Part shown: in pieces, positions 1 to 64,000 of the stretch
How the letters are laid out: every line of letters starts with the position of its first letter
How positions within the stretch are numbered: the first letter of the stretch is position 1
DNA from: a virus
Lineage: Duplodnaviria > Heunggongvirae > Uroviricota > Caudoviricetes
Strand: one strand, 5' to 3'
DNA: 64,000 nucleotides
IMG/VR virus record: IMGVR_UViG_3300038492_000258
Location: 108,995 to 172,994 of that record
The notes under the pieces: generated by a model
What the model was told of the DNA's origin: nothing
What the model saw: the letters and a program-made list of their open reading frames with translations, nothing else
The model's database searches: none
Position numbers and translations under genes: made by a program

Positions 1-396
1 TTACGGATAAGGTCCAAAGCATGGAACGTGGAAATAGATTCTTGCGTCGGCGGAATCGTAATAGACATTTTGTTTTCCTTTGGGTTAGTGCGGGCGTGTC
101 CCGCTCTCGAATCCGCTACAGTATAGCGGGCTAGGCGTGCTAGTCAAACGGTAATTTCTTTTTTGACAACCCAAAAATTTTCGGGTACGATAGGGGCTGA
201 GATTGTTTCCGGACGAAGTCTATACTACCTGGAAAAGTTTTCCAGGTGGAAAGTTATTCGTGTATATATTCCTTACTATGAAATATGTTCCCGGAAAGAA
301 TTTCTATGCTGGAAGGTAGGGGCGAGTTTCTCACGAGCCCCTAGTAATAATACATACTGATGCTTCTAGCACTTTTTGGGAATGCAATTCCCAATG

Positions 397-789
397 TTAC
401 CAGCAAACGCTGATAATATAGTTACCCTCAGGAATAAGATCCTGCCGCACCAAATCTAGCAGCAGCAAACGAGCCCCCCATAGTTGTTTTTTGCCGTTAT
501 TGGATTTCCATTCCTCTAGATCGGCACGGTTAAAGGGTGCCATTCCTTCCTCACCCTCGAATTCTTTAACCGCTTCTGCTTTTGTAATATCGTCGTATTC
601 GTGCGACGTATCGTTGCCGCATTCGACATCGGCAACAAATTCATAGGCAGGATTTTCCCATGTATGATTGCCGCTGCCACTCCTGGTGGGTTCAAGTTCA
701 TAATGGGAATTTACAAAGCTATTCCAATCGCCATATTCGACTTGGTGAACAGTTTTAGTATTTACTTTAAGCGTCATAGTTCTTCCCAC
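397..789 (-). CDS. hypothetical protein
   Basis: 130-aa ORF; no recognisable motif. Confidence 0.3.
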   Translation of the reverse strand: MGRTMTLKVNTKTVHQVEYGDWNSFVNSHYELEPTRSGSGNHTWENPAYEFVADVECGNDTSHEYDDITKAEAVKEFEGEEGMAPFNRADLEEWKSNNGKKQLWGARLLLLDLVRQDLIPEGNYIISVCW

Positions 790-1010
790 GCAGGATTTTC
801 CGGATCGTTAAAGATTTGTGCGGCAAATGCAAGCATTTCAGGAGAGCTTGTCATTATCTTAAATAGAAAACGTTTCATGCCGTGTTCACTACCGTACGCG
901 TCAAGCAAACCAACGGCAAGAAAATGATTGTTAAGCAAATAATCCCGGTCAGATTCTAGATATCCATCGGGCTCGTTCTCGTCCAACGGTCGTCTAGCAT
1001 TATACTCCAT
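774..1010 (-). CDS. hypothetical protein
   Basis: 78-aa ORF in co-directional minus-strand block. Confidence 0.25.
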   Translation of the reverse strand: MEYNARRPLDENEPDGYLESDRDYLLNNHFLAVGLLDAYGSEHGMKRFLFKIMTSSPEMLAFAAQIFNDPENPAWEEL

Positions 1011-1012
1011 AA

Positions 1013-1315
1013 TTAGTTCCGACGCGGTCGAAAAATACCAGCCAACAGAGAACTTACAGCCGCCGCATCGCTATCCATTTGACGACGTTCTACGTCGTCA
1101 GGACAACCCGAATAATCGTATTCATAATCCCCATGGGATCCTGAAAGATCATGCGAAGCAGCGGTAATCAGAATATCCCTAACCGAATCCTCAGGAGAGA
1201 CTCCGCATCCACGCGTACCAGGATTCTCGTTAATTACGCTACGATATGCTCCCCACTTACCACCCTTCATGGCGTTAGGGTCATACCAAACTTTGATAGT
1301 CTTTTTGTTAGCCAT
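1013..1315 (-). CDS. hypothetical protein
   Basis: 100-aa ORF, tightly spaced with neighbours. Confidence 0.3.
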   Translation of the reverse strand: MANKKTIKVWYDPNAMKGGKWGAYRSVINENPGTRGCGVSPEDSVRDILITAASHDLSGSHGDYEYDYSGCPDDVERRQMDSDAAAVSSLLAGIFRPRRN

Positions 1316-1718
1316 TTTCTAGTTCACTTTTTGATTTAATAACTAGATCTTCCTTGGGAAAGACTTTCGCACTGTTGTCGGCGTCAAAAGACGGCAACCC
1401 TTGCGGCCCAATAGTTTGGAGCACCGATTCGGCCGTAGCTCGGTCAGGCAGCTCTAGAAGAATAGCACCCGTTTCAATAGAAGTCAAGTAGTAGGGTTCC
1501 ATATCCAAATAGTTCTGATTTTACTCGCTTTAAGCTTTGTAAATCCACTAGGAATTGGGCCATTTCTTCCAGCCCGTCTCGCTTCACTCGTGGAGCAAAA
1601 GATCCCCATTTCTTTTAGAAGATTAGGTAAGTCTTTTGCTTCCGTCCAGTGTATAACTTCGTTAGGCTCTAGCGGGCCAAAGATAACGTCAATATCTCCT
1701 ATTTTCCAAACAGAGTCA

Positions 1719-2117
1719 CTAACTATTACGTTCTCCGGAATCGTCATCTCGAATTGGCTCCAACACGGCAATTATAGCATCCGCTTGCTCGTCTGTCAAG
1801 CGTCTATGCCATTGTGTTTCACGCATTCTGCCCGCCAGACTTGCAATCTTACTTTGCTTTTCATAAAGCCTTACGCGGGCTTCTACTTCTGGCGTCCAAG
1901 CAAGCAATGTATATCCAGGGTAACCACCATCTCGGCCCGTCTCAGCGTCATATTCAATCCAGCCGCCGCTTTCATCTTTTCCATTACAAAAGATTTTTAC
2001 CAGATCTTTTCCACCAACATATCGCGGCTCACAATACGAAACGATTCGCGGACCATAAATTTCTGTACTGCCCTCGCGGTTAGACGTAACCGCAACCTTA
2101 TCGCCAGATCTGAACAT
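1719..2117 (-). CDS. hypothetical protein
   Basis: 132-aa ORF; stop overlaps start of next gene. Confidence 0.3.
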   Translation of the reverse strand: MFRSGDKVAVTSNREGSTEIYGPRIVSYCEPRYVGGKDLVKIFCNGKDESGGWIEYDAETGRDGGYPGYTLLAWTPEVEARVRLYEKQSKIASLAGRMRETQWHRRLTDEQADAIIAVLEPIRDDDSGERNS

Positions 2118-2311
2118 TATTCGTCCTCGTAATCTCGCGGATCAATTTTACGACGGCAAATATCCCGCTCTCTATCTTTATTCTTATTCTTGTGTTTCCC
2201 AGCATTATTCCGACCATAGGTCGAACTAGCTAGGCCGTCGCCGCCACGTTTCACCCGTTCAATTTGTCGGGACACTTCTTTATTCTGTCCCTTCCTGCTA
2301 CCCTTAGCCAT
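2117..2311 (-). CDS. small basic protein
   Basis: 64 aa, K/R-rich. Confidence 0.25.
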   Translation of the reverse strand: MAKGSRKGQNKEVSRQIERVKRGGDGLASSTYGRNNAGKHKNKNKDRERDICRRKIDPRDYEDE

Positions 2312-2685
2312 TATACTTCGATAACTTCTACGTAAGTAGGCAATTTTTCTCGATCAGTTTTATACAAATGATCCGTAATAAGAATTACCTTTTTTACCGG
2401 ACCATGTTCTTCTAAAAAACGTGCTACATTAGAAAAATCTGTACCACCGTACGTGTAAAATTCTTCCGGCCAATCTAGCTCTTCGACATCTTCGTTAAAT
2501 GTAAAATATCGATTAGCATTATTGGGAGCCATAGCGATAGCCCTTTGAAAAGGACCACCGCTCATTGAGTTAGAAGAGTCAATAAAGACCCATGTCTCCC
2601 GCTTCCTACGCAAGTAGGATATCCAATTTTCGATAGTTCCCCACCATGGATAACTAAAAATCCATGCCAAAGTTTGAGCTAGCAT
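2311..2685 (-). CDS. vWA-like domain protein (possibly split with the upstream ORF)
   Basis: MIDAS-like DSSNSM, then GGTD and ILITD motifs; only 124 aa; upstream ORF 2679..2948 overlaps in another frame. Confidence 0.35.
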   Translation of the reverse strand: MLAQTLAWIFSYPWWGTIENWISYLRRKRETWVFIDSSNSMSGGPFQRAIAMAPNNANRYFTFNEDVEELDWPEEFYTYGGTDFSNVARFLEEHGPVKKVILITDHLYKTDREKLPTYVEVIEV

Positions 2686-2948
2686 TTTCTACCACCCTCT
2701 AAGATTTTCTTCCACTTCTCGCCGTCGTGCTCACCAATCCTATCCCACAATTGGGGAAAGTCAACTGCATTTTTGCATTCTAACAATTGTTTTTCTTGGT
2801 TCCATACTAGCGTAAATAGAGGAACCTTAAGGGCGAAAAGCATACCACCCAAGTAAACGCGGCGTAGCCTTGCGTCATGCCACACAAAATGTTTACTAAT
2901 TCTGTTTTCCATAAGGCTCCACCCAGCCCGTACCAGGCAAACCACCAC
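2679..2948 (-). CDS. hypothetical protein (possible N-terminal part of vWA protein)
   Basis: 89-aa ORF overlapping next gene by 7 nt. Confidence 0.25.
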   Translation of the reverse strand: MVVCLVRAGWSLMENRISKHFVWHDARLRRVYLGGMLFALKVPLFTLVWNQEKQLLECKNAVDFPQLWDRIGEHDGEKWKKILEGGRKC

Positions 2949-3102
2949 CGATCAGCCTATACAATTTGCCCTTAATAAAGAGGATTTCTCCGATATCCGG
3001 CATAACACTATCCGGAATATCCCACTTAGCGACTACTTCCTCAGTATCAAAATGCTTAAATTCAATTTCGATTCTCATGATACACCCTTTGAGCCGCCAG
3101 GC

Positions 3103-3351
3103 TCAATTGTCATGCAAATGTGTACCACTCTCAAGCCACTTTGTCAAGGGAATAATACCAAAAGCATCGCCCAGCATTAGGGCAGCGGTAGCAACCATTA
3201 GCAGAATGAAAAGCGTTCCGAAGTCCCTAAGCCAGAGAAAGCATTCTCGGGCCACATCTTTTGTCTCTGGTCCTGTACCGAAAGACATATACACACTAGG
3301 GGGAGCAGCCCTAACGGATCCTCTCTTATACTGGATATTTCCCATTTTCAC
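3103..3351 (-). CDS. small membrane protein
   Basis: 82 aa with hydrophobic helices. Confidence 0.25.
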   Translation of the reverse strand: MKMGNIQYKRGSVRAAPPSVYMSFGTGPETKDVARECFLWLRDFGTLFILLMVATAALMLGDAFGIIPLTKWLESGTHLHDN

Positions 3352-3444
3352 CTTTGGTCTATTTTCAAGTTACATGAAAACGCTTAGAAAATGAAATTGG
3401 TGGGAGTGGGAATGCATTCCCACTCCCACCATCGCCACAGGGAG

Positions 3445-4410
3445 TTATTTCGCTACGTAAGGAGCAAGCAATTCTAGCACCCGTAGCTCTCGCTTGCCAC
3501 GAGAACCCGCCAGAATTTGCTCGGTAATATCTTCCGCAGTCAGTTTGCTGCGGGCTGCCGTATAGTGAGTGTTTACGAACGTTACTGCATTGTAAACATC
3601 CATGGCATTCGCCCCGCTCGTGCCATACCTCGGCATATGGAAGGCCGACATAAATTCAGCGTGCAAGTTACGCTTGTATCCGGAAGGTTCTTCGCCCGGC
3701 TTGACCCTGAGAACCTTCCAAAAGATTTGTTGGGCTTCTGCAAAAGTGATTGGCGTACGCATCATTTTCACAAGCATATCCGCCATTCCAGCAATAACTT
3801 GCTGCAATTGCGACCACCGTTCCATACCCTTTTTGTAGGTATCTACAGCGTTCCCCCGGTGAATAACTTTAAACCCGCCCGAACGACCGAAGGCAATCAT
3901 ACCACTTCGGCCATTAACACGTTCTCCGAAAAGAGAGGCACGGGCCGCACCATTACCGTGGATATTCTCGCCAACTAGATACAAGTCGTATCGCTCGCCC
4001 GTTTGGGATTCCAAAACTTTGGTTTCTTTGTCGGCGATACGCAAAGCTACGTATTCGTAAGTACCGTCTTTGATAGTGAAAGCGGCTTCAGGGGTAGCCA
4101 ATCCTTCCTGGACAAAAAATTCCATTTCGTCCACGAGATTGGTAGGCGAAAGCGGGCTATACTTTCCGCTTACCGTTTGTGTGCTGACAATTTTTCCGTC
4201 GCTGTCGCGACGCAAATGAAATTCGTCAGAAACAGGAACCTTCCAGCCTTTAGGGTCCTCTTGATTGGCTTTATCAACCCACGGATGCACGAAAGAGGGG
4301 GTCGTAAAGACATCGTAATTCATCTCGCGGGCAGCAAGCAATTCTCGAAGGTCGGCAATACCTTCCGTGTTACGGCCCATACAGAAAAAGGTTCGATCTT
4401 GGTGACTCAT
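3445..4410 (-). CDS. hypothetical phage protein
   Basis: 321-aa ORF; no confident motif. Confidence 0.4.
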   Translation of the reverse strand: MSHQDRTFFCMGRNTEGIADLRELLAAREMNYDVFTTPSFVHPWVDKANQEDPKGWKVPVSDEFHLRRDSDGKIVSTQTVSGKYSPLSPTNLVDEMEFFVQEGLATPEAAFTIKDGTYEYVALRIADKETKVLESQTGERYDLYLVGENIHGNGAARASLFGERVNGRSGMIAFGRSGGFKVIHRGNAVDTYKKGMERWSQLQQVIAGMADMLVKMMRTPITFAEAQQIFWKVLRVKPGEEPSGYKRNLHAEFMSAFHMPRYGTSGANAMDVYNAVTFVNTHYTAARSKLTAEDITEQILAGSRGKRELRVLELLAPYVAK

Positions 4411-4500
4411 ATTATTTCCCTGTTGCGTCGAAAACTAGTGTGCCGGGCTTATCCTCACCCGACACACTATGATACCCTATCGTTTGCCGTTTGACAAGTT

Positions 4501-4842
4501 TTAGCCCTGGTTTTCGTCGGGCGTGGTCGTGCGGGAGCCCTTCTTGCTCGTCGCACTGCGGGTGCGGTTAGCGTTCCGGTAGGCCGTATCGACCAGACGA
4601 GCGATAAACGAACCGATCGAGACGGGAAAAGCTTTGCCCGTGCGGGGATCGGTGCCATACTGGCTTTTGAGGTTCGGACGAGCCAGCAGGAATTCGAGCT
4701 GGCTAAGCGTTTCCTGCGGAACCCGGAACGGACGATTGACGAGAGTCGCCTGGATATCGGCCGGGAAGGCAGACGGGCGACCCGGGCCACGGCTCGGAGC
4801 GTCGGCGGTCGAGTTAGCAGAAGCGTTCTTGCGGTTACCCAT
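4501..4842 (-). CDS. ribbon-helix-helix-like DNA-binding protein (GC-rich)
   Basis: About 62% GC versus about 43% for the window; segment NRPFRVPQETLSQLEFLLA fits the beta-strand/helix pattern of RHH (CopG/Arc) proteins. Confidence 0.35.
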   Translation of the reverse strand: MGNRKNASANSTADAPSRGPGRPSAFPADIQATLVNRPFRVPQETLSQLEFLLARPNLKSQYGTDPRTGKAFPVSIGSFIARLVDTAYRNANRTRSATSKKGSRTTTPDENQG

Positions 4843-4939
4843 AACAGATTTTCCTTTCGTTTGTGTTGCCGTTGCGGCAGTTAATTAGTGGGCGTCGTTT
4901 GCCCGATTCGCAGCAATCATATCCGGCCCCAGCCGGAAG

Positions 4940-5338
4940 TCAAATGGATTTTTGAAAATCGACCCTGTAGCGTCTCCCAACCCTACGAATGCGAAATTTA
5001 TTCCGCAAACGCTTGGATTTCCAGAGTCGTTGAGCATTCGTCGAAAAGTTTGCCGAGCTACGTACTTCCCAGCCACGTTTCCTAGCTCGCTCCAAAAGCG
5101 TACTATACATTACAATACCAAGACCCTGCCCACGAAACCCAGGATGCAATTCGATATGCGTTTCCCAGAAACCGTATTTAGTCTTGCAAAGCACCGCACT
5201 ACCTAGATACCAACAATCATCCGTCGTGAATTCAATCCTATAAAAAGGATCCTTCCCAATGGGCGGCAGAGAACCCGGACAAGTAGTCTCATCGTATCCA
5301 CCGGATTGGCGGTAGGTAGTTTTTGTGCGGAGTTTCAT
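4940..5338 (-). CDS. GNAT family N-acetyltransferase
   Basis: Motif A HIELHPGFRGQGLGIVMYSTLLERARKRG (R/Q-x-x-G-x-G/A acetyl-CoA loop). Confidence 0.6.
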   Translation of the reverse strand: MKLRTKTTYRQSGGYDETTCPGSLPPIGKDPFYRIEFTTDDCWYLGSAVLCKTKYGFWETHIELHPGFRGQGLGIVMYSTLLERARKRGWEVRSSANFSTNAQRLWKSKRLRNKFRIRRVGRRYRVDFQKSI

Positions 5339-5356
5339 AACGCCACTACTTTAACC

Positions 5357-5366
5357 GACTGTCGAC
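5357..5366. promoter_or_regulatory. 10-bp perfect palindrome CTGTCGACAG in GNAT promoter region
   Basis: Sits between a TGGACA -35-like and TAAAGT -10-like element (minus strand) about 20 nt upstream of the GNAT ATG. Confidence 0.3.
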
Positions 5367-5540
5367 AGATTGTCCAGCGAAAAATAAAAAATGCTTTCCG
5401 CTTGCACGGCGAGCTTAGCCCGCTATCCTCTCTGCGGCTTAGCCAAGAAAAGATTGGTAGTCTAAAGTGGAGGACAGTGGGTTCTAACCCCAAAAATGTG
5501 AGAGTTAACCGCCTTACCTGATCTTTTCACTATTTCTCTT

Positions 5541-5568
5541 TGACACTAACCCAGAATGGGTTATAATG
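5541..5568 (+). promoter_or_regulatory. near-consensus sigma70 promoter (TTGACA-16-TATAAT)
   Basis: TTGACA at 5541 and TATAAT at 5563; divergent from GNAT promoter. Confidence 0.45.
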
Positions 5569-5574
5569 GTTGTG

Positions 5575-5830
5575 TCCGAGCGACGAGAACAGCTCGGAAC
5601 GTCAGGGGGCACCTGAGCCCGACACCCCTGATCGGCGGCCGGAACGGGAACGTATCTCCTTCGTAAGAAGTTGAGATTGCCCACCGGCCCCCAGTAGCGG
5701 CAACGCGTCGTGCCGCTGGCCCGCCTCCCAACCCACAGGAGCGGGCCCTTAAGTAAGGGAAATCCTGAAGCCGCCAGAACTTTGCGTATTGCAATAGTAA
5801 GGGAAAACTACACACTTCTACAAATTCGGC
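5575..5830 (+). ncRNA. GC-rich structured non-coding RNA candidate
   Basis: About 250 nt at about 60% GC with many nested perfect hairpins (TCCGAGC/GCTCGGA, GCGGCA/TGCCGC, GGCCCGC/GCGGGCC, GTGTC..GACAC); directly downstream of the consensus promoter; the overlapping minus ORF 5561..5815 looks spurious. Confidence 0.3.
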
Positions 5831-5876
5831 ATATTAACCGAATCTATGTATAATTCGGCTTTACAACCGAATCTAA
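5826..5876. promoter_or_regulatory. two copies of palindrome ATTCGG-N8-CCGAAT
   Basis: aattcggcatattaaccgaatc and aattcggctttacaaccgaatc 30 bp apart; a third related copy (ttcggcatattgttccgaa) at 62604..62622. Confidence 0.35.
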
Positions 5877-6256
5877 AGAGACCCCCGGTCCTTCTTATTG
5901 CTATCGAGATATTCACGGAACTGTTCCTCCGTCATATCTTTTAAGAACATATAATGATCATGAAGCTGCCTGAGATGCTTCATGGCTTGCTCAAACGAAT
6001 CACCGCATACAACGCTACAAAAACGAAGTTTTGGATTCTTACAAGGCATAGGGCTATTAACAGTAATAACATGACAATGCCCCATCGCCAAATTCTCAGC
6101 CTTAGACTTACCCAGAACGTACCAGTCTCGTTCCACATAAGTGTAATCATATTGAATGCCATCAATAACGACGGAATCCTCAACCGTTAAATAAGTTTGA
6201 GGTTCCCAATCGTCACCATCCCGCCAATCACAGATATCTGAAAAATAATCGTTCAC
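5873..6256 (-). CDS. hypothetical protein
   Basis: 127-aa ORF. Confidence 0.35.
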   Translation of the reverse strand: MNDYFSDICDWRDGDDWEPQTYLTVEDSVVIDGIQYDYTYVERDWYVLGKSKAENLAMGHCHVITVNSPMPCKNPKLRFCSVVCGDSFEQAMKHLRQLHDHYMFLKDMTEEQFREYLDSNKKDRGSL

Positions 6257-6590
6257 TTAAACTCCAGATAAACAGGTATAGACGGCATTGTTTCTAACAC
6301 TTGATGGACTACTTCAAATGGATACTTAAGATATCCATATTCGGTTTTATGATACCGAAAATCATAACGATCATGTTCCACCTTTTGTAGAACAAATCTC
6401 GGACGTTTATCAATCATATACCAAATTTCAAATAAACTGGTGTTGGTTTAATAAATCCTTTTAAGATAGAGTTGATTGCTCCACATGGTAGACACATATA
6501 CGGACCATATGTTTCATCACGAAATTCTACCCAATATTCATCGACAAAACCAGCGGGATTAATGGATTTTTGCTTATGAACCCGAATGGT

Positions 6591-6661
6591 TGCGGGACTG
6601 AGATTCGAACTCAGGTTGCCGGATTCAGAGTCCGGTGTCTTAGCCACTAGACGATCCCGCG
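6591..6661 (-). tRNA. tRNA-Gln (anticodon CUG)
   Basis: Cloverleaf on minus strand: anticodon arm CCGGA-CTCTGAA-TCCGG, T arm CTGAG-TTCGAAT-CTCAG, 6-7 bp acceptor. Confidence 0.7.
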
Positions 6662-6670
6662 TCATTGATT

Positions 6671-6747
6671 TGGTGGAATGGGTGGGAGTCGAACCCACAA
6701 CACGGAGCTTGCAAAGCTCTGTCGCTTACCTCAGTACATGCCACCCC
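6671..6747 (-). tRNA. tRNA-Ala (anticodon UGC), CCA encoded
   Basis: Acceptor GGGGTGG/CCATTCC with G3.U70; loop TTTGCAA; T arm GTGGG-TTCGACT-CCCAC; ends ACCA. Confidence 0.55.
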
Positions 6748-6752
6748 AATTA

Positions 6753-7244
6753 TCATAGACTACTCAGATATCCCACCAACACAGGATTACCAGCACTCGA
6801 CGTACCTCGAATAATATCCCCTTCTTCAAAGAAGAGGCAAGATGGCGTCCCCAACGTATTTACTGCGGATGGATTCATAACACCTACTCCACCATCTTGG
6901 GCACGCAAGACAAATGCCCAAATCACAGAGAAACCGCCACCCTGATTACGTTCAACACTGACCCGGGTAACTTCGCTACTGCATCCAGCACCAGTAATCA
7001 CTAGTCTTTGTCCCACCGGAACAATGAATTCTTCAGTCTGACCGACGACGCCCGATTGCGTCCCAATCATTACCATATCAGACGGTGCAGGAATACCAGC
7101 AACCTTTAGAACTTTAGCGGTACTAATGGGGGCATATTGCTTGACACCAGCGGGCTGCTTGGTAATTTGTCCAGCCGTAGCAGTAATAGTAAGAGCAGCT
7201 AGAAAAACTCCTAGAACGGCCAACGTTCTCTTAATCGGACTCAT
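6753..7244 (-). CDS. secreted/membrane-anchored protein
   Basis: N-terminal signal-like hydrophobic segment, Gly/Val-rich beta-like body. Confidence 0.4.
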   Translation of the reverse strand: MSPIKRTLAVLGVFLAALTITATAGQITKQPAGVKQYAPISTAKVLKVAGIPAPSDMVMIGTQSGVVGQTEEFIVPVGQRLVITGAGCSSEVTRVSVERNQGGGFSVIWAFVLRAQDGGVGVMNPSAVNTLGTPSCLFFEEGDIIRGTSSAGNPVLVGYLSSL

Positions 7245-7656
7245 ATTGTCTTAGCTTTCGACGATAGTTTCGATGATGTTTTACATGGGCCTTGCGACAC
7301 AAATCGCAACGACACCCAAACGTTCTATATTCAGAAATAGTACCGTGTTCTACAGGTTTTTGACGCCCCTTAGGGGGCCCACCCCGAGACTCTCTAATAT
7401 TACACGATAAATGACTAAATGCAATATTTTCTAAATCAAAAAATAACCCCGGAGGATCATTACTATCCATCCACGGAGTCTTATGTTCAATCGAAAAATG
7501 ATCTATGTCAGTAATAATTTCTCCACATTGGAAACATTTATCTCGTCCAAGCTCTTGAACAAGACGAAACATAATCATTTTACGAAGCCTAGAGTTAGCC
7601 GTACCAAACGGTAAACCTAACTGCTCTTTTCGCTTAAGGTTCCCTTTGTCTACCAT
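7231..7656 (-). CDS. HNH homing endonuclease
   Basis: CFQCG..HFSIEHKTPW..NIAFSHLSCN (H-N-H with zinc-binding cysteines); lies between tRNA genes. Confidence 0.65.
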   Translation of the reverse strand: MVDKGNLKRKEQLGLPFGTANSRLRKMIMFRLVQELGRDKCFQCGEIITDIDHFSIEHKTPWMDSNDPPGLFFDLENIAFSHLSCNIRESRGGPPKGRQKPVEHGTISEYRTFGCRCDLCRKAHVKHHRNYRRKLRQYESD

Positions 7657-7702
7657 GCTAACATGGTGACAATCCGCCCAACCTTGTCAAGCAAAAAGTA
7701 TG

Positions 7703-7781
7703 TGGTAGCAGAGGCTGGATTTGAACCAGCGATCTTCAGGTCATGGGCCTGACGAGGACGACCAGACTCCTCTACTCTGCG
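7703..7781 (-). tRNA. tRNA-Met-like (anticodon CAU), CCA encoded
   Basis: Anticodon arm TCAGG-CCCATGA-CCTGA (C at position 33 is unusual); T arm GCTGG-TTCAAAT-CCAGC; acceptor GCAGAG/CTCTGC. Confidence 0.5.
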
Positions 7782-7811
7782 GTCTATATATTACCCTAAA
7801 CTTGCTCCCTG

Positions 7812-8000
7812 TCAACTATTTTCTTCGTTTTGCTCATCCCACCAATCGATAAGTCTCTCAAGAGATTCGCTAGGAACATGTCCGCAAATTATATCAGCAA
7901 GTGTCAGTGTGAGCGTTGTACCATCATTAAAAATAAAACGAAGACTACGATGATCTTTTCGCCCGTGGCGAGTTGTTTCCACTTTTGTCGTTACATCCAT
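7812..8000 (-). CDS. hypothetical small protein
   Basis: 62-aa ORF; competing + strand ORF 7830..8396 overlaps. Confidence 0.2.
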   Translation of the reverse strand: MDVTTKVETTRHGRKDHRSLRFIFNDGTTLTLTLADIICGHVPSESLERLIDWWDEQNEENS

Positions 8001-8508
8001 CTTCTGAATACCTGCCTGTATCAGGCTGAGAAAGAAAGAAAACAGTATAAATACTACATCATCCGCTCGAACACAGATGCCTCAAAGGACTCTGGCAACT
8101 TGCGTCGGCATATGGTATACCTGGGAGGCCCGATCGTCAACCTCTTTTTTGGATTTGACAGTCGGCCGGATTCGGGTATAATACCGGCATCACCAGAAAG
8201 GACTGATAACATCATGCTAGTGGCATCACTAATTTATCTTGTTAAAACGTGGCTCACTGGAGCCCTGATCTCGGGCGTCTTCGCACTAGGTTATTCTGTC
8301 GGCATCCGAAAACTTTCTATTACACGAGTTGTACAATACTCAGTGAGCTGGCCATATTGGGTCGGCCAAGCGGCCCACCGCGAAATTAAACGGTGATAGC
8401 AGCAACACTCATTCCTATTTGGCTAATAGGAAACCTTTCTTTTCTCAGCTTTCTTAATACTGAATCAAAGAAATTAAGCTGGTTCCAACGCTTACTTTAT
8501 TCAAGTCT

Positions 8509-8943
8509 GTGGCCAGTTTGGCTTACTATTGGTGTTTACCAAAGGATTACATCATGAAGCAGTTTAATGCACAAAATGTTAGAACGCTAGAACAAGAGCT
8601 ACTCAAGGTGCTCCAGAGGTATGGTGTAAAAAATGGGATTGCTGTCAACACTGTTGCTTCAAAATTTACTAGTAATACTTGTGAAGTAACTTTTGGAATA
8701 TCGTTCGACGAAGAGACGATTTCACAAGAAGCACAAGATTATCGACAGTTTGCCGATGTGTTTGGGTTAGAGCAGGATTGGTTGCATAAAACATTTGAAT
8801 ATGCTGGTCATCAGTACATAATTATTGGCTTGCGACAACACCGCCGTAAACAAATCATTGTTCGTCGAATCTTTGATGGTTTGATTGATTATTTTGATGT
8901 TGAGGATATTGTTCTTCTTATGATGGAAAATGAATCAACTTGA
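8509..8943 (+). CDS. hypothetical protein
   Basis: 144-aa ORF, start of long + strand gene array. Confidence 0.35.
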   Translation: MASLAYYWCLPKDYIMKQFNAQNVRTLEQELLKVLQRYGVKNGIAVNTVASKFTSNTCEVTFGISFDEETISQEAQDYRQFADVFGLEQDWLHKTFEYAGHQYIIIGLRQHRRKQIIVRRIFDGLIDYFDVEDIVLLMMENEST

Positions 8944-9325
8944 ATTAATTTGTCTAGCGGAGTTAGCTAGAACAGAAGCAATTCTCAAGGCAGCAGCAAA
9001 CAGCACAAAGAAATTTCATGAGCCCACGCTAGAATTTCATCGTGGCGTAGCCGCAACGTGTCAAAAAGTTCTAGCTTATATTGATAGCACAATTAAATCT
9101 GTCTATGATATTGTAGATGTCATAAACTGGTATGTGTCTGCTCGAAGTGACGAATGGGATTGTACTGCATATAAACCCGAAGGCTGTCATTGGGACAAAG
9201 CTATTCTTCGAAAGAATGGATATCTGGCTATTATTGATCTAGAATTAGGACACATTACTATCTGGTCCCCGCAGCAAAAACGAATTCAACCAAGTTTTCC
9301 ATATGATAATCGTTGGTGCGTCTGA
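8930..9325 (+). CDS. hypothetical protein
   Basis: 131-aa ORF overlapping neighbours by a few nt. Confidence 0.35.
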   Translation: MNQLELICLAELARTEAILKAAANSTKKFHEPTLEFHRGVAATCQKVLAYIDSTIKSVYDIVDVINWYVSARSDEWDCTAYKPEGCHWDKAILRKNGYLAIIDLELGHITIWSPQQKRIQPSFPYDNRWCV

Positions 9326-9947
9326 TTTACATGAACAATATACTAAATGGCAGGCGTCCAGCATGCCTGACGGCAATGTATTTGTAGTAACTGGAGACTT
9401 TACTTATCACGGTACGCTTCCTGAGATTGTTCGATTTGCTAAGTGGCTAGACACTATGCCTTACGAACACAAAATTGTGATTGCTGGTAATCACGATTGG
9501 TTGTTTCAAAAGGGTCAGTTTATGGCGATCGACCTTCTGAAAGAAAACTGTCCGGACGCGATTTACCTGGAAGACAGCGGATGTGTAGTAGATGGAATTC
9601 GTTTCTGGGGTAGTCCCTGGCAACCGTGGTTTTTTGACTGGGCATTCAACTTGCCTCGCGATAGCGAGGCTATACAGCGTAAATGGGACTTGATCCCAAA
9701 AGAAACAGATGTTCTCTTGACACATACGCCACCCTACGGTATAATGGACATCACTCGTGAAGGCAAGCATGTTGGGTGTGAGCGACTGACACAGTCCTTA
9801 CAAAGAATTCAGCCGAAAGCCCATATTTTTGGGCATATTCATGAGAGTTATGGTATACTAGAGCGTGGCGGCACTATCTTCGCCAACGCCTCGTCCGTTA
9901 ATAGAAATTATCGATTAGTAAACGACCCAGTGGTAATTGAGATATGA
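9303..9947 (+). CDS. calcineurin-like metallophosphoesterase
   Basis: Motifs GDFTYHG, GNHD, GHIH characteristic of metallophosphoesterases; candidate RNA end-healing 2',3'-phosphatase. Confidence 0.7.
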   Translation: MIIVGASDLHEQYTKWQASSMPDGNVFVVTGDFTYHGTLPEIVRFAKWLDTMPYEHKIVIAGNHDWLFQKGQFMAIDLLKENCPDAIYLEDSGCVVDGIRFWGSPWQPWFFDWAFNLPRDSEAIQRKWDLIPKETDVLLTHTPPYGIMDITREGKHVGCERLTQSLQRIQPKAHIFGHIHESYGILERGGTIFANASSVNRNYRLVNDPVVIEI

Positions 9948-11452
9948 TCCTGAATGCAAGCGATCTAAATTTTTGGCTGAAGTTTAGGCTCAACGTGCTT
10001 ATGGAAGGTAAGCACGGTGTGGGCAAGACTGGTATTATCGAAGAATTCTTCACACGAGAGTTCGGCGAGATTGGTCAGGATTGGCTTTACCTATCTGGAT
10101 CTACCATGGATCCATGGGTTGACTTTATTGGAGTTCCTCGTGAAGTAATGGATGAGAACGGTGAACCTTACCTACAGCTTGTTCGGCCCAAGGCTATGCG
10201 AGACGGTAAGGTGAAAGCTATTTTCATTGACGAATATAACCGTTCGCACCCGAAGGTGCGGAATGCCGTTATGGAACTAATTCAATTCAGACGGATTAAC
10301 GGACACAAGTTTCCCAATCTTCAAGTAGTTTGGGCCGCTGTTAATCCGGATAATGGTGATTACGATACGGAAGCAGTTGATCCGGCCCAGCAGGATAGAT
10401 TTGATGTCCAAGTGGCAATTCCTTATAAGCCCGATGAAGAATACTTTGCCAAAAAGTATGGTGCAAATTGGGCTGAAGCAGCCTGTGCTTGGTGGAAGAG
10501 TCTTGGTGAAGATTGGAAAGACAAAATCTCTCCTCGTCGCCTAGACAAGGCACTCTTTGTTAAAAAGAACGGTGGCAAGCTCAGCTACATTCTACCGGAA
10601 AAATGTGGTATTCAAAAACTCTCTCAAGATCTCAGTGAGGGCCCGGCTGAACGACGACTTAAAGAATTGTTTGCCAAAAACGACGTTGACGGACTTCGTA
10701 AGTTCTTGGTTGACGGCAATAACTACGATGATTGTAAGGAAGCAATCATTGAAAAAGACGAGCGTTTGCGTATGATTTTCCCGATGCTTCATCGGGAACG
10801 TCAAGTGGCATTGATTCATGAAGAGCCCCGTGTTAAGAATTACGTTTTCAATAATGCAGGATTCTTTCAACCCGTCCTAGCGACCTTGGCCACTTCTTCA
10901 CAAAACGAAAAAACTAAAAAAGAGGCACAAGCCAAACTTGACGAAATTATGGGGGCTACCGTTAGTACGGCAACCCCTACCGACAATCCTTTTGCCGGAG
11001 ATTTTGGTAGTGAGATTGCTCCAAGTAGTCGCTCGGCCGTAGCTAACACTATGTGCATTCGTGTCGATAGTCATTGTGAACGTATGCCTATCACTGGCTC
11101 AACTAGGTCAATTGGAAACGTTAGTATTAACGATGTCCGAATGGCTATCAACGGCAGCACAGATGCCAAAAAGAACTTGCTAGAAAATGATGTTGCTACT
11201 TGTGTTCATGAGAAAATGAGTAAAGAAGAGGCGATTTATGCTGGTCGAATTCTTGATCTTGTGGCTTCTCGCTCCCATGCTCGCACGATGATGCAGCTCC
11301 CAATCGTACCGTTTATTAACACTCTCGTTCATGTTTTGGGGTATACTGTAGACGAGATGTGCGAAGCCTTCCCCAATCTGATGGTTAAGGTGGTGGACAA
11401 AGTTTTGCAGGAAAATCCTGATCTAAAGGGATTTGTTTTCAAGCGTATCTAA
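9944..11452 (+). CDS. MoxR-like AAA+ ATPase
   Basis: Walker A GKHGVGKTG, Walker B IFIDEYNR, 502 aa; start overlaps previous stop (ATGA). Confidence 0.7.
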   Translation: MILNASDLNFWLKFRLNVLMEGKHGVGKTGIIEEFFTREFGEIGQDWLYLSGSTMDPWVDFIGVPREVMDENGEPYLQLVRPKAMRDGKVKAIFIDEYNRSHPKVRNAVMELIQFRRINGHKFPNLQVVWAAVNPDNGDYDTEAVDPAQQDRFDVQVAIPYKPDEEYFAKKYGANWAEAACAWWKSLGEDWKDKISPRRLDKALFVKKNGGKLSYILPEKCGIQKLSQDLSEGPAERRLKELFAKNDVDGLRKFLVDGNNYDDCKEAIIEKDERLRMIFPMLHRERQVALIHEEPRVKNYVFNNAGFFQPVLATLATSSQNEKTKKEAQAKLDEIMGATVSTATPTDNPFAGDFGSEIAPSSRSAVANTMCIRVDSHCERMPITGSTRSIGNVSINDVRMAINGSTDAKKNLLENDVATCVHEKMSKEEAIYAGRILDLVASRSHARTMMQLPIVPFINTLVHVLGYTVDEMCEAFPNLMVKVVDKVLQENPDLKGFVFKRI

Positions 11453-11454
11453 GA

Positions 11455-12765
11455 ATGGTTGAATACTACGAACTAGAGGAAGAGTTTGAACGAATTGGCA
11501 TGGGTCTTGAGCGGTGGCATGGGCTATTCGCTCAGATTTGGGCCATGGGGGTACCTCGATTCGTTGAGCATCTAAACCCTCCTACTGCTGGAGTTTCATT
11601 CAACCGTGAAGGGCGTTTTCATGAATTCCTATTTCACAGGGAATTCTGGCAAGAGCTGAATGATTACCAGCGAGAGTTTATTATTTCACATGAATGTTTG
11701 CACGTTACACTCAAGCATGGTGTGAGGTACAAAGATTGCAAAAATAAGGACCTTGGTAATATTGCTCTTGATATTGTAGTCAACCGGATGCTTTGTGAGA
11801 GCTTTGGGTTTAGTCGAACTAGACTTGGGGATCTAGGAGACGAACTAATTTGGTTAGATACTGTATTCGAAGATACTACGGGAATTGATCCCGACGAATC
11901 TTTTGAATACTACTATGCTTTACTAGAGCAGAAAATGTCTGGTGGCGGCGGTAAAGGTAATGGCAAGGGCGAAGGTAAAAGCGAGAGCAGTAAGGGCGAA
12001 GGTGGCCAATCTCCTGGTGATGGAGGAGGAATGCCTCAGCCTATTGATGTGCATGATATGCTTCCTGGCTTCGATGACGATGACGTCAAAGACAGCATAG
12101 ATGGCATGATCGAGGATGCTCTCGGTCAATTGTCAAATGAAGAATTGGATCAACTCCAAAAGGCTGGCTGCATGCCTGGTAATGGTATGCATATTGCCCG
12201 TATCTTTAAAAAGAGAAATAAGCGTAGTTGGGAAGAGATTATTGATCGTTGGACCAAAAAAGGTGCAGAAACACCTGAAGAGCAATGGACGCGTCGTAAT
12301 CGGCGGCACGTTTTCTTGTCGCCAGAATTTATGTTGCCAGCCGAAGTAGAGGATGGTAATAGTGGCAAGAAGGCTAATGTTTGGTTTTTTCAGGATACTT
12401 CTGGATCTTGCAAACATATGGCAGATGATTTCTTTAATTCTGCCATGACATTCCCAACGAAAGTATTTAAAGTTCGCATGTTTGGGTTCACCACTCATGT
12501 CTATGAAATTGATCCTAAGAAAAGAAAGTTAGAAGGATTTGGCGGCACTTACTTTCATATTATTGAAGGCCATATTCAAAAGATCTGCAAGGAAGAAAAA
12601 GTAGCATATCCTGATGCTGTATTCGTTTTTACGGATGGTTGTGGCTCTAATGTAAGGCCACAATATCCTGAACGATGGTATTGGTTCTTGGATGGTCGGG
12701 GTCAAACTAAAACATATATTCCCTCTAAATCACAACACTTCAAGCTTAAGGACTTCGTAGAATGA
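11455..12765 (+). CDS. VWA/metallopeptidase-like partner of the AAA+ ATPase (DUF2201-like)
   Basis: HECLHVTLKH (HExxH-like) N-terminal, Gly-rich linker, C-terminal VWA-like region; typical MoxR-VWA pairing. Confidence 0.5.
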   Translation: MVEYYELEEEFERIGMGLERWHGLFAQIWAMGVPRFVEHLNPPTAGVSFNREGRFHEFLFHREFWQELNDYQREFIISHECLHVTLKHGVRYKDCKNKDLGNIALDIVVNRMLCESFGFSRTRLGDLGDELIWLDTVFEDTTGIDPDESFEYYYALLEQKMSGGGGKGNGKGEGKSESSKGEGGQSPGDGGGMPQPIDVHDMLPGFDDDDVKDSIDGMIEDALGQLSNEELDQLQKAGCMPGNGMHIARIFKKRNKRSWEEIIDRWTKKGAETPEEQWTRRNRRHVFLSPEFMLPAEVEDGNSGKKANVWFFQDTSGSCKHMADDFFNSAMTFPTKVFKVRMFGFTTHVYEIDPKKRKLEGFGGTYFHIIEGHIQKICKEEKVAYPDAVFVFTDGCGSNVRPQYPERWYWFLDGRGQTKTYIPSKSQHFKLKDFVE

Positions 12766-13352
12766 AAATTTCAGATCACGTTTTTGATTATCTCGTTTCC
12801 GTTACGGACGACGAGGATATTGGAGCAACACGAAGATCAACGTTTTGGGGTTTCCTGTTATTTGGAGTCGTGGCCATTCTAGCCACCACGGGACTATATT
12901 TTAATGTAGCAGCGGCCCTGACCCTCACGCATGCGTTAGCTTGGGTTATTGGATTGCTCTGGATATTTGTTGCTGGAGTTTCTTTCCTTGGAATTGTTGG
13001 TTTATGGAGTATTAATGACTTCGATAAAAACTCGCGAAGTTATGATAATAAAATTTTCCATGAGCCGCACGTACAGTTCCGTCCAGGTTTCTTTTATCGG
13101 GTCCTAAACTGGACTGCTCGGCCGGGTTATATTGCTCTTTCGGTAATTGCTGGCTGGACTTTTCTATTGGTCGTCCAACTGCTTGCTCTGGCCGTAATGG
13201 TATTTTGTAGGCAGCAAATGAAAGGTGCCTGGCGAAAACGACTTGCTATTCTTGAATCCATGGATCCCGAAGAATTGGGGTCGATCAGGCAGCATTCACA
13301 CCCCTTTGAGGCTATGGCTAAGGCGGCCCTCGAAAATTTCGAAAAAAGTTGA
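12762..13352 (+). CDS. integral membrane protein
   Basis: About 4 hydrophobic helices. Confidence 0.4.
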   Translation: MKISDHVFDYLVSVTDDEDIGATRRSTFWGFLLFGVVAILATTGLYFNVAAALTLTHALAWVIGLLWIFVAGVSFLGIVGLWSINDFDKNSRSYDNKIFHEPHVQFRPGFFYRVLNWTARPGYIALSVIAGWTFLLVVQLLALAVMVFCRQQMKGAWRKRLAILESMDPEELGSIRQHSHPFEAMAKAALENFEKS

Positions 13353-13378
13353 GACACTCAGAAGTCTTAGTGTATAAT
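13349..13378 (+). promoter_or_regulatory. sigma70-like promoter TTGAGA-18-TATAAT
   Basis: TTGAGA at 13349, TATAAT at 13373; heads a 1.1-kb non-coding stretch. Confidence 0.45.
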
Positions 13379-13384
13379 AGTACT

Positions 13385-14215
13385 CGCGGATGAGATTCGC
13401 GACCTTCGGAAGAGGTGGGATGTAGCCCCCAAGTAGAGGTAACAGCGGCTGCGGCATCGTTAAATGCGGTGATTGTGTGGATAGAGGGAACGATAGCCAT
13501 GGATAGCTTCAACTGTCCGGGCACTCTACATGCCTTCGGGCATAGCCCTTCCGAAGAACTCTTTGACAACTTGTAATCGTACACCTGATGTTACGGTACC
13601 GTAACATCAGGAACCTAAGATAGTTACAGCAGAGAGGTAACTCTGCGGTATCGAGTATGAAGCCTCGGCATCACGTTACCAAGCATGCCAACCTCATGAA
13701 GGGAAGAGGATAAGAAAGATACCAGTAACTATTTATCTGACCCTGTCGTCTAGGCTAGGACACCCCCAATACTCAGGGGGAGACGAAGGTGCAACACCTT
13801 CCGGGGTCGCCAAACATGTTATTAACAAGCAGCTTATGGTGAAAAACTAAGGATAATGCTGACCCATAAACAAGTCCGTGGACCGATCTAAGCTTCCCCG
13901 GGCACTGCTACAATTACCACGAAGGGGTGGATAAGATTCTTGAAGTAAATAGAGACGTTCGCTTAGAAAACTATCTTTTTTATGAGGAGAACTCCGTCTC
14001 CGACAGAATTCCAAAATTGTATGTTGATAACAACTAGAGGCGAACATATTATCGCCTCTAAAGTCCAAACATGTATATGACGTAGCTACAGTCAGCATGT
14101 TTCTCTTAATCGGGCAAATTGTAGGAACGAATTCGGAATCGGCCAGCGATGTCCAGAATTCTTCGCGAGTATTAGGTTCGGACTGGCATACCCTTTTACG
14201 TCGAAGATTAAGAGT
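13385..14215 (+). ncRNA. long structured non-coding region (unknown RNA)
   Basis: No credible ORF; UUCG-capped hairpins (ATGCC-TTCG-GGCAT), long-range pairing CCTTCGGAAGAG/CTCTTCCGAAGG about 140 nt apart; the minus ORF 13847..14485 runs through tRNA genes and is spurious. Confidence 0.3.
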
Positions 14216-14224
14216 TTTTACATT

Positions 14225-14313
14225 GCCGTAGTATACCACTAGGGACGTGGAGCGGGCTGTAACCCCGTCGCCCGTAAAGGGCTGGCTAGGTTCGACTCCT
14301 AGATGCGGCACCA
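14225..14313 (+). tRNA. tRNA-Tyr (anticodon GUA), long variable arm, CCA encoded
   Basis: Anticodon arm GCGGG-CTGTAAC-CCCGT, variable arm GCCC-GTAAA-GGGC, T arm CTAGG-TTCGACT-CCTAG, ends ACCA. Confidence 0.6.
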
Positions 14314-14319
14314 AATAAT

Positions 14320-14465
14320 GGGATGGTATGTGGATGACAAGCGTGTGAAAGCTGGAACTTATGGAGAATGTAAATTGGCCAATTGCTTCCGTGAAGTAAG
14401 ATTCTTGGAGAACAAGATTTAGGCAGACCGGGCGTTGTGTTTGGGTTCGACTCCCAACCATTCCA
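14320..14465 (+). tRNA. tRNA-Ala-like paralog carrying an insertion of about 70 nt
   Basis: Same acceptor (GGGATGG/CCATTCC with G3.U70), D region and T arm as the tRNA-Ala at 6671..6747, but about 146 nt long. Confidence 0.35.
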
Positions 14466-14474
14466 TCAATCAAG

Positions 14475-14502
14475 TTGACAACCACTAGTATCGAGGTATA
14501 AT
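14475..14502 (+). promoter_or_regulatory. consensus sigma70 promoter TTGACA-16-TATAAT giving a leaderless transcript
   Basis: TATAAT ends 6 nt before the ATG at 14509. Confidence 0.5.
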
Positions 14503-14508
14503 GAGACC

Positions 14509-16590
14509 ATGAACAAGCAAGAAATTCTTATTAAGAAGCGTGATGCGATCGAAGCTCGTCCGGCAGCTCGTGCTCGTGCGGCAGATCTGAAAGATCCTCG
14601 TGCTTTGGTTTTCCAAGCCGAAGCCATGAGGCTTGGATTTATCCTCAGCGAAGACCTTTTGTCTACCATTAGTCGTCTGAGCGACACCGCAATTATGGCC
14701 CTCTACAAAGAAGTGGTGCCTGTTCTGCGGAACATGGTCGGCGATGATGTCGAGTGGAAGCCGATGTATCCTAACTTCCCGAAGCAAGTTATGGAGGCAC
14801 CGGTTATTGAGCTTTTCCTTAACGCTATCGTTCACTATTGGTCGGGCGGACAATGGACGCCCGATTATGTCGCTGAGCCTCGTTTGCCGGCATTTGAAGC
14901 AACAAAATTCCGCACTCTGTCCCTTGCCGGGAGCGACGACCTAGCTTCTATCTTTACAGAAATTCTGTCCGCAAACGCTTCTGTTACGCCTGCGGATATC
15001 CGTATGCTCACGGAAATGTTTGATCGTGGCGATATTAATGAAGCTCAATTGGCAGCGGCCCTTCCGGATAATATTCCGTTTAGAGAAACTCTCTGCTGGT
15101 TTGTTGGTGAATGTATCGATCGTGGATGGACCGTGACGGGCATGGGAGCACTCAAAACGGCTACCGACGTATTGCGGGTAGCTACCCACCTTTCTCAAGG
15201 AGATGTTTCTCTTGCTGAGAATACTCGCTATCGTAGCTTTAGTCGCCCCTTGCGTAGGGCCTTCGTTGAAAGGTTGGAGCAAGTAGCGAACCAGAACGAT
15301 GTTTTCCGTCATCGTGGTAAATGGGTGCGTCTAGCTCACTCGTTACACGTTGGAGACTTTAGTGCCCAAGCACCTAATTTCTACAACATGATTACGGCTG
15401 CTCGGAGTAATGCTACTAAATATCAAAGCTTTGATGGTCGTGTAGAATCCGCCATTGCAAATCGCGACCGTAAGGGCGTTTGTAGTCTCCTAAAGCAACG
15501 TCCTGGTGTATTCGCACGTCGTCTTGATCATCTTCTGCGAGAATTTGGTCCCCGTGATATTGCACGGGAATTCATTGGTGTGGTTGATAAGGTAGATACG
15601 CGAGTACTGCTACAACTGCATGGTCATTTCAATGGACGTACTCAGAGCGTCGATCGTCGTTTGGTATTCCCGAAGGGCAATATGGGTAAGGCACGTTTGC
15701 TTACTAATACGCTAGAGGCTCTGCCTACGGCAACCGTAAAGCATATTCGTGATGGTATTGAAAGTGCTCTAGAGGCACGTTTTGCGACCCTAGATCCTCT
15801 TGGAAAAGTTTATATCGATAAGACACTTTGGGATTGCCCAATTCCATTGAGCCTACGTTCTGCATCCGAAGGGCTACAAACTGTCGCCCGAGGCACACGA
15901 ATGCCGATTGGGGATAAGGGTACCGTTCGGATGTTTATCTACTGGAAAGGTCGTGACATTGATCTTTCTGGATTCTTGGTAAATGAAGACTTTACGCAAG
16001 AAAGTACTGTCGCTTATTACAATCTAAGAGAAGGTTTCGGATGTCACTCTGGCGATATTACGAATGCTCCTCGTGGTGCTTCTGAGTTTATTGACATTAA
16101 TGTCGATCAAGCTTTGGCTGAAGGTCATCGTTACCTAGTAATGACCGTTCATGTATATTCTGGTCCTACTTTTAAGGAGCACGAAGTTTGTTATGCGGGC
16201 TGGATGACCAGAAGTCATCCTGGCAGTAATGAGATTTACGATCCCAAAACTGTTCAGCACCGCATCGATGTGCAGGCCGATAGCCGCACGGCTGTGCCTG
16301 TTATGTTTGACCTAAAAGAAAGACAAGCGATTTGGCTTGACTTGGTCCAACGTGGTGGTAATCTAAGGCGTCCTAACAATGTTGCGAACAGCAAGGCTGG
16401 CCTTGTGGATTTCATTGATGGGGCATTGAATATGGATAATAAGCCAACGCTCTTCGAGCTATTCGAAATGCATGCAAGAGCACGAGGTACGATCGTTGAC
16501 AATATGAATGATGCCGATAAAGTCTTCTCTTGGTCTGAAGGCACGAAGCCTACGGATGTATCAGAGATTCTTTCAGAGTATCTTGGTTGA
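14509..16590 (+). CDS. large hypothetical protein (693 aa)
   Basis: Long uninterrupted ORF; helical N-terminal two-thirds, C-terminal region with degenerate vWA-like DIDLSGF segment; function unknown. Confidence 0.45.
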   Translation: MNKQEILIKKRDAIEARPAARARAADLKDPRALVFQAEAMRLGFILSEDLLSTISRLSDTAIMALYKEVVPVLRNMVGDDVEWKPMYPNFPKQVMEAPVIELFLNAIVHYWSGGQWTPDYVAEPRLPAFEATKFRTLSLAGSDDLASIFTEILSANASVTPADIRMLTEMFDRGDINEAQLAAALPDNIPFRETLCWFVGECIDRGWTVTGMGALKTATDVLRVATHLSQGDVSLAENTRYRSFSRPLRRAFVERLEQVANQNDVFRHRGKWVRLAHSLHVGDFSAQAPNFYNMITAARSNATKYQSFDGRVESAIANRDRKGVCSLLKQRPGVFARRLDHLLREFGPRDIAREFIGVVDKVDTRVLLQLHGHFNGRTQSVDRRLVFPKGNMGKARLLTNTLEALPTATVKHIRDGIESALEARFATLDPLGKVYIDKTLWDCPIPLSLRSASEGLQTVARGTRMPIGDKGTVRMFIYWKGRDIDLSGFLVNEDFTQESTVAYYNLREGFGCHSGDITNAPRGASEFIDINVDQALAEGHRYLVMTVHVYSGPTFKEHEVCYAGWMTRSHPGSNEIYDPKTVQHRIDVQADSRTAVPVMFDLKERQAIWLDLVQRGGNLRRPNNVANSKAGLVDFIDGALNMDNKPTLFELFEMHARARGTIVDNMNDADKVFSWSEGTKPTDVSEILSEYLG

Positions 16591-16722
16591 TAAATAAAAT
16601 TGAACGGCCACATAATATCTTCCTTCTATATCTACGATTTTGGAAACCTAGATATTAAACTTTCCGTTCCATTATACAAAACAATGCGGCTATAAGCTTC
16701 TCTTCCTTCTATTTTACCAACC

Positions 16723-16852
16723 GGGGGTTGCGGGTTCGAGTCCCGTCAGGCGGCCCTGCCGTCTGTAGCTCAACTGGTAGAGCACCGGTCTTATTCGAAA
16801 CTAGAGAGCCCAATTTCCGCACTTACAAAGGCCCGGCGACGGCAGGGCCTAT
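16723..16852 (+). ncRNA. atypical tRNA-like element
   Basis: T-arm-like GCGGG-TTCGAGT-CCCGT followed by a D-arm-like GTAGCTCAACTGGTAGAGCA enclosed in a 12-bp inverted repeat GGCCCTGCCGTC/GACGGCAGGGCC; does not fold as a canonical cloverleaf. Confidence 0.3.
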
Positions 16853-16854
16853 CG

Positions 16855-16941
16855 CTCTAGATGACAGATGCATATGTTGTTGGTGTAAAGGCAGCACACC
16901 GGCCGAAAGCCGGAGGAACGGTTCGATTCCGTATCTAGGGT
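16855..16941 (+). ncRNA. tRNA-like element with long extra arm and non-canonical anticodon region
   Basis: Acceptor CTCTAGA/TCTAGGG, T arm AACGG-TTCGATT-CCGTA, extra arm CCGGC-CGAAA-GCCGG; no standard 7-nt anticodon loop found. Confidence 0.3.
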
Positions 16942-17252
16942 GATGAATACAAGGTGGCTATTCGAATTCCTTCCTTCTATGATGCTGCACAAGCATCAGC
17001 CTATTAAGCTGACTTTAGGGATTGTAATTTCCACCACTTAAAACATGACGGCTATTCTTACTTCTTCCTTCTACATCAAATTTATTGGAAAATTTTAAAT
17101 AGAGGCTGAAATCTCCGTCATTTCTTACAAGTGAAGTGTATCTGACTGTACCAACGTGGTGACTATTGAGACCGCAAATCTCAATATGGAATCGACAGAA
17201 TGGGGCGGTGCTCAGCTAGCCGTCAAATGTCACCGGACGCTTCACTTTTCAT

Positions 17253-17289
17253 GTCCATGAAAATTTTCATGTACATGAAAGGGCTCGTT
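17253..17289. promoter_or_regulatory. tandem palindromes TTTTCATGT(C/A)CATGAAA x2 upstream of tRNA-Glu
   Basis: ttttcatgtccatgaaaattttcatgtacatgaaa, each unit internally palindromic (TTCATG-N-CATGAA). Confidence 0.3.
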
Positions 17290-17357
17290 CGTCTATCGGT
17301 TGAGGATACCAGACTTTCAATCTGGAGAGACGGGTTCGATTCCCGTACGAGCTACCA
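17282..17357 (+). tRNA. tRNA-Glu (anticodon UUC), CCA encoded
   Basis: Anticodon arm CCAGA-CTTTCAA-TCTGG, T arm ACGGG-TTCGATT-CCCGT, acceptor GGCTCGT/ACGAGCT. Confidence 0.7.
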
Positions 17358-17361
17358 AATT

Positions 17362-17568
17362 ATGAAGAAAATTATCACACTAAATAAAGATGGGTATCGT
17401 ACCGTGTGGCAAAATAGCAACACAAAAGGTATGATCGATGTTGATATCTTCAAAGAAGACGAAGAGACGCCTTGTTTGGAATGGTCATATGGCAAAGTTG
17501 TTGGTAATTCTATTCTTGGAAACGCCAATTTCTGGCTAGATCAAGCTATTGCTCAAGCAAGAGGTTAA
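17362..17568 (+). CDS. hypothetical small protein
   Basis: ATG right after tRNA-Glu; 68 aa (MKKIITLNKDGY...). Confidence 0.3.
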   Translation: MKKIITLNKDGYRTVWQNSNTKGMIDVDIFKEDEETPCLEWSYGKVVGNSILGNANFWLDQAIAQARG

Positions 17569-17748
17569 AGCAGAAGGAGATGCATGCGGATTAGGCTTGT
17601 AAGCCAAGGGCTTAGAAAAGCAGAAATTATAATCCTAGAAGAAACCACTTATGGTAGAGTGAGTCAAACACGCCATCTGAAGTATTTCGAAAAATATGAT
17701 ACATGGCGTGACGTTCACGGAAATCTCTACAATATAAAGAATAAAAGT

Positions 17749-17814
17749 GTCCTATTGGTGTAACGGTAGCACGCCCGACAGAACTCGGGCAGAACGGTTC
17801 GACTCCGTATGGAC
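17749..17814 (+). ncRNA. tRNA-like element with bulged acceptor and 6/8-nt anticodon-region loop
   Basis: GTCC(T)AT/ATGGAC acceptor with one bulged nt, D arm GTGT..GCAC, stem GCCCG/CGGGC with loop ACAGAACT (8 nt) or CCCGA/TCGGG with 6-nt loop, T loop TTCGACT. Confidence 0.3.
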
Positions 17815-17823
17815 CTGAAACAT

Positions 17824-17900
17824 GGCTCTGGGGCCCGTGAGGACGGGCAGTGGCCTCTAAAACCACTTTGTAGCGGGTTCGACTCCCGTCAGGGCCTCCA
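17824..17900 (+). tRNA. candidate amber-suppressor tRNA (anticodon CUA)
   Basis: Acceptor GGCTCTG/CAGGGCC (7 bp with one G.U), D arm GCCC-GTGAGGAC-GGGC, anticodon arm GTGGC-CUCUAAA-ACCAC with C.A at 31-39 (alternatively perfect 5-bp stem with 9-nt loop, CUA still central), T arm GCGGG-TTCGACT-CCCGT, ends TCCA. Confidence 0.45.
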
Positions 17901-17906
17901 ATATAT

Positions 17907-18034
17907 TGCCATGTAGTGTAAAAGCGGGCGAAAGTCTTATGCGAGTGATCATTAGCTTGGACCTCTTGGAAACGCGGGATAGCACGCCGGAAATTGAGCC
18001 GGTAGTATTGGTTCGAATCCAATCGTGGCAGCCA
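17907..18034 (+). ncRNA. tRNA-like element with about 48-nt insertion in D region and 8-nt anticodon-region loop
   Basis: Acceptor TGCCATG/CGTGGCA, T arm ATTGG-TTCGAAT-CCAAT, ends GCCA; D region GTGT...GCAC interrupted by insert; CCGG-AAATTGAG-CCGG stem-loop. Confidence 0.3.
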
Positions 18035-26904: not shown

Positions 26905-27003
26905 GTAGAATGAGTCTACGGCAGTTCGACTCTGTAAGTGGCAACAGCTAGGCGAATAGGTTGGGGTTGATCGCCCCTCCCGGTTCGAATCCGGGCATTC
27001 TAC
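26905..27003 (+). ncRNA. 99-nt tRNA-like element with 8-9 bp terminal stem
   Basis: GTAGAATG/CATTCTAC terminal helix, T arm CCCGG-TTCGAAT-CCGGG, class-II-like D region GTC-TACGGCAGTTC-GAC, two extra hairpins (CTGT-AAGTGGCA-ACAG; GGGG-TTGATCG-CCCC); no canonical anticodon loop. Confidence 0.3.
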
Positions 27004-27048
27004 TTAGTACATTAATTAATAAAACTGAAAAAAAAGAAAGAATTAAAA

Positions 27049-27756
27049 ATGAAGAATCAGTGAAGAGGAAACGACACCGGAATCGTTGTCGAAATCCAGG
27101 CCGGTGAAGGTGGAGACGATTCAAAACTATTTGTTGACGACTTATTTTCTGCATACTTAAAATATGCGGAGACTAATAATGCCAAGACAGAACTAGTCTA
27201 TAAGTCGCACGGCAAAGTGGGCTTTAAAGTATTGGGAAATAAGGCTGCCAAGTTATTTAAACACGAAACCGGCAAGCATGTAGTGCAACGGTGTCCGCCA
27301 ACAGAGAATAAGGGAAGGCGGCATACCAGCACTATTACTGTTTCTATTCTTCCTATTCTTAGCTCATCTTCTTTTACTCTGAAAGAGCAAGATATTGAGA
27401 CAAAAACCCAACGTGGCCATGGGCCTGGTGGACAACACCAGAATACAACCGATTCAGCCGTCCGTATGGTTCATAAACCCACGGATACAGTTGTTTTCAT
27501 CAATGGGCGAGATCAGCATTCCAATAAGCGTTTAGCACGTCAAATTCTGGAAGCTAGAGTGGCCGAGAAAATCCGAGGCCGCCAAAACCGTGAACGATCT
27601 GAAAATAAACGAGAACAGGTTGACGGTGGCGGCCGAGGCAACAAAACTCGAACATACAATTTCCTTGACAGTCGAGTTGTAGACCATATACTTGGTACTC
27701 GCACGAGCAAGATCAAACAGGTCATGAAGGGCCGATTCGATTTACTCTGGAAATAA
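27049..27756 (+). CDS. class-I release factor homolog (RF1-like PxT-type) lacking domain 1, with in-frame UGA at codon 5
   Basis: After TGA at 27061 the frame encodes EIQAGEGGDDSKLFVDDLFSAYLKYAE...VVQRCPPTENKGRRHTS...GHGPGGQHQNTTDSAVRMVHKPT...RTYNF (RF domains 2-4: PPT tripeptide region, RHTS, GGQ); ATG 27049 is 4 codons upstream in frame; the ORF track only reports the part from GTG 27217. Confidence 0.55.
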
Positions 27757-27757
27757 T

Positions 27758-28201
27758 ATGCAAACTTTTCTACCCTACGAAAGCATGGACATGTCTTTGG
27801 CGTGCCTTGATTATCGTCGTCTAGGCAAGCAACGCGTAGAGGCGTTTCAATTACTTTGTGCCAATGGGGACGAATGGGCACTAGCCGAACGCACACGACG
27901 AACAGGTAAGACTACGCCGCCCGCAGGCTGGCGTAATCACCCCGCTGCCATTATGTGGCGTAATTATTCTGACGCTTTGCGTCGATATTACAATGTGTCA
28001 ATTGCTCAATGGATCGAGCGAGGTTACAATAATACTATGCAATATGCACCGCATGTAGCCGACCCAAAAGTTCCCCATTGGATGGGTGACTCTACGTTTC
28101 ATGCTTCGCATCGTAGTAACTTGCTTCGAAAAGATCCTGTTTATTATGGTAAATTTGGCTGGACCGAAGGACCAGACATGGAGTATGTATGGCCCTCTTA
28201 A
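27758..28201 (+). CDS. pyrimidine-dimer DNA glycosylase-like (T4 DenV family)
   Basis: LDYRRLGKQRV and VSIAQWIERGYNN resemble DenV AEYRELPRV and IELIAECLKRGFN; similar length (147 aa). Confidence 0.45.
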   Translation: MQTFLPYESMDMSLACLDYRRLGKQRVEAFQLLCANGDEWALAERTRRTGKTTPPAGWRNHPAAIMWRNYSDALRRYYNVSIAQWIERGYNNTMQYAPHVADPKVPHWMGDSTFHASHRSNLLRKDPVYYGKFGWTEGPDMEYVWPS

Positions 28202-28524
28202 TCTGGATTATGTTCGCCCATTTCATGGCGGACTTCATGTTTCAATGTGAGAAATTTCAATACCTTAAAAGTCAAAGCGTCTTTTGGTTGACAGCTCACG
28301 TTGTTACGTACACATTTGTTTTGTGGCTGTTTCTACTTCCAACTTCGCTGGGCTGGCAATTTGCATTATTTAATGGTGCATTTCACTGGATGGTTGATGC
28401 GGTTACTAGCAAAATTACGTCTTACGCCTACAAACGTAAAAACATGTGGTTGTTCTGGCGAACCATTGGATTCGATCAGTTTCTACATATCGCGGCACTA
28501 ATCTATTTTTCCGGGGTAGCCTAG
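28189..28524 (+). CDS. membrane protein
   Basis: 111 aa, 3 hydrophobic helices. Confidence 0.35.
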   Translation: MALLIWIMFAHFMADFMFQCEKFQYLKSQSVFWLTAHVVTYTFVLWLFLLPTSLGWQFALFNGAFHWMVDAVTSKITSYAYKRKNMWLFWRTIGFDQFLHIAALIYFSGVA

Positions 28525-28585
28525 TGGACTAAGGCTATGGACTTTGACTCCATGATCGTGGGTTCGAATCCCACCCCCGGTGCCA
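28510..28585 (+). tRNA. tRNA-Gln (anticodon UUG), CCA encoded
   Basis: Anticodon arm ATGGA-CTTTGAC-TCCAT, D arm GCCT-AGTGGACTA-AGGC, T arm GTGGG-TTCGAAT-CCCAC. Confidence 0.65.
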
Positions 28586-28592
28586 ATTCATT

Positions 28593-28820
28593 ATGATGTT
28601 TCGATCATTAGTTTGTTTTGAAGTCGAACGTGACGACTATTGGTATGTTTGTGTTCCCGGCTGGGGATTGCAAGCTTTAATCGGTGTCATTACAACTGAC
28701 TTACCTGACTTTATTCGTGAAAACATTCAGCCTGGATTTAGATGTTACGCTAAAATTAACCTTGGCGAAGAAGATCCCTTGAATGTTCGTTTTGAAAATT
28801 GGGAATTGCCATGCAACTAG
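28593..28820 (+). CDS. hypothetical small protein
   Basis: 75-aa ORF. Confidence 0.3.
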   Translation: MMFRSLVCFEVERDDYWYVCVPGWGLQALIGVITTDLPDFIRENIQPGFRCYAKINLGEEDPLNVRFENWELPCN

Positions 28821-29011
28821 AAATTGGCTGGATTTGTGAAATTTGCTATCGAGCATTGCCGCTTATTGACCTACCTACTGATTGGGACTTGGTCTTTCAA
28901 TCTGCGATTTGTCCCAAATGTCTTGAATACGCTAAAGAAAATGATATTCCGTTTTGCGATTTAGTGTGTGGAAGTCGTGCGTGTGGACCTGATCCTAGAG
29001 CAAAACGGTAG
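28799..29011 (+). CDS. zinc-ribbon small protein
   Basis: CEIC...CPKC...CGSRAC. Confidence 0.35.
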   Translation: MGIAMQLEIGWICEICYRALPLIDLPTDWDLVFQSAICPKCLEYAKENDIPFCDLVCGSRACGPDPRAKR

Positions 29012-29092
29012 GTTGGCAGAGTGGTAATGCAGCGGATTGCTAATCCGTAGAGTCTTCGGGCTCCATAGGTTCGAATCCTATACCTACCGCCA
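29007..29092 (+). tRNA. tRNA-Ser (anticodon GCU), CCA encoded
   Basis: Acceptor GGTAGGT/ACCTACC, anticodon arm GCGGA-TTGCTAA-TCCGT, long variable arm, T arm ATAGG-TTCGAAT-CCTAT. Confidence 0.7.
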
Positions 29093-29222
29093 TGAATAAA
29101 GAAGAAATTATACTTCGTATTAAGAGAATCAACAAGCTACTTGCTTGGTGTTCTCCCAAACACACCGAATTTCGTAGGTCTCTCGTAAGAGACCGCAAAC
29201 AACTTCAAAGAGATTTACAAAA

Positions 29223-29516
29223 ATGTCAGTAGTAACCGATTATTTTGGTAATGAAATTAGGCCGGGTGATATTGTGGCATATGCCACTCGTCAATCTTCT
29301 ACTACCACCATGCACCATGGCGAAGTAATTGCCGTAAACCAAAAACCTCACGCTTGGCGTGAAAACGAAACGGTCACCACATTGCAAGTGAAGCATCTTG
29401 GGCTTGCTAATTGGGGTGATATGAAACCCTGCTTGACTTCTCGTCCTGTGACTATTTCCTGCATTAATCGCGTTATCAATCTGACGGCTTATGCTGACTC
29501 CCACCAACGCTGCTAA
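29223..29516 (+). CDS. hypothetical protein
   Basis: 97-aa ORF. Confidence 0.35.
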   Translation: MSVVTDYFGNEIRPGDIVAYATRQSSTTTMHHGEVIAVNQKPHAWRENETVTTLQVKHLGLANWGDMKPCLTSRPVTISCINRVINLTAYADSHQRC

Positions 29517-29991
29517 AATTACCGACCTAGCTTCCTGGAAGGAAGTAGTAGGAAAACGTTTTCGTCTTTCTAAAGAAGAAAAGGCTTGCGGTTTAACGCC
29601 TGAAAGGGCGTTGGCCGAGCGTGTTCGCGAGGCCCTACTAAGTCAGAAACCTCAAGAGGAAATTCCGCTTTCGTCTGGCGAGATTGTTATTCGGATTGTT
29701 CCTCAACGTGGGGTCGATTTGCAAGGACTTCGGTTGCCTGACGGAAGTTTTACAATCGAGCAAGACGACAAGTTCTACAATTGGCTTGACACTCTTCTCA
29801 CAGGACCGTATAATGAATTCGGTGCCACTGTCTTAATTAAGCACCTGATTCATATGGGACATGGGGAACTCCTTACGTCTGTAAGTTTCCCTAGGGATGT
29901 TGCAGATTACGAAGGAATTGCGTATGAGAACGATGACGTGGATGGGGCTGGCCCTGCTATTGATGGGCCTGGCGGCTCCTCAGAGCAATAG
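29491..29991 (+). CDS. hypothetical protein
   Basis: 166-aa ORF. Confidence 0.35.
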   Translation: MLTPTNAAKITDLASWKEVVGKRFRLSKEEKACGLTPERALAERVREALLSQKPQEEIPLSSGEIVIRIVPQRGVDLQGLRLPDGSFTIEQDDKFYNWLDTLLTGPYNEFGATVLIKHLIHMGHGELLTSVSFPRDVADYEGIAYENDDVDGAGPAIDGPGGSSEQ

Positions 29992-30334
29992 GTTGACAAT
30001 CGATTATAGGCAACGCGGTAACGTTGTCGAATGGTCTGGGGGAACCCAAATCAAGGTCCCTACGGGTCCGCATATTCTGCGTGCTAAAGTAGGTGGTCGA
30101 CTAGTTGGCGGACCCGTAAAGTTTTGCTGGCGACGTGTTCGCGACGGAGCGTTAGTCGGCACGCAAGGCACGTTTAACGGATGTGATTCTGGTACAGTAA
30201 GCGTTTCTCCCACGCTTGTAGAAATTTCTGGACCTGTAGTTCTAGAATTGGTCGTATGGGGTGAGTACGAAAAGTTTATGATGCATCCAAGTATGACGTA
30301 TGGGCTTATGGAGGCTACAAATGACCCCCGGTAG
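29924..30334 (+). CDS. secreted protein
   Basis: Signal peptide MRTMTWMGLALLLMGLAAPQS. Confidence 0.35.
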   Translation: MRTMTWMGLALLLMGLAAPQSNRLTIDYRQRGNVVEWSGGTQIKVPTGPHILRAKVGGRLVGGPVKFCWRRVRDGALVGTQGTFNGCDSGTVSVSPTLVEISGPVVLELVVWGEYEKFMMHPSMTYGLMEATNDPR

Positions 30335-30512
30335 AGTAATTAAGAAAGATAGTTGGTACGACGATCCTCAATATAGTGACAAAAACGACGCTCATCTCCA
30401 GCCCAATATGAGTTGGGGTGAATGGGGACGTGAGTGGCTTAAAACATTTATTATTGCAGTTCCAATTGTTGCTGGTATTATTATTTTTGCATGGTTTATG
30501 AGCAATGCTTAG
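30300..30512 (+). CDS. small membrane protein
   Basis: C-terminal TM helix. Confidence 0.3.
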   Translation: MGLWRLQMTPGRVIKKDSWYDDPQYSDKNDAHLQPNMSWGEWGREWLKTFIIAVPIVAGIIIFAWFMSNA

Positions 30513-30729
30513 TTACTTTGAATTCCAAGGTATCGTAGCGGCTTTCGAAAAAGAAATCCAGCGTACAAACGATGAAGCTAACAGAGCACGTAAAGCTTCA
30601 CAACAAAAAGACAGTAATCCCAATTATGTATCCTCCATGCAAAACGAGGCTCGTAGTTGCGAAGCCTACGCTCGTGCTCTTCAGTGGGGATTGCGACAAG
30701 TAAAGAAATTGTCGCACCAAGAAAGATAA
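30505..30729 (+). CDS. hypothetical small protein
   Basis: 74-aa ORF. Confidence 0.3.
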   Translation: MLSYFEFQGIVAAFEKEIQRTNDEANRARKASQQKDSNPNYVSSMQNEARSCEAYARALQWGLRQVKKLSHQER

Positions 30730-30822
30730 GGAAGGCGTCCGGCTGGACGAGGAACTAGTCTTGAAAACTAGCAGGGCTGTGGCGACATGGCCTTTAGGGT
30801 TCGAGTCCCTAGCCTTCCTCCA
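30730..30822 (+). tRNA. tRNA-Ser (anticodon UGA), CCA encoded
   Basis: Acceptor GGAAGGC/GCCTTCC, anticodon arm CTAGT-CTTGAAA-ACTAG, long variable arm, T arm AGGG-TTCGAGT-CCCT. Confidence 0.65.
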
Positions 30823-30837
30823 ATTTCATATAATATT

Positions 30838-31113
30838 ATGCAATTAAAAAACAGAACTCTTGCTATTGCTACACTTGTTACCATCGCATCAATCTTTCTA
30901 ATTTTCGTTGCATTGCAACTTAATAAGATGCGAGTCGCTACTGAGCGAGTTACTGACACCATTCAAGAGGTCGGTGGAGTAGCCACAGATACTCTCGAAC
31001 AAGTTACCGATCATGTCGATGCGGCCGAGCTTGGTAGTGGTCTTACCGAGGGAGCTAAACAGATCGGAGCAAAGTTTAGGGACAAAGTTCTTGACAAGAT
31101 CGATGAACGGTGA
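30838..31113 (+). CDS. membrane-anchored protein
   Basis: ATG after tRNA-Ser; N-terminal TM helix. Confidence 0.35.
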   Translation: MQLKNRTLAIATLVTIASIFLIFVALQLNKMRVATERVTDTIQEVGGVATDTLEQVTDHVDAAELGSGLTEGAKQIGAKFRDKVLDKIDER

Positions 31114-31423
31114 TAAACCTTATCTACTCTGTGTTGGATGCGGAGCACTAGGATGGTCTGGTGAGCATTTTCAGCACAATAAGAATTGCTCAGAATATAA
31201 AGAAGGTAAGGTTGTAGGTGGTCTAACTATTTACAAGATTCGCAAAAAGAGTACTGGCGAATTTAAAAATAAGACTACCGGATTTTCCAAAAAAGGCGGC
31301 CAAACTTATCGATCAAAAGGGTCTGCCATGTCTGCTATGAAGAGTTCGAGAGGATATCATGAAAATCCCGGCGACTACGAAGTAGTAGAGTTAGTAACGC
31401 AAGAAATTAGGACTTACAAATGA
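31103..31423 (+). CDS. hypothetical basic protein
   Basis: MNGDKPYLLCVGCGALG..., 106 aa. Confidence 0.3.
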   Translation: MNGDKPYLLCVGCGALGWSGEHFQHNKNCSEYKEGKVVGGLTIYKIRKKSTGEFKNKTTGFSKKGGQTYRSKGSAMSAMKSSRGYHENPGDYEVVELVTQEIRTYK

Positions 31424-31590
31424 TCTTTGCAATTGCAATTGTTGGCTGCCTTTGCCTTGGTGTTGGTTATGCCTGGGGCCGGGCAGCACAATATTCTAAC
31501 GCCCGTGAACGACTTCGTCTTCGTGTGATGGAGTCTAATATTAACGGTCTTTCCGAAAACGATATTCAACGAATTCTGGACGAACTATGA
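31420..31590 (+). CDS. small membrane protein (not in ORF track, under 60 aa)
   Basis: MIFAIAIVGCLCLGVGYAWG... 55 aa; stop overlaps next ATG (ATGA). Confidence 0.3.
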   Translation: MIFAIAIVGCLCLGVGYAWGRAAQYSNARERLRLRVMESNINGLSENDIQRILDEL

Positions 31591-32459
31591 GAAACCCTCT
31601 TACTTTTATTGTGCCCATCGTAGCCGTTCTTGGCTTCGGGCTTTTCGCGGCTATGTTTATGACCGAAACGGTCGATCCTGGACATTCTGCCGCTGGATCG
31701 ATTTTTGGTGACGTTGCCGAGACGCCTCTTGGTCCTGGTTTTCATATTGTGAATCCTCTTATGGATTTCACGCACTATGATTGCCGTCAAAAAACTCACC
31801 TTGAGGCCGGTGTTGCTGTCCCGTCGCAGGATAAGCTCGTTACGATGATGGACGTTTCGGTTCAATATCATCTTAACGAATCGATGACACCTACCATGTT
31901 GGACAGCACGGGCGATACGGTTGCAGTGATTAACACGCACCTTATCCCTAAACTACGCAGTTTGCTTCGTGAGCAAGGTAAGACGGTAGAGCGTGCAGAA
32001 GAATTCTTCCTTGAGGAAACACAAACTGCTCTTCAGGCCAATGTCTTGAGCCACCTTTCAGAATTCTGTAACCCGAATGGTATTGCGATTGATGCTATTC
32101 TGATTCGAGATATCACGCTTCCGCAGGTTATCGTGAACGCGGTTGAACAGACGAAAGAGCGTCAAGAACAAACGGAACGTGAGCAGGCTGAATTTGAGCG
32201 TTTTGAAATTGAGCAACAAAAGCAAGTTGCTGCTGCTGCCGCTCAACGTGAAGCTGCCGAAGAAGAGGCCGCTCGTAAGCGTACGCTTGCCGATGCTGCT
32301 GCTTATGAAATCGAAACTCGTGGTCAAGCTCTTCGTGAGAACCCCGAAATTCTCCAACTTGAATCTATCCAGCGGTGGGACGGTGTGCTCCCCCGTTTTG
32401 TTGGCGGCGAAGCCGGTAACATGCAATTTCTTATGCCTCTTGACACTAAGAACCAATAA
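31587..32459 (+). CDS. SPFH/band-7 (stomatin/prohibitin-like) membrane protein
   Basis: N-terminal TM, SPFH core, long Glu/Ala-rich coiled coil (EQTEREQAEFERFEIEQQKQVAAAAAQREAAEEEAARK). Confidence 0.65.
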   Translation: MRNPLTFIVPIVAVLGFGLFAAMFMTETVDPGHSAAGSIFGDVAETPLGPGFHIVNPLMDFTHYDCRQKTHLEAGVAVPSQDKLVTMMDVSVQYHLNESMTPTMLDSTGDTVAVINTHLIPKLRSLLREQGKTVERAEEFFLEETQTALQANVLSHLSEFCNPNGIAIDAILIRDITLPQVIVNAVEQTKERQEQTEREQAEFERFEIEQQKQVAAAAAQREAAEEEAARKRTLADAAAYEIETRGQALRENPEILQLESIQRWDGVLPRFVGGEAGNMQFLMPLDTKNQ

Positions 32460-32473
32460 ATCTACGAAGTAAT

Positions 32474-33385
32474 ATGAAAATCAAAGCTATCCTTTTGACC
32501 GCTCTTATGGCGGTCGTCGCCATCGGCGACACTGTTGACGCTCAGCGTCGCTCTCGTTCTCGTTCGACGAGTCGTCCTCGGATTTCGAAACCGGCAAAAC
32601 CGAAGGTGTCGAAACCGAAACCGACTACGCAGCGTCGCACCACAACTACTCGCAGTAAGCCGACCACTACTGCCAAGCCGAGTGCGACTACAACGAATCG
32701 TAATACGAAGGCTACTAAGCCCTCGACTACTACGGCTCGTCCGGCTACGAAGCCCACGGCTTCGGCTAAATACGATAGTAAAGCAGCTACTGCCGCTCGT
32801 CGTTCGAGCAGCCAGGCTTCCTACCAAGCTAACAAGCAAAAGTATACTGCAAAGCAGTCGGCAAACCGTTCTCGTATCTCTAGCGTAAGCGGTAATACTG
32901 GTCGTACTTATTCGCGTAATGACTTCAATACTCGCGATACTCGTCGACAAACTGTGGTTTATAACACCTATGTTGGTCGATCGTATCCGGGGCACTGGGG
33001 TGGTTACAATGATGGCATTAGTCCTTTCTTTTGGATGTGGATGATGTCTGAAATGAACAGCAATCAGCAAGCTGCTTATATCCACAATCATGGTGCTTCG
33101 CTCGATCAAGCCCGTTTGAACGAACTGTATGCTCAAAACGCTCAGCTTGAGGCTCAAGTTGCTCATCTGCGAGCTTCCGGCGTGGCTCCGGATCCGAGTG
33201 TCCTTCCGGAAGGAATGGACGCAGCTAATGCTGACCTCATGTTTAGCGATGATTTCGCAGCCGATGCCGCTGGCTTAAATGCTCCTCTTCCGCCGGAAGA
33301 AGACGGCCTTGGTTTCTTTGGTTGGTTTATGATTCTTGTTGGTGCTGGTGGAATCATCTTCCTATTTACTAAAGTTCGATTCTAA
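32474..33385 (+). CDS. secreted/membrane protein with Thr/Lys/Arg-rich low-complexity region and C-terminal TM anchor
   Basis: Signal peptide, about 150 aa of T/K/R/S repeats, C-terminal FFGWFMILVGAGGIIFLF. Confidence 0.4.
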   Translation: MKIKAILLTALMAVVAIGDTVDAQRRSRSRSTSRPRISKPAKPKVSKPKPTTQRRTTTTRSKPTTTAKPSATTTNRNTKATKPSTTTARPATKPTASAKYDSKAATAARRSSSQASYQANKQKYTAKQSANRSRISSVSGNTGRTYSRNDFNTRDTRRQTVVYNTYVGRSYPGHWGGYNDGISPFFWMWMMSEMNSNQQAAYIHNHGASLDQARLNELYAQNAQLEAQVAHLRASGVAPDPSVLPEGMDAANADLMFSDDFAADAAGLNAPLPPEEDGLGFFGWFMILVGAGGIIFLFTKVRF

Positions 33386-33999
33386 TGACCCGCACTAAAC
33401 GGACTCTCTGGGGGCACCTCAGAGAGAAAGCTAAGGGACCCGTCGAATATCGACACAGTAACCCCCTTAAAGTCAAGTGTCAAGACTGTATGATGTTTGA
33501 CAGCACCGGCTACTCTGGCAAGGTGTTTGCTGTAGAAGGTATTCGTGAAGTAACTCGCACTGTTCTAGAAGAAGCATTCGTGTTTACGGATTATGATCTA
33601 ACAGACGGTCTTCGTCTACGTCATAACGATGGCACGCTTCTTCTACTAGAAAAAGCCAGTGAATTCGAATATGATGATAGCTTTCATCATGAGTTAAATA
33701 CTGGTGAAAGTATCCATCATGAAGACTACGAAGAAAATCTTCATGAATACTGGCGAGTTAATGACGTAAAAGATTCCTTTTCGGCTGAGACACTTTTTAT
33801 CTCTGATAAAAATGGTGACGGCACAGTCGAAGCCGAAGAAATTGTTCGCGGAAATATTGAATATTGGGACTATTGGCGAAAAGAGGAAGAGTCCGGTCGC
33901 CTCTATTTCGTGATCATTGAAATGGATAAAGATACCGGGTTCTTTACTGTGTGGGATGGATTTGAAACCCACGAAAACCTTATTCAGGCAGGAAAATGA
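33385..33999 (+). CDS. acidic hypothetical protein
   Basis: 204 aa, D/E-rich. Confidence 0.35.
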   Translation: MTRTKRTLWGHLREKAKGPVEYRHSNPLKVKCQDCMMFDSTGYSGKVFAVEGIREVTRTVLEEAFVFTDYDLTDGLRLRHNDGTLLLLEKASEFEYDDSFHHELNTGESIHHEDYEENLHEYWRVNDVKDSFSAETLFISDKNGDGTVEAEEIVRGNIEYWDYWRKEEESGRLYFVIIEMDKDTGFFTVWDGFETHENLIQAGK

Positions 34000-34619
34000 T
34001 TAATAAACTTGTACTGGTCGTTAGGACTATCTTCGAATTTATTTTCGGAGGATTTATGCGAATGTTTCCGGGGCATGCTGCTCGGGCCGCTCTTCGGGAG
34101 CGTTCTGGTAACTTGGCAGAAGCTCGTCAAAATGCCGGGGCTAATCAGGGGATGATTGAGGATCTTCGGTCCGAGATTACAGCTCAAGAAGCTGAAGAAA
34201 CTGAGTGGCTTGCATCTGGTAAAAAGGCTCACGCTAATGGCGACGACGCCGAAAAGCAACGTGCTGCACGCAAGCTAAGTCGAATTCGTGAGACTCTAAC
34301 CGATCTTCGTTCGCAACTAGAAACGGCCGAAGCTCGTCAGGCTGGTTACATGGAAACGCTGGCGAATGCCGGTGATCAACTTGAAGACGATCGCCGGGAC
34401 GTTCGTAGTGCTGATATGCGTAACCGCATGGCTAAAAGCGAAGCTTCACTTCAAACGGGCTTTGCCGATGATGACAATAATTTTGATGAAGCTATGCGGA
34501 ATCTCAATTCGCAGGCTAATCGTGCGGAAGGACAGGTTGCTGTTAACCGGCAACTTAAAAGTGGTCCGAAATATTCGGGCGGTGCTGGTGTAGACGACAT
34601 TCTTGGAGAATTTGAATAA
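33996..34619 (+). CDS. PspA/IM30-like coiled-coil protein (tentative)
   Basis: About 200 aa of predicted coiled coil with PspA-like charge pattern. Confidence 0.35.
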   Translation: MINKLVLVVRTIFEFIFGGFMRMFPGHAARAALRERSGNLAEARQNAGANQGMIEDLRSEITAQEAEETEWLASGKKAHANGDDAEKQRAARKLSRIRETLTDLRSQLETAEARQAGYMETLANAGDQLEDDRRDVRSADMRNRMAKSEASLQTGFADDDNNFDEAMRNLNSQANRAEGQVAVNRQLKSGPKYSGGAGVDDILGEFE

Positions 34620-34906
34620 TGAGTAACTTTCGAAGTATTCCGGACGGCCGGGAATTCACGTATAATGGTCGCCGTTATCGTCGGCGTGGAACTCGGGCTA
34701 TTGCTATGGGGGACTACGCTGATCTTGGTCACGACATTCTCGATACCGTTGTGGATTTCGTTATCCTTGACATTGTCAGCGATGGTGAACTCGATGGTGA
34801 CTTTACTGTCGATTCCGAACCTGAAACTCGTGACTTCGGTGGTGGCGGGTATGAGTCTAGCTACGACAGTGGATTCGACTCTGGCGGGTCCGATTTCGGA
34901 GACTGA
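34619..34906 (+). CDS. acidic hypothetical protein
   Basis: 95 aa, D/G/S-rich C-terminus. Confidence 0.3.
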   Translation: MSNFRSIPDGREFTYNGRRYRRRGTRAIAMGDYADLGHDILDTVVDFVILDIVSDGELDGDFTVDSEPETRDFGGGGYESSYDSGFDSGGSDFGD

Positions 34907-34911
34907 TTAAA

Positions 34912-35616
34912 ATGTGGTTACGCCTTCTAGTCTATATTTCAGTACTTTTTTACTTGGTTGAGCTGACCCTTGGGGCAGCGAACAGTCTAGAAGGTAATCC
35001 GTTCTTTCTGTGGACAGAACGGATGATTGCCACAGTATTTACTTGCGAATATGTCGTCCGTCTCAAGAGGGGCGGACGACAGTACGCACGATCTGGTCTC
35101 GGTATTGTAGATGCTATTGCCGTGATCCCATTTTGGGCTGGCTTTTTTGTGCCAGCCGCTTGGCTTGGTCCTGTGCGGGCCATGCGTATTCTGCGACTAC
35201 TTAAGTTATTCAGATATAATCCATCTTTACAACTAGTCGCAAGAGGCTTTAAACGTGCTTGGCCAATGTGTAGAGCACTATCAATAGCAACACTGATTTT
35301 CTGGCTATTCTCGTCCGTTGTGATCTTTGAGCTGGAAAAGACTGCACAACCAGATGACTTCACGCTTTATCAAAGTTTCTGGTTTACAGCCGTCACGATG
35401 ACGACAGTAGGGTATGGTGATATGTCTCCCCAGACTCCACCTGGGCAAGCATTCTCTATGGGGATGTTCATCGTGGCCCTGGCTTTGTATTCTGGAGTGC
35501 TTGGAACTATTGCGACAGCTCTATCAGAGGAAGTAAAAGATACTAATGAGCGATCTACTAGTGAATGTGGTACAAGTGAACGAAGTCAAACCCCATCCGA
35601 ATGCGGATCGGCTTGA
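34912..35616 (+). CDS. voltage-gated-type potassium channel
   Basis: Selectivity filter TMTTVGYGDM; S4-like RAMRILRLLKLFR with Arg every third residue; 5-6 TM helices. Confidence 0.7.
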   Translation: MWLRLLVYISVLFYLVELTLGAANSLEGNPFFLWTERMIATVFTCEYVVRLKRGGRQYARSGLGIVDAIAVIPFWAGFFVPAAWLGPVRAMRILRLLKLFRYNPSLQLVARGFKRAWPMCRALSIATLIFWLFSSVVIFELEKTAQPDDFTLYQSFWFTAVTMTTVGYGDMSPQTPPGQAFSMGMFIVALALYSGVLGTIATALSEEVKDTNERSTSECGTSERSQTPSECGSA

Positions 35617-36631
35617 ACTTGTTTGTATCGACGGCTGGGAAATTATTTCAGGCAAGGGTAACTATTCTGCGGGCGATACCGTAGTACATGTTCCACCCGA
35701 CGCTATGGTGCCAATGGCACGAGCCCAAGGATGGGGTGTAGACAAATACCTGTCCTTCCGTGGACAAGCCGAAATGGGCCGAGTCAAGGCCCAGAAACTA
35801 CGTGGCGTAGTTAGCTTCGGCTTCCTGGTTCCTAACGATACACAATCGGAGGTCGGCACCGACCTACGCGAACATTATGGCATCGAAAAATACGAACCAC
35901 CGGCACCTGGGATGGACGCTGGTAGAGTGCGTCATTGTCATCCTTTGTTTCATCGGTATACTAACATCCAAAATCTTCGAAACCATACTAGGAAACTCGA
36001 TTACGAACAAGAATTAATTGTAACCGAGAAAATTCACGGTACGAATAGTCGTGTTGGATGGGTTCGGCGTCTAGATCCCGCCGAAGGCGAGTCTGAATTC
36101 GAAAAGGTTGTAGGAACCCACAATACTCAACGGAAGTTGGAAGAGTGTGGTATTTACGGACTGCCTTTTGAATTGTACGATGACCAATTGGAACACATAT
36201 TTCTTGAGGCACAAAAATACTGCCCGCCTGGTGAGCAACTAAATTCTCTAATTATTTTTGGTGAAATCTACGGTGCTGGCGTTCAAGACCTTCATTACGG
36301 TAAAAAAGAACAAAAGGGATATCGTGTTTTCGACATTACCCTGAACGGTCGATACATTCCGTGGAAGACTATGGCCGCTTTGTGCGACGTTTATCGAGTA
36401 CCTACCGTAGAAGTTCTAGAACGTGGCTACTTTGGTTTCGATGACCTAAAGGCACTTGCCGAAGGCAATACTCTACACGACGATTCGCATATTCGTGAAG
36501 GAATTGTGGTGCGTCCGTTCGACCAAGAACTAACCTGGGGTCGCACAGAACGCGTCAACGACCGTCGCATGATTTTCAAACTAATTAATCCAGATTACTT
36601 GCTTCGCAAGGGTGGATCGGAGTATCACTGA
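35546..36631 (+). CDS. RNA ligase, Rnl2 family
   Basis: Nucleotidyltransferase motif I EKIHGTN as in T4 Rnl2; 361 aa. Confidence 0.55.
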   Translation: MSDLLVNVVQVNEVKPHPNADRLELVCIDGWEIISGKGNYSAGDTVVHVPPDAMVPMARAQGWGVDKYLSFRGQAEMGRVKAQKLRGVVSFGFLVPNDTQSEVGTDLREHYGIEKYEPPAPGMDAGRVRHCHPLFHRYTNIQNLRNHTRKLDYEQELIVTEKIHGTNSRVGWVRRLDPAEGESEFEKVVGTHNTQRKLEECGIYGLPFELYDDQLEHIFLEAQKYCPPGEQLNSLIIFGEIYGAGVQDLHYGKKEQKGYRVFDITLNGRYIPWKTMAALCDVYRVPTVEVLERGYFGFDDLKALAEGNTLHDDSHIREGIVVRPFDQELTWGRTERVNDRRMIFKLINPDYLLRKGGSEYH

Positions 36632-36900
36632 TGTTTAAAGTAGAATGCGGATCTTGTGGCGGAACCGGCCTCTATAAAGGATTTGCCGAACCTGAAGGAT
36701 ATGCGGTGATTTGTCGCAATTGTGGTGGTAAAGGATACACGGAAGCTACCCACGTTAGCTCCGAAGCGAAAATCTTTGAACGCCGGAAACGCAAAAATGG
36801 CATTAGATATGTTATGACAGATGGCGGTGCATGGTTTGTGCGTGGAGCGGCCAGTCAAACTCCACATATTACAATCGACGAATTCAACGAACGTTACTAG
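36631..36900 (+). CDS. zinc-ribbon protein
   Basis: CGSCGG...CRNCGG. Confidence 0.35.
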   Translation: MFKVECGSCGGTGLYKGFAEPEGYAVICRNCGGKGYTEATHVSSEAKIFERRKRKNGIRYVMTDGGAWFVRGAASQTPHITIDEFNERY

Positions 36901-36974
36901 GGGCGTAGCCAAGTGGTAAAGGCTCTGCTCTGATAAAGCAGGATGCGGAGGTTCAATCCCTCCCGCCCCTACCA
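36899..36974 (+). tRNA. tRNA-Ile (anticodon GAU), CCA encoded
   Basis: Acceptor AGGGGCG/CGCCCCT, anticodon arm CTGCT-CTGATAA-AGCAG, T arm GGAGG-TTCAATC-CCTCC. Confidence 0.65.
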
Positions 36975-37105
36975 GCTCACCGAAGGTTCGCAATGGGATG
37001 GATAACCGATATTTATATTGAGGGTAATTACCTATATGTGATTACCCGAAATATTAATGATATTTATCACGAATTAAGCTCACGAGATTTTTATAAAATT
37101 CCGTT

Positions 37106-37501
37106 ATGAGAGAGCCTAACGAAAGAGACGAAATGGTTCGGGTTATGGCCATCCAAAATGGTTGTGAACCATACTGGCATAATGGTATTTTTGGATGGGC
37201 CTATCATTGTGGATGTGACGACGGATTGCACAATTGCGACCAACAATGTTCAATGATTGACGAAACGTCCGCAGGCCGTAAACGTAAAAAAGCGGCAGTA
37301 GCTCCTGAGCCACAAGCATTTACGTTAATTATTGAAGTTGATCCACAAAAATGTGGTGGCCGCCCGGTTATTGTTGGCACTCGATTTCCGGTACAACAAT
37401 TGTGTACCGAATTGGCTGCTGGCGAAATGACAGTAGAAGAGATCTTTGAAGATTTTGATCTTCCTAAAACAGCATACATGAAATTTAAGGAAAGAACGTG
37501 A
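37106..37501 (+). CDS. DUF433-like domain protein
   Basis: C-terminal GGRPVIVGTRFPVQQLCTELAAGEMTVEEIFEDFDL resembles DUF433; Cys/His-rich N-terminus. Confidence 0.35.
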   Translation: MREPNERDEMVRVMAIQNGCEPYWHNGIFGWAYHCGCDDGLHNCDQQCSMIDETSAGRKRKKAAVAPEPQAFTLIIEVDPQKCGGRPVIVGTRFPVQQLCTELAAGEMTVEEIFEDFDLPKTAYMKFKERT

Positions 37502-37522
37502 TTGGTATATACAACATCATTG

Positions 37523-37598
37523 GGCCCTGTAGCTCAGTGGTGAGAGCAGCATTCTTATAAAGTGAAGGTCGGAGGTTCAATTCCTCCCAGGGCTACCA
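37523..37598 (+). tRNA. tRNA with AU-rich anticodon loop (anticodon UAU most likely; assignment uncertain)
   Basis: Acceptor GGCCCTG/CAGGGCT, D arm GCTC-AGTGGTGA-GAGC, T arm GGAGG-TTCAATT-CCTCC; anticodon stem has mismatches, loop CTTATAA. Confidence 0.45.
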
Positions 37599-37600
37599 AT

Positions 37601-37795
37601 ATGTTAGGAACATTGACGGCGATTATCCTATATCTCATAGGTATTAGTGGATGGTATTGGGTCTTTCAAGAGGACACAACTGTTAATCGACTACAAGTAC
37701 TAATATTAGCTGTACTATGGCCAGCCGTTGTTTTTGTCATGGAAGTATTTGTGGTCATTTTTTGGTTATTCGAAAATCGTGAAAAAACATCGTAA
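37601..37795 (+). CDS. small membrane protein
   Basis: MLGTLTAIILYLIGISGWYWVF..., 2 TM. Confidence 0.3.
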   Translation: MLGTLTAIILYLIGISGWYWVFQEDTTVNRLQVLILAVLWPAVVFVMEVFVVIFWLFENREKTS

Positions 37796-38084
37796 AAAAT
37801 CAAAAGATCAAGATCGCCATGCCCGAGAACGCTGCAAAGAAAGATTTGGGGTTAGCCTGGACACGAACTTACTGGTAAGCAAAATTCAGAAAAATCAACT
37901 AAGTGTAATTTGTCGTCAATCGCTTAGATTAACTGTATATCGTTATGAAATTGCCGGACAAGATGCTGCTGTAGTTTATGATAAACAACGCAAAACTATT
38001 GTTACGGTGATGCCATACGAGTGGACATTAAGTGACGATTTTCAGAACACAAGAGAAGCAAGTCCAAAATGCAGCTCACGCTAA
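37779..38084 (+). CDS. basic hypothetical protein
   Basis: GTG start; KKHRKKSKDQDRHARERCKERFG... about 100 aa. Confidence 0.3.
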   Translation: MKKHRKKSKDQDRHARERCKERFGVSLDTNLLVSKIQKNQLSVICRQSLRLTVYRYEIAGQDAAVVYDKQRKTIVTVMPYEWTLSDDFQNTREASPKCSSR

Positions 38085-38229
38085 CAAAAGAGTTTATTGA
38101 TTTAGTAAGAGGCGTTTATAGCGATCCAGATCCATTCTCGGTTGGATTTGCTATGGCACTTACATTAGGATCACTTACTATCGTTCCTATTACTGTTATT
38201 GCAGATACTGTTCTGGCGATTGTTAGACA

Positions 38230-39105
38230 ATGCAAATCCACATCGTAGCTAAAGGTAACTATTTCGAGCATTACGGCAAGGCATTAACTAATGCTTGTCG
38301 TGAGCTTGGACATGATGTACACTGGTTTAAAGAGGATACTTACGAGGTGCCCTACTTTAAGGCAGATTTACATATTGTAGTTGGTCCTAATGTTTATAAT
38401 CATCAAACTGTTTTACGGCTAGACGGGCACCGAGTAGGAATTCTCACCGAACAACTACCACATATTGAGGCTCCGCTCTCTCCTTTTGTTATTGACCGAG
38501 CCCAACAATTTCAACGTCATTATCCGGTATATCATCGTTATGTAGACTGGAGTGCTGCACACTGCGGCTGGCTACGAGTAACCTTTCCGGGTATTAACCT
38601 CATTTATTTTCCCCACGGCTGGATTGATCATGGGCTCACGCCCGTAAAGTCGTCAGATTGCAAATATGACATTTGTTTTCTCGGAGAGAATAGTCGCCGC
38701 CGAGAGATGATCTTAGATCAAATTAAGGCCCTCGGCCTTAGTGTGTATCCTCGAAGCAGAGGAGTTTGGGGACAAGAAAAATTAGAAGCAATTCGTAACT
38801 CTAAACTTATTCTCAATGTTCATTTCTCAGACGGCCCAAAATCATTTGAAGCTCATCGTATTTTTGATGCTGCATCATTGGGCCGCCCCTTCCTTTCAGA
38901 AGAGATGAACGCATACGGATTCGAAGACATTATTCTGCAAGCAGAATATGAAAAGATTCCCCAAAGAGCTAGAGTGTTATTGCGAAGCAATCGACAATTA
39001 GATAAAAGAGGAAGGCTGCAAATAGAAGAATTAAGTAAGTTTAAATTAACTACGCTGATCGACGCTCTCGTAAATAATAAGGAGCACGCATATGGCGAAG
39101 GGTGA
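38230..39105 (+). CDS. glycosyltransferase-like protein (CgeB/GT1-like, tentative)
   Basis: ICFLGENSRRREMI...LILNVHFSDGPKSFEAHRIFDAASLGRPFLSEE resembles GT-B C-terminal half. Confidence 0.35.
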   Translation: MQIHIVAKGNYFEHYGKALTNACRELGHDVHWFKEDTYEVPYFKADLHIVVGPNVYNHQTVLRLDGHRVGILTEQLPHIEAPLSPFVIDRAQQFQRHYPVYHRYVDWSAAHCGWLRVTFPGINLIYFPHGWIDHGLTPVKSSDCKYDICFLGENSRRREMILDQIKALGLSVYPRSRGVWGQEKLEAIRNSKLILNVHFSDGPKSFEAHRIFDAASLGRPFLSEEMNAYGFEDIILQAEYEKIPQRARVLLRSNRQLDKRGRLQIEELSKFKLTTLIDALVNNKEHAYGEG

Positions 39106-39766
39106 TCCTTTAGTCCGCCAGCGAATGCTTGAGCTTGGATGTGGAGATAATCCACGTCCTGAGCGTGGTTTTAGATATTGGGGCGTAGATAACGCGGAAG
39201 GTTTTGTTCCAGCTTGTCAACGCAAATTGGCTGATCAAGGGTTCGAAGTCTATACTCATACAGATTTTGTGCCCGAAATGCGTGAAGAACGATACCCAAA
39301 CATTGTTCATTTCTTTAATGGTTGTAATCTGGCGGATGGACATTCTCTTAGGAATCTATTTCCTTTAAATTGGTTCGATAGAGTGTTGGCCGATCAGGTT
39401 TTGGAGCACATTCCGAGAGTTGCTCAAAAGACTTGGGGCAATAAGCCACAAGCAGAGACGTTTAATCCAGTAATTGCACTACTTAATCAAATTTGGCTGG
39501 TATGTAAGTCAAATGCGTACGTACAATTTAATGTGCCAAAATGGAATAGTGCGGAAATGTGGCAAGATCCAACTCATGTAAATCCTGTCCCGCCGCAGTT
39601 TTGGAAATATTGGGATCCTGCCGATGAATGGAATTTAAAGAAGTCTTACGGAATTAATGCCAGCTTCCGCCTCGATGAGGTGGTAGACTGTGGCTGGTAC
39701 CACATCTTTAGGCTTACAACGATCAAAAAACCTGAACAAGAAAGGTTTTGGCACAACAGGGAGTAG
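39092..39766 (+). CDS. class I SAM-dependent methyltransferase
   Basis: Motif I LELGCGDN, motif post-I ... DRVLADQVLEH. Confidence 0.55.
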   Translation: MAKGDPLVRQRMLELGCGDNPRPERGFRYWGVDNAEGFVPACQRKLADQGFEVYTHTDFVPEMREERYPNIVHFFNGCNLADGHSLRNLFPLNWFDRVLADQVLEHIPRVAQKTWGNKPQAETFNPVIALLNQIWLVCKSNAYVQFNVPKWNSAEMWQDPTHVNPVPPQFWKYWDPADEWNLKKSYGINASFRLDEVVDCGWYHIFRLTTIKKPEQERFWHNRE

Positions 39767-39834
39767 CTCAGTCTGGTTAGAGCGGGCGGTTTGGAACCGT
39801 CAGGCCGGGGGTTCAAATCCCTCCTCCCTGACCA
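39757..39834 (+). tRNA. tRNA-Pro (anticodon UGG), CCA encoded
   Basis: Acceptor CAGGGAG/CTCCCTG, anticodon arm GGCGG-TTTGGAA-CCGTC, T arm GGGGG-TTCAAAT-CCCTC. Confidence 0.7.
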
Positions 39835-39971
39835 ATACATAGTATGATTGCTAAATTCGACACTTTTATGGATCGAGCCGTCAGTGGTCTCTGGCGAATT
39901 GGCGGCTTGATTATTTTCTTATGGGTGGTTAAATTGCTAGTCGCCATGTCTATGGGACTATTCGTGCTCTG

Positions 39972-40202
39972 ATGATCTGGCAAGACGCAGTTTTTGCAAC
40001 CGGAACTTTGTTCATGGCAATTTCTACGTTGCCAATCATCTTTAACAAAGATTCAAAAGTTCCTCGATCGGCAAGTTTGATCAGATCGACAGTATACACT
40101 GTATTTACATATACCTATATTTCTCTTTCTTTCTATTGGTCAGCAGCTCTTATGTTTCTTGATTTGCTCTGCTGGCTCTTTATAGCTTGGAAACGTGTGT
40201 GA
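39972..40202 (+). CDS. small membrane protein
   Basis: 76 aa, 2-3 TM. Confidence 0.3.
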   Translation: MIWQDAVFATGTLFMAISTLPIIFNKDSKVPRSASLIRSTVYTVFTYTYISLSFYWSAALMFLDLLCWLFIAWKRV

Positions 40203-40204
40203 CT

Positions 40205-40281
40205 GGGTCCTTGGTGTTAACGGATAGCATAGCAGACTCTTAATCTGTCAGGTCTAGGTTCAAATCCTAGAGGACCCACCA
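40205..40281 (+). tRNA. tRNA-Lys (anticodon CUU), CCA encoded
   Basis: Acceptor GGGTCCT/AGGACCC, anticodon arm GCAGA-CTCTTAA-TCTGT, T arm CTAGG-TTCAAAT-CCTAG. Confidence 0.65.
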
Positions 40282-40333
40282 TATTTTGCTTCGCAAATAG
40301 TGTATTATCTCCTGAGGCCCACTTAATCGTGGG

Positions 40334-41182
40334 GTGTCGTATGGCATGACGTTTTTGAGGAGAAAGATAATGAGTTTACAAGCAAGATCTGGTATTATTG
40401 AAGATAATTGGCAATTAATTCCGTTTCTAAACGTAAAGTATGGCCCTGAAGACTGGGAATACTTAGATCAATATCGCACGCCTGGCAATTCTGGCGTAGC
40501 AGTGGTTTGGTTCCATGGTGGCGGTGGTGTCATTGGCACTAACGATATCGATGTCGCGAATCATCCGTTTGATGCATTCCGCAACGCAAAGCAGGATGTT
40601 GTATCTGTTAAATACGGCCTTTCTGACGAAGGGGCGACTTACCCAAAACAGCAGATTTCTGCTGGACGTGCCATCAAATGGTGTTATGATGAAGGGTACA
40701 CCAAGGTTGTCGTATTCGGCAACTCTTGGGGTGGCATGATTGCGGGTCTCGCTACGCTCGACGCTGATAAAGCGGCGATTAAGCGTGCCGATGCTCAAGT
40801 TCTTTGGGGTGTTCCTACTGACTTCTGGACCGTGACAAGCCCAGACGCCAGCGGTAGTTTGCCGGCATACTTCACCGGAAATTATTCCGGTGTTGCTATT
40901 CCGCATTCGACACTAACTGAATCTCAGTTAAAAAGCGTTTCTATGTGGTGGATCGCTGAAAGCGGTCAACTGCACGTTCCGACGTTTTGTAGTTATTATA
41001 GACGAGTTGGAGTTTCTGGTGAAATCTTCAATCCGCATGATGGTTATTACGCTCAACATATCATTGACAAAATGATCGCGTTGGGTGAAACAAATACTGA
41101 ATCTGAAAACACATCAAGTACCGGTGGTATCCTAGCGATTGATGCTAGTGGTATCGCTAACTGGATCGATAATCTGGGCTAA
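40334..41182 (+). CDS. alpha/beta-hydrolase fold esterase/lipase
   Basis: Oxyanion HGGGG and nucleophile elbow GNSWGG. Confidence 0.55.
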   Translation: MSYGMTFLRRKIMSLQARSGIIEDNWQLIPFLNVKYGPEDWEYLDQYRTPGNSGVAVVWFHGGGGVIGTNDIDVANHPFDAFRNAKQDVVSVKYGLSDEGATYPKQQISAGRAIKWCYDEGYTKVVVFGNSWGGMIAGLATLDADKAAIKRADAQVLWGVPTDFWTVTSPDASGSLPAYFTGNYSGVAIPHSTLTESQLKSVSMWWIAESGQLHVPTFCSYYRRVGVSGEIFNPHDGYYAQHIIDKMIALGETNTESENTSSTGGILAIDASGIANWIDNLG

Positions 41183-41194
41183 ATAGTCCATGGT

Positions 41195-41284
41195 GGGGGC
41201 GTTTACCGAGCGGTCGAAGGTATCCGGCTTTTAACCGGGCGGGCGAAAGCCCCATCGTGGGTTCGAATCCTACCGCCCTCACCA
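41195..41284 (+). tRNA. long-variable-arm (Ser-like body) tRNA with Lys anticodon (UUU), CCA encoded
   Basis: D region ACCGAGCGGTCGAAGGT like tRNA-Ser; anticodon arm TCCGG-CTTTTAA-CCGGG (E. coli tRNA-Lys loop); extra arm GGGC-GAAA-GCCC; discriminator A. Confidence 0.5.
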
Positions 41285-41334
41285 ACTAAATTTTACGAAG
41301 ACTCTCTTGACAATACGACAAAGTCGTGTAGAAT

Positions 41335-41697
41335 GTGGACACTATGACTACGAAACGAACCAAGAAGAAGTTTCCCCTGGCGGACGTACTCACCATCGTT
41401 TGTGGCATCGAACTTGGCGAATCTGGCCGAGAGGGTGCCCTGAAAGTTGCTCGTTTTTTCATGGATGAGAAAGATATGTCCATGGAAGAGTTAGAGCAAC
41501 GCGGCTATGATATTCAGCAGTTGCTTCGAATTCAATTGACGCAATTTTCACAAATTGACGCTGAGGTTGATCAATACGAGAAATTCCTAGCAGCCGCAGA
41601 AGATCAGTCACAGGCCGACTCGCTTGCGGACGATTTCGTTACGCAACAGATGCATACTCACGGAGAAACTGTAGAAGTACATAAAATGGGGTCGTAG
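41335..41697 (+). CDS. acidic hypothetical protein
   Basis: 120-aa ORF. Confidence 0.35.
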   Translation: MDTMTTKRTKKKFPLADVLTIVCGIELGESGREGALKVARFFMDEKDMSMEELEQRGYDIQQLLRIQLTQFSQIDAEVDQYEKFLAAAEDQSQADSLADDFVTQQMHTHGETVEVHKMGS

Positions 41698-41764
41698 CCC
41701 AATCGGCAGAGGCAACAGACTTAAAATCTGTCAAGTGTGGGTTCGAGTCCCACCGACCCTACCA
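41688..41764 (+). tRNA. short-variable-arm tRNA with Leu anticodon (UAA), CCA encoded
   Basis: Acceptor GGGGTCG/CGACCCT, anticodon arm ACAGA-CTTAAAA-TCTGT, 5-nt variable loop, T arm GTGGG-TTCGAGT-CCCAC, A73. Confidence 0.55.
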
Positions 41765-41834
41765 ATCAGGTGAAGGACTTTATCCGAAGATTCGGATTTA
41801 CTATTCACGTATTAGTATTCTGGATTGTCGCTTC

Positions 41835-42080
41835 TTGTCTGATAACTATAATCTTAACCTTGTTATGAATGACACCACTAACTGGATTGACGTTTATGTC
41901 AGATCTAACGACGACTTTCTTGCACGGGAACGTTGGCCTTCGGTGCTTTGCTGTCGACCATTAACCGGGGAATGTATAGAAGCAGATTCTAAAAAACTTG
42001 GTAAAGTTTGCCGTGTTACGCACCGAAGAAAATCAGATGGTTCTCCTTATTTGGAGATTGAAGTAACAAAACTAGTTTAG
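41835..42080 (+). CDS. hypothetical protein
   Basis: 81-aa ORF. Confidence 0.3.
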   Translation: MSDNYNLNLVMNDTTNWIDVYVRSNDDFLARERWPSVLCCRPLTGECIEADSKKLGKVCRVTHRRKSDGSPYLEIEVTKLV

Positions 42081-42087
42081 AACAAAT

Positions 42088-42163
42088 GCACGAGTAGCCC
42101 AACGGCAGAGGCACATGGCTTAGGACCATGCAAGTGTGGGTTCGAATCCCACCTCGTGTACCA
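42088..42163 (+). tRNA. short-variable-arm tRNA with Leu anticodon (UAG), CCA encoded
   Basis: Paralog of 41688 tRNA; anticodon arm CATGG-CTTAGGA-CCATG, G37, 5-nt variable loop, A73. Confidence 0.55.
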
Positions 42164-42178
42164 TACATTTTGTGTAAA

Positions 42179-42490
42179 ATGCCGAAAGTAACTGCACAAG
42201 ACTTGGATTTTTGCGTTGAGCAAATCGTTGAAGCTGCTACCAATTGGAATACTTATCCTGGATTTGGTGGAGAACGTTGTGGTGGTTGCTATGCGGAAGC
42301 AAATGTTTTAGCTGATGGACCAGGATGGTTTTGTCCTTGTGGACATTGGAACATGCAATGCAGAAATCATCAACGTCCTCACGAAGAACCCACTTTTGGC
42401 CCCATGGCTTGTACGATCAAAAGGGCACATCGGATTGTGACTAGTGTTTATGCTGGTCACCAAAAAGGTAAAAGGTGGATTAAAAAATGA
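42179..42490 (+). CDS. Cys-rich hypothetical protein
   Basis: ATG after tRNA; CGGCYAEA...CPCGHW. Confidence 0.3.
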   Translation: MPKVTAQDLDFCVEQIVEAATNWNTYPGFGGERCGGCYAEANVLADGPGWFCPCGHWNMQCRNHQRPHEEPTFGPMACTIKRAHRIVTSVYAGHQKGKRWIKK

Positions 42491-42819
42491 GATTTGATAA
42501 CATGAAGTCTACCGGCACACAATACTGTGGCCGTGACGTTTATGAAATGCAGACTTCGGCCAACACATTTGATAGTGGCATCTTAATTCGTGGAAGTAAA
42601 TCTCAGTTACAAAGAATTAAAAAAGCTCTCAATCGACCCGTGGGGCAATATATCGTGCTTATTAACGACGCTAATAACGCCATGCGACCCTATGGGCCAT
42701 TTGAAACATATAAAGACGCACAAGAATATGTAGATAGACGTAAGCAATCGAGAGCAAGAACTGCTCCTAGTGTTCATGAGGGCAATTATATTATTCAATA
42801 TCTATGTGAAGTCAAATGA
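42487..42819 (+). CDS. hypothetical protein
   Basis: 110-aa ORF. Confidence 0.35.
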   Translation: MRFDNMKSTGTQYCGRDVYEMQTSANTFDSGILIRGSKSQLQRIKKALNRPVGQYIVLINDANNAMRPYGPFETYKDAQEYVDRRKQSRARTAPSVHEGNYIIQYLCEVK

Positions 42820-43103
42820 CAGATCATACCGAAGAAATCGCCGAGCTTGAGCAACGTGTACGTCGTCTCAAAGAAGAGCAACGTGCATTTAATAACCTAT
42901 CTAAGGCACAAAAAATTGCCGATGCTCTGCACGGCAAGTTATGTCGCCAAAACCATACGGACGGATGTGGTTGGGGATATGAAAGCTGGGATAAGCCAGG
43001 CCATGCCAAAAAAAGATATCTTGACGCAGCAGAAAAAGTGCTGCGTCAAGTGGACTATCCCCGAGCAGTAAAAATTGTGGAAGCACTTGACAGGCTTGCA
43101 TAG
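42816..43103 (+). CDS. hypothetical protein
   Basis: 95-aa ORF. Confidence 0.35.
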   Translation: MTDHTEEIAELEQRVRRLKEEQRAFNNLSKAQKIADALHGKLCRQNHTDGCGWGYESWDKPGHAKKRYLDAAEKVLRQVDYPRAVKIVEALDRLA

Positions 43104-43115
43104 CGTGATATAATG

Positions 43116-43189
43116 GGGGAGATGGTGTAATGGCAGCACGACGGTCTCATAAGCCGTTAGTTCAAGTTCGAATCTTGATCTCCCTACCA
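43116..43189 (+). tRNA. tRNA-Met (anticodon CAU; elongator or Ile2-type), CCA encoded
   Basis: Acceptor GGGGAGA/TCTCCCT, anticodon arm ACGGT-CTCATAA-GCCGT, T arm TCAAG-TTCGAAT-CTTGA. Confidence 0.6.
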
Positions 43190-43196
43190 AAATAGA

Positions 43197-43385
43197 ATGA
43201 CTAATAACGATAAAACTCTCTGTAATTGGTGGGAACTCCATCACTGGGGCCCTTGGGAACAAGTTCATGAAACGATTATAGAACCCGAGGGATATGCTGA
43301 CGGTGAGTATACAATTATTCAAAAACGCGTTTGTAAAAAATGCGGTTTCACTAAACTTAATAAACAATCTCAAATAATTTCTTAA
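43197..43385 (+). CDS. zinc-ribbon small protein
   Basis: 62 aa, CKKCG. Confidence 0.3.
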   Translation: MTNNDKTLCNWWELHHWGPWEQVHETIIEPEGYADGEYTIIQKRVCKKCGFTKLNKQSQIIS

Positions 43386-43387
43386 TT

Positions 43388-43720
43388 ATGGCTAATAAAA
43401 TCGCAGTTGTCGATCCCGCTCACGTTCGTAACGGTCAAACCCGCAGTGCGGTTGCTAATATCAATCGTCTTCTTAGCCAACTGTGGCGAAGCCACATGGC
43501 CAATGACGATAGTCCGGGACTTGTAATTAAGTCTCGCTTTTTGGATCGCAGAAGCGTGCGTCAAAACGTTGTCAAGCTTTTTAGTGACCAAGGCTGGACC
43601 GTTACACCCGAACTTATTACATATGGTGGCGAAGAAAACGGTAAACCCATCAAAAACACTGCCGGTCAGGTTCGTCCTCTCTTCAATGTTTGGTGGCTAC
43701 GTTTTCAGCTAGAAAGCTGA
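43388..43720 (+). CDS. hypothetical protein
   Basis: 110-aa ORF. Confidence 0.35.
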   Translation: MANKIAVVDPAHVRNGQTRSAVANINRLLSQLWRSHMANDDSPGLVIKSRFLDRRSVRQNVVKLFSDQGWTVTPELITYGGEENGKPIKNTAGQVRPLFNVWWLRFQLES

Positions 43721-43731
43721 TCTAAAATCAG

Positions 43732-43805
43732 GGGCGATTAGTTTAATGGCAAAACTCCCGGCTTACATCCGGAAGATGGGGGTTCGATTCCCTCATCGCC
43801 TACCA
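43732..43805 (+). tRNA. tRNA-Val (anticodon UAC), CCA encoded
   Basis: D arm GTTT-AATGGCA-AAAC, anticodon arm CCCGG-CTTACAT-CCGGA, T arm GGGGG-TTCGATT-CCCTC. Confidence 0.65.
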
Positions 43806-43806
43806 A

Positions 43807-43880
43807 AGGTCGTTAGTGTAGTGGTAACACAACAGATTCCAAATCTGTATACCGGGGTTCGATTCCTCGGCGGCCTGCCA
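43807..43880 (+). tRNA. tRNA-Trp (anticodon CCA), CCA encoded
   Basis: Anticodon arm ACAGA-TTCCAAA-TCTGT, T arm CGGGG-TTCGATT-CCTCG; separated from tRNA-Val by 1 nt. Confidence 0.65.
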
Positions 43881-43894
43881 ATACGGAGCAATTA

Positions 43895-44086
43895 ATGCCA
43901 ACATACGATTACAAGTGTATGGCCTGTGGCCATAGCCTGGAAATTTTCCAGAAAATCACCGAAGGTGCCAAACGAAAATGCCCCGAGTGTGGAGCACTCA
44001 AGCTAAAGCGGCAGATTGGCACCGGAGGTGCTATTATTTTCAAAGGTGAAGGATTTCACTGCAACGACTATCCGAAAAATGAGTAA
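43895..44086 (+). CDS. FmdB-family zinc-ribbon protein
   Basis: MPTYDYKCMACGH...CPECG. Confidence 0.45.
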   Translation: MPTYDYKCMACGHSLEIFQKITEGAKRKCPECGALKLKRQIGTGGAIIFKGEGFHCNDYPKNE

Positions 44087-44576
44087 CTTAGAACTTGAAT
44101 TAGAAAAGGCGATCAAAATTGCCCTAGAAGCTCATGCGGGCCAAATGGATAAGGCGGGGCAACCCTATATTCTTCATCCTTTGGCGGTTATGGGTATGGT
44201 GGCCACAACCGCCGAAAAAATCGTTGCAGTACTACATGACGTAATCGAAGATACTGACGTAACAATGCTTATTCTCCGAGGAGCCCTTGCTGTCGGAGAA
44301 GAGATTTTTGAAGCTATTGAAGCAATTACAAAACGCAAAAATAAAGAGTCATATCTCGAATACATGAATCGGGTGCGTGCCAGTAAAATCGCTACAATTG
44401 TAAAATTGGCCGATATGGCCCATAACACCGATCCGGACAGAATTAGCTATTTGAGCATTCAAAAGCAATTGCGTCTTGTAGCTAAATACGCCCGTGGACG
44501 CCATTATCTCAAAACTGGCGAATGGCACTCTACTCGCCAATTAGAAGAATTGATTAGGGCGGGATATAGACAGTAA
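44079..44576 (+). CDS. HD-domain phosphohydrolase (RelA/SpoT-type (p)ppGpp hydrolase-like)
   Basis: HAGQ...YILHPLAV...HDVIEDT pattern of the RelA/SpoT HD domain; ATG 44079 overlaps previous stop. Confidence 0.5.
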   Translation: MSNLELELEKAIKIALEAHAGQMDKAGQPYILHPLAVMGMVATTAEKIVAVLHDVIEDTDVTMLILRGALAVGEEIFEAIEAITKRKNKESYLEYMNRVRASKIATIVKLADMAHNTDPDRISYLSIQKQLRLVAKYARGRHYLKTGEWHSTRQLEELIRAGYRQ

Positions 44577-44628
44577 AGGCCCTGAGGAGCAAAATCTACT
44601 AAATACCCCTTCCTCCGAATTCTGTAAT

Positions 44629-45357
44629 ATGCCGACACACGACTTTTGGGAAGTAGCAGACAATCGCGGTAGTCTCCGCTACGTAGAATACTTCCGACTT
44701 ATTTTTGACACGATTCCGCCCCTCACTCGCGGCTGGTTGGCGGGAGGAGCCCTCCGACGACTATTTGAGGGCCAAGTATTTGGCGGCCATGACTTTGATC
44801 TTTTCTTTCAAAGACAAGAAGACTCACAAGCTTATGCTGCTCTATTAGAGCAATGCGGTGCTGAAGAAAAGTATCGATCTGGTAATGCTATTACTTACCT
44901 TCTCAATATCGAAGGAAATGATTTTTATTTACAGGTAGTCACAGGATTCTATTCGGATACTGCCGAGGAATTATTGGGTAAATTTGACTTTACAGTTTGT
45001 CAATTCGCGACCGACGGAAAGGTACTGACCACCGGTCACGATAGTTTTGATCATCTCGACAATAAGGTGGTCGAAATCGATCACGCCGCCATCCATTCTG
45101 CTAGTTCAACAATCCATCGTTTATGTAAATTGGCAGCCGATGGATATAAGCCCGACAAAACAATGATTATTAGGATTTGTGGCACATTAGTTTCCAATCC
45201 GGAAACATTAACTGCAATGGGAGTCGTTAGTGGTGGTCCCGATCAAACAAATCCTTGCTTAACTCAGTATGAAAAGGCTGTTGCTACGGCAAAAGAAATG
45301 TCGAATATAGCTAATCAAGTTAAAAGCACTATCTTAGATGAGTCTGCTAATTTTTGA
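44629..45357 (+). CDS. nucleotidyltransferase-fold protein (Pol-beta superfamily), function unknown
   Basis: GGALRRLFEGQVFGGHDFDLFF fits hG[GS]-x(9-13)-DhD NTase signature. Confidence 0.4.
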   Translation: MPTHDFWEVADNRGSLRYVEYFRLIFDTIPPLTRGWLAGGALRRLFEGQVFGGHDFDLFFQRQEDSQAYAALLEQCGAEEKYRSGNAITYLLNIEGNDFYLQVVTGFYSDTAEELLGKFDFTVCQFATDGKVLTTGHDSFDHLDNKVVEIDHAAIHSASSTIHRLCKLAADGYKPDKTMIIRICGTLVSNPETLTAMGVVSGGPDQTNPCLTQYEKAVATAKEMSNIANQVKSTILDESANF

Positions 45358-45362
45358 AACAT

Positions 45363-45438
45363 GCCCTCATAGTGTAATGGACCAGCACAAGTGTCTTCTA
45401 AACATTTAGTCCAGGTTCGAATCCTGGTGGGGGTACCA
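45363..45438 (+). tRNA. tRNA-Arg (anticodon UCU), CCA encoded
   Basis: Anticodon arm AGTGT-CTTCTAA-ACATT, T arm CCAGG-TTCGAAT-CCTGG. Confidence 0.65.
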
Positions 45439-45458
45439 ACTCACTTCGTTCGTAGTAC

Positions 45459-45776
45459 ATGAGTAGTAAAAAGAAATTATACATTAGAAAGTTCTTAAAC
45501 AAACGCGGAAATCACGGAATGGCGTCAGTTTTGGCGTCGATTTACGTTGGTGATTATGGCATTAAGGACAAACCAAGCCCCTATATTGACGCTACTTTTG
45601 ACATTTCTGATTGCAGTCGTGTGATCAGTTTGGACTTTCATGGGTCTGACAAAAGTAGTATTGAAAACAATCTTTTCAAGTTAGATACACTCATTGGAGC
45701 CCTTCATAAGTTCCGTGAAGTATACGAGTTAGAGCAACGAAAGATTCTTGAAAAGGACAGTGACAACACCGAGTAA
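45459..45776 (+). CDS. hypothetical protein
   Basis: 105-aa ORF. Confidence 0.35.
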   Translation: MSSKKKLYIRKFLNKRGNHGMASVLASIYVGDYGIKDKPSPYIDATFDISDCSRVISLDFHGSDKSSIENNLFKLDTLIGALHKFREVYELEQRKILEKDSDNTE

Positions 45777-45829
45777 CGCGGCATCATAGCTCTGCGTAAA
45801 CGCCCCAATTATAAACCAACAGGAGCAAT

Positions 45830-46363
45830 ATGGATACTGTACAAGATATTACATTAGAAAATTTCAAGGAGCGTACCGGAGCACGCTTTCGCATGACGGA
45901 AGAACAGCGGGCTCGTGTCGTTCTTACCGGTTTTTCTGACGAGCAGCGAGCAACGCTCGCAAGCTTGTCAGATATTGAATCTGAATTGGCGGACTTCTTT
46001 AATGAAAAGAAGTATCGTAAATGGATGGGCAAAGCTCATGGCCTGGCGGGACAATGGACTGCCGAACTAGAGCTGAATAGAGAGGGTGCATTTAGGGAGT
46101 TTGTCGAACAAGGTGGACTCGAACGTGTACGCACCCGTCAACCGGTTATTCCTCTGTCTGTTTGGGTGGACCCTGATCTCACTTTAGAGAATTTCGCGGC
46201 AAAGGTCCAAGAGGCAACAGGCGTAGCCAATCGTAAGTTTCGTCGGCTCAAAGAACACTTTGCGAGGAACAACTCGCAACTCGAACGTGATCTGACACCT
46301 GCCGAAGCTTTGTTAGATGTTATTTCACGTAAACGTATTGAATTCACTAAGGAAAATCAATGA
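45830..46363 (+). CDS. hypothetical protein
   Basis: 177-aa ORF. Confidence 0.4.
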   Translation: MDTVQDITLENFKERTGARFRMTEEQRARVVLTGFSDEQRATLASLSDIESELADFFNEKKYRKWMGKAHGLAGQWTAELELNREGAFREFVEQGGLERVRTRQPVIPLSVWVDPDLTLENFAAKVQEATGVANRKFRRLKEHFARNNSQLERDLTPAEALLDVISRKRIEFTKENQ

Positions 46364-46758
46364 ATCTAAATACCGTTATTCTTCAGGGCAACCTCGTTTC
46401 TGATCCGGAATTTGTTGGCGAGAACGGTAGTGTTGCTCGCTTTACTATCGCTTCCAACAGTGGCTTCGGTGAGAAACGCGAAGTCGATTATATCGATTGC
46501 GTCGCCTTTGGCAAGCAGGTCGATATCATTCGTCAATACTCTGGTAAAGGTCGCTTCGTGACCGTTCGTGGTCGTCTCCGTCAGAACCGCTGGCAGACCC
46601 CAGAAGGCGAGAACCGTTCGAAATTAGAAGTTCGGTTGGACAACTTTGACGGCTTCTATCTCGGCCCCCGTGGCAGCAACGCCGATGAGAGCAACGTTGC
46701 CGAGCCTACCGTTACTGCTGGAGCCGAAGGCGGAAGCGGTGAGCAACCGCTTTTCTAA
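46360..46758 (+). CDS. ssb: single-stranded DNA-binding protein
   Basis: OB-fold SSB pattern (VILQGNL..DPE...RFTIA...DCVAFGKQ...RFVTVRGRLRQNRWQ) and acidic tail ending PLF. Confidence 0.75.
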   Translation: MNLNTVILQGNLVSDPEFVGENGSVARFTIASNSGFGEKREVDYIDCVAFGKQVDIIRQYSGKGRFVTVRGRLRQNRWQTPEGENRSKLEVRLDNFDGFYLGPRGSNADESNVAEPTVTAGAEGGSGEQPLF

Positions 46759-46831
46759 GAAACGACTTGACTGATCTCCTGTAGGGGATATACTAGTGCG
46801 GGGTCATAGTGCCCCGCACTATTTTTATACA

Positions 46832-47299
46832 ATGAAAAAACTCATTATCATTCGCGGTCCTAGCGGTTCTGGTAAAACTACGATTGCTGCTAGCATTGGT
46901 CGTCACCAGGATTATAGTGTGTCTTGGCATGAAGCTGACGATTTTTTCGTTGGTGAAGATGGAGAGTATCATTTTAATCCTCAGTATCTTGGACAAGCTC
47001 ACAAGTCATGCCAGGATTCTGTTCGCGTTGAAATGTGTTACGAACGCTCGATTATTGTGGTTAGTAATACTTCAATGAAGCGTTGGGAGATGAATCCCTA
47101 TTTGCAGCTCGCACGAGAATTTGATTATGACATCGAAGTAATTCGTACGCCTGGCCCGTGGAACGCACAAGAGAGCTTTGAGCGTAACCTGCATGGTGTG
47201 CCCCTAACAACTATCGAAAAACAAATCGCTAAATACGAACCCTATGAGGGGGAGTTTGAGTGGCCTGATATTACTTATGAACGACGAGAACAAGAATAA
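46832..47299 (+). CDS. polynucleotide 5'-kinase-like P-loop protein (T4 Pnk kinase-domain-like)
   Basis: MKKLIIIRGPSGSGKTT and ERSIIVVSNTSMKRWE parallel T4 Pnk MKKIILTIGCPGSGKST and VIISDTNLNPERR; no HAD phosphatase domain. Confidence 0.5.
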   Translation: MKKLIIIRGPSGSGKTTIAASIGRHQDYSVSWHEADDFFVGEDGEYHFNPQYLGQAHKSCQDSVRVEMCYERSIIVVSNTSMKRWEMNPYLQLAREFDYDIEVIRTPGPWNAQESFERNLHGVPLTTIEKQIAKYEPYEGEFEWPDITYERREQE

Positions 47300-47606
47300 C
47301 CTGTCGGCTAAGAAAAGTCTTTGTTATACTTGCAAGCATGGTTTGTGTATTGCACAACAAATGCACGCACAGGTGCTCGGGGAAATTACAGAACAAGAAG
47401 TCGAGAGTGAAGACCTCTTAGATATTCCGTGGGACGACGGAACCGAACCGGCTTCGGAGATTCCGCACGGAATGCAGCATCTTCAGATGGACAGAGTGTG
47501 CTCGCTGTGTTACTATAACCCGCCGGGTCGCACTGATCCCCCCACTATCAATGCTGCCGTTATCACGGATTGCAACCGATATGAACGAGACGATTCTATC
47601 CAATAA
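47278..47606 (+). CDS. hypothetical Cys-rich protein
   Basis: About 109 aa, CYTCKHGLC. Confidence 0.3.
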
Positions 47607-48888
47607 ACACATTGATCTATGTACGGGACTCCGAGATGTTGGGGCGACTCCCTACATTGTCGGTGGTTGTGTACGTGATATGTTGTTAGGGCGTCGTCCC
47701 AAAGATATCGACATTGTTGTTGTCGGTATTGACGAGAACGATTTAATCGACAGAATGGATGCCGCTGGATGGAACATCAAGTGTGTCGGTGCAGCATTTC
47801 CTGTATATCTAATTAATGATATCGAAGTGGCCTTGGCTCGTAAAGAACACAAGGTCGCGGAAGGGCATCGTGGTTTCGAATGCGACACTGCAAATATTAC
47901 GCTGGAAGAAGATCTCTTCCGTCGTGACCTGACTATTAATGCTATTGCAATGGACCCATTTAGTGGAGACATTATCGATCCATACAATGGCGTACAACAC
48001 ATTAAGGGACAAATTCTAAACCCTGTTAGTCAACATTTTGCAGAGGACCCGCTACGTGTCCTGCGGGCGGCACGTTTCGCTGCACAACTAGATTTCAATA
48101 GTACAGATGAACTAAAACTGGCGGCAGCCAATGTTCTCCCTGAATTAATTGATCTATCCGGTGAACGTGTATTTGGAGAACTACTAAAAGCTCTCCGTAG
48201 TGATCGTCCTAGTAAATTCATTACAGTATTGGATGAACTTGGTGCCCTGGAAATTGTATTCCCTGAGATCTACAATCTCAAAGGGCGTGTTCAACCAGAG
48301 AAATATCATCCCGAGGGTGATGCATACGTACATACATTACTTGTTCTAGATCGCTGCCGTGCTCTCGGGGGTGACGATGAAACAATGTATGCAGCCTTAT
48401 TACATGATTTAGGTAAGGCGGTCACCCCCGACGACAATTTACCTCACCATTATGATCACGAGCGTCTCGGCGTTCCTCTTGTGAGGACCTTATCCGAACG
48501 CATTAAGGCTCCCACAAGCTTTCGCAAAACTGCTGAAACTGCTTCGCGGGAACATCTTAACGTGCATCGTTTTGATACAATGAAACCGATTAAGAAGGTG
48601 AGAATGATTGTGAGGCTCGGGGCCTTACAAAATGATCTACTATTGCGTAGGGTGGCTCTCGCCTCACAGGCTGACGCTCAGGGACGTGGTCCTGATTTTA
48701 TTGATGCCCCTTATCCAAGCAGAATCAATCTGATTAAGGCGGCTGAAGTTGCTCGCAGTGTAAGGGGTCATGAGTTTGCCCACCTAAAGAACGGGCGAGT
48801 TATTGCACAGAAAATGGAGGCCGCTAGAGCTAAGGCTTTAGAGGCCGCAGGATTCCGTAAGGTAGGAAATAGTTATGGTAACAATTAA
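47551..48888 (+). CDS. cca: tRNA nucleotidyltransferase (CCA-adding enzyme) with HD domain
   Basis: Head-domain motif GGCVRDMLLGRRPKDIDIVV, C-terminal HD (HHYDHERLG). Confidence 0.75.
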   Translation: MLPLSRIATDMNETILSNKHIDLCTGLRDVGATPYIVGGCVRDMLLGRRPKDIDIVVVGIDENDLIDRMDAAGWNIKCVGAAFPVYLINDIEVALARKEHKVAEGHRGFECDTANITLEEDLFRRDLTINAIAMDPFSGDIIDPYNGVQHIKGQILNPVSQHFAEDPLRVLRAARFAAQLDFNSTDELKLAAANVLPELIDLSGERVFGELLKALRSDRPSKFITVLDELGALEIVFPEIYNLKGRVQPEKYHPEGDAYVHTLLVLDRCRALGGDDETMYAALLHDLGKAVTPDDNLPHHYDHERLGVPLVRTLSERIKAPTSFRKTAETASREHLNVHRFDTMKPIKKVRMIVRLGALQNDLLLRRVALASQADAQGRGPDFIDAPYPSRINLIKAAEVARSVRGHEFAHLKNGRVIAQKMEAARAKALEAAGFRKVGNSYGNN

Positions 48889-49248
48889 AGCTATCGAAGA
48901 AAAACTAGTAGAGTACGGCTATAAGCCGCGTTGGGAAAAGCGAGGACCATTGTGGCGATTCTATGCGTGTAACGCTATTTGGTCACAAGAAAAAACTCGC
49001 CATGCTGCTGCCGTCAGAGTTCAAAAACTAGTTTTTGAGAACGATGACTGATATAAAAGATGTCTTTAGAGGTATTATTCCTAAATGGCATGAAGTTTTG
49101 CTGTTTGTGCTATCTTTAATTGCTCTTGGGGTAATGGTTGGAGCACTCTTATGAGTGCTATCGACGAGAAGGTTAATGAAATCAGGCGTCAAGTCATACT
49201 TATTGTCGTAATTATATTTCTTCTTGGTCTTATTGCTGGGGTCATCTT

Positions 49249-49530
49249 ATGAACGAAAGTCAACCCTCACTTCGACGGTTCCTATTTGTTCGCGACGAAG
49301 ACGTTTCTGGTGTTAGTGGCGTAGGCGTTGTAGCAGAAGGAACCGAATTTACAGACGGCTCAATTGTGATTCGGTGGCTTAGTCACATGGCATCGTTTGG
49401 TACATTTGCTAATATCAAAGCCTTCCAGTCTATCCATGGTCATAATGGCAAGGGCAAGATTGAATGGCTAGATCCAGAGCCCACCGACGAAGAGCCAAAG
49501 AAAAGTACTTCAAAAAGAAAAAGTAAGTAG
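49249..49530 (+). CDS. hypothetical protein
   Basis: 93-aa ORF. Confidence 0.35.
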   Translation: MNESQPSLRRFLFVRDEDVSGVSGVGVVAEGTEFTDGSIVIRWLSHMASFGTFANIKAFQSIHGHNGKGKIEWLDPEPTDEEPKKSTSKRKSK

Positions 49531-49549
49531 TGTACTCATCCTCCATGGG

Positions 49550-50074
49550 TTGGATTGTCCAACCCTATTCAACAGGAGGAATTGTATGAGTGCATTAACA
49601 CAATCGCAAATTGATACTCTGGCCGAAGGCTGGAAACTGAAGGTAGCGGGCCAAGCTCAGTATGAATATCATCGTATGAGCGAAATCGCTAAGTTAATCT
49701 CGGAGGAAAATTGGGATGAGGTAAAGGTCCAGTTAACATTTGGTAAAGATAAGTACGTGGTTCATACGCTTGCTTTGGATATCTTTTATCTAATGTTACA
49801 AAGTGCTCTGGGCAGACGAGTTCCCGAGGAGGAGGCTGTCGGTGACTTATCTGAGCAGGATATGCTTTTCCTGGAAAACAAATATAACGAATTTGCTCCC
49901 ACGGTACCTGTTATTATCGCCAATCTTGAATCTCTTTTGACCTTCTTAAACTCGGGCAATACTGGCCCGGAGTTTATTTTACTATTTGACACTACTAAGT
50001 TGCTAACGCACGAGCTGTTTGTGAAAGAGCAAGCATGGACTCACCACTTCCAGGCGTTAGCTTATGAGCAATGA
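49550..50074 (+). CDS. hypothetical protein
   Basis: 174-aa ORF. Confidence 0.4.
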   Translation: MDCPTLFNRRNCMSALTQSQIDTLAEGWKLKVAGQAQYEYHRMSEIAKLISEENWDEVKVQLTFGKDKYVVHTLALDIFYLMLQSALGRRVPEEEAVGDLSEQDMLFLENKYNEFAPTVPVIIANLESLLTFLNSGNTGPEFILLFDTTKLLTHELFVKEQAWTHHFQALAYEQ

Positions 50075-51144
50075 AAGACAGTCTACTTTTAAATAAAATT
50101 TGGAAAGAGGTGGAGGCTGGCAATGTGTCCGCCAGCCGCACCGACAACCTTACTATATTCAAATATACTCAGGATTGTCATATTCAGGGTAATTGGAATG
50201 ACGTTAATCGTCAGTGTCGAGGAATCATATTCCGCGATGACGGCACCGTTGTAGCTAGACCCTTTTCTAAATTTTTCAATTTAAATGAGCTTCCTGAAAC
50301 TGAGCCTCGAAATCTCCCATGGCGTGAGGGGATAGAGGTATACGAAAAGCTCGATGGTAGCTGTGGCACGGGGTATCGTAAAGAAACGTGGGATGCTGGT
50401 ATTGGTACACATACGAAATGGTTTATAGCAACGCCAGGCAGCATGGAATCAGACCAGGCTGTCGAGGGTACTGCCATGCTTGGTATGTACAATCTAGAAT
50501 TCATGCCACAAAACTGTACACCAGTATTCGAGATTATCTATCCTGATAATAGAATTGTCGTAGATTATAACGGTTTTCGTGGATTGGTATTGTTAGCTAT
50601 CTTCGATCACAACGGAGAAGAGTGGCATCCACGTCGTGTAGACAGTATTGCTGAAGTTTGTGGTTTCCGCAGACCAAAAGTATATGACATCGATATTCGT
50701 GGAGAGATTCCTTTTGAGGATAACGCTGAAGGCTATGTCGCAAGATTTGGTTGTGGCACGCGTGTGAAAATCAAAAGCCCAGCTTACCTCAGGATTCATA
50801 GATTGTTGGATCGTCTCTCGCCCAAAGGAGTTATCGAACTAATGCAGGGCAGAGAATACGGTATGACTGTGCGTCAATTACCTGACTCTATCGCCAAGGA
50901 TTTCGACGATATCCGTGCTCATGTCCAGGGAGTCTTTAACTCTGTTCTTACAGAAGTTGGCGAGAAATATCGTGACATGATGGAGACCGTTGGTCAACAT
51001 GCGAATCGAAAAGCCTATGCTATGTGGATTGCGGAGAACGCACCGCAAGAACTTGCTGGCTTTGTTTTTGCTATGATGGATGGCAAAGATTTCGATCATA
51101 AGATTTGGAAGCTAGTATTAGAGAAAGTTACCAATGGTTCATAA
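50071..51144 (+). CDS. RNA ligase 1 (T4 RnlA-like tRNA repair ligase)
   Basis: CRGIIFRDDG, RPFSKFFNLNELPE and motif I EKLDGS (Lys at about residue 99) parallel T4 Rnl1 CRGIMFEMDG, RPMEKFFNLNENPF, KEDGS; similar length. Confidence 0.8.
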   Translation: MKDSLLLNKIWKEVEAGNVSASRTDNLTIFKYTQDCHIQGNWNDVNRQCRGIIFRDDGTVVARPFSKFFNLNELPETEPRNLPWREGIEVYEKLDGSCGTGYRKETWDAGIGTHTKWFIATPGSMESDQAVEGTAMLGMYNLEFMPQNCTPVFEIIYPDNRIVVDYNGFRGLVLLAIFDHNGEEWHPRRVDSIAEVCGFRRPKVYDIDIRGEIPFEDNAEGYVARFGCGTRVKIKSPAYLRIHRLLDRLSPKGVIELMQGREYGMTVRQLPDSIAKDFDDIRAHVQGVFNSVLTEVGEKYRDMMETVGQHANRKAYAMWIAENAPQELAGFVFAMMDGKDFDHKIWKLVLEKVTNGS

Positions 51145-51622
51145 GACAGTTTATCTCGCAGGACCAATTGATGGTCTCTCATACCGAGACGGTATTGAAT
51201 GGCGAGATGCGGCTAGAGAAGAACTAGCTAAATATGGCATCAAGGCGATGTCTCCCCAACGCGGTAAGGGATACATTATGTCACATGAGGCTATTGCTGA
51301 CGAAATGGATTTTTCTAAGCAAGAGGCTCACTTTGCAGATGACCCAATGAGTACAGCTCGTGGCGTATTGACACGCGATAAGTTTGATGCTCTAAATTGT
51401 AGCGTTCTCCTGGTTAATTTCTTGGGAGCCAAACGCGTATCAATTGGCACAGTAATGGAAATTGCTTGGGCGTATCTACAAGGGAAACCTATCGTAGTGG
51501 TAATTGAAGATGATAATCAATTACATGGTGTACACCCTATGTTAAGAGAAACATTTTCATTCCGAGTTAATAACTTGGAAAAGGGTGTCGAAATTGTTCA
51601 GGGTATCTTCCAGGGATACTAG
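51134..51622 (+). CDS. nucleoside 2-deoxyribosyltransferase-like protein
   Basis: N-terminal VYLAGPIDG motif of the family. Confidence 0.45.
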   Translation: MVHKTVYLAGPIDGLSYRDGIEWRDAAREELAKYGIKAMSPQRGKGYIMSHEAIADEMDFSKQEAHFADDPMSTARGVLTRDKFDALNCSVLLVNFLGAKRVSIGTVMEIAWAYLQGKPIVVVIEDDNQLHGVHPMLRETFSFRVNNLEKGVEIVQGIFQGY

Positions 51623-51659
51623 TAAGGAAAACACAGGGACTTCCAGCATTTTTTAGAAC

Positions 51660-52397
51660 ATGAATCCAATAGACCGTTTAGCAAAGACTGACGAAGAGTA
51701 CTTTGACCGCACGCAAGGCGTGCAGGGGACAGAGAGAGTGCCAAAAAACACCCCCGGTACCTATTTTATTGCACTTTCTGGTAAAAAGCAGTGTGGTAAA
51801 AATACTGCTGCTGAAATCATTCAACGGCTACTCGGCCCTTACAACATGAGTAGCGAAGTTGTCGCATTCGCAGACATTATCAAGGATATTTCTATCAATA
51901 TATTGGGATTTGATAGAGATCTTGTTTATGGCAGCGATGAAGACAAAAACACGATGACGCATATTAGGTGGGACAATTTTCCCATGGAAATCCGATTGCG
52001 TTATAGTCGTGACAAACCAAGTCTTGTTGCTGATCTTACGCAACGCACACCTCGCAGTGGGAATATGACAATTCGTGAAGTGCTACAGGTAATGGGCACC
52101 GATGTGTTTCGTCAAATGTTTTTCCAAGACATTTGGGCCCAAGCACCGTTCCGCAAACAATACTCTCAAGACGTTGTATTGTTAGCCGACTGTCGTTTCC
52201 CAAACGAAAAAGAGGCAACCGAGGGTAACGGTGGCATAGTTATCCGGCTAGAGCGGGACACTGGAATGATTGATAAACACCCGAGCGAAACAGCTCTAGA
52301 CGGCTATCAATTTGATTACTCTTTTAATAACAATGGCACACTTGAAGAGCTGGAGAACTTTCTAAAGAGTGTATTGCGAGACGTTGGATTACTATGA
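51660..52397 (+). CDS. deoxynucleoside monophosphate kinase
   Basis: YFIALSGKKQCGKNTAAE resembles T4 gp1 LIFLSGVKRSGKDTTAD. Confidence 0.55.
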   Translation: MNPIDRLAKTDEEYFDRTQGVQGTERVPKNTPGTYFIALSGKKQCGKNTAAEIIQRLLGPYNMSSEVVAFADIIKDISINILGFDRDLVYGSDEDKNTMTHIRWDNFPMEIRLRYSRDKPSLVADLTQRTPRSGNMTIREVLQVMGTDVFRQMFFQDIWAQAPFRKQYSQDVVLLADCRFPNEKEATEGNGGIVIRLERDTGMIDKHPSETALDGYQFDYSFNNNGTLEELENFLKSVLRDVGLL

Positions 52398-52579
52398 ACG
52401 AAAATAACATCAATATTACTGGTGATGAAGCTCGTTTGCTTCTTCAAACTATGGCCAGTCATCCTATTGTACAATTATTTCTAAAATTACAGCAGCTTAG
52501 TCTAGTACAACCGGCTAACCCTGTTACACCACAACAAACGACGGAGGCAACTCAAAATGACCCGACTCGACAGGGATAA
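52394..52579 (+). CDS. hypothetical small protein
   Basis: 61-aa ORF. Confidence 0.25.
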   Translation: MNENNINITGDEARLLLQTMASHPIVQLFLKLQQLSLVQPANPVTPQQTTEATQNDPTRQG

Positions 52580-53015
52580 TCTCAGATTCTCATTTCGCCC
52601 GAAAGCCCGAGTGGCTATTGGCGTTTATACGCTCGATGGTCGTGCATACATTGCAGCGGCTTTTGCCAATGATGGAGTCAAGGGTGACGTTATCAATCCA
52701 GATCGTCGTGACAATTGGTGTCGTCGTACGGCTCGCACAATTATCTCGCAACGTATTTCTAGCTACTTAGATGGTAATGATCGCGTGCGTTTCGTACGAG
52801 AAATCGATGCTGGTAGTCTAAGTGCCGTGGGTATTGTGAACGCCTTGCGAAACAGCTTTAAACCAGATCCGGAAGAAAGCGATATGACTTTTTATGGGTA
52901 TCATGACACCCTTGGGGCTCCTATCACATATCGTCTACCTGTAGACGACATGTGGGAGGGAATTCTTGGAATGATCGACAGTATTGACGTACCCCATGCG
53001 AGTTCTCGTTTATGA
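52557..53015 (+). CDS. hypothetical protein
   Basis: 152-aa ORF. Confidence 0.35.
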   Translation: MTRLDRDNLRFSFRPKARVAIGVYTLDGRAYIAAAFANDGVKGDVINPDRRDNWCRRTARTIISQRISSYLDGNDRVRFVREIDAGSLSAVGIVNALRNSFKPDPEESDMTFYGYHDTLGAPITYRLPVDDMWEGILGMIDSIDVPHASSRL

Positions 53016-53595
53016 TACTGAAACCGGGGGCACTAACCCGGACAAACATAGCTTGTTATCTTTGGGAGCCCTTGCTGGCGACCTAGATACCGGCGAGGTA
53101 TTCGGTCAGTTTGAACTATTACATAAATTGCCTTCTTTAGATGACTATGTTATCGATCAAGGTGCTATTGAAGTTCATGGCATTACTGCTGCTCAATGTA
53201 TGGCAGAAGGAGTGCTTACAGATCAAATTCGAGATCAATTTGCTGACCTGTATTATGACAACAATTGTGTTCTGTTAGGTGGACACAACGTTGTCTTCGA
53301 CGAAAACTTTGTCGCTAGACAACTGTTTGGTATTTCAAATTCCGAGTTTGAGCAAACATTTACTTACTCTAAATTAGATACGCTGCCGGTTATTCGCTTC
53401 TTTGCTGGTGTTGAAAAAATGAAACAGGGTGCTACCCTGAAACAAACAACAAAAGCACTCGGTATTGATATGAGCGATATTAAGTCTGGTGGTTATCACG
53501 CAGCCCTATTCGATGTTATTGCCACCTTCCGTATTATGTGTAAGTTTAGGAAGGTACTATCCGACCAAGCGGTCGTGGAGATGTTAACAAAATGA
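52984..53595 (+). CDS. DEDDh 3'-5' exonuclease (DnaQ-like)
   Basis: Exo I VYDTETGG, Exo II GHNVVFD, Exo III YHAALFD. Confidence 0.7.
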   Translation: MTYPMRVLVYDTETGGTNPDKHSLLSLGALAGDLDTGEVFGQFELLHKLPSLDDYVIDQGAIEVHGITAAQCMAEGVLTDQIRDQFADLYYDNNCVLLGGHNVVFDENFVARQLFGISNSEFEQTFTYSKLDTLPVIRFFAGVEKMKQGATLKQTTKALGIDMSDIKSGGYHAALFDVIATFRIMCKFRKVLSDQAVVEMLTK

Positions 53596-53774
53596 GACGA
53601 AGAGATATACAACGTAAGTTCCTGCGTCGTCATCGCTGGAAGGCCGTACATGGTATGAAGCAAAACGGCAAGTTTAAGTGGGTTTGGATTTATCCCGGCT
53701 GTAGCACCGCTTATTCGCGAGAAGAAGCGTATGCAATTGAAATTCAGCGACAAACCCCAAAAATCTCTGTATGA
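53592..53774 (+). CDS. small basic protein
   Basis: 60-aa ORF. Confidence 0.25.
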   Translation: MRRRDIQRKFLRRHRWKAVHGMKQNGKFKWVWIYPGCSTAYSREEAYAIEIQRQTPKISV

Positions 53775-54262
53775 ATAGGCGATTTGATTATCGCAGCAAA
53801 GAAGAATTCAAACGAGAGATTAAGGATCGCACCGAGCAAGAGCGTCTTCTATTTCTTAGGTGGATTAAGATTTTAGAGGCGGAAGCCGGTGGAATCACCC
53901 CCAAGTATCAGGACAATGGTTGTGGACAGCATGGTGAATTCTTAGAGAACCATGAAGTCTCGCTTGATGCTGACTTTGTTGTAGATGGGTACGGCCCACT
54001 TGAGGTAAAATTTGCCAAACCGTTATTGAAGGATGTATTTCATCTTAAAGTAGGACAGACTAAGTCTTACATTAAGCAGGGAGCAACTGTCTTAATGGTG
54101 AATGGTGCCGATGAATTGGTGCCAGATTACGTGCTACTAAATCCAGAGGTTCTGCAAAATATCGTGGATAACTGTCCGGTAGTACGATGGGGTGGGTTTG
54201 GCGGTAAACCATCTTACCGAATTAAGGTTGATAAATATATTTGGAGACCTCTGTTACCATGA
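53771..54262 (+). CDS. hypothetical protein
   Basis: 163-aa ORF. Confidence 0.35.
   Translation: MNRRFDYRSKEEFKREIKDRTEQERLLFLRWIKILEAEAGGITPKYQDNGCGQHGEFLENHEVSLDADFVVDGYGPLEVKFAKPLLKDVFHLKVGQTKSYIKQGATVLMVNGADELVPDYVLLNPEVLQNIVDNCPVVRWGGFGGKPSYRIKVDKYIWRPLLP

Positions 54263-64000: not shown

What the first reader, a model, noticed from the sequence alone, without database searches (positions are those of the whole stretch)
4440..5880. GC-rich acquired island: GNAT acetyltransferase plus RHH-like protein, divergent strongly promoted structured RNA, palindromic operators
Composition jumps from about 43% to about 60% GC. The island carries a GNAT acetyltransferase and a downstream RHH-like DNA-binding protein, which recalls GNAT/RHH toxin-antitoxin pairs (TacT/AtaT acetylate aminoacyl-tRNA), though in reversed gene order. 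A palindrome CTGTCGACAG sits inside the GNAT promoter. Divergently, a near-consensus sigma70 promoter (TTGACA-16-TATAAT) drives an untranslated, very hairpin-rich RNA of about 250 nt. Two ATTCGG-N8-CCGAAT palindromes follow the RNA, and a third related copy lies 57 kb away at 62604..62622, suggesting a dedicated DNA-binding regulator.
Basis: partly seen in the sequence, partly recalled or inferred. Interest (0 to 1): 0.65.

Follow-up and report, generated by a model that had tools for sequence, protein, structure and literature searches.

The report
Orphan phage cassette: mini-acetyltransferase, ORFan, candidate RNA
In an uncultured 182-kb, tRNA-rich phage, this stretch holds a small acetyltransferase-like gene, a GC-rich gene with no known relatives and a probable strongly promoted structured RNA, but nothing supports the proposed toxin-antitoxin system and no part has a relative that would reveal its function.

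Summary
Most of the sequence features are real, but they do not form one GC-rich island. GC is high only in the 113-aa ORF (4501..4842, 62%, GC3 71%) and in a non-coding segment (about 5570..5760, 63-66%). The GNAT-like gene between them has background GC (47%).

The 132-aa protein is a minimal, very basic GNAT-like protein. Motif A is present, and Pfam PF00583 scores 21.0 bits against a 20.7 cutoff. The 113-aa protein has no relative among 1.84 billion representatives and no Pfam, PHROG or PDB match. Its RHH resemblance is a 16-residue motif only.

The defining features of GNAT/DUF1778 toxin-antitoxin pairs were tested and not met.

The TTGACA-16-TATAAT promoter at 5540..5567 is perfect, and a 17-bp palindrome sits in its spacer. 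The GC-rich, ORF-free segment starts at the predicted transcription start and folds better than shuffles (z -2.7 to -3.7). It has no Rfam family, no homologue and no clear terminator, and the opposite strand folds equally well.

The two ATTCGG-N8-CCGAAT sites are a real 24-nt duplication. The "third copy" and the CTGTCGACAG palindrome are at chance level.

Best reading: separate accessory early transcription units, including an orphan stable RNA. Interest is modest.

The parts
4436..4469 (-). 12-bp-arm hairpin (TAGTGTGCCGGG / CCCGACACACTA) just after the stop of the 113-aa gene. Probably its terminator. It overlaps the -10 of the DUF932 promoter-like site.
   Evidence: I2, 92% complementary; TTGTCA-17-TATCAT at 4497..4469
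4501..4842 (-). 113-aa ORFan gene: 62% GC, GC3 0.71, pI 11.1. An AAGGA Shine-Dalgarno sequence lies upstream of the ATG. The protein has an RHH-like beta-strand/helix motif at residues 38-53, unverified.
   Evidence: only self-hits; no Pfam/PHROG/NCBIfam/PADLOC/PDB match; mRNA fold z +0.6; hhalign
4916..4943 (-). Promoter-like site TTGACT-16-TATGAT (10/12) directly upstream of the 113-aa gene, overlapping the GNAT stop codon.
4940..5338 (-). 132-aa minimal GNAT-like acetyltransferase gene: GC 0.47 (background), pI 10.35, motif A RGQGLG, no Shine-Dalgarno sequence, probably leaderless.
   Evidence: Pfam PF00583 21.0 bits vs 20.7 cutoff and PF14542 E 1.1e-4; PDB phmmer hits PA4866/YncA, E 0.005; Foldseek top hits almost all GNATs, E >= 0.024, on a pLDDT-51 model; JGI name 'GNAT superfamily N-acetyltransferase'
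5348..5376 (-). Weak promoter-like site TGGACA-17-TAAAGT (9/12). Its -10 ends 9 nt before the GNAT ATG. The palindrome CTGTCGACAG (5359..5368) lies in the spacer.
   Evidence: palindrome not above chance
5450..5526 (+). Degenerate tRNA-like sequence with anticodon CUA and a decayed T-arm. Sub-threshold, possibly a tRNA relic.
   Evidence: cmscan tRNA 20.6 bits, E 0.29; found by ARAGORN only in permissive -mt mode; not a close copy of the phage's real tRNA(CUA)
5540..5567 (+). Perfect sigma-70 consensus promoter TTGACA-16-TATAAT. Its spacer and -10 region carry the 17-bp perfect palindrome TAACCCAgaaTGGGTTA (5547..5563), an operator-like site.
5574..5822 (+). Candidate stable structured RNA. 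It has two 5' GC-rich hairpins and a multi-branched domain (5633..5775) with a GUAA tetraloop hairpin. A 3' tail carries AGTAAGGGAAA twice (5752, 5796). The 3' end is undefined and could extend to about 5895.
   Evidence: z -3.7, -2.7; 11-mer repeat; no coding signal; no Rfam family; no homologue in 678 kb
5823..5875 (.). Two 24-nt direct repeats (AATTCGGC-N5-AACCGAATCTA), 29 nt apart. Each contains ATTCGG-N8-CCGAAT. They lie between the RNA and the stop codon (5873..5875) of the convergent 127-aa gene.
5879..5891 (.). Weak 4-5-bp GC hairpin. T-rich tracts follow on both strands: CTTTAGATTC on the minus strand and TTCTTATT on the plus strand. It is the only terminator-like signal near the RNA's 3' side.
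   Evidence: minus strand hit; + strand read directly

Best explanation
Window 4436..5895 is a lineage-specific accessory segment in the minus-strand early arm of an uncultured 182-kb, tRNA-rich phage. It holds three separate transcription units, not one island or one system.

(1) A leaderless or near-leaderless mRNA encodes a 132-aa, very basic, minimal GNAT-fold protein. I infer that it uses acetyl-CoA to modify a host or phage macromolecule early in infection.

(2) A separately promoted and terminated gene encodes a 113-aa, very basic ORFan protein of foreign composition. I infer a small nucleic-acid-binding or regulatory protein.

(3) On the opposite strand, host sigma-70 RNA polymerase starts at about 5574 from a perfect consensus promoter. 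It makes a stable, untranslated, GC-rich structured RNA of about 250-320 nt. A dimeric DNA-binding protein probably shuts this promoter off through the 17-bp palindrome in its spacer.

The two 24-nt hairpin repeats sit where this transcript meets the convergent 127-aa gene. They most likely mark the boundary of the two units, as pause/termination sites or protein-binding sites.

Shown: the sequence features, their statistics and the absence of relatives. Inferred: acetyltransferase activity, DNA binding, the strand and discreteness of the RNA, and every functional link.
For: Phage context:
- The window has 28 tRNAs, a CCA-adding enzyme, two RNA ligases, NAMPT and a DNA ligase.
- Only identical contigs exist; the longest contig carrying these proteins is 182,158 bp.

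GNAT:
- Motif A and Pfam PF00583 sit just above the cutoff.
- PDB phmmer hits at E<0.5 are mostly GNATs. Foldseek top hits are GNATs.
- GC equals the background.

Separate units:
- A 10/12 promoter sits between the GNAT and 113-aa genes.
- A hairpin follows the 113-aa gene at 4436..4469.

113-aa ORF as coding:
- GC3 is 0.71, above GC1/2.
- The mRNA has no excess structure, z +0.6.
- A Shine-Dalgarno sequence is visible.

RNA:
- The promoter is a 12/12 match. The other perfect copies sit directly before genes or a tRNA.
- The GC jump begins at the predicted start.
- The gap has no coding signal.
- Fold z is -2.7 to -3.7.
- A CUUC-GUAA-GAAG tetraloop hairpin is present on the + strand only.

Palindrome in the promoter.

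Lineage-specific:
- The syntenic relative from the same sample lacks all parts.
- No relatives were found in phage, plasmid, viral, genome or protein collections.
Against: - There is no comparative evidence: every contig found is 100% identical, so covariation cannot be tested.
- The minus strand of the RNA region folds at least as well, -129.3 kcal/mol, z -4.05.
- The genome-wide regression of MFE on GC gives only z -0.7 for the window.
- No canonical intrinsic terminator follows the RNA.
- The GNAT assignment rests on about 50 residues around motif A and on a pLDDT-51 model.
- An open frame of 113 codons in 62% GC DNA is not very improbable by chance. By my estimate it is about 0.04 per frame, and two overlapping ORFs of 84 and 107 aa also exist.
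- Nothing links the palindromes to any protein.
Confidence: 0.45

Rival explanations
1. Counter-defence operon of the acr-aca type. The mini-GNAT is an enzymatic inhibitor that acetylates a host defence protein, as AcrVA5 acetylates Cas12a. The downstream 113-aa basic protein is its DNA-binding repressor (Aca-like), acting on inverted repeats in the promoter.
For: - The order is effector first, small putative regulator second, on one strand.
- The GNAT core of about 92 residues (37-128 in the model) matches the size class of minimal GNATs. The best Pfam E-value is to PF14542.
- AcrVA5 is a roughly 12-kDa acetyltransferase Acr. aca genes lie downstream of acr genes and repress the acr promoter (PMC7556299).
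- The genes lie in an early, sigma-70-promoted, variable region.
- A palindrome lies in the spacer of the putative GNAT promoter.
Against: - No sequence similarity to AcrVA5 appears among PDB chains at E<=10.
- The 113-aa protein has no HTH or any other domain hit.
- The 113-aa gene has its own 10/12 promoter 97 bp after the GNAT gene.
- The 10-bp palindrome is at chance level.
- There is no PADLOC or PHROG hit.
- The host and its defence systems are unknown.
Confidence: 0.17
2. One reading: a GNAT/RHH type II toxin-antitoxin pair in reversed order. The GNAT acetylates aminoacyl-tRNA and the 113-aa RHH protein neutralises it and autoregulates. The RNA may be a further regulator.
For: - The small GNAT lies next to a small basic protein whose residues 38-53 (PFRVPQETLSQLEFLL) align with the beta-strand/helix-A of Arc/Mnt/CopG, P 0.008.
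- The single-sequence model has helices at 43-54 and 76-93.
- The GNAT is very basic, pI 10.35, which is compatible with a nucleic-acid substrate.
- The phage is heavily invested in tRNA biology.
Against: - GNAT toxins are defined by association with DUF1778 (RHH) antitoxins and form one 'true TA clade' (PMC9177977).
- No DUF1778 or RHH hit appears at E<=10.
- TacT, AtaT and KacT are not among PDB hits at E<=10, whereas ordinary GNATs are.
- The GNAT is 132 aa with an unstructured N-terminal third.
- The order is reversed, with a 97-bp spacer carrying a separate promoter.
- The hhalign probability is only 4.9%.
- The two genes differ by 15 points of GC, so they were not acquired together.
Confidence: 0.06
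3. The structured element belongs to the minus strand. It would be a long structured leader or intergenic element (5872 down to 5339) of a read-through transcript from the 127-aa gene into the GNAT gene. It would act in cis as an attenuator, riboswitch-like element or processing site. The + strand promoter would serve only for transcriptional interference.
For: - The minus strand folds to -129.3 kcal/mol, z -4.05, better than the + strand.
- The regression z for minus-strand window 5626 is -2.6.
- All flanking genes are on the minus strand.
- The GNAT-proximal promoter is weak, 9/12.
- The only Rfam near-hit in the region (cyano_het_sRNA, 17.5 bits, E 0.44) is on the minus strand over the hairpin repeats.
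Against: - A 12/12 promoter pointing the other way, with the GC-rich segment starting exactly at its predicted start, is hard to ascribe to chance.
- All helices are Watson-Crick on both strands, so the lower minus-strand energy comes mainly from extra G-U options.
- The GNRA tetraloop exists only on the + strand.
- A terminator-like hairpin and the two hairpin repeats lie at the end of the 127-aa gene.
- No Rfam cis-regulatory family matches.
Confidence: 0.12
4. No function: the GC-rich non-coding segment, and possibly the 113-aa frame, are decaying remnants of DNA captured from a high-GC source. The hairpins would be by-products of composition.
For: - There are no relatives anywhere.
- The regression z is only -0.7.
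- The neighbouring tRNA-like relic shows that decay occurs here.
- Three overlapping long frames lie in the 4470..4890 patch.
Against: - An intact perfect promoter, an intact palindrome and an ORF with a GC3 excess, SD, promoter and terminator are not expected of decaying DNA.
- The fold is better than dinucleotide shuffles of the same composition. The equally GC-rich 113-aa region is not.
Confidence: 0.12

Closest known systems
GNAT/DUF1778 (RHH) type II toxin-antitoxin systems (TacAT, AtaRT, KacAT, ItaRT)
   Same: A GNAT-fold protein sits next to a small basic protein that carries an RHH-like strand-helix motif. The genomic context is rich in tRNA genes and tRNA enzymes.
   Different: - No DUF1778/RHH domain hit.
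- No detectable affinity to the toxin clade.
- Reversed order, with a 97-bp spacer and a separate promoter.
- The GNAT is shorter (132 aa, core about 92 aa).
- The two genes have different base composition.
acr-aca operons, in particular the acetyltransferase anti-CRISPR AcrVA5
   Same: A minimal GNAT carried by a mobile element is followed by a small putative DNA-binding protein. The setting is an early, variable region with an inverted repeat in the promoter (PMC7556299).
   Different: - No sequence similarity to AcrVA5 or to any Aca family.
- No HTH.
- The downstream gene has its own promoter.
- The palindrome is not statistically supported.
- The host defence repertoire is unknown.
Minimal GNAT proteins (Pfam PF14542 Acetyltransf_CG; E. 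coli YjdJ, PDB 5i0c)
   Same: The lowest Pfam E-value is to PF14542 (1.1e-4). The predicted core is beta-beta-beta-alpha-beta-alpha-beta-beta without the N-terminal arm. 5i0c is among the Foldseek hits.
   Different: - The score (22.7 bits) is below the family cutoff (30).
- There is an extra N-terminal tail of about 36 residues, predicted disordered.
- The pI is very basic.
Stable small RNAs encoded beside phage tRNA genes (T4 species 1 and 2 RNAs; Y RNA-like YrlA, Rfam RF02553)
   Same: An untranslated, structured RNA lies in the tRNA-bearing part of a large phage genome and is transcribed by host polymerase. The same phage carries a sub-threshold YrlA-like element at 16722..16787. The T4 comparison is from my own knowledge.
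   Different: - No tRNA-like module and no match to RF02553 or any other Rfam family.
- It is larger and more GC-rich.
- It stands alone on the strand opposite to its neighbours.

Membership tests
GNAT superfamily (Pfam clan Acetyltrans) | Acetyl-CoA-binding motif A (R/Q-x-x-G-x-G/A after beta4, followed by helix alpha3) | tested here: met
   RGQGLGIVMYSTLLERARKRG at residues 68-88 aligns to motif A of PA4866/YncA (E 0.005). PF00583 scores 21.0 bits vs a 20.7 cutoff.
GNAT superfamily (Pfam clan Acetyltrans) | Overall GNAT fold (mixed beta-sheet with a beta4/beta5 V-shaped splay) | tested here: inconclusive
   The single-sequence AF2 model has pLDDT 51. Foldseek top hits are almost all GNATs, but with E >= 0.024 and TM 0.3-0.4.
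GNAT/DUF1778 type II toxin-antitoxin | Adjacent antitoxin with a DUF1778 (COG4453) RHH domain | tested here: not met
   No Pfam family for the 113-aa protein at E<=0.1 or E<=10, full length or core. No NCBIfam or PDB hit. Definition taken from PMC9177977.
GNAT/DUF1778 type II toxin-antitoxin | Toxin belongs to the TacT/AtaT/KacT clade | tested here: not met
   phmmer against all PDB chains at E<=10 returns ordinary GNATs (PA4866, YncA) and none of the solved toxins. No PADLOC hit.
GNAT/DUF1778 type II toxin-antitoxin | Compact bicistronic operon with the antitoxin upstream of the toxin | tested here: not met
   The GNAT is upstream. A 97-bp spacer carries TTGACT-16-TATGAT (10/12).
GNAT/DUF1778 type II toxin-antitoxin | Growth arrest by acetylation of aminoacyl-tRNA, relieved by the partner protein | not testable with these tools
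   Needs expression and LC/MS.
Ribbon-helix-helix (MetJ/Arc) DNA-binding proteins | N-terminal beta-strand followed by two helices, forming a dimer | tested here: inconclusive
The AF2 monomer shows helices at 43-54 and 76-93 with coil at 36-42, at pLDDT 57. No fold match.
acr-aca operon | Downstream gene belongs to a known Aca family or has an HTH DNA-binding domain | tested here: not met
   No domain hit of any kind.
acr-aca operon | Inverted-repeat operator in the acr promoter | tested here: inconclusive
   CTGTCGACAG lies in the spacer of a 9/12 promoter-like site. There are 3 such 10-bp palindromes in the region against 1.6 expected.
acr-aca operon | Inhibition of a CRISPR-Cas or other defence system | not testable with these tools
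   The host is unknown and no assay is possible.
Any Rfam 15 RNA family | Covariance-model score at or above the gathering threshold | tested here: not met
   No hit in 5565..5900 except cyano_het_sRNA at 17.5 bits vs 35.7 (E 0.44, minus strand, over the hairpin repeats).
Intrinsic (Rho-independent) terminators, for the ATTCGG-N8-CCGAAT hairpins | GC-rich stem directly followed by a U-tract | tested here: not met
   The stems are 6 bp with 8-nt loops and 3 G-C pairs. The tails are CTATGTAT and CTAAAGAG on the + strand. Neither was reported by the terminator scan.

The most novel reading that the evidence does not exclude
The 250-320-nt transcript from the consensus promoter is the first member of a new class of phage-encoded structured RNA. 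It would work together with its two very basic neighbours, for example as the RNA substrate, guide or RNA antitoxin of the mini-GNAT, or as a decoy for a host RNA- or tRNA-targeting defence. The 113-aa protein would be the dedicated repressor acting at the promoter palindrome and the hairpin repeats.
Probability: 0.08. Interest if true: 0.8.

Novelty: new member of a known kind. Interest (0 to 1): 0.33.

Why it matters
If the RNA is real, it adds an abundant early, host-polymerase-driven structured RNA with no known family to the few known phage-encoded stable RNAs. It comes from a phage that also carries 28 tRNAs, tRNA repair enzymes and a Y RNA-like element. Such phages are a natural place to look for RNA-based host takeover or counter-defence.

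The mini-GNAT would be one more candidate for enzymatic, acetylation-based modification of host targets by phages. With only one sequence and no relatives, none of this can be tested by computation. The practical value for now is a precise list of coordinates for transcript mapping and cloning.

The analysis also shows that the toxin-antitoxin label should not be attached to this locus.

Tried and rejected
Searches for relatives:
- blastn of the locus and of 20 kb against INPHARED phages: none.
- blastn against PLSDB plasmids: none.
- tblastn of both proteins against phages: nothing meaningful.
- k-mer/HMMER searches of the 113-aa, GNAT and DUF932 proteins in 5.8 billion clusters: self only.
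- Exhaustive phmmer of the 113-aa protein against 1.84 billion representatives: self only.
- IMG/VR scans with four local proteins: none.

Related loci:
- The neighbouring AAA ATPase gave 36 loci from large uncultured phages.
- None holds any part of the locus, by tblastn, blastn or nhmmer, or by a single-sequence covariance model over 678 kb.
- I extended the closest syntenic relative leftwards. It has tRNAs but no GNAT, 113-aa gene or RNA.

Pattern scans:
- The doubled AGTAAGGGAAA motif in viral and GTDB genomes returned only coding or tandem-repeat chance hits.
- A 23-mer of the RNA in GTDB returned none.
- Paired ATTCGG-N8-CCGAAT sites in metagenomes returned 29 unrelated repeat families. 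Examples are arrays upstream of a conserved gene on three unrelated contigs and a site on a bacterial contig with a histidine kinase. I rejected these as homologues.

Identities considered for the RNA and rejected:
- tRNA, tmRNA or intron-containing tRNA.
- All Rfam families, including RNase P, 6S, Y RNA, group I/II introns and ribozymes.
- A protein-coding reading.

Other:
- A CsrA-type sponge was considered. Six GGA triplets are about what composition predicts by my estimate, so I dropped it.
- Structure prediction of both proteins gave low-confidence models.


Full report
**Context**

The window comes from an uncultured phage.
- It carries 28 tRNA genes, a CCA-adding enzyme, two RNA ligases, NAMPT and a DNA ligase.
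- It has no nucleotide match in 50,697 GenBank phages.
- The only other contigs that carry the locus are 100% identical to the window. The longest contig carrying these proteins is 182,158 bp.
- The nearest cultured relatives of a neighbouring AAA ATPase are jumbo phages such as Ralstonia phiRSL1, at about 45% identity over half the protein.
- Positions 1 to about 8000 are a block of minus-strand genes: HNH endonuclease, tRNA-Met, tRNA-Ala, tRNA-Gln, small ORFs and a DUF932 protein. The plus-strand block starts at the consensus promoter at 8155.

Mostly, with corrections.

Composition is not one 1.4-kb island.
- In 100-nt windows, GC is 0.57-0.67 over 4500..4850 and 0.63-0.66 over 5550..5750.
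- It is 0.41-0.53 in between.
- The GNAT-like gene is 0.47 GC against 0.449 for the window.
- These two patches are the largest GC-rich stretches in the 64 kb.

The promoter is confirmed.
- TTGACA-16-TATAAT at 5540..5567 is a 12/12 match.
- The window holds four perfect 16-nt-spaced copies, all on the + strand. Matches with up to 1 mismatch number 9, against 0.52 expected.
- The other perfect copies lie directly in front of genes or a tRNA. The motif therefore looks functional in this phage.

The two ATTCGG-N8-CCGAAT sites are exact.
- They are the cores of a 24-nt direct repeat with 29-nt spacing.
- Six-bp arms with an 8-nt spacer occur 3 times in the region against 0.33 expected (P about 0.003).

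The 'third copy' does not hold up.
- It is at 62588, not 62604.
- It has a 9-nt spacer and an imperfect arm.
- It shares only a 12-mer with the first copy.

CTGTCGACAG exists, but 10-bp palindromes are expected 1.6 times in the region and three are seen. The promoter it sits in is only a 9/12 match.

**The 132-aa protein (4940..5338, minus strand)**

- Pfam gives PF00583 at 21.0 bits (cutoff 20.7) and PF14542 at E 1.1e-4.
- phmmer against PDB aligns residues 61-114 to motif A and helix alpha3 of PA4866 and YncA (E 0.005).
- A single-sequence AlphaFold model is poor (pLDDT 51). It still has the strand-strand-strand-helix-strand-helix-strand-strand order of a GNAT core from residue 37. Its Foldseek hits are almost all GNATs, at E >= 0.024.
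- JGI also annotated it as a GNAT.
- It has no relative in the 5.8-billion-cluster protein collection or in phages.
- It is very basic, pI 10.35.

I accept it as a divergent minimal GNAT-like protein. Activity is inferred, not shown.

It lacks a Shine-Dalgarno sequence. The -10-like TAAAGT ends 9 nt before its ATG. The perfect promoter at 14475 ends 6 nt before the ATG of a 693-aa ORF. Leaderless mRNAs therefore seem to be used in this phage.

**The 113-aa protein (4501..4842, minus strand)**

Only self-hits were found in the k-mer search and in an exhaustive phmmer of 1.84 billion representatives. It has no Pfam, PHROG, NCBIfam, PADLOC or PDB match and no tblastn hit in phages.

Several features favour a real gene:
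- GC3 (0.71) exceeds GC1/2 (0.59/0.57).
- An AAGGA lies 8-9 nt before the ATG.
- A 10/12 promoter (TTGACT-16-TATGAT, 4943..4916) lies upstream.
- A 12-bp hairpin follows the stop codon.
- The mRNA is not unusually structured, z +0.6.

One caution applies. An open frame of this length in 62% GC DNA is not very rare by chance, and two overlapping frames of 84 and 107 aa exist.

The RHH idea rests on a resemblance only.
- hhalign against Arc/Mnt/CopG aligns residues 38-53 (PFRVPQETLSQLEFLL) to the strand/helix-A segment, with P 0.008 and probability 4.9%.
- The low-confidence model has helices at 43-54 and 76-93.
- It has no fold match.

The protein is very basic, pI 11.1. Nucleic-acid binding is plausible but unproven.

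**The toxin-antitoxin reading**

GNAT toxins are defined by their DUF1778 (RHH) antitoxin partner and form one clade (PMC9177977). The defining features fail here:
- No DUF1778 hit.
- No affinity to TacT/AtaT/KacT among PDB chains, although ordinary GNATs are found.
- Reversed gene order.
- A 97-bp spacer with its own promoter.
- A 15-point GC difference between the two genes.

I rate this model at about 6%. An acr-aca-like arrangement explains the gene order better: effector first, regulator second, with the AcrVA5 precedent (PMC7556299). It has no positive evidence beyond that order.

**The RNA candidate**

The 534 nt between the GNAT start and the stop of the 127-aa gene hold no convincing ORF.
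- The GC-rich segment begins within a few bases of the start predicted from the -10 box.
- The + strand folds into two 5' hairpins, then a multi-branched domain that includes a CUUC-GUAA-GAAG hairpin.
- A less structured tail carries AGTAAGGGAAA twice, 44 nt apart. This 11-mer occurs nowhere else in the window.
- Shuffle z-scores are -3.7 (5570..5880) and -2.7 (5574..5822).

Evidence against:
- The minus strand folds as well, z -4.05.
- A genome-wide regression of MFE on GC puts the window at z -0.7, and several other windows fold better than their GC predicts.
- There is no U-tract terminator. The best candidate is a weak 4-5-bp hairpin at 5879..5891.

No family or homologue was found:
- No Rfam family matches, even with permissive filters.
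- No tRNA, tmRNA or intron-containing tRNA is detected.
- nhmmer, blastn and a single-sequence covariance model find nothing in 678 kb of related loci.
- Pattern scans of IMG/VR and GTDB returned only chance hits.

I estimate about 60% that a discrete + strand RNA is made. Its function is unknown.

The promoter spacer holds a perfect 17-bp palindrome, TAACCCAgaaTGGGTTA, unique in the window. I read it as an operator.

**The hairpin repeats**

They lie exactly between the RNA and the stop codon of the convergent 127-aa gene. They lack terminator tails.

A metagenome scan for paired sites returned 29 unrelated repeat families. The motif itself is therefore not diagnostic of any known regulator. 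They may be binding sites or a boundary element. This is inference.

**Is it acquired?**

- The closest syntenic relative available is a 177-kb phage from the same sample. Its AAA ATPase is 40% identical, and it has the same tRNA-Met/tRNA-Ala then ATPase layout. It has none of GNAT, the 113-aa gene, the RNA, DUF932 or the 127-aa gene.
- The segment is therefore lineage-specific.
- No donor can be named, and the insertion boundaries cannot be drawn.

**Verdict**

- The sequence features are largely real.
- The unifying 'island plus toxin-antitoxin plus dedicated regulator' story is not supported.
- The most defensible reading is three separate accessory early units: a mini-GNAT, a foreign-composition ORFan and an orphan, strongly promoted structured RNA.
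- Interest is modest. It would rise sharply only if transcript mapping confirms the RNA.

Noticed in passing
window 16590..17282, esp. 16722..16787 (+): A 690-nt ORF-poor gap upstream of tRNA-Glu holds a sub-threshold Y RNA-like (YrlA, RF02553) match: 42.3 bits, E 7e-8, gathering score 69. It has a permuted tRNA-like module. A second T-arm-like GGTTCGATTCC lies near 16920. The phage may encode a Y RNA-like RNA alongside its RNA ligases.
   Followed up: partly
window 16619, 16702, 16970, 17064 (+): CTTCCTTCTA occurs four times, only in this 450-nt stretch. Each copy is preceded by a GGCYAT-like element. This could be a phage-specific promoter or a processing signal flanking the YrlA-like element.
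   Followed up: partly
window 17824..17900 (+) and L003 13910..13985: Both this phage and its relative from the same sample carry a tRNA with anticodon CUA (an amber suppressor, labelled 'Pyl' by ARAGORN). In L003 it sits right behind a perfect consensus promoter. Amber read-through or recoding in this phage group was not examined.
   Followed up: no
window 5450..5526 (+): A degenerate tRNA-like sequence with anticodon CUA and a decayed T-arm (cmscan 20.6 bits, E 0.29; ARAGORN only in -mt mode) lies just upstream of the strong promoter. It is not a close copy of the real tRNA(CUA).
   Followed up: yes
window 14475..14511 and 5336..5376: The -10 box of the perfect promoter at 14475 ends 6 nt before the ATG of the 693-aa ORF. 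The GNAT's -10-like box ends 9 nt before its ATG. Leaderless mRNAs seem likely in this phage.
   Followed up: no
window 43087..43116 (+): A perfect TTGACA-16-TATAAT ends one base before the 5' end of tRNA-Met (43116). A standard start site would therefore fall inside the acceptor stem. Either the start is unusually close or this promoter serves something else.
   Followed up: no
window 57501..57875 (+), 35001 (+), 62751 (+), 46751 (+): These 250-nt windows fold much better than their GC content predicts (regression z -4.2, -3.1, -2.8, -2.7), more so than the finding itself. The region at 57.5 kb has no long inverted repeat and lies inside ORFs.
   Followed up: partly
window 3398..3431 (-): A very strong 15-bp-stem terminator follows the DUF932 gene. 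It ends the transcription unit downstream of the finding.
   Followed up: no
L046 3897..3972, L047 13934..14060, L057 1097..1172: On unrelated metagenome contigs, arrays of 3-6 tandem 28-nt units (AAATTCGG-N8-CCGAAT-N7) sit directly upstream of a conserved gene. In L046, my own translation gives a product that begins MIAVITGDIINS. This looks like an autoregulatory operator array unrelated to this phage.
   Followed up: partly

What the first reader, a model, noticed from the sequence alone, without database searches (positions are those of the whole stretch)
9303..51144. Dispersed RNA/tRNA repair toolkit alongside more than 30 tRNA genes
The window carries a T4 Rnl1-like ligase (50071..51144; very close motif-by-motif match to T4 RnlA), an Rnl2-like ligase (35546..36631), a T4-Pnk-like kinase domain without phosphatase (46832..47299), a metallophosphoesterase that could supply the missing 2',3'-phosphatase (9303..9947), a CCA-adding enzyme (47551..48888), a Pth2-like hydrolase and an RF homolog. 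Together with the large tRNA complement, this argues the phage is heavily invested in resisting host tRNA-directed suicide nucleases and translation shutdown.
Basis: partly seen in the sequence, partly recalled or inferred. Interest (0 to 1): 0.5.

Follow-up and report, generated by a model that had tools for sequence, protein, structure and literature searches.

The report
Phage tRNA-repair cluster, amber-gated hydrolase
A large uncultured phage carries 28 tRNA genes and a conserved gene block for mending broken tRNAs, which is a known kind of phage equipment, but one of its genes (a Pth2-type hydrolase) has a conserved stop codon just after its start and usually sits beside a phage tRNA that reads that stop codon, which appears to be undescribed.

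Summary
Most of the listed genes exist, but several labels were wrong. Rnl1 (50071..51144) is real but distant from T4 RnlA (31% identity). The "Rnl2-like" ligase is a DraRnl/NgrRnl (Rnl5) type. The kinase matches the T4 Pnk kinase domain at profile level. The phosphoesterase at 9303 belongs to the MPPED2 family: diesterase only, 37 kb away, with only rare links to repair modules. There are 28 tRNAs, not more than 30, and all encode CCA.

The core is not dispersed. Kinase, Zn-ribbon, CCA/HD and Rnl1 span 4.4 kb, and five relatives hold the Rnl5-type ligase, SSB, kinase, Zn-ribbon, CCA/HD and Rnl1 in about 8 kb. Kinase homologs have an RNA ligase within 5 kb in 32 of 80 viral loci. The likely function is heal-and-seal tRNA repair, with the HD domain as the probable 3' end healer. 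This concept is already published for large phages.

The unexpected result concerns the Pth2-fold gene. It begins SD-ATG-AAA-TAG, and this in-frame amber codon is conserved in 27 of 33 non-redundant homolog loci. A tRNA(CUA) lies within 2.5 kb in 16 of those 27, and the phages otherwise use the standard code.

The parts
46832..47299 (+). Kinase-only protein related to the T4 Pnk kinase domain (phrog_2071 clade). Predicted 5'-OH polynucleotide kinase.
   Evidence: PF13671 36 bits. phrog_2071 98 bits and phrog_505 'polynucleotide kinase' 44 bits. hhalign against T4 Pnk 98%, E=1.7e-13. AF2 pLDDT 91.8; T4 Pnk rmsd 2.8 A, CthPnkp 3.1-3.3 A. An RNA ligase lies within 5 kb in 32 of 80 homolog loci.
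47244..47606 (+). Cys-rich (Zn-ribbon-like) 120-aa protein of unknown role, always found between the kinase and CCA/HD in this lineage.
   Evidence: No Pfam or PHROG hit. Homologs directly follow the kinase in L006, L047, L049 and L098-L101.
47551..48888 (+). Class II CCA-adding/repair enzyme with a C-terminal HD phosphoesterase domain. Predicted to restore CCA ends and to be the module's 2',3'-cyclic phosphate/phosphate remover.
   Evidence: PF01743, PF12627 and PF01966; NF008137 354 bits. H..HD..D motifs intact. HD-domain chemistry from PMC10673834, which cites Yakunin 2004.
50071..51144 (+). Rnl1-family ATP-dependent RNA ligase (the sealing step).
   Evidence: 47-73% identical orthologs in syntenic relatives.
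35546..36631 (+). DraRnl/NgrRnl (Rnl5)-type RNA ligase: N-terminal OB domain plus nucleotidyltransferase domain.
   Evidence: PF21189 plus PF09414; TIGR02306 141 bits; PDB 5COT/6VT3 E=3e-12; phrog_968 168 bits. Adjacent to the kinase block in L049 and L098-L101.
21370..22488 (+). ATP-dependent DNA ligase. It sits next to the Rnl5-type ligase in three relatives.
   Evidence: PF01068 plus PF14743. L049, L098 and L099.
46360..46758 (+). SSB, the conserved upstream neighbour of the kinase. A terminator-like hairpin at 46794..46821 separates them.
   Evidence: PF00436; synteny; hairpin.
22997..23879 (+). NUDIX (22997..23467) plus cREC 'cyclic-phosphate processing receiver' (23460..23879). A candidate cyclic-phosphate or ADPr>P processor, located here beside NAD+ salvage genes.
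   Evidence: PF00293 and PF20274. Literature prediction only. A cREC-like ORF lies between Rnl1 and the kinase in phage TH18.
9303..9947 (+). MPPED2-family metallophosphodiesterase. Doubtful member of the toolkit.
   Evidence: PDB 3RL4 E=7.5e-53. Family chemistry. Context analyses.
13739..45438 (+). 25 tRNA genes interspersed with protein genes, including tRNA(CUA). All encode the 3' CCA.
6587..7781 (-). 3 tRNA genes (Gln-CUG, Ala-UGC, Met-CAU), each with an encoded CCA.
17824..17900 (+). Amber-suppressor-type tRNA with anticodon CUA.
   Evidence: ARAGORN. Rfam tRNA 33.8 bits. Clean cloverleaf and CCA end. Counterparts next to Pth2-like genes in 16 of 27 TAG-bearing loci.
18552..18866 (+). Pth2-fold hydrolase gene with an in-frame TAG at 18558..18560 (codon 3), after GGAG-N7-ATG.
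   Evidence: Conservation of the TAG.
27217..27756 (+). Truncated RF1-type release factor (179 aa). It has PPT at the PxT position and GGQ, but lacks domain 1 and the first half of domain 2.
   Evidence: A 43%-identical homolog sits about 1 kb from the tRNA(CUA)-Pth2 pair in L081/L082.

Best explanation
The window contains the spread-out form of a conserved phage RNA heal-and-seal module.

Shown: the genes, their families and their conserved linkage.

[quoted passage not shown] The Pnk-like kinase (46832..47299) phosphorylates the 5'-OH. The HD domain of the adjacent CCA enzyme (47551..48888) opens and removes the cyclic or terminal phosphate, possibly helped by cREC or the MPPED2-like diesterase. 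Rnl1 (50071..51144) then seals the break. The nucleotidyltransferase half of the CCA enzyme restores damaged CCA ends. It is not needed to build them, because all 28 phage tRNA genes encode CCA. The Rnl5-type ligase probably seals nicks in duplex RNA or RNA-DNA hybrids. The 28 tRNAs replace or supplement host tRNAs.

Separately, the Pth2-fold gene, the tRNA(CUA) and probably the truncated RF1 form a UAG-decoding circuit. The hydrolase is made only when the amber codon two codons after its start is read through.
For: Family assignments.

Cluster and synteny: the kinase-ZnR-CCA/HD-Rnl1 order is conserved in L006 at 45-60% identity. The compact block Rnl5-(DNA ligase)-SSB-kinase-ZnR-CCA/HD-Rnl1 appears in L049 and L098-L101.

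Independent lineages: the kinase lies directly beside Rnl1 in Aeromonas 2L372X, Vibrio Gary, Nitrincola 1M3-16, E. coli TH18, L047 and L048.

Scale: 32 of 80 kinase loci have an RNA ligase and 24 of 80 a small calcineurin-like phosphoesterase within 5 kb.

Phosphoesterase slot: modules with CCA/HD mostly lack the small phosphoesterase (7 of 8), while modules without CCA/HD mostly have it (25 of 33). Fisher p=0.002, not corrected for phylogeny.

Other points: the HD motifs are intact and all tRNAs encode CCA. HD-domain activity on 2',3'-cyclic phosphate tRNA ends is reported in PMC10673834. T4 itself keeps pseT and rnlA about 1.4 kb apart.

UAG circuit.
Against: Nothing here is biochemical.

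The kinase family lacks counterparts of T4 Pnk R38 and R126. Its fold matches gluconate, APS and PSTK kinases with similar E-values.

36 of 80 kinase loci show no partner with my limited tblastn panel, and L050 has none.

Synteny within one clade may be inherited and need not reflect function. The relative L006 has both CCA/HD and the small phosphoesterase, so the HD-substitution idea is not strict.

The known HD activity concerns the tRNA 3' terminus, not an anticodon-loop break.

Only 64 kb of a contig of at least 182 kb was examined, so a dedicated phosphatase could lie elsewhere.

The host and its nucleases are unknown.
Confidence: 0.6

Rival explanations
1. One reading: the metallophosphoesterase at 9303..9947 is the 3' end-healing partner of the kinase and Rnl1.
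For: The MPPED family prefers 2',3'-cyclic nucleotides (PMC10547211). It is the only calcineurin-fold protein that the small-phosphoesterase HMM detects in the window (E=4e-4). The small phosphoesterase usual in such modules is missing here. An MPPED-like gene lies within 4 kb of the kinase-ligase module in 3 of 80 loci, and in L138 it is directly adjacent.
Against: The family has no monoesterase activity, so it could not finish healing. There is no match to lambda-phosphatase or Pnkp-type phosphatases. The gene is 37 kb from the kinase, with start and stop overlaps tying it to a MoxR-AAA/DUF2201 operon. Of 39 viral MPPED loci, none has homologs of the window's repair genes within 6 kb. One of 140 flanking ORFs is an RNA ligase. 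In Tunturi_5 its neighbours are nucleotide-metabolism genes.
Confidence: 0.2
2. The module does housekeeping, not counter-defence. It matures and quality-controls the phage's own large tRNA set and other RNAs during infection, when host RNA is degraded. No anticodon nuclease is involved.
For: All tRNAs encode CCA, so the CCA enzyme is a maintenance enzyme. The block sits among SSB, DNA ligase and nucleotide-metabolism genes. No nuclease inhibitor or known target was identified.
Against: The kinase, phosphoesterase and ligase triad is the signature of repair of nuclease-made breaks, as in T4 Pnk/Rnl1 and Pnkp. The published view links these modules to conflict. Anti-defence genes lie nearby: Gad2-like here, and Acb5 in L047.
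Confidence: 0.25
3. The kinase and ligases act on DNA or RNA-DNA junctions, processing nicks during replication or repair, and not on tRNA.
For: Conserved neighbours are SSB and an ATP-dependent DNA ligase. Rnl5-type ligases seal nicks in duplexes (established for DraRnl/NgrRnl; my own knowledge). T4 Pnk also acts on DNA.
Against: Rnl1 and the CCA enzyme are tRNA-directed families. The kinase is most often linked to Rnl1 or to the small phosphoesterase, not to DNA ligase (5 of 80).
Confidence: 0.12
4. For the Pth2-like gene: the SD-ATG-(1-4 codons)-TAG is a tiny upstream ORF (a minigene), and the hydrolase is made by reinitiation downstream, not by suppression.
For: 9 of 27 loci have an ATG, GTG or TTG between the TAG and the conserved core. 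Lambda bar minigenes have the same SD-AUG-codon-stop layout and interact with peptidyl-tRNA hydrolase (my own knowledge).
Against: 18 of 27 loci, including the window, have no canonical start in that interval, and some lack near-cognate codons as well. The codons right after the TAG are conserved at protein level with synonymous changes: window, L053 and L055 read T-H-F/Y-F. The first beta-strand of the fold lies there. A tRNA(CUA) gene is linked.
Confidence: 0.2

Closest known systems
T4 Pnk (pseT) plus Rnl1 (rnlA) repair of PrrC-cleaved tRNA-Lys
   Same: The kinase domain is homologous to T4 Pnk residues 1-155. The ligase belongs to the Rnl1 family and keeps all nucleotidyltransferase motifs. 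The two genes are clustered, as in T4.
   Different: There is no HAD phosphatase domain on the kinase. T4 residues R38 and R126 are not conserved. Rnl1 is only 31% identical, and its C-terminal domain is not detectably similar. A CCA/HD enzyme and a Zn-ribbon protein sit between the kinase and the ligase. The target nuclease is unknown.
Bacterial Pnkp/Hen1 and Pnkp1-Rnl-Hen1 RNA repair systems
   Same: The same triad logic of kinase, metallophosphoesterase and ligase. Pnkp1 is the best sequence match for the kinase in the PDB (4XRP, E=5e-4). CthPnkp kinase is among the best fold matches.
   Different: The proteins are separate here, not fused. There is no Hen1 methyltransferase. The window has no lambda-phosphatase-type domain. 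Relatives use a distinct calcineurin-like protein of about 190 aa.
Phage neighbourhoods of T4-like tRNA ligase, cREC, nucleotide kinase, sirtuin and calcineurin-like phosphoesterase (Iyer et al., Viruses 2022, PMC9503650), and jumbo-phage RNA repair plus tRNA sets (PMC7824862)
   Same: The same kinase family occurs next to Rnl1 in rV5-like phage TH18, together with a cREC-like ORF and SIR2. The concept of many tRNAs plus ligases, kinases and phosphoesterases is already described there.
   Different: This lineage has no sirtuin in the block. It has CCA/HD and a Zn-ribbon protein in the phosphoesterase slot. cREC sits with Nudix and NAMPT, 23 kb away.
E. coli-type multifunctional CCA-adding enzyme (Cca) with HD domain
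   Same: Same three-domain architecture and intact HD motifs. NF008137 scores 354 bits over positions 4-403 of 409.
   Different: The score is below the equivalog cutoff of 451. The enzyme is phage-encoded and embedded between a polynucleotide kinase and Rnl1.
Stop-codon-based translational control and recoding: prfB autoregulation at an in-frame UGA, and TAG-recoded phages with suppressor tRNAs (e.g. bioRxiv 10.1101/2021.08.26.457843)
   Same: An in-frame stop codon early in a translation-factor-like gene. The phage encodes a tRNA(CUA) and a release-factor homolog.
   Different: No frameshift is needed. Only this one gene shows the feature, always 2-5 codons after the start. The phages otherwise use TAG as a stop (14 of 72 genes here) and show no gain from reading TAG as sense.

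Membership tests
Rnl1 (T4 RnlA) RNA ligase family | Nucleotidyltransferase motifs I (KxDG lysine), Ia, III, IV and V | tested here: met
   KLDG, RGIIF, FEIIYP, EGYVA and KIKS align to the T4 Rnl1 motifs. PF09511 scores 62 bits against a cutoff of 28.
Rnl1 (T4 RnlA) RNA ligase family | Rnl1-specific C-terminal (tRNA-specificity) domain | tested here: inconclusive
   The TIGR02308 alignment runs to profile position 343 of 373 but scores only 60 bits against 242. BLASTP finds no significant C-terminal similarity to T4. phrog_562 covers residues 22-353.
Rnl2 family | Rnl2 nucleotidyltransferase domain plus the Rnl2-specific C-terminal domain, with no N-terminal OB domain | tested here: not met
   TIGR02307 scores 29 bits against a cutoff of 197 and covers only the NTase part. 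An N-terminal OB domain is present instead.
Rnl5 (DraRnl/NgrRnl) family | N-terminal OB domain followed by the nucleotidyltransferase domain, matched over the full length | tested here: met
   PF21189 on residues 5-96 plus PF09414 on 156-346. TIGR02306 scores 141 bits over positions 7-341 of 341, just under the cutoff of 151. NgrRnl gives E=3e-12.
T4 Pnk-type polynucleotide kinase (kinase domain) | P-loop and catalytic Asp (T4 D35) | tested here: met
   The RGxxGSGKS/T P-loop is present, and D36 is invariant in 28 family members and aligned to T4 D35.
T4 Pnk-type polynucleotide kinase (kinase domain) | Phosphoacceptor-binding arginines (T4 R38 and R126) | tested here: not met
   R38 aligns to Phe. 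The R126 segment is deleted, and the family signature there is RNxHGVP.
T4 Pnk-type polynucleotide kinase-phosphatase | C-terminal HAD (DxDxT) 3'-phosphatase domain | tested here: not met
   The protein is 155 aa and consists of the kinase domain only.
Polynucleotide kinase activity on 5'-OH RNA | Enzymatic activity | not testable with these tools
   Inferred from homology and from linkage to RNA ligases in 32 of 80 loci.
Pnkp / lambda-phosphatase-type RNA 3' end-healing metallophosphoesterase | Sequence membership in the lambda-Pase/Pnkp clade, which has diesterase plus monoesterase activity | tested here: not met
   The only PDB matches at E<=0.1 are MPPED2. The MPPED family lacks monoesterase activity.
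MPPED1/2 class III metallophosphodiesterase | Strong full-length similarity, including the metallophosphoesterase motifs | tested here: met
   3RL4 gives E=7.5e-53 in two stretches covering query residues 13-213. PF00149 scores 57 bits.
Class II CCA-adding enzyme with HD domain (Cca type) | Pol-beta head, RNA-binding domain and HD domain with H..HD..D | tested here: met
   PF01743, PF12627 and PF01966. NF008137 scores 354 bits, far above PcnB at 128. The motifs can be read in the sequence.
Pth2 peptidyl-tRNA hydrolase | Pth2 fold | tested here: met
   AF2 pLDDT 92.7. The top 13 Foldseek PDB hits are all Pth2 proteins (TM 0.71-0.78), followed by a sharp drop. PF01981 gives E=2.7e-4.
Pth2 peptidyl-tRNA hydrolase | Catalytic residues and hydrolase activity | tested here: inconclusive
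   The family invariants are D10, Q19, H22, E70-P71, T78 and T82. The Asp and Thr positions resemble those of Pth2, but the conserved Lys of archaeal Pth2 seems to be replaced by Gln. That comparison is from memory and was not aligned here. Activity was not tested.
Class I release factor RF1 | Full four-domain architecture with the PxT and GGQ motifs | tested here: not met
   Only RF1 residues ~166-340 (E. coli numbering) are present. PPT and GGQ are present, but domain 1 and the first half of domain 2 are absent.
TAG-recoded (code 15-like) phage | In-frame TAG in many genes, and a coding-density gain when TAG is read as sense | tested here: not met
   TAG ends 14 of 72 genes. Reading TAG as sense gains no more than reading TGA or TAA as sense, in the window and in 38 homolog loci. 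ORFs of 514 aa and at least 1073 aa beyond the window are intact.

The most novel reading that the evidence does not exclude
Many large phages that use the standard genetic code carry a two-gene cassette. One gene is an amber-suppressor tRNA(CUA). The other is a Pth2-fold hydrolase whose mRNA has an obligatory in-frame UAG 2-5 codons after an SD-AUG start. Synthesis of the hydrolase is therefore gated by, or feeds back on, the balance between UAG suppression and RF1 termination, and the truncated RF1 (and, in some phages, a tmRNA) belongs to the same circuit. This would be a phage counterpart of prfB-style autoregulation, built on a suppressor tRNA instead of a frameshift.
Probability: 0.45. 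Interest if true: 0.8.

Novelty: new variant of a known kind. Interest (0 to 1): 0.55.

Why it matters
The repair block shows a variant of the classic T4 heal-and-seal pathway. The kinase has lost its phosphatase domain, and a CCA/HD enzyme takes the slot that a small phosphoesterase fills in most other versions of the module. This yields a testable prediction: the HD domain of a CCA enzyme can heal nuclease-made tRNA breaks.

It also assigns a widespread phage 'ATPase' family (phrog_2071) to RNA repair by linkage.

The amber-gated Pth2-like gene may matter more. It suggests that phage suppressor tRNAs are not used only for whole-genome recoding, and can also act as switches for single genes. 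It offers a simple reporter-testable system for studying how phages manipulate stop-codon decoding. It also explains why gene callers truncate this gene.

Tried and rejected
1. No near-identical phage exists in GenBank (megablast), so annotation transfer was impossible.
2. The 242-aa ORF at 44629..45357, with a CCA-like 'GGALRR..DFDLFF' motif, was considered as a second tRNA nucleotidyltransferase. It was rejected because it is about 32% identical to proteins carrying Pfam Gad2 (anti-Gabija) hits.
3. A strict either/or distribution of CCA/HD and the small phosphoesterase was proposed and then weakened, because L006 has both.
4. Sequencing error or pseudogene as the explanation for the TAG was rejected. 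An independent contig is identical over 3,255 nt, and the TAG is conserved in 27 of 33 divergent loci.
5. General TAG recoding was rejected.
6. Ro60/TROVE identity for the 693-aa protein next to the YrlA-like RNA found no support.
7. The amino-acid identity of the suppressor tRNA could not be inferred. It has no close paralog among the phage's tRNAs, and the discriminator base varies (U, A or G) among homologous cassettes.
9. GS linkers in my concatenated Pfam queries produced spurious 'Serglycin' hits. These were ignored, and X linkers were used afterwards.

Full report
WHAT THE WINDOW IS. The 64-kb window comes from a large uncultured phage. An identical kinase protein lies on a JGI contig of 182,158 bp. 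No GenBank phage is close at the DNA level, and the best protein matches are 33-45% identical. GC content is about 45%, and genes run mainly on the + strand between about 8 and 62.5 kb.

THE tRNA SET. Rfam supports 23 at gathering threshold. A smaller E-value-mode search adds the CUA tRNA at 33.8 bits. Three of the other four ARAGORN-only genes hit other models of the tRNA clan below threshold, and the Ser(ACU) call at 13739 has no Rfam hit. All 28 genes end in an encoded N-CCA, which supports their being real genes. They cover 19 amino acids (no Cys), plus one tRNA with anticodon CUA.

CHECK OF EACH NAMED GENE.
- Rnl1 (50071..51144). This is a true Rnl1-family ligase. PF09511 scores 62 bits, phrog_562 216 bits, and T4 Rnl1 structures match at E=1e-11. 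Motifs I, Ia, III, IV and V align with those of T4 RnlA. Identity is only 31% over 213 residues, the C-terminal domain is not detectably similar by BLASTP, and the T4-type equivalog model scores 60 against a cutoff of 242.
- 'Rnl2-like' ligase (35546..36631). This was misfiled. It has an N-terminal OB domain (PF21189) followed by PF09414. It matches the DRB0094 model over its full length (141 bits) and Naegleria NgrRnl in the PDB. That is the DraRnl/NgrRnl (Rnl5) architecture.
It is a 155-aa kinase-only protein. A 28-sequence profile aligns to T4 Pnk residues 1-155 with 98% probability (E=1.7e-13), including the P-loop and the catalytic Asp. T4 residues R38 and R126 have no counterpart. A confident model (pLDDT 91.8) superposes best on T4 Pnk (2.8 A) and C. 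thermocellum Pnkp (3.1-3.3 A). Other small-molecule P-loop kinases score similar E-values.
- CCA enzyme (47551..48888). It has the E. coli-type three-domain layout, including an HD domain with intact H..HD..D motifs.
- Phosphoesterase (9303..9947). It is a close relative of mammalian MPPED2 (E=7.5e-53) and shows no match to lambda-phosphatase or Pnkp-type enzymes.
- RF homolog (27217..27756). It corresponds only to RF1 residues ~166-340. It keeps a PxT-type tripeptide (PPT) and GGQ, and it fits RF1 better than RF2 or PrfH.
- Pth2-like gene (~18552..18866). Pfam is borderline (21.5 bits against 23). Its model (pLDDT 92.7) matches only Pth2 structures, at TM 0.71-0.78.

THE CORE IS A CONSERVED MODULE, NOT A DISPERSED KIT. 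The kinase, a Cys-rich 120-aa protein, CCA/HD and Rnl1 occupy 46832..51144 on one strand. A terminator-like hairpin (46794..46821) lies just upstream.
- A relative at 45-60% protein identity keeps the same order (L006).
- Five further relatives (L049, L098-L101) hold the Rnl5-type ligase, SSB, kinase, Zn-ribbon, CCA/HD and Rnl1 within about 8 kb. In three of them a DNA ligase lies next to the Rnl5-type ligase.
- So the window's layout is a spread-out version of a compact block, with tRNA genes and other genes inserted.
- The same kinase family sits directly beside Rnl1 in unrelated phages: Aeromonas 2L372X, Vibrio Gary, Nitrincola 1M3-16, rV5-like TH18, L047 and L048. In each there is also a calcineurin-like phosphoesterase of about 190 aa.
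- In 80 viral loci retrieved through the kinase alone, a tblastn panel finds an RNA ligase within 5 kb in 32 and the small phosphoesterase in 24. For the MPPED-like family the figure is 1 ligase in 38 loci (Fisher p=6e-6).
- T4 itself keeps pseT and rnlA about 1.4 kb apart.
- This linkage is the main support for calling the kinase a polynucleotide kinase.

WHICH ENZYME HEALS THE 3' END? The window, L049 and L098-L101 lack the small phosphoesterase. A family HMM finds only a weak hit to the MPE at 9303 (E=4e-4). In exactly these genomes CCA/HD lies between the kinase and Rnl1. Across all modules, 7 of 8 with CCA/HD lack the small phosphoesterase, and 25 of 33 without CCA/HD have it (p=0.002, not phylogeny-corrected). 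L006 has both.

HD domains of CCA enzymes are reported to remove 2',3'-cyclic phosphates from tRNA 3' ends (PMC10673834, citing Yakunin et al. 2004). I therefore favour the HD domain as the healer. This is an inference.

Two other candidates exist:
- A cREC domain (23460..23879) next to a Nudix gene is predicted in the literature to process cyclic phosphates. A cREC-like ORF lies between Rnl1 and the kinase in TH18.
- The MPPED2-like enzyme belongs to a family that prefers 2',3'-cAMP but cannot hydrolyse monoesters.

The MPE's context argues against a dedicated role. It overlaps a MoxR-AAA/DUF2201 operon. Thirty-nine viral homolog loci lack the window's repair genes. In Tunturi_5 it sits with nucleotide-metabolism genes. 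Even so, 3 of 80 kinase modules have an MPPED-like gene within 4 kb, one of them directly adjacent, so a minor role is not excluded.

WHAT IS KNOWN. The idea that large phages combine many tRNAs with RNA ligases, polynucleotide kinases, phosphoesterases and cREC to counter attacks on translation is already published. So is a neighbourhood of T4-like ligase, cREC, nucleotide kinase and sirtuin in rV5-like phages (PMC7824862, PMC9503650). The present block is a variant of that theme. The counter-defence purpose itself cannot be tested here.

THE UNEXPECTED FINDING. The Pth2-like gene reads GGAG-N7-ATG AAA TAG ACA CAC TTC TTT..., and the homologous protein sequence begins right after the TAG. JGI called only a truncated 84-aa product.
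- An independent contig is identical over 3,255 nt, so sequencing error is unlikely.
- Homologs at 60% and 51% identity have the same feature: ATG TTG TAG ACA CAT TTT TTC, and ATG AAT GGT CCA TAG ATC....
- In 33 non-redundant loci, 27 have an in-frame TAG 7-14 codons before the conserved R-x-D-L core. In two HD-domain fusions the distance is 189 codons.
- 26 of the 27 have ATG 1-4 codons before the TAG, 21 of them with a Shine-Dalgarno motif. 18 of the 27 have no ATG, GTG or TTG between the TAG and the core.
- None of 597 other ORFs in the same loci has an SD-ATG-(<=3 codons)-TAG leader.
- Codons just after the TAG are conserved as protein with synonymous changes, and they form the first beta-strand of the fold.
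- A tRNA(CUA) gene lies within 2.5 kb in 16 of 27 TAG loci against 1 of 6 others (p=0.085), often immediately upstream. In the window it lies about 650 nt upstream (17824..17900).
- These phages are not recoded. TAG ends 14 of 72 window genes. Reading TAG as sense improves ORF coverage no more than the TGA or TAA controls. Genes of 514 aa and at least 1073 aa beyond the window are intact.
- A truncated RF1 lies beside the pair in L081/L082, and a tmRNA lies beside the tRNA(CUA) in L074.
- Two literature searches found no description of this pairing. That is absence in the searchable library only.

The most likely reading is that the phage's suppressor tRNA decodes the UAG, which gates hydrolase synthesis. 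A minigene-plus-reinitiation mechanism is the main rival.

VERDICT. The repair block is a new variant of a known kind. The amber-gated Pth2-like cassette is the part worth following up.

Noticed in passing
window 18552..18866 with 17824..17900; loci L053-L090: There is a conserved in-frame TAG 2-5 codons after the SD-ATG start of a Pth2-fold gene (27 of 33 non-redundant loci). It is usually linked to a tRNA(CUA) gene, in phages that otherwise use the standard code.
   Followed up: yes
window 27217..27756; L081/L082 961..1470: A truncated RF1-type protein (179 aa, with PPT and GGQ, lacking domain 1 and half of domain 2). A 43%-identical copy lies about 1 kb from the tRNA(CUA)-Pth2 pair in another phage.
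   Followed up: partly
window 16722..16787 (with flanks ~16696..16812) and 16880..16933: A sub-threshold but specific YrlA (Y RNA-like) match: 42 bits, with the permuted T-arm, hairpin and D-arm tRNA mimic. The flanks can form a terminal stem. A second partial tRNA-like element lies 100 nt downstream. No Ro/TROVE protein was found in the window.
   Followed up: partly
window 41195..41284 and 20138..20227: tRNA-Lys(UUU) and tRNA-Asn(GUU) are 90 nt long and carry a class II-like extra arm, which is unusual for these isoacceptors. Lys(UUU) is the classic PrrC target.
   Followed up: partly
window 13739..13812: ARAGORN calls a tRNA with anticodon ACU ('Ser'). It has no Rfam support, although it ends in CCA. 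Its identity is doubtful.
   Followed up: no
window 22997..26474: An NAD+ salvage and ADPr-processing cluster: Nudix, cREC, NAMPT (PF18127 plus PF04095) and an NMNAT-like protein of 393 aa. It resembles the phage systems that rebuild NAD+ against depletion defences.
   Followed up: no
window 44629..45357; L047 3750..4511; L049 10102..10716: A 242-aa nucleotidyltransferase-like ORF is about 32% identical to proteins carrying Pfam Gad2 (anti-Gabija) hits. L047 also has an Acb5-annotated small ORF between its kinase and Rnl1.
   Followed up: partly
window 8509..16590: The MPE is the third gene of a tightly overlapping run. The run includes a MoxR-type AAA+ protein (502 aa), a DUF2201_N protein (436 aa) and a membrane protein. 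It is followed by a 693-aa MXAN_6230/SCO0854-family 'RING domain' protein (NF041916, 380 bits). Function is unknown.
   Followed up: no
window 44016..44576, 57045..57995, 58724..60767: Further translation- or RNA-related genes: a SpoT-like HD hydrolase, a weak YhaM-like OB-fold exoribonuclease (NCBIfam 40 bits), methionine aminopeptidase, peptide deformylase and PhoH.
   Followed up: no
L068 and L076 (~2501 upstream region): In two phages the Pth2-like domain is fused to a ~180-aa N-terminal HD-type domain. The SD-ATG-3 codons-TAG leader is kept in front of the longer ORF.
   Followed up: partly
L074 3295..3800: A phage tmRNA gene lies 54 nt after the tRNA(CUA) next to the TAG-bearing Pth2-like gene. 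This hints at a link to ribosome rescue.
   Followed up: no
window 18950..19291: A 113-aa protein of unknown function is conserved directly downstream of the Pth2-like gene in at least six other loci (L053, L055, L057, L058, L065, L066).
   Followed up: partly
window 34912..35616: A phage-encoded ion-channel protein (PF00520 and PF07885) overlaps the start of the Rnl5-type ligase gene.
   Followed up: no
window 48889..49248: A 360-nt ORF-free gap follows CCA/HD. It is the slot where relative L006 carries the small phosphoesterase. There is no Rfam hit and no remnant of that gene.
   Followed up: partly

What the first reader, a model, noticed from the sequence alone, without database searches (positions are those of the whole stretch)
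13349..14215. About 0.8-kb promoter-driven structured non-coding region upstream of tRNA-Tyr
There are no ORFs here. A TTGAGA-18-TATAAT promoter sits at the start. The region has multiple UUCG/GNRA-capped helices and long-range complementary segments (CCUUCGGAAGAG ... CUCUUCCGAAGG). It is followed directly by tRNA-Tyr and an insertion-bearing tRNA-Ala-like gene, so it may be a long leader of a tRNA operon. However, its size and structure suggest an independent ribozyme or riboregulator (group I intron-like, RNase P-like or novel).
Basis: seen in the sequence. Interest (0 to 1): 0.55.

Follow-up and report, generated by a model that had tools for sequence, protein, structure and literature searches.

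The report
Orphan non-coding leader of phage tRNA operon
This is a real, promoter-driven 0.85-kb non-coding stretch in the tRNA island of an uncultivated large phage; it holds a decayed tRNA copy and runs into a tRNA-Tyr and a mini tmRNA-like gene, but nothing shows it to be a ribozyme or a conserved structured RNA.

Summary
The non-coding gap is real. It spans 13353-14508, the longest gap in the 64-kb window. No + strand ORF exceeds 53 aa, no single stop-codon recoding opens one, and six-frame Pfam/PHROG searches find nothing. The TTGAGA-18-TATAAT promoter is real (11/12) and belongs to a set of 11 near-consensus + strand promoters.

It is homologous to a relative's tRNA-Thr(GGU). It splits the region into a ~355-nt 5' part and a ~410-nt 3' part.

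The case for exceptional structure is weak:
- The folding z-score (about -4) is matched by 3 of 14 equal-sized windows of the same phage.
- Four long-range helices are matched by 27 of 146 windows.
- Only UUCG/GNRA-capped hairpins are mildly enriched (3, all in the 5' 300 nt; 4 of 146 windows reach that).
- A perfect 28-nt palindrome is present.

Rfam at E<=10 finds no GOLLD, ROOL, RNase P or intron. No homologue turned up in phage GenBank, IMG/VR, JGI metagenomes, GTDB genomes or 83 related loci, whether by BLAST, nhmmer, exact patterns or two covariance models.

Best reading: the leader and spacer of a polycistronic tRNA-type transcript. A new GOLLD/ROOL-like RNA is not excluded (about 15-20%).

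The parts
13349..13378 (+). Sigma-70-type promoter TTGAGA-18-TATAAT. The expected start is near 13385.
   Evidence: 11 of 12 matches. It is one of 11 near-consensus promoters on the + strand, against 3 on the - strand.
13384..13402 (+). 8-bp hairpin with a 3-nt loop at the predicted 5' end of the transcript.
   Evidence: MFE and centroid structures agree. A role in stabilising the 5' end is inference.
13404..13557 (+). Predicted domain 1, a multi-branch fold. It is closed by CUUCGGAAG (13404-13412) pairing with CUUCCGAAG (13548-13556). It contains the UUCG-capped hairpin 13530-13543.
   Evidence: z = -2.5, 0 of 200 shuffles as stable. Helix listed, capped hairpins. No homologue with covariance model R2.
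13584..13611 (+). Perfect 28-nt palindrome CCTGATGTTACGGT/ACCGTAACATCAGG. As RNA it gives 12 bp plus a GUAC loop. No U-tract follows.
   Evidence: From base frequencies I expect about 2e-4 such palindromes in 64 kb (my calculation). No match in IMG/VR.
13618..13734 (+). Predicted domain 2, closed by a 10-bp helix (13618-13627 with 13725-13734). It contains the GUAA-capped hairpin at 13637.
   Evidence: z = -3.5, 0 of 200 shuffles as stable.. No homologue with covariance model R1.
13739..13812 (+). Degenerate tRNA. The 7-bp acceptor stem, 5-bp T-stem, discriminator G and encoded CCA are intact. The T-loop is UGCAACA and the anticodon loop AAUACUCA is abnormal (8 nt, or 7 nt with an A.G mismatch and C at position 37).
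   Evidence: ARAGORN calls it 'tRNA-Ser(act)'. The Rfam tRNA model does not match at E<=10. It is 71% identical over 76 nt to tRNA-Thr(GGU) of relative L080 at 2623-2695, which scores 57 bits as a tRNA.
13813..14224 (+). 3' spacer with lower G+C and weak predicted structure. Predicted elements: an 11-bp long-range helix (13817-13827 with 14022-14032), a 10-bp hairpin (14034-14061) and a 9-bp helix (14103-14111 with 14206-14214). A weaker promoter-like site lies at 14024-14052.
   Evidence: z = -2.7 for 13813-14104 (4 of 200 shuffles) and -0.9 for 14100-14224. No Rfam match at E<=10. Promoter-like site and hairpin.
14225..14313 (+). tRNA-Tyr(GTA) with a long variable arm and encoded CCA. It has an acceptor mismatch and a weak D-stem.
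   Evidence: ARAGORN. It falls below the Rfam tRNA gathering score, being absent. Its best match is tRNA-Sec at 26 bits.
14320..14468 (+). Mini tmRNA-like / tRNA-Ala-like element. It has the acceptor stem GGGAUGG/CCAUUCC with G3:U70, a tmRNA-type 5' segment UGGAUGAC, a canonical T-arm and about 85 nt in place of the anticodon arm.
   Evidence: Rfam tmRNA at 17 bits, E 1.7e-4, below the gathering score of 47. ARAGORN does not call it at default settings.
14475..14502 (+). Next promoter, TTGACA-16-TATAAT. It marks the end of the non-coding unit. The ATG of the 693-aa gene lies 6 nt after the -10 box.
   Evidence: 12 of 12 matches. Sequence.

Best explanation
The region is the non-coding leader and spacer of a polycistronic, tRNA-type primary transcript in the tRNA island of a large uncultivated phage.

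Proposed mechanism:
1. Host sigma-70 RNA polymerase starts at about 13385, from the promoter at 13349-13378.
2. It reads through a ~355-nt 5' part (a 5' hairpin, two helix-closed domains and a 12-bp hairpin), a decayed tRNA copy (13739-13812) and a ~410-nt weakly structured spacer.
3. It then reads through tRNA-Tyr and a mini tmRNA-like RNA.
4. The decayed tRNA has kept what RNase P and the 3'-end trimming enzymes recognise: acceptor stem, T-stem and RCCA. It has lost what decoding needs.
5. It most likely acts only as a processing punctuation. It would cut the precursor into a 5' RNA, a tRNA-sized piece and a spacer, and so free the downstream tRNA-type RNAs.

Shown: the non-coding nature, the promoter motif, the tRNA-derived element and the downstream genes. 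Inferred: co-transcription, RNase P processing, and any stability or function of the released 5' RNA.
For: Non-coding nature:
- No ORF under the standard code or any single-stop recoding, and no pseudogene signal.
- The - strand ORF has no homologue and overlaps two tRNA-type genes.

Transcription:
- The promoter scores 11/12 and belongs to a + strand-biased set, several of which directly precede tRNAs.
- No terminator-like site lies on the + strand between the promoter and the tRNA-type genes.

tRNA-derived element:
- The cloverleaf at 13739-13812 has an intact acceptor stem, T-stem and GCCA.
- It is homologous to a functional tRNA-Thr(GGU) of a relative.
- It fails the Rfam tRNA model.

Context:
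- The syntenic relatives L081 and L082 carry an ordinary tRNA array at the same place, between the DUF2201 and 693-aa genes.
- Structure statistics are ordinary for this genome. No Rfam family matches.
Against: - Other tRNAs of this phage have their promoter immediately upstream. A promoter 850 nt ahead of the first usable tRNA is therefore odd and hints that the intervening RNA matters.
- Phage genomes rarely keep 0.85 kb of functionless sequence.
- The 5' 300 nt have higher G+C, three tetraloop-capped hairpins (only 4 of 146 background windows have as many) and two domains that no shuffle out-folds.
- In L021 a GOLLD RNA occupies the same position relative to the 693-aa gene.
- No transcript data were available. 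Co-transcription and processing are untested.
Confidence: 0.5

Rival explanations
1. An independent large structured non-coding RNA. It would be a functional analogue of GOLLD or ROOL, the large phage RNAs of tRNA islands, built as a 5' region, a tRNA in a linker and a 3' region. It would represent a class not yet described.
For: - The size (~850 nt), the place in a phage tRNA island and a tRNA-like element in the middle match the GOLLD layout described in PMC12286853.
- Rfam GOLLD lies next to homologues of the neighbouring 693-aa gene in L013, L021 and L025. In L021 the order is the same: RNA, two tRNAs, gene.
- It has its own strong promoter.
- Tetraloop-capped hairpins are mildly enriched, and domains 1 and 2 have z = -2.5 and -3.5.
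Against: - No match to the GOLLD or ROOL models at E<=10. GOLLD's conserved 3' terminal motif is absent. No similarity to the GOLLD of L013.
- No homologue anywhere searched.
- Global folding and long-range helices are ordinary for this genome.
- The 3' half, which is the conserved half in GOLLD, is the least structured part here.
Confidence: 0.18
2. Decaying remnant of the tRNA island with no function as RNA. Dead tRNA genes or lost insertions, such as homing-endonuclease genes, would have left neutral sequence that happens to follow a promoter.
For: - All three tRNA-type elements in the gap are substandard. The pseudo-tRNA has no Rfam tRNA match. tRNA-Tyr is below gathering. The tmRNA-like element scores 17 bits.
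- The relatives L070 and L003 carry HNH endonuclease genes among tRNAs at this position.
- Structure statistics are at background.
Against: - No trace of a decayed protein gene in any of six frames.
- No tRNA remnant other than 13739-13812.
- A perfect 28-nt palindrome and a perfect -10 box (11 of 12 promoter positions) do not look like decay.
Confidence: 0.17
3. A DNA-level element: a transcription-primed replication origin, an operator or another protein-binding site centred on the 28-bp palindrome.
For: It is the largest intergenic region of the window, with a strong promoter, a perfect palindrome and a second inverted repeat at 14034-14061.
Against: - The cumulative GC skew has its minimum at about 8 kb, where gene orientation switches, and rises smoothly through 13-14 kb.
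- There are no iterons or significant direct repeats. The repeat families found are at chance level (expectation is my calculation).
- The palindrome does not recur in the window.
Confidence: 0.08
4. A ribozyme or other known catalytic or regulatory RNA: a group I or group II intron, RNase P RNA, or a riboswitch-like riboregulator.
For: Only the size, and short resemblances such as GUCCGGGC (seen by eye).
Against: - No Rfam match to any of 4227 families at E<=10 with permissive filters.
- No interrupted host gene surrounds it, as an intron would need.
- No counterpart of the CR-V segment ACAGAA-CCGGCUUA that forms RNase P helix P4 (read by eye against the consensus as I remember it).
Confidence: 0.02
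5. It encodes one or more small proteins, or the 212-aa - strand ORF is real.
For: Short ORFs exist: 36, 32 and 44 aa on the + strand in 13927-14231, and 212 aa on the - strand. Public gene callers called the - strand ORF.
Against: - None has a Shine-Dalgarno sequence at a usable distance, or a promoter placed as for the leaderless genes here (read).
- The - strand ORF overlaps tRNA-Tyr and the tmRNA-like gene. It has no Pfam, PHROG or database homologue.
- All genes from 7.8 kb to 62 kb are on the + strand.
Confidence: 0.05

Closest known systems
Leader and spacer segments of bacterial and phage polycistronic tRNA operons, including the phage T4 tRNA cluster with its two co-transcribed stable RNAs of unknown function (from my own knowledge)
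   Same: A promoter, then non-coding RNA and tRNA-shaped units in one transcript. tRNA-shaped elements provide the RNase P and 3'-end processing sites. Non-tRNA pieces are released as by-products or as stable RNAs.
   Different: The leader and spacer here are very long (355 and 410 nt). Other tRNAs of this phage have promoters directly upstream. The internal tRNA is degenerate. Processing has not been shown.
GOLLD RNA (Rfam RF02032)
   Same: About 800 nt, encoded by phages in tRNA islands. It has a 5' region, a linker that can hold a tRNA, and a 3' region (PMC12286853). It is found beside homologues of the same 693-aa gene in L013, L021 and L025.
   Different: No match to the covariance model even at E<=10. 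The conserved 3' motif is absent. No sequence similarity to a bona fide GOLLD. The 3' half here is the least structured part.
ROOL RNA (Rfam)
   Same: A large phage or prophage RNA near tRNA islands, of unknown function.
   Different: No model match. ROOL is about 580 nt (from my own knowledge). I know of no ROOL with an embedded tRNA.
tRNA pseudogenes and tRNA-like processing signals such as mascRNA at the 3' end of MALAT1 (from my own knowledge)
   Same: A tRNA-shaped element that keeps the acceptor/T-arm minihelix recognised by RNase P but cannot decode.
   Different: The known examples are eukaryotic. Here the element also keeps an encoded CCA and derives from a phage tRNA-Thr-type gene.

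Membership tests
GOLLD RNA (RF02032) | Match to the covariance model of the conserved 3' region | tested here: not met
   No match at E<=10 in 13250-14520 or 13800-14230. True GOLLDs in related loci score 174-316 bits.
GOLLD RNA (RF02032) | Conserved 3'-terminal motif AAAG..GUGUAAUCUCAGC | tested here: not met
   No match in the window with up to 3 mismatches.
GOLLD RNA (RF02032) | Phage-encoded, in or beside a tRNA island, about 800 nt, with a tRNA sometimes in the linker | tested here: met
   28 tRNA-type genes in the window and a tRNA-like element at 13739-13812 inside the 846-nt region.
GOLLD RNA (RF02032) | Homo-oligomeric nanocage | not testable with these tools
   Needs purified RNA and cryo-EM or size-exclusion analysis.
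ROOL RNA | Match to the Rfam covariance model | tested here: not met
   No match.
RNase P RNA | Match to any Rfam RNase P model, and the conserved P4 segments | tested here: not met
   No Rfam match at E<=10. GUCCGGGC occurs, but no ACAGAA-CCGGCUUA partner (read by eye).
Group I / group II introns | Match to the catalytic-core models, and insertion in a host gene with flanking exons | tested here: not met
   No Rfam match, although the same search finds group I introns in related loci. The flanks are a complete upstream ORF and a complete tRNA-Tyr.
tRNA (element 13739-13812) | Cloverleaf with a 7-bp acceptor stem, a 5-bp T-stem, a discriminator and CCA | tested here: met
   ARAGORN structure.
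tRNA (element 13739-13812) | Match to the Rfam tRNA model, a canonical T-loop (U54-U55-C56), and a 7-nt anticodon loop with U33 and a purine at 37 | tested here: not met
   No RF00005 match at E<=10. The T-loop is UGCAACA. The anticodon loop is AAUACUCA, or has an A.G mismatch with C37.
tmRNA (element 14320-14468, just outside the flagged span) | tRNA-Ala-like domain: G3:U70, T-arm and the tmRNA-type 5' segment | tested here: met
   Alignment to RF00023 over both ends. Sequence.
tmRNA (element 14320-14468) | Score at or above the Rfam gathering score, pseudoknots and a recognisable tag reading frame | tested here: not met
   17 bits against 47. 51 nt stand in place of 278 model positions. ARAGORN does not call it at default settings. 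Candidate frames such as ANCFREVRFLENKI* lack the usual hydrophobic end (read).

The most novel reading that the evidence does not exclude
The ~850-nt transcript, or at least its 5' ~355 nt, is the founding member of a new class of large structured phage RNAs of tRNA islands. It would have a GOLLD-like layout (5' region, tRNA-like linker, 3' region) without sequence or model similarity to GOLLD or ROOL. It would occupy the position that GOLLD holds next to the same conserved 693-aa gene in other phages.
Probability: 0.15. Interest if true: 0.65.

Novelty: new member of a known kind. Interest (0 to 1): 0.27.

Why it matters
If it is only a long leader and spacer with a dead tRNA, it is an ordinary piece of a phage tRNA island. 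Its main use is to warn annotators against the spurious 212-aa ORF and the 'tRNA-Ser(act)' call.

If the 5' RNA proves stable and conserved, it would add a third kind of large phage tRNA-island RNA beside GOLLD and ROOL, whose functions are still unknown. It would also tie such RNAs to a widespread gene of unknown function (phrog_33734).

Tried and rejected
1. Known RNA families. Rfam was run at gathering score on the whole window and at E<=10 on two sub-ranges. It found nothing in the region.

2. Coding. I tried the standard code, three recodings (prompted by the tRNA with anticodon CUA at 17824), six-frame Pfam and PHROG searches, and a database search of the - strand ORF. All were negative.

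3. DNA homologues.
- blastn against 50,697 phage records at E up to 10 found only chance hits of 21-31 nt.
- nhmmer and blastn against 83 loci around homologues of the neighbouring gene found only the pseudo-tRNA matching real tRNAs.
- Exact-pattern scans of IMG/VR (4), JGI metagenomes (1) and GTDB genomes (1) found only one unrelated small contig with the L080-type tRNA-Thr.

4. Closer relatives through the flanking 196-aa protein. This found only three contigs 100% identical to the window, so there is no variation to analyse.

5. Single-sequence covariance models of domains 1 and 2, searched over 738 kb. Only self-hits came back.

6. GOLLD by local alignment and motif search. Negative.

7. 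Internal duplication. Repeats shared with the tmRNA-like element (14-nt and 11-nt blocks) are at about the number I expect by chance.

8. Replication origin by GC skew. No signal here.

9. Ro60/Y-RNA idea for the 693-aa neighbour. The AlphaFold model has pLDDT 81. It shows a helical repeat domain plus a C-terminal TerD-like domain (Foldseek E 3e-5 to TerD) and no Ro60 match.

10. Thermodynamic and helix-count arguments for structure. They lose force once compared with the phage's own background.

Full report
**Setting.** The window is part of a large uncultivated phage.
- It carries 28 tRNA-type genes, a nicotinamide phosphoribosyltransferase and a CCA-adding enzyme.
- Almost all genes from 7.8 kb onward are on the + strand.
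- Three public contigs (JGI 3300039208, SRR4039775, SRR4039776) are 100% identical over this region.
- The next relatives share only 50-62% amino-acid identity in the conserved neighbouring gene.

- The stretch 13353-14508 is the longest gap without a plausible ORF in the window, at 1156 nt.
- On the + strand nothing exceeds 53 aa.
- The phage has a tRNA with anticodon CUA at 17824, so I tested recoding. Reading TAG, TGA or TAA as sense opens no long + strand frame.
- Six-frame translations match no Pfam or PHROG family even at E<=1.
- A 212-aa ORF on the - strand (13847-14485), which public gene callers accept, overlaps tRNA-Tyr and the tmRNA-like gene. It has no family or database homologue, so I treat it as spurious.
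- The promoter TTGAGA-18-TATAAT is at 13349-13378 with 11 of 12 matches. Eleven promoters of this quality lie on the + strand against three on the - strand, and several sit directly before tRNAs or genes. The motif is therefore credible in this phage.
- tRNA-Tyr(GTA) follows at 14225-14313.
- The 'insertion-bearing tRNA-Ala-like gene' is at 14320-14468. Its only Rfam match is tmRNA, at both ends, with 17 bits and E 1.7e-4.

- A tRNA-shaped element with encoded CCA lies at 13739-13812, in the middle of the region.
  - It keeps a 7-bp acceptor stem, a 5-bp T-stem, discriminator G and CCA.
  - Its T-loop is UGCAACA and its anticodon loop AAUACUCA is abnormal.
  - The Rfam tRNA model does not match it at E<=10.
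  - It is 71% identical over 76 nt to a good tRNA-Thr(GGU), 57 bits, of relative L080. It shares the anticodon stem, variable loop and T-stem with that tRNA.
  - It is therefore a decayed or re-purposed copy of a phage tRNA.
  - It splits the region into a ~355-nt 5' part and a ~410-nt 3' part.
- A perfect 28-nt palindrome lies at 13584-13611.

**Is the structure more than chance?** Mostly not.
- The whole region folds with z = -4.0 to -4.6 against dinucleotide shuffles. Fourteen other 846-nt windows of the same phage, mostly coding, average about -2.6. Three of them reach -4.4, -4.5 and -7.5.
- Local 150-nt windows stand out only where the two perfect hairpins lie.
- The long-range pairings that close four predicted domains are real: 13404/13556, 13618/13734, 13817/14032 and 14103/14214. 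However, 27 of 146 background windows have at least four such helices.
The pairing is 9 contiguous base pairs.
- Points in favour of structure concern the 5' 300 nt:
  - Domains 1 and 2 are not out-folded by any of 200 shuffles, with z = -2.5 and -3.5.
  - G+C is higher there.
  - Three UUCG/GNRA-capped hairpins lie there, and only 4 of 146 background windows have as many.
- The 3' end is indistinguishable from shuffles, with z = -0.9.

**Known families.**
- Rfam finds nothing in the region at gathering score or at E<=10 with permissive filters on 13250-14520 and 13800-14230. That excludes recognisable GOLLD, ROOL, RNase P, group I and II introns, 6S and riboswitches.
- The same tool readily finds GOLLD (174-316 bits), tmRNA and group I introns in related loci, so the negative result carries weight.
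- GOLLD's conserved 3' motif is absent. A local alignment to the GOLLD of L013 scores within the shuffle range.

**Homologues.** None was found, so covariation could not be tested.
- I searched GenBank phages.
- I searched 67 IMG/VR loci and 13 assembly loci around homologues of the 693-aa neighbour.
- I ran exact-pattern scans of IMG/VR, JGI metagenomes and GTDB genomes.
- I ran single-sequence covariance models of domains 1 and 2 over 738 kb.
- The relatives with the same gene order, L081 and L082, carry other things at this place. They have a tRNA array, an insertion-bearing tRNA-Met-like gene and a 79-aa leaderless ORF. L070 and L003 carry tRNAs and HNH endonuclease genes.

**Context that keeps the novel reading alive.**
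- Homologues of the 693-aa gene sit in tRNA islands. Of the roughly 40 loci I screened with Rfam, three have a GOLLD RNA close by: L013, L021 and L025.
- In L021 the order is GOLLD, two tRNAs, gene. That is the order seen in the window.
- GOLLD is described as a 5' region, a variable linker that sometimes holds tRNAs, and a conserved 3' region, encoded by phages near tRNA islands (PMC12286853).
- The window's region has that layout and position, but none of the sequence or model features.

**Most likely mechanism.** It is a polycistronic tRNA-type transcript.
- Transcription starts near 13385. The first 19 nt form an 8-bp hairpin.
- No + strand terminator-like site precedes the tRNA-type genes.
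- The decayed tRNA retains the acceptor/T-arm minihelix and RCCA, which RNase P and 3'-end maturation use (established knowledge of RNase P substrates).
- It would therefore act as a processing site that separates a 5' RNA from the spacer and frees tRNA-Tyr and the tmRNA-like RNA.
- Co-transcription, processing, and any stability or function of the released pieces are inferences. I give this reading about 0.5.

**Rivals.**
- A new GOLLD/ROOL-like structured RNA: about 0.18.
- A functionless decaying remnant: about 0.17.
- A DNA-level element around the palindrome: about 0.08. GC skew gives no support.
- Small proteins: about 0.05.
- A ribozyme of a known kind: about 0.02.

**Verdict.** The feature is real and non-coding. 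The claim of exceptional structure is not supported against the phage's own background, and there is no evidence for catalysis or conservation. It is best filed as a long leader and spacer of a phage tRNA operon that holds a tRNA pseudogene. The untested possibility remains that its 5' part is a new large phage RNA.

Noticed in passing
window 16591-17281, with related loci L026-L049 just downstream of the homologous gene and L073 5150-5450: Directly downstream of the 693-aa gene lie four copies of a motif, (AATTTCC..~17 nt..)GGCTAT-N8-12-CTTCCTTCTA. Three match the strict pattern, with 0 expected by chance. The same kind of array, GGCTAT-N6-7-GTTACTTCTA in 4-5 copies about 100 nt apart, follows the homologue in a clade only 28-30% identical. 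This is a conserved gene-plus-array module of unknown nature. It is absent from the flagged region.
   Followed up: partly
window 16715-16795, and 16837-16848: A tRNA 3' half (anticodon-stem 3' strand, T-arm, acceptor 3' strand, CC) lies immediately upstream of a matching tRNA 5' half (acceptor 5' strand, D-arm, anticodon-stem 5' strand). This is the layout of a circularly permuted or split tRNA gene, flanked by the motif above. A 12-nt segment at 16837-16848 is complementary to the junction. Neither ARAGORN nor Rfam calls it. Read by eye; the fold is not decisive.
   Followed up: partly
L025 6579-6705, L040 6615-6737, L041 6328-6456, L042 6667-6792, L044 6587-6716, L049 6639-6761, L050 6049-6185, L065 6087-6220: Full-length Rfam tRNA matches of 123-137 nt lie just downstream of the 693-aa homologue. 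Each carries a conserved ~55-nt insertion after the anticodon stem that contains the GGCTAT..GTTACTTCTA motif. This may be a phage tRNA intron or a small mobile insert.
   Followed up: partly
L013 6801-7267, L021 2920-3336, L025 8200-8598: GOLLD RNAs (Rfam, 174-316 bits) lie within about 2 kb of homologues of the 693-aa gene. The L013 copy has a tRNA inside its linker. tmRNAs lie about 2 kb downstream in L026, L041, L044 and L049, and upstream in L001.
   Followed up: partly
window 14509-16590: The 693-aa protein (phrog_33734, more than 2800 homologues, no Pfam domain) is predicted as a helical repeat domain plus a C-terminal TerD-like domain. The model has pLDDT 81 and Foldseek gives E 3e-5 to TerD. 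It recurs in phage tRNA islands.
   Followed up: partly
window 14320-14468: A 149-nt tmRNA-like RNA has a tRNA-Ala-type acceptor stem and T-arm but lacks the pseudoknots. Possible reading frames are ANCFREVRFLENKI* and ENVNWPIASVK*. It may be a reduced phage tmRNA or a tRNA-Ala mimic.
   Followed up: partly
window 17824-17900; L081 9032-9103 and 12599-12672; L082 9093-9166 and 13085-13161: The window has a tRNA with the amber-reading anticodon CUA, which ARAGORN labels Pyl. The relatives carry tRNAs whose anticodon loops ARAGORN reads as 2-nt or 4-nt (UUCA) anticodons. Non-standard decoder tRNAs seem common in this phage group.
   Followed up: no
window 14475-14511; L081 and L082 about 9330-9360: A perfect TTGACA-16-TATAAT promoter has the ATG of the 693-aa gene 6 nt after the -10 box, which implies a leaderless mRNA. 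The same arrangement precedes a 79-aa ORF in L081 and L082.
   Followed up: no
window 19307-19337 and 43087-43116: Near-consensus promoters end 1-2 nt before the annotated 5' ends of tRNA-Gly and tRNA-Met. The predicted start would therefore fall inside the tRNA as annotated.
   Followed up: no
window 3398-3431 and 17247-17280: Two further long palindromes lie in intergenic DNA. One is a perfect 34-nt palindrome. The other is 34 nt and 95% complementary, just before tRNA-Glu.
   Followed up: no

What the first reader, a model, noticed from the sequence alone, without database searches (positions are those of the whole stretch)
14320..14465. tRNA-Ala paralog interrupted by an insertion of about 70 nt
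The 5' 30 nt and 3' 35 nt closely match the tRNA-Ala at 6671..6747, including the G3.U70 identity pair and the GGGTTCGACTCCCA T arm. The central region contains about 70 extra nucleotides in the anticodon/variable region. This could be a small intron (unusual for a bacterial virus; bacterial tRNA introns are normally group I of over 200 nt) or a degenerate duplicated copy.
Basis: seen in the sequence. Interest (0 to 1): 0.5.

Follow-up and report, generated by a model that had tools for sequence, protein, structure and literature searches.

The report
Non-decoding tRNA-Ala copy with expanded loops
A large phage carries a second copy of its own alanine tRNA gene that keeps every tRNA stem but has hugely enlarged anticodon and variable loops and a spoiled CCA end, so it cannot read codons and is either a tRNA-shaped small RNA or a decaying gene copy, not an intron-bearing tRNA.

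Summary
Window 14320-14468 (+) is a 149-nt paralog of the phage tRNA-Ala(UGC) at 6671-6747 (-). It has a 7-bp acceptor stem with G3.U70 and A73, and a canonical T arm. The 72 extra nucleotides are not one block. The homologous anticodon stem survives (GAAAGC/GCTTCC, with the same A.C mismatch). Its loop has grown from 7 to 32 nt and the variable region from 4 to 50 nt. The 3' end reads A-TCA, whereas all 28 tRNAs in the window encode CCA.

The intron reading is not supported:
- No excision restores a 7-nt loop with U33.
- BHB motifs occur at chance level.
- There is no group I or tmRNA signal.
- There is no similarity to the 45-65-nt insertions that interrupt good tRNAs in distant relatives.

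No homolog exists in any collection searched, so covariation cannot be tested. My best reading (0.45) is a non-decoding tRNA-like small RNA, transcribed with tRNA-Tyr. The close rival (0.38) is a decaying pseudogene.

The neighbourhood holds other odd tRNA-like genes and a phage RNA-repair and CCA-adding kit. Interest is moderate.

The parts
14320..14326 (+). Acceptor stem, 5' strand GGGATGG (G3 of the G3.U70 pair)
   Evidence: Pairs 7/7 with 14458-14464. 6/7 identical to the tRNA-Ala copy; G4.U69 there becomes A4-U69 here.
14327..14346 (+). U8-A9 and D-like region (TATGTGGATGACAAGCGTGT). It has the same weak 2-bp D stem (G11-C23, U12.G22) as the paralog. The GG of the paralog's D loop is changed to TG.
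   Evidence: Helix-by-helix comparison; ARAGORN drawing of the paralog.
14347..14352 (+). Anticodon-stem homolog, 5' strand GAAAGC
   Evidence: Aligns with CAGAGC of the tRNA-Ala. Pairs with 14385-14390 with the same A.C mismatch.
14353..14384 (+). Expanded 'anticodon' loop, 32 nt instead of 7. It ends in the perfect 12-nt palindrome AATTGGCCAATT (14373-14384) and has no U33-type loop.
   Evidence: (palindrome self-hit).
14385..14390 (+). Anticodon-stem homolog, 3' strand GCTTCC, followed by GTG as in the tRNA-Ala (GCTCCGTG)
   Evidence: A strand pairing at least 5/6 and followed by GTG occurred in 557 of 20000 shuffles of the interior (p about 0.03).
14391..14440 (+). Expanded variable region, 50 nt instead of 4. 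It contains a hairpin at 14400-14420 (core TCTTG-GAGAA-CAAGA). Its two ends (CGTG ... CGTTGTG) both resemble the paralog's CCGTGTTG.
   Evidence: TGGAGAA direct repeat at 14362 and 14406.
14441..14457 (+). T arm TTGGG-TTCGACT-CCCAA. The T loop is identical to the paralog's. The first stem pair is U-A where the paralog has G-C (both sides changed).
14458..14464 (+). Acceptor stem, 3' strand CCATTCC (U70)
   Evidence: Identical to the paralog.
14465..14468 (+). Discriminator A73 followed by TCA in place of CCA
   Evidence: All 28 ARAGORN tRNAs of the window have an encoded CCA, as does the long tRNA-like gene at 17907.
6671..6747 (-). Paralog: tRNA-Ala(UGC), 77 nt, G3.U70, encoded CCA. It is the only Ala tRNA in the window.
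   Evidence: ARAGORN. Not listed in the Rfam scan at gathering score.
14225..14313 (+). tRNA-Tyr(GUA). It ends 6 nt before the element and is the probable co-transcript.
   Evidence: No terminator lies between them.
14475..14502 (+). Consensus sigma-70-type promoter (TTGACA-16-TATAAT, 12/12) of the next gene. It starts 7 nt after the element and marks its 3' boundary.
   Evidence: The same arrangement is seen upstream of the gene's homologs in L064 and L065.

Best explanation
The element is a diverged duplicate of the phage's own tRNA-Ala(UGC) gene. It has kept the whole tRNA framework but can no longer decode.

Shown:
- It has a 7-bp acceptor stem with the alanine identity pair G3.U70 and A73.
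- It has the same weak 2-bp D stem as the paralog.
- It has the homologous 6-position anticodon stem with the same A.C mismatch.
- It has a canonical T arm.
- The anticodon loop is 32 nt and the variable region 50 nt.
- The CCA is TCA.

Inferred:
- It is transcribed together with tRNA-Tyr, which ends 6 nt upstream, with no terminator between them.
- RNase P releases it at G1 because the acceptor/T minihelix is intact.
- Its 3' end could be trimmed and rebuilt by the phage's own RNase T-like exonuclease and HD-domain CCA-adding enzyme.
- The product would be a roughly 145-nt tRNA-shaped small RNA. tRNA-handling enzymes could recognise it (RNase P, CCA enzyme, possibly AlaRS through G3.U70), but the ribosome could not use it for decoding.

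I favour this 'tRNA mimic or stable tRNA-like RNA' reading over a dead pseudogene only narrowly. Its cellular role is not established. A decoy or binding partner in the phage-host conflict over tRNAs is a guess.
For: - Homology to the tRNA-Ala copy.
- All helices are intact although 7 stem nucleotides differ. The T-stem pair G-C has become U-A, both sides changed. The anticodon stem is kept despite 4 differences and carries the same A.C mismatch. G4.U69 has become A4-U69.
- By my own count, differences are denser in the 5' 33 nt (about 65% identical) than in the last 28 nt, which cover the T arm and the 3' acceptor strand (25/28 identical).
- Both large insertions lie in loops.
- The 6-nt spacing after the CCA of tRNA-Tyr resembles other tRNA pairs in the array.
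- The same window holds other non-decoding tRNA-like genes. One is a tRNA-model match of 34.5 bits with a 59-nt D-loop insertion at 17907-18031. Another is a permuted tRNA-like module matching YrlA at 42.3 bits, E 6e-8, at 16722-16787.
- The window encodes a CCA-adding enzyme with an HD domain, an RNase T-like exonuclease, two RNA ligases and a P-loop kinase, so a missing CCA need not be fatal.
- Precedent: T4 makes two small RNAs of unknown role, RNAC and RNAD, from its tRNA region (PMC3014915). YrlA RNAs are tRNA mimics handled by tRNA enzymes (PMC4201824).
Against: - The element ends in TCA while 28 of 28 tRNAs encode CCA.
- The D-loop GG of the paralog is lost.
- The fold is not more stable than shuffles (z -1.35).
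- The homologous anticodon stem is not the thermodynamically preferred pairing: -28.5 against -36.4 kcal/mol for constrained folds.
- Rfam finds no tRNA match, even with permissive filters.
- No homolog was found in viral, metagenome or genome collections, or next to the neighbouring gene's relatives. There is therefore no covariation evidence.
- The direction of the compensatory differences cannot be polarised. They may all have happened in the working tRNA-Ala lineage.
- There is no expression data.
Confidence: 0.45

Rival explanations
1. It is a decaying pseudogene. A duplicate of tRNA-Ala was disabled by insertions or local duplications in the anticodon loop and variable region and by a C-to-T change in the CCA. 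It has no function. The helices are intact only because the decay is recent, or because the stem differences arose in the working copy.
For: - TCA instead of CCA, against 28/28 CCA.
- No usable anticodon loop.
- The D-loop GG is lost.
- The inserted sequence is AT-rich with weak hairpins, and the fold z-score is not significant.
- No Rfam match, and no ARAGORN call at default settings.
- The element is unique to this genome.
- The closest relative that has a tRNA at the same spot (L002) has an ordinary tRNA-Ala(UGC) directly upstream of the homologous gene. This fits an ancestral working gene that was replaced by the copy at 6671.
- Short repeats flank the variable-region insert (CGTG ... CGTTGTG) and TGGAGAA occurs twice, as expected from slippage or insertion events.
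Against: None of the 20 helix positions listed has lost pairing relative to the paralog, although the two copies differ at 7 stem nucleotides and at roughly a third of the D-region positions. The time needed for compensatory pair changes should have broken pairs in a neutral copy. Both insertions avoid the stems. The T loop and the 3' acceptor strand are unchanged.
Confidence: 0.38
2. It is a true tRNA gene with one or two short introns. A protein endonuclease removes them and the phage RNA ligases rejoin the exons, giving a decoding tRNA.
For: - Relatives that carry the same neighbouring gene family contain good tRNAs (Rfam tRNA 43-56 bits) interrupted by 45-65-nt insertions in the anticodon arm.
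- 'Enigmatic' introns in tRNAs of huge phages have been reported (Devoto et al., bioRxiv 10.1101/356790).
- The window encodes Rnl1-like and Rnl2-like ligases, a P-loop kinase and an HD-domain CCA enzyme, which is a heal-and-seal kit.
Against: - With the homologous stem kept, no excision gives a 7-nt loop with U33 (read from the sequence).
- The deletion scan gives only 48 marginal class-II-like calls and none for Ala, against 123-1005 for real interrupted tRNAs.
- BHB motifs are at chance level.
- There is no group I signal and the insert is far too small for one.
- A profile of the relatives' insertion family finds nothing significant in the window and nothing on the + strand of the element.
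- The CCA is missing.
- No splicing endonuclease was found among the window ORFs scanned.
Confidence: 0.07
3. It is a miniature tmRNA-like rescue RNA. An alanine-charged tRNA-like domain would carry a short internal reading frame (ATG GAG ... AAG TAA, 14361-14399).
For: - G3.U70, A73, a weak D arm and an intact T arm, as in the tmRNA tRNA-like domain.
- More distant relatives carry normal tmRNA genes 2-4 kb from the same gene family, and none is found in this window.
- A 12-codon frame lies inside the insert (read from the sequence).
Against: - ARAGORN tmRNA mode and the Rfam tmRNA models find nothing.
- At 149 nt it is far below the 346-420 nt of the relatives' tmRNAs.
- No pseudoknots are predicted.
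- The frame ends in ...ASVK, unlike the ...VAA / ...LVA tags of the relatives.
- The topology differs, with two separate loop expansions rather than one.
- The CCA is missing.
Confidence: 0.03

Closest known systems
Bacterial tRNA-Ala and the AlaRS acceptor/T minihelix substrates
   Same: A 7-bp acceptor stem with G1-C72, G2-C71, G3.U70 and A73, stacked on a canonical T arm. It is clearly derived from the phage's own tRNA-Ala(UGC).
   Different: There is no 7-nt anticodon loop, no U33 and no encoded CCA. It carries 72 extra nucleotides. It scores below every tRNA detector at default settings.
Small stable RNAs made from phage tRNA clusters (T4 RNAC and RNAD; PMC3014915. Their size and tRNA-like ends are from my own memory, not checked here.)
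   Same: A non-tRNA gene of about 120-150 nt embedded in a phage tRNA array, probably co-transcribed and processed with tRNAs. Role unknown.
   Different: No sequence comparison to T4 RNAC or RNAD was made. Expression and stability of this element are unknown. This one is a recognisable paralog of a specific tRNA.
YrlA / bacterial Y RNAs (tRNA mimics, Rfam RF02553; PMC4201824)
   Same: A non-decoding RNA that keeps tRNA-like arms and could be handled by tRNA enzymes. A YrlA-like module lies 2.3 kb downstream in the same window.
   Different: YrlA modules are circularly permuted (the acceptor is closed by a loop and the ends form a Ro-binding stem) and lie near a Ro60 gene. This element is unpermuted and has no YrlA match. 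Its neighbouring gene is a TerD-domain protein, not Ro60.
tRNA-like domain of tmRNA
   Same: Alanine identity, a degenerate D arm, an intact T arm, and extra RNA inserted where the anticodon arm would end.
   Different: No pseudoknots, no recognisable tag frame, less than half the size, no CCA, and no hit with tmRNA models.
Interrupted tRNAs of huge phages ('enigmatic introns', Devoto et al. 2018 preprint; and the 45-65-nt insertion family seen here in relatives)
   Same: A phage tRNA gene enlarged by tens of nucleotides in the anticodon region, in a phage group where this happens.
   Different: In those genes the exons rebuild a high-scoring tRNA (43-56 bits) and the inserts share a motif (GGCTATA...AGTTACTTC). 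Here the exons do not rebuild a tRNA and the motif is absent.

Membership tests
Decoding tRNA | 7-bp acceptor stem, discriminator base and T arm with a canonical T loop | tested here: met
   7/7 and 5/5 pairs, T loop TTCGACT, A73.
Decoding tRNA | 7-nt anticodon loop with U33 on a 5-bp stem | tested here: not met
   The stem homolog is present but the loop is 32 nt. No excision restores U33 (and sequence).
Decoding tRNA | Recognised by a tRNA covariance model or ARAGORN at default thresholds | tested here: not met
   No Rfam tRNA hit at E <= 10. No ARAGORN call at default settings.
Decoding tRNA | 3' CCA (encoded in every tRNA of this genome region) | tested here: not met
   TCA here, against CCA in 28/28.
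tRNA with group I intron | Intron of at least about 200 nt with a group I core, inserted in the anticodon loop | tested here: not met
   The inserts are 25 and 46 nt. No group I match at E <= 10.
tRNA with archaeal/eukaryal-type (BHB) intron | Bulge-helix-bulge motif at both exon-intron junctions, such that excision gives a tRNA | tested here: not met
   One weak motif against 0.68 expected in shuffles. Its excision gives no tRNA.
tRNA with archaeal/eukaryal-type (BHB) intron | A splicing endonuclease available in phage or host | tested here: inconclusive
   None was found among the window ORFs scanned with Pfam. The window is only part of the genome and the host is unknown.
45-65-nt insertion family in tRNAs of related huge phages | Shared insert sequence (…TAATTTCYGT…GGCTATA…AGTTACTTC) and exons that rebuild a canonical tRNA | tested here: not met
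   The nhmmer profile of 9 inserts gives no significant hit in the window and none on the + strand of the element. The deletion scan is poor (compared).
tmRNA | tRNA-Ala-like domain with G3.U70 | tested here: met
tmRNA | Pseudoknots and a tag reading frame with a resume codon; length about 250-420 nt; detection by tmRNA models | tested here: not met
   ARAGORN -m finds nothing. No Rfam tmRNA hit. The element is 149 nt.
YrlA / Y RNA | Permuted tRNA-like module plus a terminal stem carrying GNCGAAN0-1G | tested here: not met
   No YrlA hit over the element. The topology is unpermuted and the motif is absent from the element (sequence).
YrlA / Y RNA | Ro60 (TROVE) gene within about 4 kb on the same strand | tested here: not met
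   The adjacent 693-aa protein has a TerD-like C-terminal domain and no Ro60 match. No TROVE domain was found in the window ORFs scanned.
tRNA pseudogene | Derived from a tRNA gene and lacking features essential for function | tested here: met
   Paralog of the 6671-6747 gene. The anticodon loop and CCA are lost.
tRNA pseudogene | Signs of neutral decay (broken helices, truncation) | tested here: not met
   No helix position has lost pairing relative to the paralog. With no outgroup this is not decisive.
Phage small stable RNA from a tRNA cluster (T4 RNAC/RNAD type) | Encoded inside a tRNA array and co-transcribed with tRNAs | tested here: inconclusive
   It starts 6 nt after tRNA-Tyr with no terminator between them. 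Transcription itself was not observed.
Phage small stable RNA from a tRNA cluster (T4 RNAC/RNAD type) | Accumulates as a discrete stable RNA during infection | not testable with these tools
   No expression data are available.

The most novel reading that the evidence does not exclude
The element is a working member of a set of phage-encoded, non-decoding tRNA mimics. It would be an alanine-identity tRNA scaffold with two expansion segments, matured by RNase P and the phage's own exonuclease and CCA-adding enzyme, and possibly charged by AlaRS. It could act as a decoy or adaptor in the conflict over tRNAs (host tRNA-cleaving defences against the phage RNA-repair kit), or in ribosome rescue. 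With the 59-nt-expanded tRNA-like gene at 17907 and the permuted YrlA-like module at 16722, it would define a repertoire of tRNA-derived small RNAs in huge phages.
Probability: 0.2. Interest if true: 0.7.

Novelty: new variant of a known kind. Interest (0 to 1): 0.38.

Why it matters
Large phages carry big tRNA arrays, and annotation pipelines skip anything that is not a clean tRNA. If this element is expressed, it adds a case of a tRNA gene turned into a non-decoding tRNA-shaped RNA. Such RNAs matter for how phages deal with host enzymes and defences that act on tRNAs. If it is a pseudogene, it is an ordinary by-product of tRNA gene turnover. Either way, the case shows that 'long tRNA' does not automatically mean 'intron'. 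It also led to interrupted tRNAs and Y-RNA-like modules nearby and in relatives that deserve their own study.

Tried and rejected
- ARAGORN with intron and tmRNA options. Only the relaxed mode gave a poor 'tRNA-Ser(GGA) with a 58-nt intron'. Rejected because the acceptor has Ala identity, the stem has a G.A mismatch and the variable region does not fold.
- Rfam with permissive filters over 13600-15000. No tRNA, tmRNA, group I or ribozyme hit.
- Homolog searches. BLAST against phages. Exact or degenerate DNA patterns in viral contigs, metagenomes (7 unrelated tRNAs) and genomes (2 chance hits). Neighbourhoods of 62 viral loci and 7 further contigs carrying the neighbouring gene's homologs. None has the element, so no covariation analysis was possible. 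The Logan contig L001 is identical to the window.
- Deletion scan for a hidden tRNA. ARAGORN is too permissive on good exons for this to be decisive. Still, the element gave 48 calls against 123-1005 for real interrupted tRNAs.
- BHB motif search with shuffles: chance level.
- Homology of the insert to the relatives' insertion family and to the 59-nt insert of the 17907 gene (z 1.9-2.7, not convincing).
- Tandem duplication of a 44-nt unit inside the insert (TGGAGAA repeat). About 45% identity by eye, not significant once the seed is discounted.
- Idea that the 693-aa neighbour is a Ro60-like protein flanked by Y-like RNAs. Rejected: TerD-like fold and no Ro60 match.
- Minus-strand ORF 13847-14485 as a real gene. 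It has no family match and overlaps tRNA-Tyr, so it is judged spurious.
- Thermodynamic support for the cloverleaf: not obtained.

Full report
**Setting.** The window is part of a large phage genome.
- It carries 28 ARAGORN-called tRNA genes.
- It has a consensus bacterial sigma-70-type promoter in front of the neighbouring gene.
- It encodes a translation and RNA-repair toolkit: Rnl2-like and Rnl1-like RNA ligases, a P-loop kinase, an HD-domain CCA-adding enzyme, an RNase T-like exonuclease, an RF-1-domain protein, peptide deformylase and methionine aminopeptidase.
- It has no close relative in the phage collection.
- The best homolog of the adjacent 693-aa protein is 62% identical.
- A Logan contig (L001) is identical to the window over 8 kb.

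**The observation.** Window 14320-14468 (+) begins 6 nt after the CCA of tRNA-Tyr (14225-14313). It ends 7 nt before the -35 box of a 12/12 consensus promoter at 14475-14502.
- Its ends form a 7/7 acceptor stem, GGGATGG/CCATTCC, with G3.U70. A73 follows.
- A canonical T arm (TTGGG-TTCGACT-CCCAA) precedes the 3' strand.
- The 3' 24 nt match the tRNA-Ala(UGC) at 6671-6747 (-) at 23/24, E 7e-6 in the window.
- By my own count, 25 of the last 28 positions are identical, and the 5' 33 nt are about 65% identical, with the acceptor strand 6/7.

**Refined anatomy.** Aligning the two copies helix by helix shows that the 72 extra nucleotides are not one insert.
- The 5' strand of the paralog's anticodon stem (CAGAGC) corresponds to GAAAGC at 14347-14352.
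- The 3' strand and its flank (GCTCC-GTG) correspond to GCTTCC-GTG at 14385-14393.
- The two strands pair at 5 of 6 positions, with an A.C mismatch at the same place as in the paralog.
- A strand that pairs this well and is followed by GTG arises in 2.8% of shuffles of the interior.
- The loop between the strands is 32 nt instead of 7. It ends in a perfect 12-nt palindrome, AATTGGCCAATT.
- The variable region is 50 nt instead of 4. It contains a hairpin with the core TCTTG-GAGAA-CAAGA. At both ends it carries short sequences resembling the paralog's CCGTGTTG.
- The weak 2-bp D stem of the paralog is conserved.
- The tail is A-TCA, whereas all 28 tRNAs of the window have an encoded CCA, as does the tRNA-like gene at 17907.

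**Is it an intron-bearing tRNA?** The evidence says no.
- With the homologous stem kept, every way of joining the loop's 5' and 3' ends into 7 nt gives C or G at position 33, never U.
- I deleted every segment of 20-90 nt and asked ARAGORN for a tRNA. This gave 48 calls, all 87-101-nt Ser/Pro/undetermined solutions. A slightly wider version of the same procedure on real interrupted tRNAs of relatives gave 123-1005 calls.
- A strict bulge-helix-bulge search found one weak motif against 0.68 expected in shuffles.
- Rfam with permissive filters found no tRNA, group I, tmRNA or ribozyme match. ARAGORN's tmRNA mode found nothing.

**Relatives.** I found no homolog of the element.
- DNA pattern scans of viral contigs, metagenomes and genomes returned nothing or unrelated tRNAs.
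- None of 62 viral loci and 7 further contigs that carry homologs of the neighbouring gene has a long G3.U70 element other than ordinary tmRNAs.
- In L002 (57% protein identity), an ordinary tRNA-Ala(UGC) sits directly upstream of the gene's homolog. Other relatives have a different tRNA or none there.

Covariation analysis of the element is therefore impossible with present data.

**Functional RNA or pseudogene?**
- For decay: the spoiled CCA, the lost D-loop GG, AT-rich inserts with weak hairpins, and an insignificant fold z-score of -1.35. The homologous anticodon stem is also not the thermodynamically preferred pairing.
- Against simple decay: the two copies differ at 7 stem nucleotides, yet no helix position has lost pairing. 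One T-stem pair changed on both sides (G-C to U-A). The anticodon stem is kept through 4 differences. G4.U69 became A4-U69. Differences are much denser in the D region than in the T arm and the 3' acceptor strand. Both expansions sit in loops.
- Limit of that argument: without an outgroup I cannot tell in which copy the changes happened, so the argument is suggestive and not decisive.
- Context favours function slightly. The same 5-kb stretch holds a gene that matches the tRNA model at 34.5 bits only if a 59-nt D-loop insertion is allowed (17907-18031). It also holds a permuted tRNA-like module matching the Y-RNA-like family YrlA at 42.3 bits, E 6e-8, below the gathering score (16722-16787).
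- The phage encodes its own CCA-adding enzyme and an RNase T-like exonuclease.
- Known precedents for non-decoding tRNA-like RNAs are YrlA (PMC4201824) and the T4 RNAC and RNAD small RNAs from the tRNA region, whose roles are still unknown (PMC3014915).

**Verdict.** The element is a non-decoding derivative of the phage tRNA-Ala gene with two loop expansions.
- I put 0.45 on a processed tRNA-like small RNA.
- I put 0.38 on a decaying pseudogene.
- I put 0.07 on a spliced tRNA.
- I put 0.03 on a mini-tmRNA.

The steps from transcription to any cellular role are inferred, not shown.

**A hypothesis tested and dropped.** Because a YrlA-like module lies just downstream of the 693-aa gene and the element just upstream, I asked whether that protein is a Ro60 homolog.
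- It has no Pfam domain and no PDB sequence match to Ro60.
- Its AlphaFold model (pLDDT 81) has an all-helical N-terminal part and a beta-rich C-terminal domain. That domain matches TerD structures (3ibz, E 8.5e-4).
- It is not Ro60.

**Side findings.** Distant relatives that share this gene family carry otherwise canonical tRNAs interrupted by 45-65-nt insertions in the anticodon arm.
- These tRNAs score 43-56 bits with the Rfam tRNA model and have Asn, Arg, Gly-like and other anticodons.
- The insertions share a sequence motif.
- The 3' part of that motif occurs three times in the window's 16590-17282 spacer, around the YrlA-like module.
- Short 'enigmatic' introns in tRNAs of huge phages were noted by Devoto et al.. 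I found no paper that explains them.

Noticed in passing
window 17907-18031 (+): A tRNA-like gene 6 nt after the suppressor tRNA(CUA). It matches the Rfam tRNA model at 34.5 bits (gathering score 29) only with a 59-nt insertion in the D loop. It has an 8-nt 'anticodon' loop (AAATTGAG) and an encoded GCCA. ARAGORN does not call it.
   Followed up: partly
window 16722-16787 (+): A circularly permuted tRNA-like module: variable/T arm, then an acceptor hairpin CAGGCGG-CCCTG-CCGTCTG, then the D arm GCTCAACTGGTAGAGC. It matches Rfam YrlA (Y RNA-like) at 42.3 bits, E 6e-8, below the gathering score of 69. No Ro60/TROVE gene was found in the window. A similar hit exists in relative L056 at 9334-9408 (37 bits).
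   Followed up: partly
window 16688-16711, 16956-16979, 17050-17073 (+); also 16619-16628: Three copies of GGCTAT-N(8-9)-TTCCTTCTA (0 expected by chance), plus a fourth CTTCCTTCTA. All lie in the 690-nt spacer after the 693-aa gene, flanking the YrlA-like module. The motif resembles the 3' part of the insertions that interrupt tRNAs in relatives.
   Followed up: partly
L020 6579-6705, L026 6613-6734, L037 6667-6791, L034 3547-3665 and 3709-3827, L056 8771-8911, L059 6087-6220, L093, L144, L122: Otherwise canonical tRNAs (Rfam tRNA 43-56 bits for those scanned) carrying 45-65-nt insertions in the anticodon stem or loop. The inserts share a sequence (…TAATTTCYGT…GGCTATA…AGTTACTTC). They occur near homologs of the same 693-aa gene. 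ARAGORN does not call these genes, and the removal mechanism is unknown.
   Followed up: partly
window about 16852-16940 (+): Another tRNA-like stretch: acceptor CTCTAGA/TCTAGGG, D arm GTGT..GCAC, the hairpin CCGGC-CGAAA-GCCGG where the anticodon arm should be, a 4-bp T stem, and no CCA.
   Followed up: no
window 20138-20227 and 41195-41284 (+); 41688-41764 and 42088-42163 (+): tRNA-Asn(GUU) and tRNA-Lys(UUU) are 90 nt long because of extra variable-arm hairpins capped by GAAA loops (GGGAGAAATCCC, GGGCGAAAGCCC). The two tRNAs with Leu anticodons (UAA, UAG) are class-I length and have no long variable arm.
   Followed up: no
window 35546-36631, 46796-47299, 47551-48888, 50071-51144, 52984-53595, 27217-27756: An RNA repair and translation kit: an Rnl2-like RNA ligase, an AAA_33 P-loop kinase, a CCA-adding enzyme with an HD domain, a T4 Rnl1-like ligase, an RNase T-like exonuclease and a 179-aa RF-1/PCRF-domain protein. 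A suppressor tRNA(CUA) lies at 17824-17900.
   Followed up: partly
window 14509-16590 (+): A 693-aa protein of a very large uncharacterised family (over 2800 homologs, phrog_33734), typically found beside tRNA arrays and tmRNA genes of big phages. The AlphaFold model (pLDDT 81) has a helical N-terminal part and a TerD-like C-terminal beta-sandwich (3ibz, E 8.5e-4).
   Followed up: partly
L020 8200-8598: A GOLLD RNA (Rfam 315.7 bits) lies about 2 kb downstream of the gene homolog, at the position where other relatives (L026, L022, L032, L043, L044, L006) carry a tmRNA.
   Followed up: no
window 13379-13738 (+): About 360 nt of non-coding sequence between a strong promoter (13349-13378) and an odd tRNA with anticodon ACU (13739-13812). 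It is rich in hairpins, including the perfect stem CCTGATGTTACGG/CCGTAACATCAGG. No Rfam match.
   Followed up: no
window 6671-6747 (-): The 'canonical' tRNA-Ala(UGC) is itself atypical: C8, a 2-bp D stem and an A.C mismatch in the anticodon stem. It is not listed in the Rfam scan at gathering score. It lies in a small minus-strand group (Gln, Ala, Met), opposite in orientation to all the other tRNAs.
   Followed up: partly
L064 1130-1212: In the closest relative (62% protein identity), an uncalled tRNA-like stretch with a good T arm (TGGGGTTCGAATCCCCA) sits between tRNA-Glu and tRNA-Pro, just upstream of the gene homolog.
   Followed up: no

What the first reader, a model, noticed from the sequence alone, without database searches (positions are those of the whole stretch)
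17824..17900. Candidate amber-suppressor tRNA (anticodon CUA)
This tRNA has a good acceptor stem, D arm and T arm. Its anticodon stem is GTGGC/ACCAC and the loop reads CUCUAAA, i.e. U33-CUA-A37, the classical supE-type loop. An alternative fold (perfect AGTGG/CCACT stem, 9-nt loop) still centres CUA. A CUA anticodon decodes UAG. About 650 bp downstream, a gene has an in-frame UAG at codon 3 (see the next finding). Phages that carry suppressor tRNAs and recode stops in a subset of genes are known, but this instance combines the suppressor with termination-factor genes that themselves carry the stops.
Basis: seen in the sequence. Interest (0 to 1): 0.8.

Follow-up and report, generated by a model that had tools for sequence, protein, structure and literature searches.

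The report
Suppressor tRNA gating a neighbouring hydrolase gene
This phage tRNA reads the stop codon UAG, and its target appears to be a stop codon deliberately placed at codon 3 of a nearby peptidyl-tRNA-hydrolase-like gene; the same tRNA-plus-gene pair recurs in about a hundred other large phages and seems not to have been described.

Summary
Window 17824..17900 (+) is a tRNA with anticodon CUA in the standard register (ARAGORN; Rfam tRNA 33.8 bits, threshold 29). It is atypical: G8, G14, a C31·A39 mismatch, U73.

The gene at 18552..18866 reads GGAG-N7-ATG AAA TAG and then encodes a PTH2-fold protein.

Among 100 distinct homologues from metagenomes and viral contigs:
- 87 carry an in-frame stop at codon 2-9 (codon 3 in 59).
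- 82 of these stops are TAG and 5 are TGA.
- 57 of the TAG genes have a co-oriented CUA tRNA in the fetched flanks (typically 4 kb a side, less on short contigs).
- 3 of the TGA genes have a UCA tRNA. No pairing is discordant.
- A third small gene (ORF-X, window 18950..19291) follows in 60 loci.

The phages use the standard code; TAG ends 20 of 95 window genes. So this is gene-specific, tRNA-gated readthrough, not genome recoding.

The module also occurs in cultured Acinetobacter phage ME3. I found no description of it in the searchable literature.

The physiological purpose and the inserted amino acid are unknown. The release-factor gene of this phage carries TGA, not TAG, so this tRNA cannot read it.

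The parts
17824..17900 (+). tRNA with anticodon CUA (amber suppressor type), CCA encoded, discriminator U73, C31·A39 mismatch, G8/G14
   Evidence: ARAGORN. Rfam RF00005 at 33.8 bits in the standard register. Fold. Comparison with the other 27 tRNAs of the window. It belongs to a set of 68 distinct suppressor tRNAs found beside PTH2-like genes. In a 41-sequence alignment of these, 18 of 19 stem pairs show compensatory changes.
18541..18544 (+). Shine-Dalgarno GGAG, 7 nt upstream of the ATG that precedes the in-frame TAG
   Evidence: Read from the sequence. In 73 of 87 early-stop homologues an SD-like motif precedes the start that lies upstream of the stop. Only 2 of 34 alternative downstream starts have one.
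18552..18866 (+). PTH2-like (peptidyl-tRNA hydrolase 2 fold) gene: ATG AAA TAG ACA CAC..., 104 codons if the TAG is read through
   Evidence: Translation. Pfam PTH2 at 21.5 bits, E = 2.7e-4, below the cut-off of 23. AlphaFold model with pLDDT 92. The top 13 Foldseek PDB hits are all Pth2 proteins, TM 0.71-0.78. Homologues and alignment.
18558..18560 (+). In-frame TAG at codon 3, followed by A: the proposed decoding site of the CUA tRNA
   Evidence: Read from the sequence. No ATG/GTG/TTG lies between it and the conserved N-terminal strand FFILIRKDL; the first is a TTG 16 codons downstream, inside the conserved core. An early stop is present in 87 of 98 evaluable homologues, and the base after it is G in 55, A in 27, C in 5 and T in 0.
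18950..19291 (+). ORF-X, 113 aa, third conserved gene of the module (motifs QRKTG and ITAALNLYHELRGSxYRH); function unknown
   Evidence: BLAST clustering of neighbouring ORFs. Alignments. An HMM finds it on the same strand in 60 of 100 distinct loci, downstream of the PTH2-like gene in 58. No Pfam or PHROG match. The helical model has pLDDT 92 and no PDB fold match.

Best explanation
The tRNA at 17824..17900 is a phage-encoded amber suppressor. Its specific and conserved client is the UAG at codon 3 of the PTH2-like gene 650 nt downstream.

Proposed mechanism:
- Ribosomes start at the SD-preceded ATG (18552) and reach UAG after two codons.
- There the charged CUA tRNA competes with release factor 1.
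- If the tRNA wins, the full PTH2-fold hydrolase is made. ORF-X, which follows on the same strand, is probably made with it.
- If RF1 wins, only a dipeptide is made.

The early stop is therefore a translational gate. It makes hydrolase output depend on the ratio of suppressor activity to RF1 activity.

Shown here by comparison: the conserved stop, the adjacency, the shared strand, the anticodon/stop covariation, coding constraint right after the stop, and the PTH2 fold.

Inferred: that the tRNA is expressed and aminoacylated; which amino acid is inserted (probably unimportant, since acceptor stems and discriminators vary between phages); and the purpose. My preferred purpose is coupling. The hydrolase would be produced only when, and in proportion as, stop-codon readthrough is taking place. 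It would then recycle peptidyl-tRNAs generated by readthrough and drop-off, or restrain or recycle the suppressor tRNA itself.
For: - The tRNA is real, with CUA in the standard register.
- Of 100 distinct PTH2-like genes, 87 have an in-frame stop 17-30 codons upstream of the QA.HA motif, preceded within 10 codons by a start. The stop is codon 3 in 59.
- 59 of those 87 have no ATG/GTG/TTG between the stop and the conserved strand. 73 of 87 have an SD before the upstream start.
- Residues just after the stop are conserved while codons change synonymously: window ACA CAC TTC TTT, L015 AGC CAT TTC TTC, L018 ACA CAT TTT TTC.
- 57 TAG genes have a CUA tRNA and 3 TGA genes have a UCA tRNA, with no mismatch. 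An uncorrected Fisher test gives about 3e-5.
- The tRNA is always on the gene's strand and is the only tRNA in 39 distinct loci. 65 of 243 tRNAs in these loci are suppressors, against 0 in the loci fetched around release-factor-like genes.
- The suppressor tRNAs keep the cloverleaf through compensatory changes in 18 of 19 pairs.
- A 31-39 C·A or A·C mismatch recurs in 7 of 41, so that feature of the window tRNA is not decay.
- The base after the stop is a purine in 82 of 87. From my own knowledge, that context favours suppression.
- The PTH2 fold is predicted with high confidence.
- The module is present in cultured phage vB_AbaM_ME3 (ATG ACT TAG, with an annotated CTA tRNA 450 nt upstream) and in Gemmataceae genome bins.
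Against: - There are no expression, aminoacylation or readthrough data.
- The window tRNA scores low (33.8 bits) and lacks U8 and A14, unlike its closest relatives in L085 and L019. This particular copy could be impaired.
- 25 early-TAG genes have no suppressor tRNA in the fetched flank. Many of these are short contigs, but only 36 of 60 loci with ample flanks have the tRNA within about 2 kb.
- Four loci keep the CUA tRNA beside a PTH2-like gene that has no early stop (L082, L129, L132, L147-149). The link is therefore not only through the gate.
- The phage's own TAG terminators (20 of 95 genes) would also be read through.
- The Pfam PTH2 score of the window protein is below the curated cut-off.
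- The purpose I propose is conjecture.
Confidence: 0.8

Rival explanations
1. The tRNA is a general nonsense suppressor with no dedicated target. It would buffer amber mutations, extend host or phage proteins, or be a first step towards TAG recoding as proposed for relatives of recoded phages. On this view its position near the PTH2-like gene is incidental.
For: Suppressor tRNAs are common in large phages, and targets have not been found before (XacN1 paper PMC5852040; Borges et al.). TAG-terminated genes of the window have a median of only 4.5 codons to the next in-frame stop, against 8 for TGA and 17.5 for TAA. General readthrough would therefore be cheap (not significant).
Against: Adjacency, shared strand and perfect anticodon/stop concordance across about 60 independent loci are not expected from an incidental neighbour. 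The loci use the standard code: treating TAG as sense gains no more ORF cover than treating TGA or TAA as sense. No mid-gene TAGs occur in the window. This rival can be true in addition to the main explanation, but not instead of it.
Confidence: 0.1
2. The AUG-NNN-UAG is a two-codon leader mini-ORF that really terminates. The hydrolase would be made by re-initiation or from a non-canonical start. The mini-ORF would act as a regulatory 'minigene' that produces dipeptidyl-tRNA, the substrate of the hydrolase, rather than as a readthrough site.
For: From my own knowledge, two-codon minigenes such as the lambda bar loci are known to load cells with peptidyl-tRNA and to interact genetically with Pth. 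The leader is nearly always 2-5 codons long and often ends in Thr or Ser codons.
Against: This model gives no reason for the stop codon to switch to TGA exactly where the neighbouring tRNA has anticodon UCA. The reading frame is kept across the stop in all cases, and residues immediately after the stop are conserved. 59 of 87 genes have no canonical start there, and only 2 of 34 downstream candidate starts have an SD.
Confidence: 0.06
3. The window copy is a decayed tRNA pseudogene and the PTH2-like gene is a pseudogene with a nonsense mutation. Nothing functional is present here.
For: The covariance score is low. G8 and G14 replace near-universal U8 and A14, and there is a mismatch in the anticodon stem. 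The gene caller of the source assembly did not call the full gene.
Against: The same 'defects' are conserved features of a large family: the early TAG in 82 genes and the 31-39 C·A mismatch in 7 of 41 tRNAs. The acceptor, anticodon and T stems are intact, and the CCA end and 3' context match the other 27 tRNAs. The PTH2-like frame is open and conserved after the TAG.
Confidence: 0.04

Closest known systems
Classical amber suppressor tRNAs (E. coli supE/supF; phage T4 psu suppressors)
   Same: Elongator tRNA with anticodon CUA, U33 and A37 in a 7-nt loop. It competes with RF1 at UAG.
   Different: The classical ones are mutant alleles of ordinary tRNAs, found by selection. This one is a wild-type, conserved gene with no recognisable parent isotype and with a dedicated client gene next to it.
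'Code-change module' of stop-codon-recoded phages (suppressor tRNA + aaRS + release factor; Borges et al., bioRxiv 10.1101/2021.08.26.457843)
   Same: A phage-encoded suppressor tRNA is used to license translation of genes that carry in-frame stops. Release-factor genes are present in the same genomes.
   Different: In recoded phages dozens of late genes carry in-frame stops and the stop is no longer a terminator. Here the genome uses the standard code, a single gene carries one stop at codon 3, and the partner is a PTH2-like hydrolase, which that paper does not mention (0 occurrences of 'hydrolase').
prfB (RF2) autoregulation through an early in-frame UGA
   Same: A translation-termination-related gene has a premature in-frame stop near its 5' end. 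The decoding outcome sets the expression level, which makes it a sensor of termination efficiency (my own knowledge of prfB).
   Different: prfB is bypassed by a +1 frameshift and senses its own product. Here the frame continues through the stop, bypass needs a separate tRNA gene, and the product is a hydrolase rather than the factor that reads the stop.
Suppressor tRNAs of standard-code jumbo phages with unknown targets (XacN1, Atu_ph07, phiKp24)
   Same: CUA, UCA or UUA tRNAs in large tRNA-rich phages that also encode peptidyl-tRNA hydrolases.
   Different: Those papers searched downstream of annotated stop codons and reported no target. Here the target is at the 5' end of a gene that annotation pipelines truncate. 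XacN1's own family member is a fusion without the early stop.
Archaeal/eukaryotic Pth2 (PF01981; e.g. PDB 1xty, 1q7s, 2zv3)
   Same: Same fold (TM 0.71-0.78). The alignment retains an acidic/Thr-containing C-terminal motif, FREPD...ATALAT.
   Different: About 20% identity and below the Pfam cut-off. The Lys of the GK motif that I recall from Pth2 is not evident. The family is phage-borne and carries the early stop codon.

Membership tests
tRNA (Rfam RF00005) | Covariance-model score at or above the gathering score, with a full cloverleaf | tested here: met
   33.8 bits against 29, model positions 1-71 of 71. ARAGORN also calls it.
tRNA (Rfam RF00005) | Near-universal core nucleotides U8, A14, G18G19 and the T-loop GTTCRA | tested here: inconclusive
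   G18G19 and GTTCGA are present, but positions 8 and 14 are G. Close relatives L085 and L019 have the normal U8/A14.
Amber suppressor tRNA | Anticodon CUA at positions 34-36 of a 7-nt loop with U33 and a purine at 37 | tested here: met
   Loop C-U-C-U-A-A-A in the Rfam register. ARAGORN places the anticodon at position 34.
Amber suppressor tRNA | Actually inserts an amino acid at UAG in vivo | not testable with these tools
   There is only a comparative proxy: cognate early stops beside the tRNA, with CUA/TAG in 57 loci, UCA/TGA in 3 and no mismatch.
tRNA-Pyl (ARAGORN's label) | 6-bp anticodon stem, 3-nt variable loop, small D loop without GG, no TΨC consensus | tested here: not met
   The anticodon stem has 4-5 pairs, the variable region is 6 nt, GG is present in the D loop and the T loop is GTTCGA. 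The label reflects the anticodon only.
Stop-codon-recoded phage (genetic code 15) | Many genes interrupted by in-frame TAG, TAG not used as a terminator, and low coding density under code 11 | tested here: not met
   No mid-gene TAG has coding signal on both sides. TAG ends 20 of 95 genes. Treating TAG as sense gains no more than treating TGA or TAA as sense, in the window and in 55 related loci.
PTH2 peptidyl-tRNA hydrolase (PF01981), for the client gene | Pfam score at or above the gathering score | tested here: not met
   21.5 bits against 23. 12 of the 50 homologues listed carry a precomputed PF01981 hit.
PTH2 peptidyl-tRNA hydrolase (PF01981), for the client gene | Pth2 fold | tested here: met
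   Model pLDDT 92.2. Foldseek PDB ranks 1-13 are all Pth2-family chains, E from 7e-6 to 2e-3, TM 0.68-0.78.
PTH2 peptidyl-tRNA hydrolase (PF01981), for the client gene | Hydrolyses N-blocked aminoacyl-tRNA | not testable with these tools
   This needs an enzyme assay or complementation of E. coli pth(ts).
prfB-type autoregulatory recoding | Early in-frame stop bypassed by a +1 frameshift at a slippery CUU U site | tested here: not met
   The open frame continues in frame 0 after the TAG. There is no CTT T motif at 18552-18560.

The most novel reading that the evidence does not exclude
A compact three-part module is spread across large phages of many environments and some Planctomycetes genomes. 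It consists of a dedicated suppressor tRNA, a PTH2-like hydrolase gene gated by the cognate stop at codon 3, and the unknown protein ORF-X. On this reading it works as a built-in sensor and controller of translation termination in the infected cell. For example, it could read out RF1 activity or counter a host response that acts at stop codons or on peptidyl-tRNA. It would also explain why standard-code phages carry suppressor tRNAs at all. The early UGA in the same phage's truncated RF1 gene would be a second arm of the same circuit.
Probability: 0.3. Interest if true: 0.9.

Novelty: new variant of a known kind. Interest (0 to 1): 0.8.

Why it matters
Suppressor tRNAs have long been annotated in jumbo and other large phages that use the standard genetic code, and authors have said explicitly that they could not find what these tRNAs read (XacN1). 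This finding gives a concrete, conserved target. The target sits at the 5' end of a gene that every annotation pipeline truncates, which explains why it was missed.

The arrangement is a natural example of a single gene whose translation is licensed by its own tRNA. Stop codon and anticodon have co-evolved (TAG with CUA, TGA with UCA). That is a design principle used in synthetic biology but not, to my knowledge, described as a natural two-gene cassette.

It ties together three termination-related functions in one phage: a suppressor tRNA, a peptidyl-tRNA hydrolase and a truncated RF1. This suggests that large phages tune termination in the host.

It is directly testable, because the module is present in cultured phages: Acinetobacter phage vB_AbaM_ME3, and the early stop alone in Cronobacter phage GAP32.

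It also has a practical consequence. Gene callers should allow a cognate early stop next to a suppressor tRNA.

Tried and rejected
- Megablast of 15000-22000 against INPHARED phages found no match. The phage is distant from cultured ones; the best tblastn identity was 37%.
- An exact 21-nt anticodon-arm pattern in IMG/VR found no match.
- Source look-up found only an 18.5-kb Logan contig (SRR4039776). A JGI contig of 182 kb carries the same proteins, but I could not read the whole genome, so a genome-wide TAG scan beyond the 64 kb was not possible.
- Assigning an amino-acid identity to the suppressor tRNAs failed. I compared them with their nearest neighbours among 303 ordinary tRNAs from the same loci. 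Best identities were 0.69-0.81, spread over 16 isotypes. Discriminators are A, G or U.
- Family members without the early stop have a deletion there, not a sense codon, so the inserted amino acid cannot be read from alignments.
- ORF-X has no Pfam, PHROG or PDB fold match.
- The tRNA-like element at 26903..27008, upstream of the RF1-like gene, was tested as a possible UGA suppressor. It has no Rfam match above noise and contains no UCA. Rejected.
- The RF-like gene was tested as PrfH. It fits RF1 far better (230.9 bits against 81.5). Rejected.
- The promoter/terminator scan of 17100-19500 showed nothing informative.
It worked with 8 sequences.
- Pyrrolysine reading of the TAG was rejected on tRNA anatomy.

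Full report
**1. The observation**

ARAGORN finds 28 tRNA genes in the 64-kb window. One of them lies at exactly 17824..17900 (+) and has anticodon CTA. The Rfam tRNA covariance model matches 17824..17897 at 33.8 bits (gathering score 29) in the canonical register, with anticodon loop C-U-CUA-A-A. It marks the 31-39 pair (C·A) as non-standard. A whole-window Rfam scan with default filters had missed this tRNA. Most other tRNAs of the window score 49-69 bits, so it is an atypical tRNA.

- Positions 8 and 14 are G rather than U and A.
- The D arm can form six pairs with a 4-nt loop.
- The acceptor stem is 7 pairs with one G·U, the T arm is GCGGG/TTCGACT/CCCGT, the discriminator is U73, and CCA is encoded.
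- All 28 tRNAs of the window encode CCA and are followed by A-rich sequence.

One refinement is needed: the stated anticodon stem has a mismatch.

**2. The genome uses the standard code**

The window has 45% G+C and no close relative among deposited phages.

- Treating TAG as a sense codon lengthens ORFs no more than doing the same with TGA or TAA.
- No long gene is interrupted by a TAG with coding signal on both sides.
- TAG terminates 20 of 95 confidently coding ORFs, against 43 for TGA and 32 for TAA.

This is not a TAG-recoded phage.

**3. The gene with TAG at codon 3**

At 18541 there is a GGAG. Seven bases later comes ATG AAA TAG ACA CAC TTC TTT ATT TTA ATT CGC AAA GAC CTC..., which stays open to 18866. 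The first canonical start after the TAG is a TTG 16 codons further on.

The product matches Pfam PTH2 weakly (21.5 bits, cut-off 23). An AlphaFold model built on 26 homologues has pLDDT 92. Its 13 best Foldseek hits in the PDB are all Pth2 peptidyl-tRNA hydrolases (M. jannaschii MJ0051, human Bit1, P. horikoshii PH1539, S. solfataricus Pth2, AF2095, TA0108), with TM 0.68-0.78.

Homologues normally begin one to a few residues before the strand '(Y)VLVR.DL'. The TTG start would delete that conserved strand. The source databases call the window's protein in exactly that truncated form (P0001, 84 aa).

**4. The early stop and the tRNA are conserved together**

The three closest homologues with readable contigs gave the first sign:
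- L015: ATG ACG TAG AGC CAT TTC TTC
- L018: GGAG-N5-ATG TTG TAG ACA CAT TTT TTC
- L017: GGAGG-N6-GTG AAC GGA ACA TAG

L017 and L018 each have a CUA tRNA just upstream.

I then fetched 80 metagenome loci and 52 IMG/VR loci with a family alignment and analysed them locally.

*tRNA presence.* ARAGORN finds a suppressor-type tRNA in 88 of 138 loci. It is always on the strand of the PTH2-like gene and is very often the only tRNA present.

*Early stops.* After removing duplicates there are 100 distinct genes, of which 98 are evaluable:

| Class | Genes | With CUA tRNA | With UCA tRNA |
|---|---|---|---|
| Early in-frame TAG | 82 | 57 | 0 |
| Early in-frame TGA | 5 | 0 | 3 |
| No early stop | 11 | 4 | 0 |

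The stop is codon 3 in 59 genes. The three TGA/UCA cases are L084 (ATG GGC GGA TGA), L125 (ATG GAA CAT TGA) and L126 (ATG GAA TCG TGA).

This anticodon/stop covariation is the key result. It is what is expected if the tRNA decodes that stop, and no other reading I considered predicts it.

*Supporting details.*
- 59 of 87 early-stop genes have no ATG/GTG/TTG between the stop and the conserved strand.
- 73 of 87 have an SD-like motif before the start that precedes the stop. Only 2 of 34 downstream candidate starts have one.
- The residues right after the stop are conserved through synonymous codon changes.
- The base after the stop is G (55), A (27), C (5) and never T.
- Among 60 distinct loci with at least 1.5 kb upstream and 1.8 kb downstream, 36 have the tRNA inside that span.
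- The tRNA lies either upstream (median -321 nt from the QA.HA motif) or just past the next gene (median +698 nt).
- In 39 distinct loci it is the sole tRNA.
- 65 of 243 tRNAs in these loci are suppressors. None was found in the 12 + 25 loci fetched around release-factor-like genes.
- The related loci are as fully covered by standard-code ORFs as expected (median 84%), and TAG-as-sense adds nothing special.

**5. The tRNAs are under selection as tRNAs**

The loci yield 68 distinct suppressor tRNA sequences. In a 41-sequence alignment, RNAalifold recovers the cloverleaf, and 18 of 19 predicted pairs show compensatory double changes. The 31-39 pair is C·A or A·C in 7 of 41 sequences. These include the window's nearest relatives (L085, which shares the acceptor stem GGCTCT./.AGGGCC and U73, and L019). 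So this 'defect' is a recurrent trait.

Acceptor stems and discriminators differ widely (A, G or U at position 73). Nearest-neighbour comparison with 303 ordinary tRNAs points to no isotype. I infer that the amino acid inserted is not what is conserved. That fits the stop lying in a variable N-terminal tail.

**6. A third gene**

The ORF that follows the PTH2-like gene in the window (18950..19291, 113 aa) belongs to a family found on the same strand in 60 of 100 distinct loci, immediately downstream in 58. It has invariant motifs (Q..LK.QRKTG; ITAALNLYHELRGS.YRH). It has a confident all-helical model and no Pfam, PHROG or PDB relative. Its role is unknown.

**7. Where else the module occurs**

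The PTH2-like family occurs in cultured jumbo phages.
- Acinetobacter phage vB_AbaM_ME3 has ATG ACT TAG ATT CAT... and, 450 nt upstream, a tRNA annotated 'tRNA-OTHER, anticodon CTA'. The CDS is annotated from a downstream start.
- Cronobacter phage GAP32 has ATG GCA CAA TAG. I did not look for its tRNA.
- RaK2 has no early stop, and XacN1 has a fused version without one.
- Genome bins of Gemmataceae/Planctomycetia carry the module too, one on a 1.64-Mb contig. It could be a prophage or chromosomal.

**8. Literature**

Full-text searches for combinations of suppressor tRNA, peptidyl-tRNA hydrolase or PTH2, phage, jumbo, readthrough and defence found no description of this pairing.
- The XacN1 paper states that read-through of its 18 amber terminators revealed nothing and that targets of its CUA tRNAs could not be identified.
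- The Atu_ph07 and phiKp24 papers likewise leave the role open.
- Work on recoded phages describes suppressor tRNA + aaRS + release factor modules that switch many late genes on (PMC13037316). That is a different situation.

The library lacks most subscription journals, so prior description cannot be excluded.

**9. Mechanism and its limits**

The best-supported mechanism is gene-specific amber readthrough. The CUA tRNA competes with RF1 at codon 3 of the hydrolase mRNA, so hydrolase synthesis reports the suppressor/RF1 balance. The logic resembles prfB autoregulation, but with in-frame readthrough and a separate tRNA gene.

Why a phage would want this is not shown. I favour coupling the hydrolase to readthrough activity. 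The hydrolase would clear peptidyl-tRNAs produced by readthrough, drop-off or stalling, or it would recycle or limit the suppressor.

Four loci keep the tRNA next to a PTH2-like gene without the stop. This suggests that the two also cooperate beyond the gate.

For the window copy specifically, the unusual core (G8/G14) leaves some doubt about activity.

**10.

The gene at 27049..27756 is an RF1 lacking domain 1.
- NCBIfam prfA model positions 103-334 of 347 are matched, at 230.9 bits.
- The PxT-type motif QRCPPTE and the GGQ motif are both present.
- It reads ATG AAG AAT CAG TGA AGA..., so TGA is at codon 5, with no later canonical start before the conserved EIQAGEGG.

In 25 related phage loci the pattern recurs. 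The nearest in-frame stop is mostly TGA (17 of 25), often 3-5 codons after an ATG: 'MQS TGA', 'MQ TGA', 'MSKS TGA', 'MQH TGA'. No suppressor tRNA lies within 3 kb.

This is a second, separate early-stop gate in a termination gene, but the CUA tRNA cannot read it.

**Verdict**

- The kind is a new variant of known things (suppressor tRNAs; early-stop regulation of termination genes).
- Interest is high, because the pattern is widespread, unannotated and directly testable.

Noticed in passing
window 27049..27756 (+); TGA at 27061..27063; related loci L003-L005, L155-L179: A release factor 1 lacking domain 1 (PPT and GGQ motifs kept) has an in-frame TGA at codon 5 and no later canonical start. 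In 25 related phage loci the same family mostly shows an early in-frame stop, TGA in 17 of 25, and no suppressor tRNA within 3 kb. What reads the UGA is unknown.
   Followed up: partly
window 17907..18031 (+): Directly after the CUA tRNA, Rfam matches a tRNA (34.5 bits) with a 59-nt insertion in the D loop and an 8-nt anticodon loop AAAUUGAG. It has a U1-A72 acceptor end and G73, which look Gln-like. It could be an intron-containing or disrupted tRNA. ARAGORN does not call it.
   Followed up: partly
window 17750..17815 (+): A tRNA-like sequence with good D and T arms (ACGG TTCGACT CCGT) but a poor acceptor stem and a 6-nt anticodon loop. Neither ARAGORN nor Rfam calls it. It is probably a decayed tRNA.
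   Followed up: no
window 26903..27008 (+): A roughly 100-nt element just upstream of the RF1-like gene, with a 10-bp terminal helix and a perfect T arm (CCCGG TTCGAAT CCGGG) but no recognisable anticodon arm. Folding z-score is -2.3 and no Rfam family matches above noise.
   Followed up: partly
window 41688..41764, 42088..42163, 41195..41284, 20138..20227 (+): Body type and anticodon do not match in several tRNAs. The two tRNAs with Leu anticodons (UAA, UAG) are short class I tRNAs of 76-77 nt. The tRNAs with Lys UUU and Asn GUU anticodons are 90 nt with long variable arms. This could mean unusual identity rules or deliberate miscoding.
   Followed up: no
window 13739..13812 (+) and 30730..30822 (+): 'tRNA-Ser(ACU)' has a possible 8-nt anticodon loop and a non-canonical T loop (TGCAACA). 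tRNA-Ser(UGA) has discriminator U73 and a short 4-nt D loop. Both were missed by Rfam at the gathering threshold.
   Followed up: no
window, whole: The 28 tRNAs cover 19 amino acids. No tRNA-Cys was found in the 64 kb.
   Followed up: no
L003/L004 5885..5990: Upstream of the RF1-like gene of this related phage there are two prfB-like motifs, CTT TAG C and CTT TGA C, in successive frames, starting from an SD-preceded ATG. There is also an in-frame TAG in the RF frame. Whether frameshifting or readthrough is used there is unresolved.
   Followed up: partly
L002 2475..2850 and L009 3854..4236: tmRNA genes are encoded in related phage contigs close to the PTH2-like or RF-like genes. L018 carries RtcB. 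Ribosome-rescue and RNA-repair functions seem to cluster with the module.
   Followed up: no
window 21370..25330 (+): The window also encodes an ATP-dependent DNA ligase, a NUDIX hydrolase, a receiver-domain protein and a nicotinamide phosphoribosyltransferase (NAD salvage). These come from Pfam labels on the identical Logan contig.
   Followed up: no
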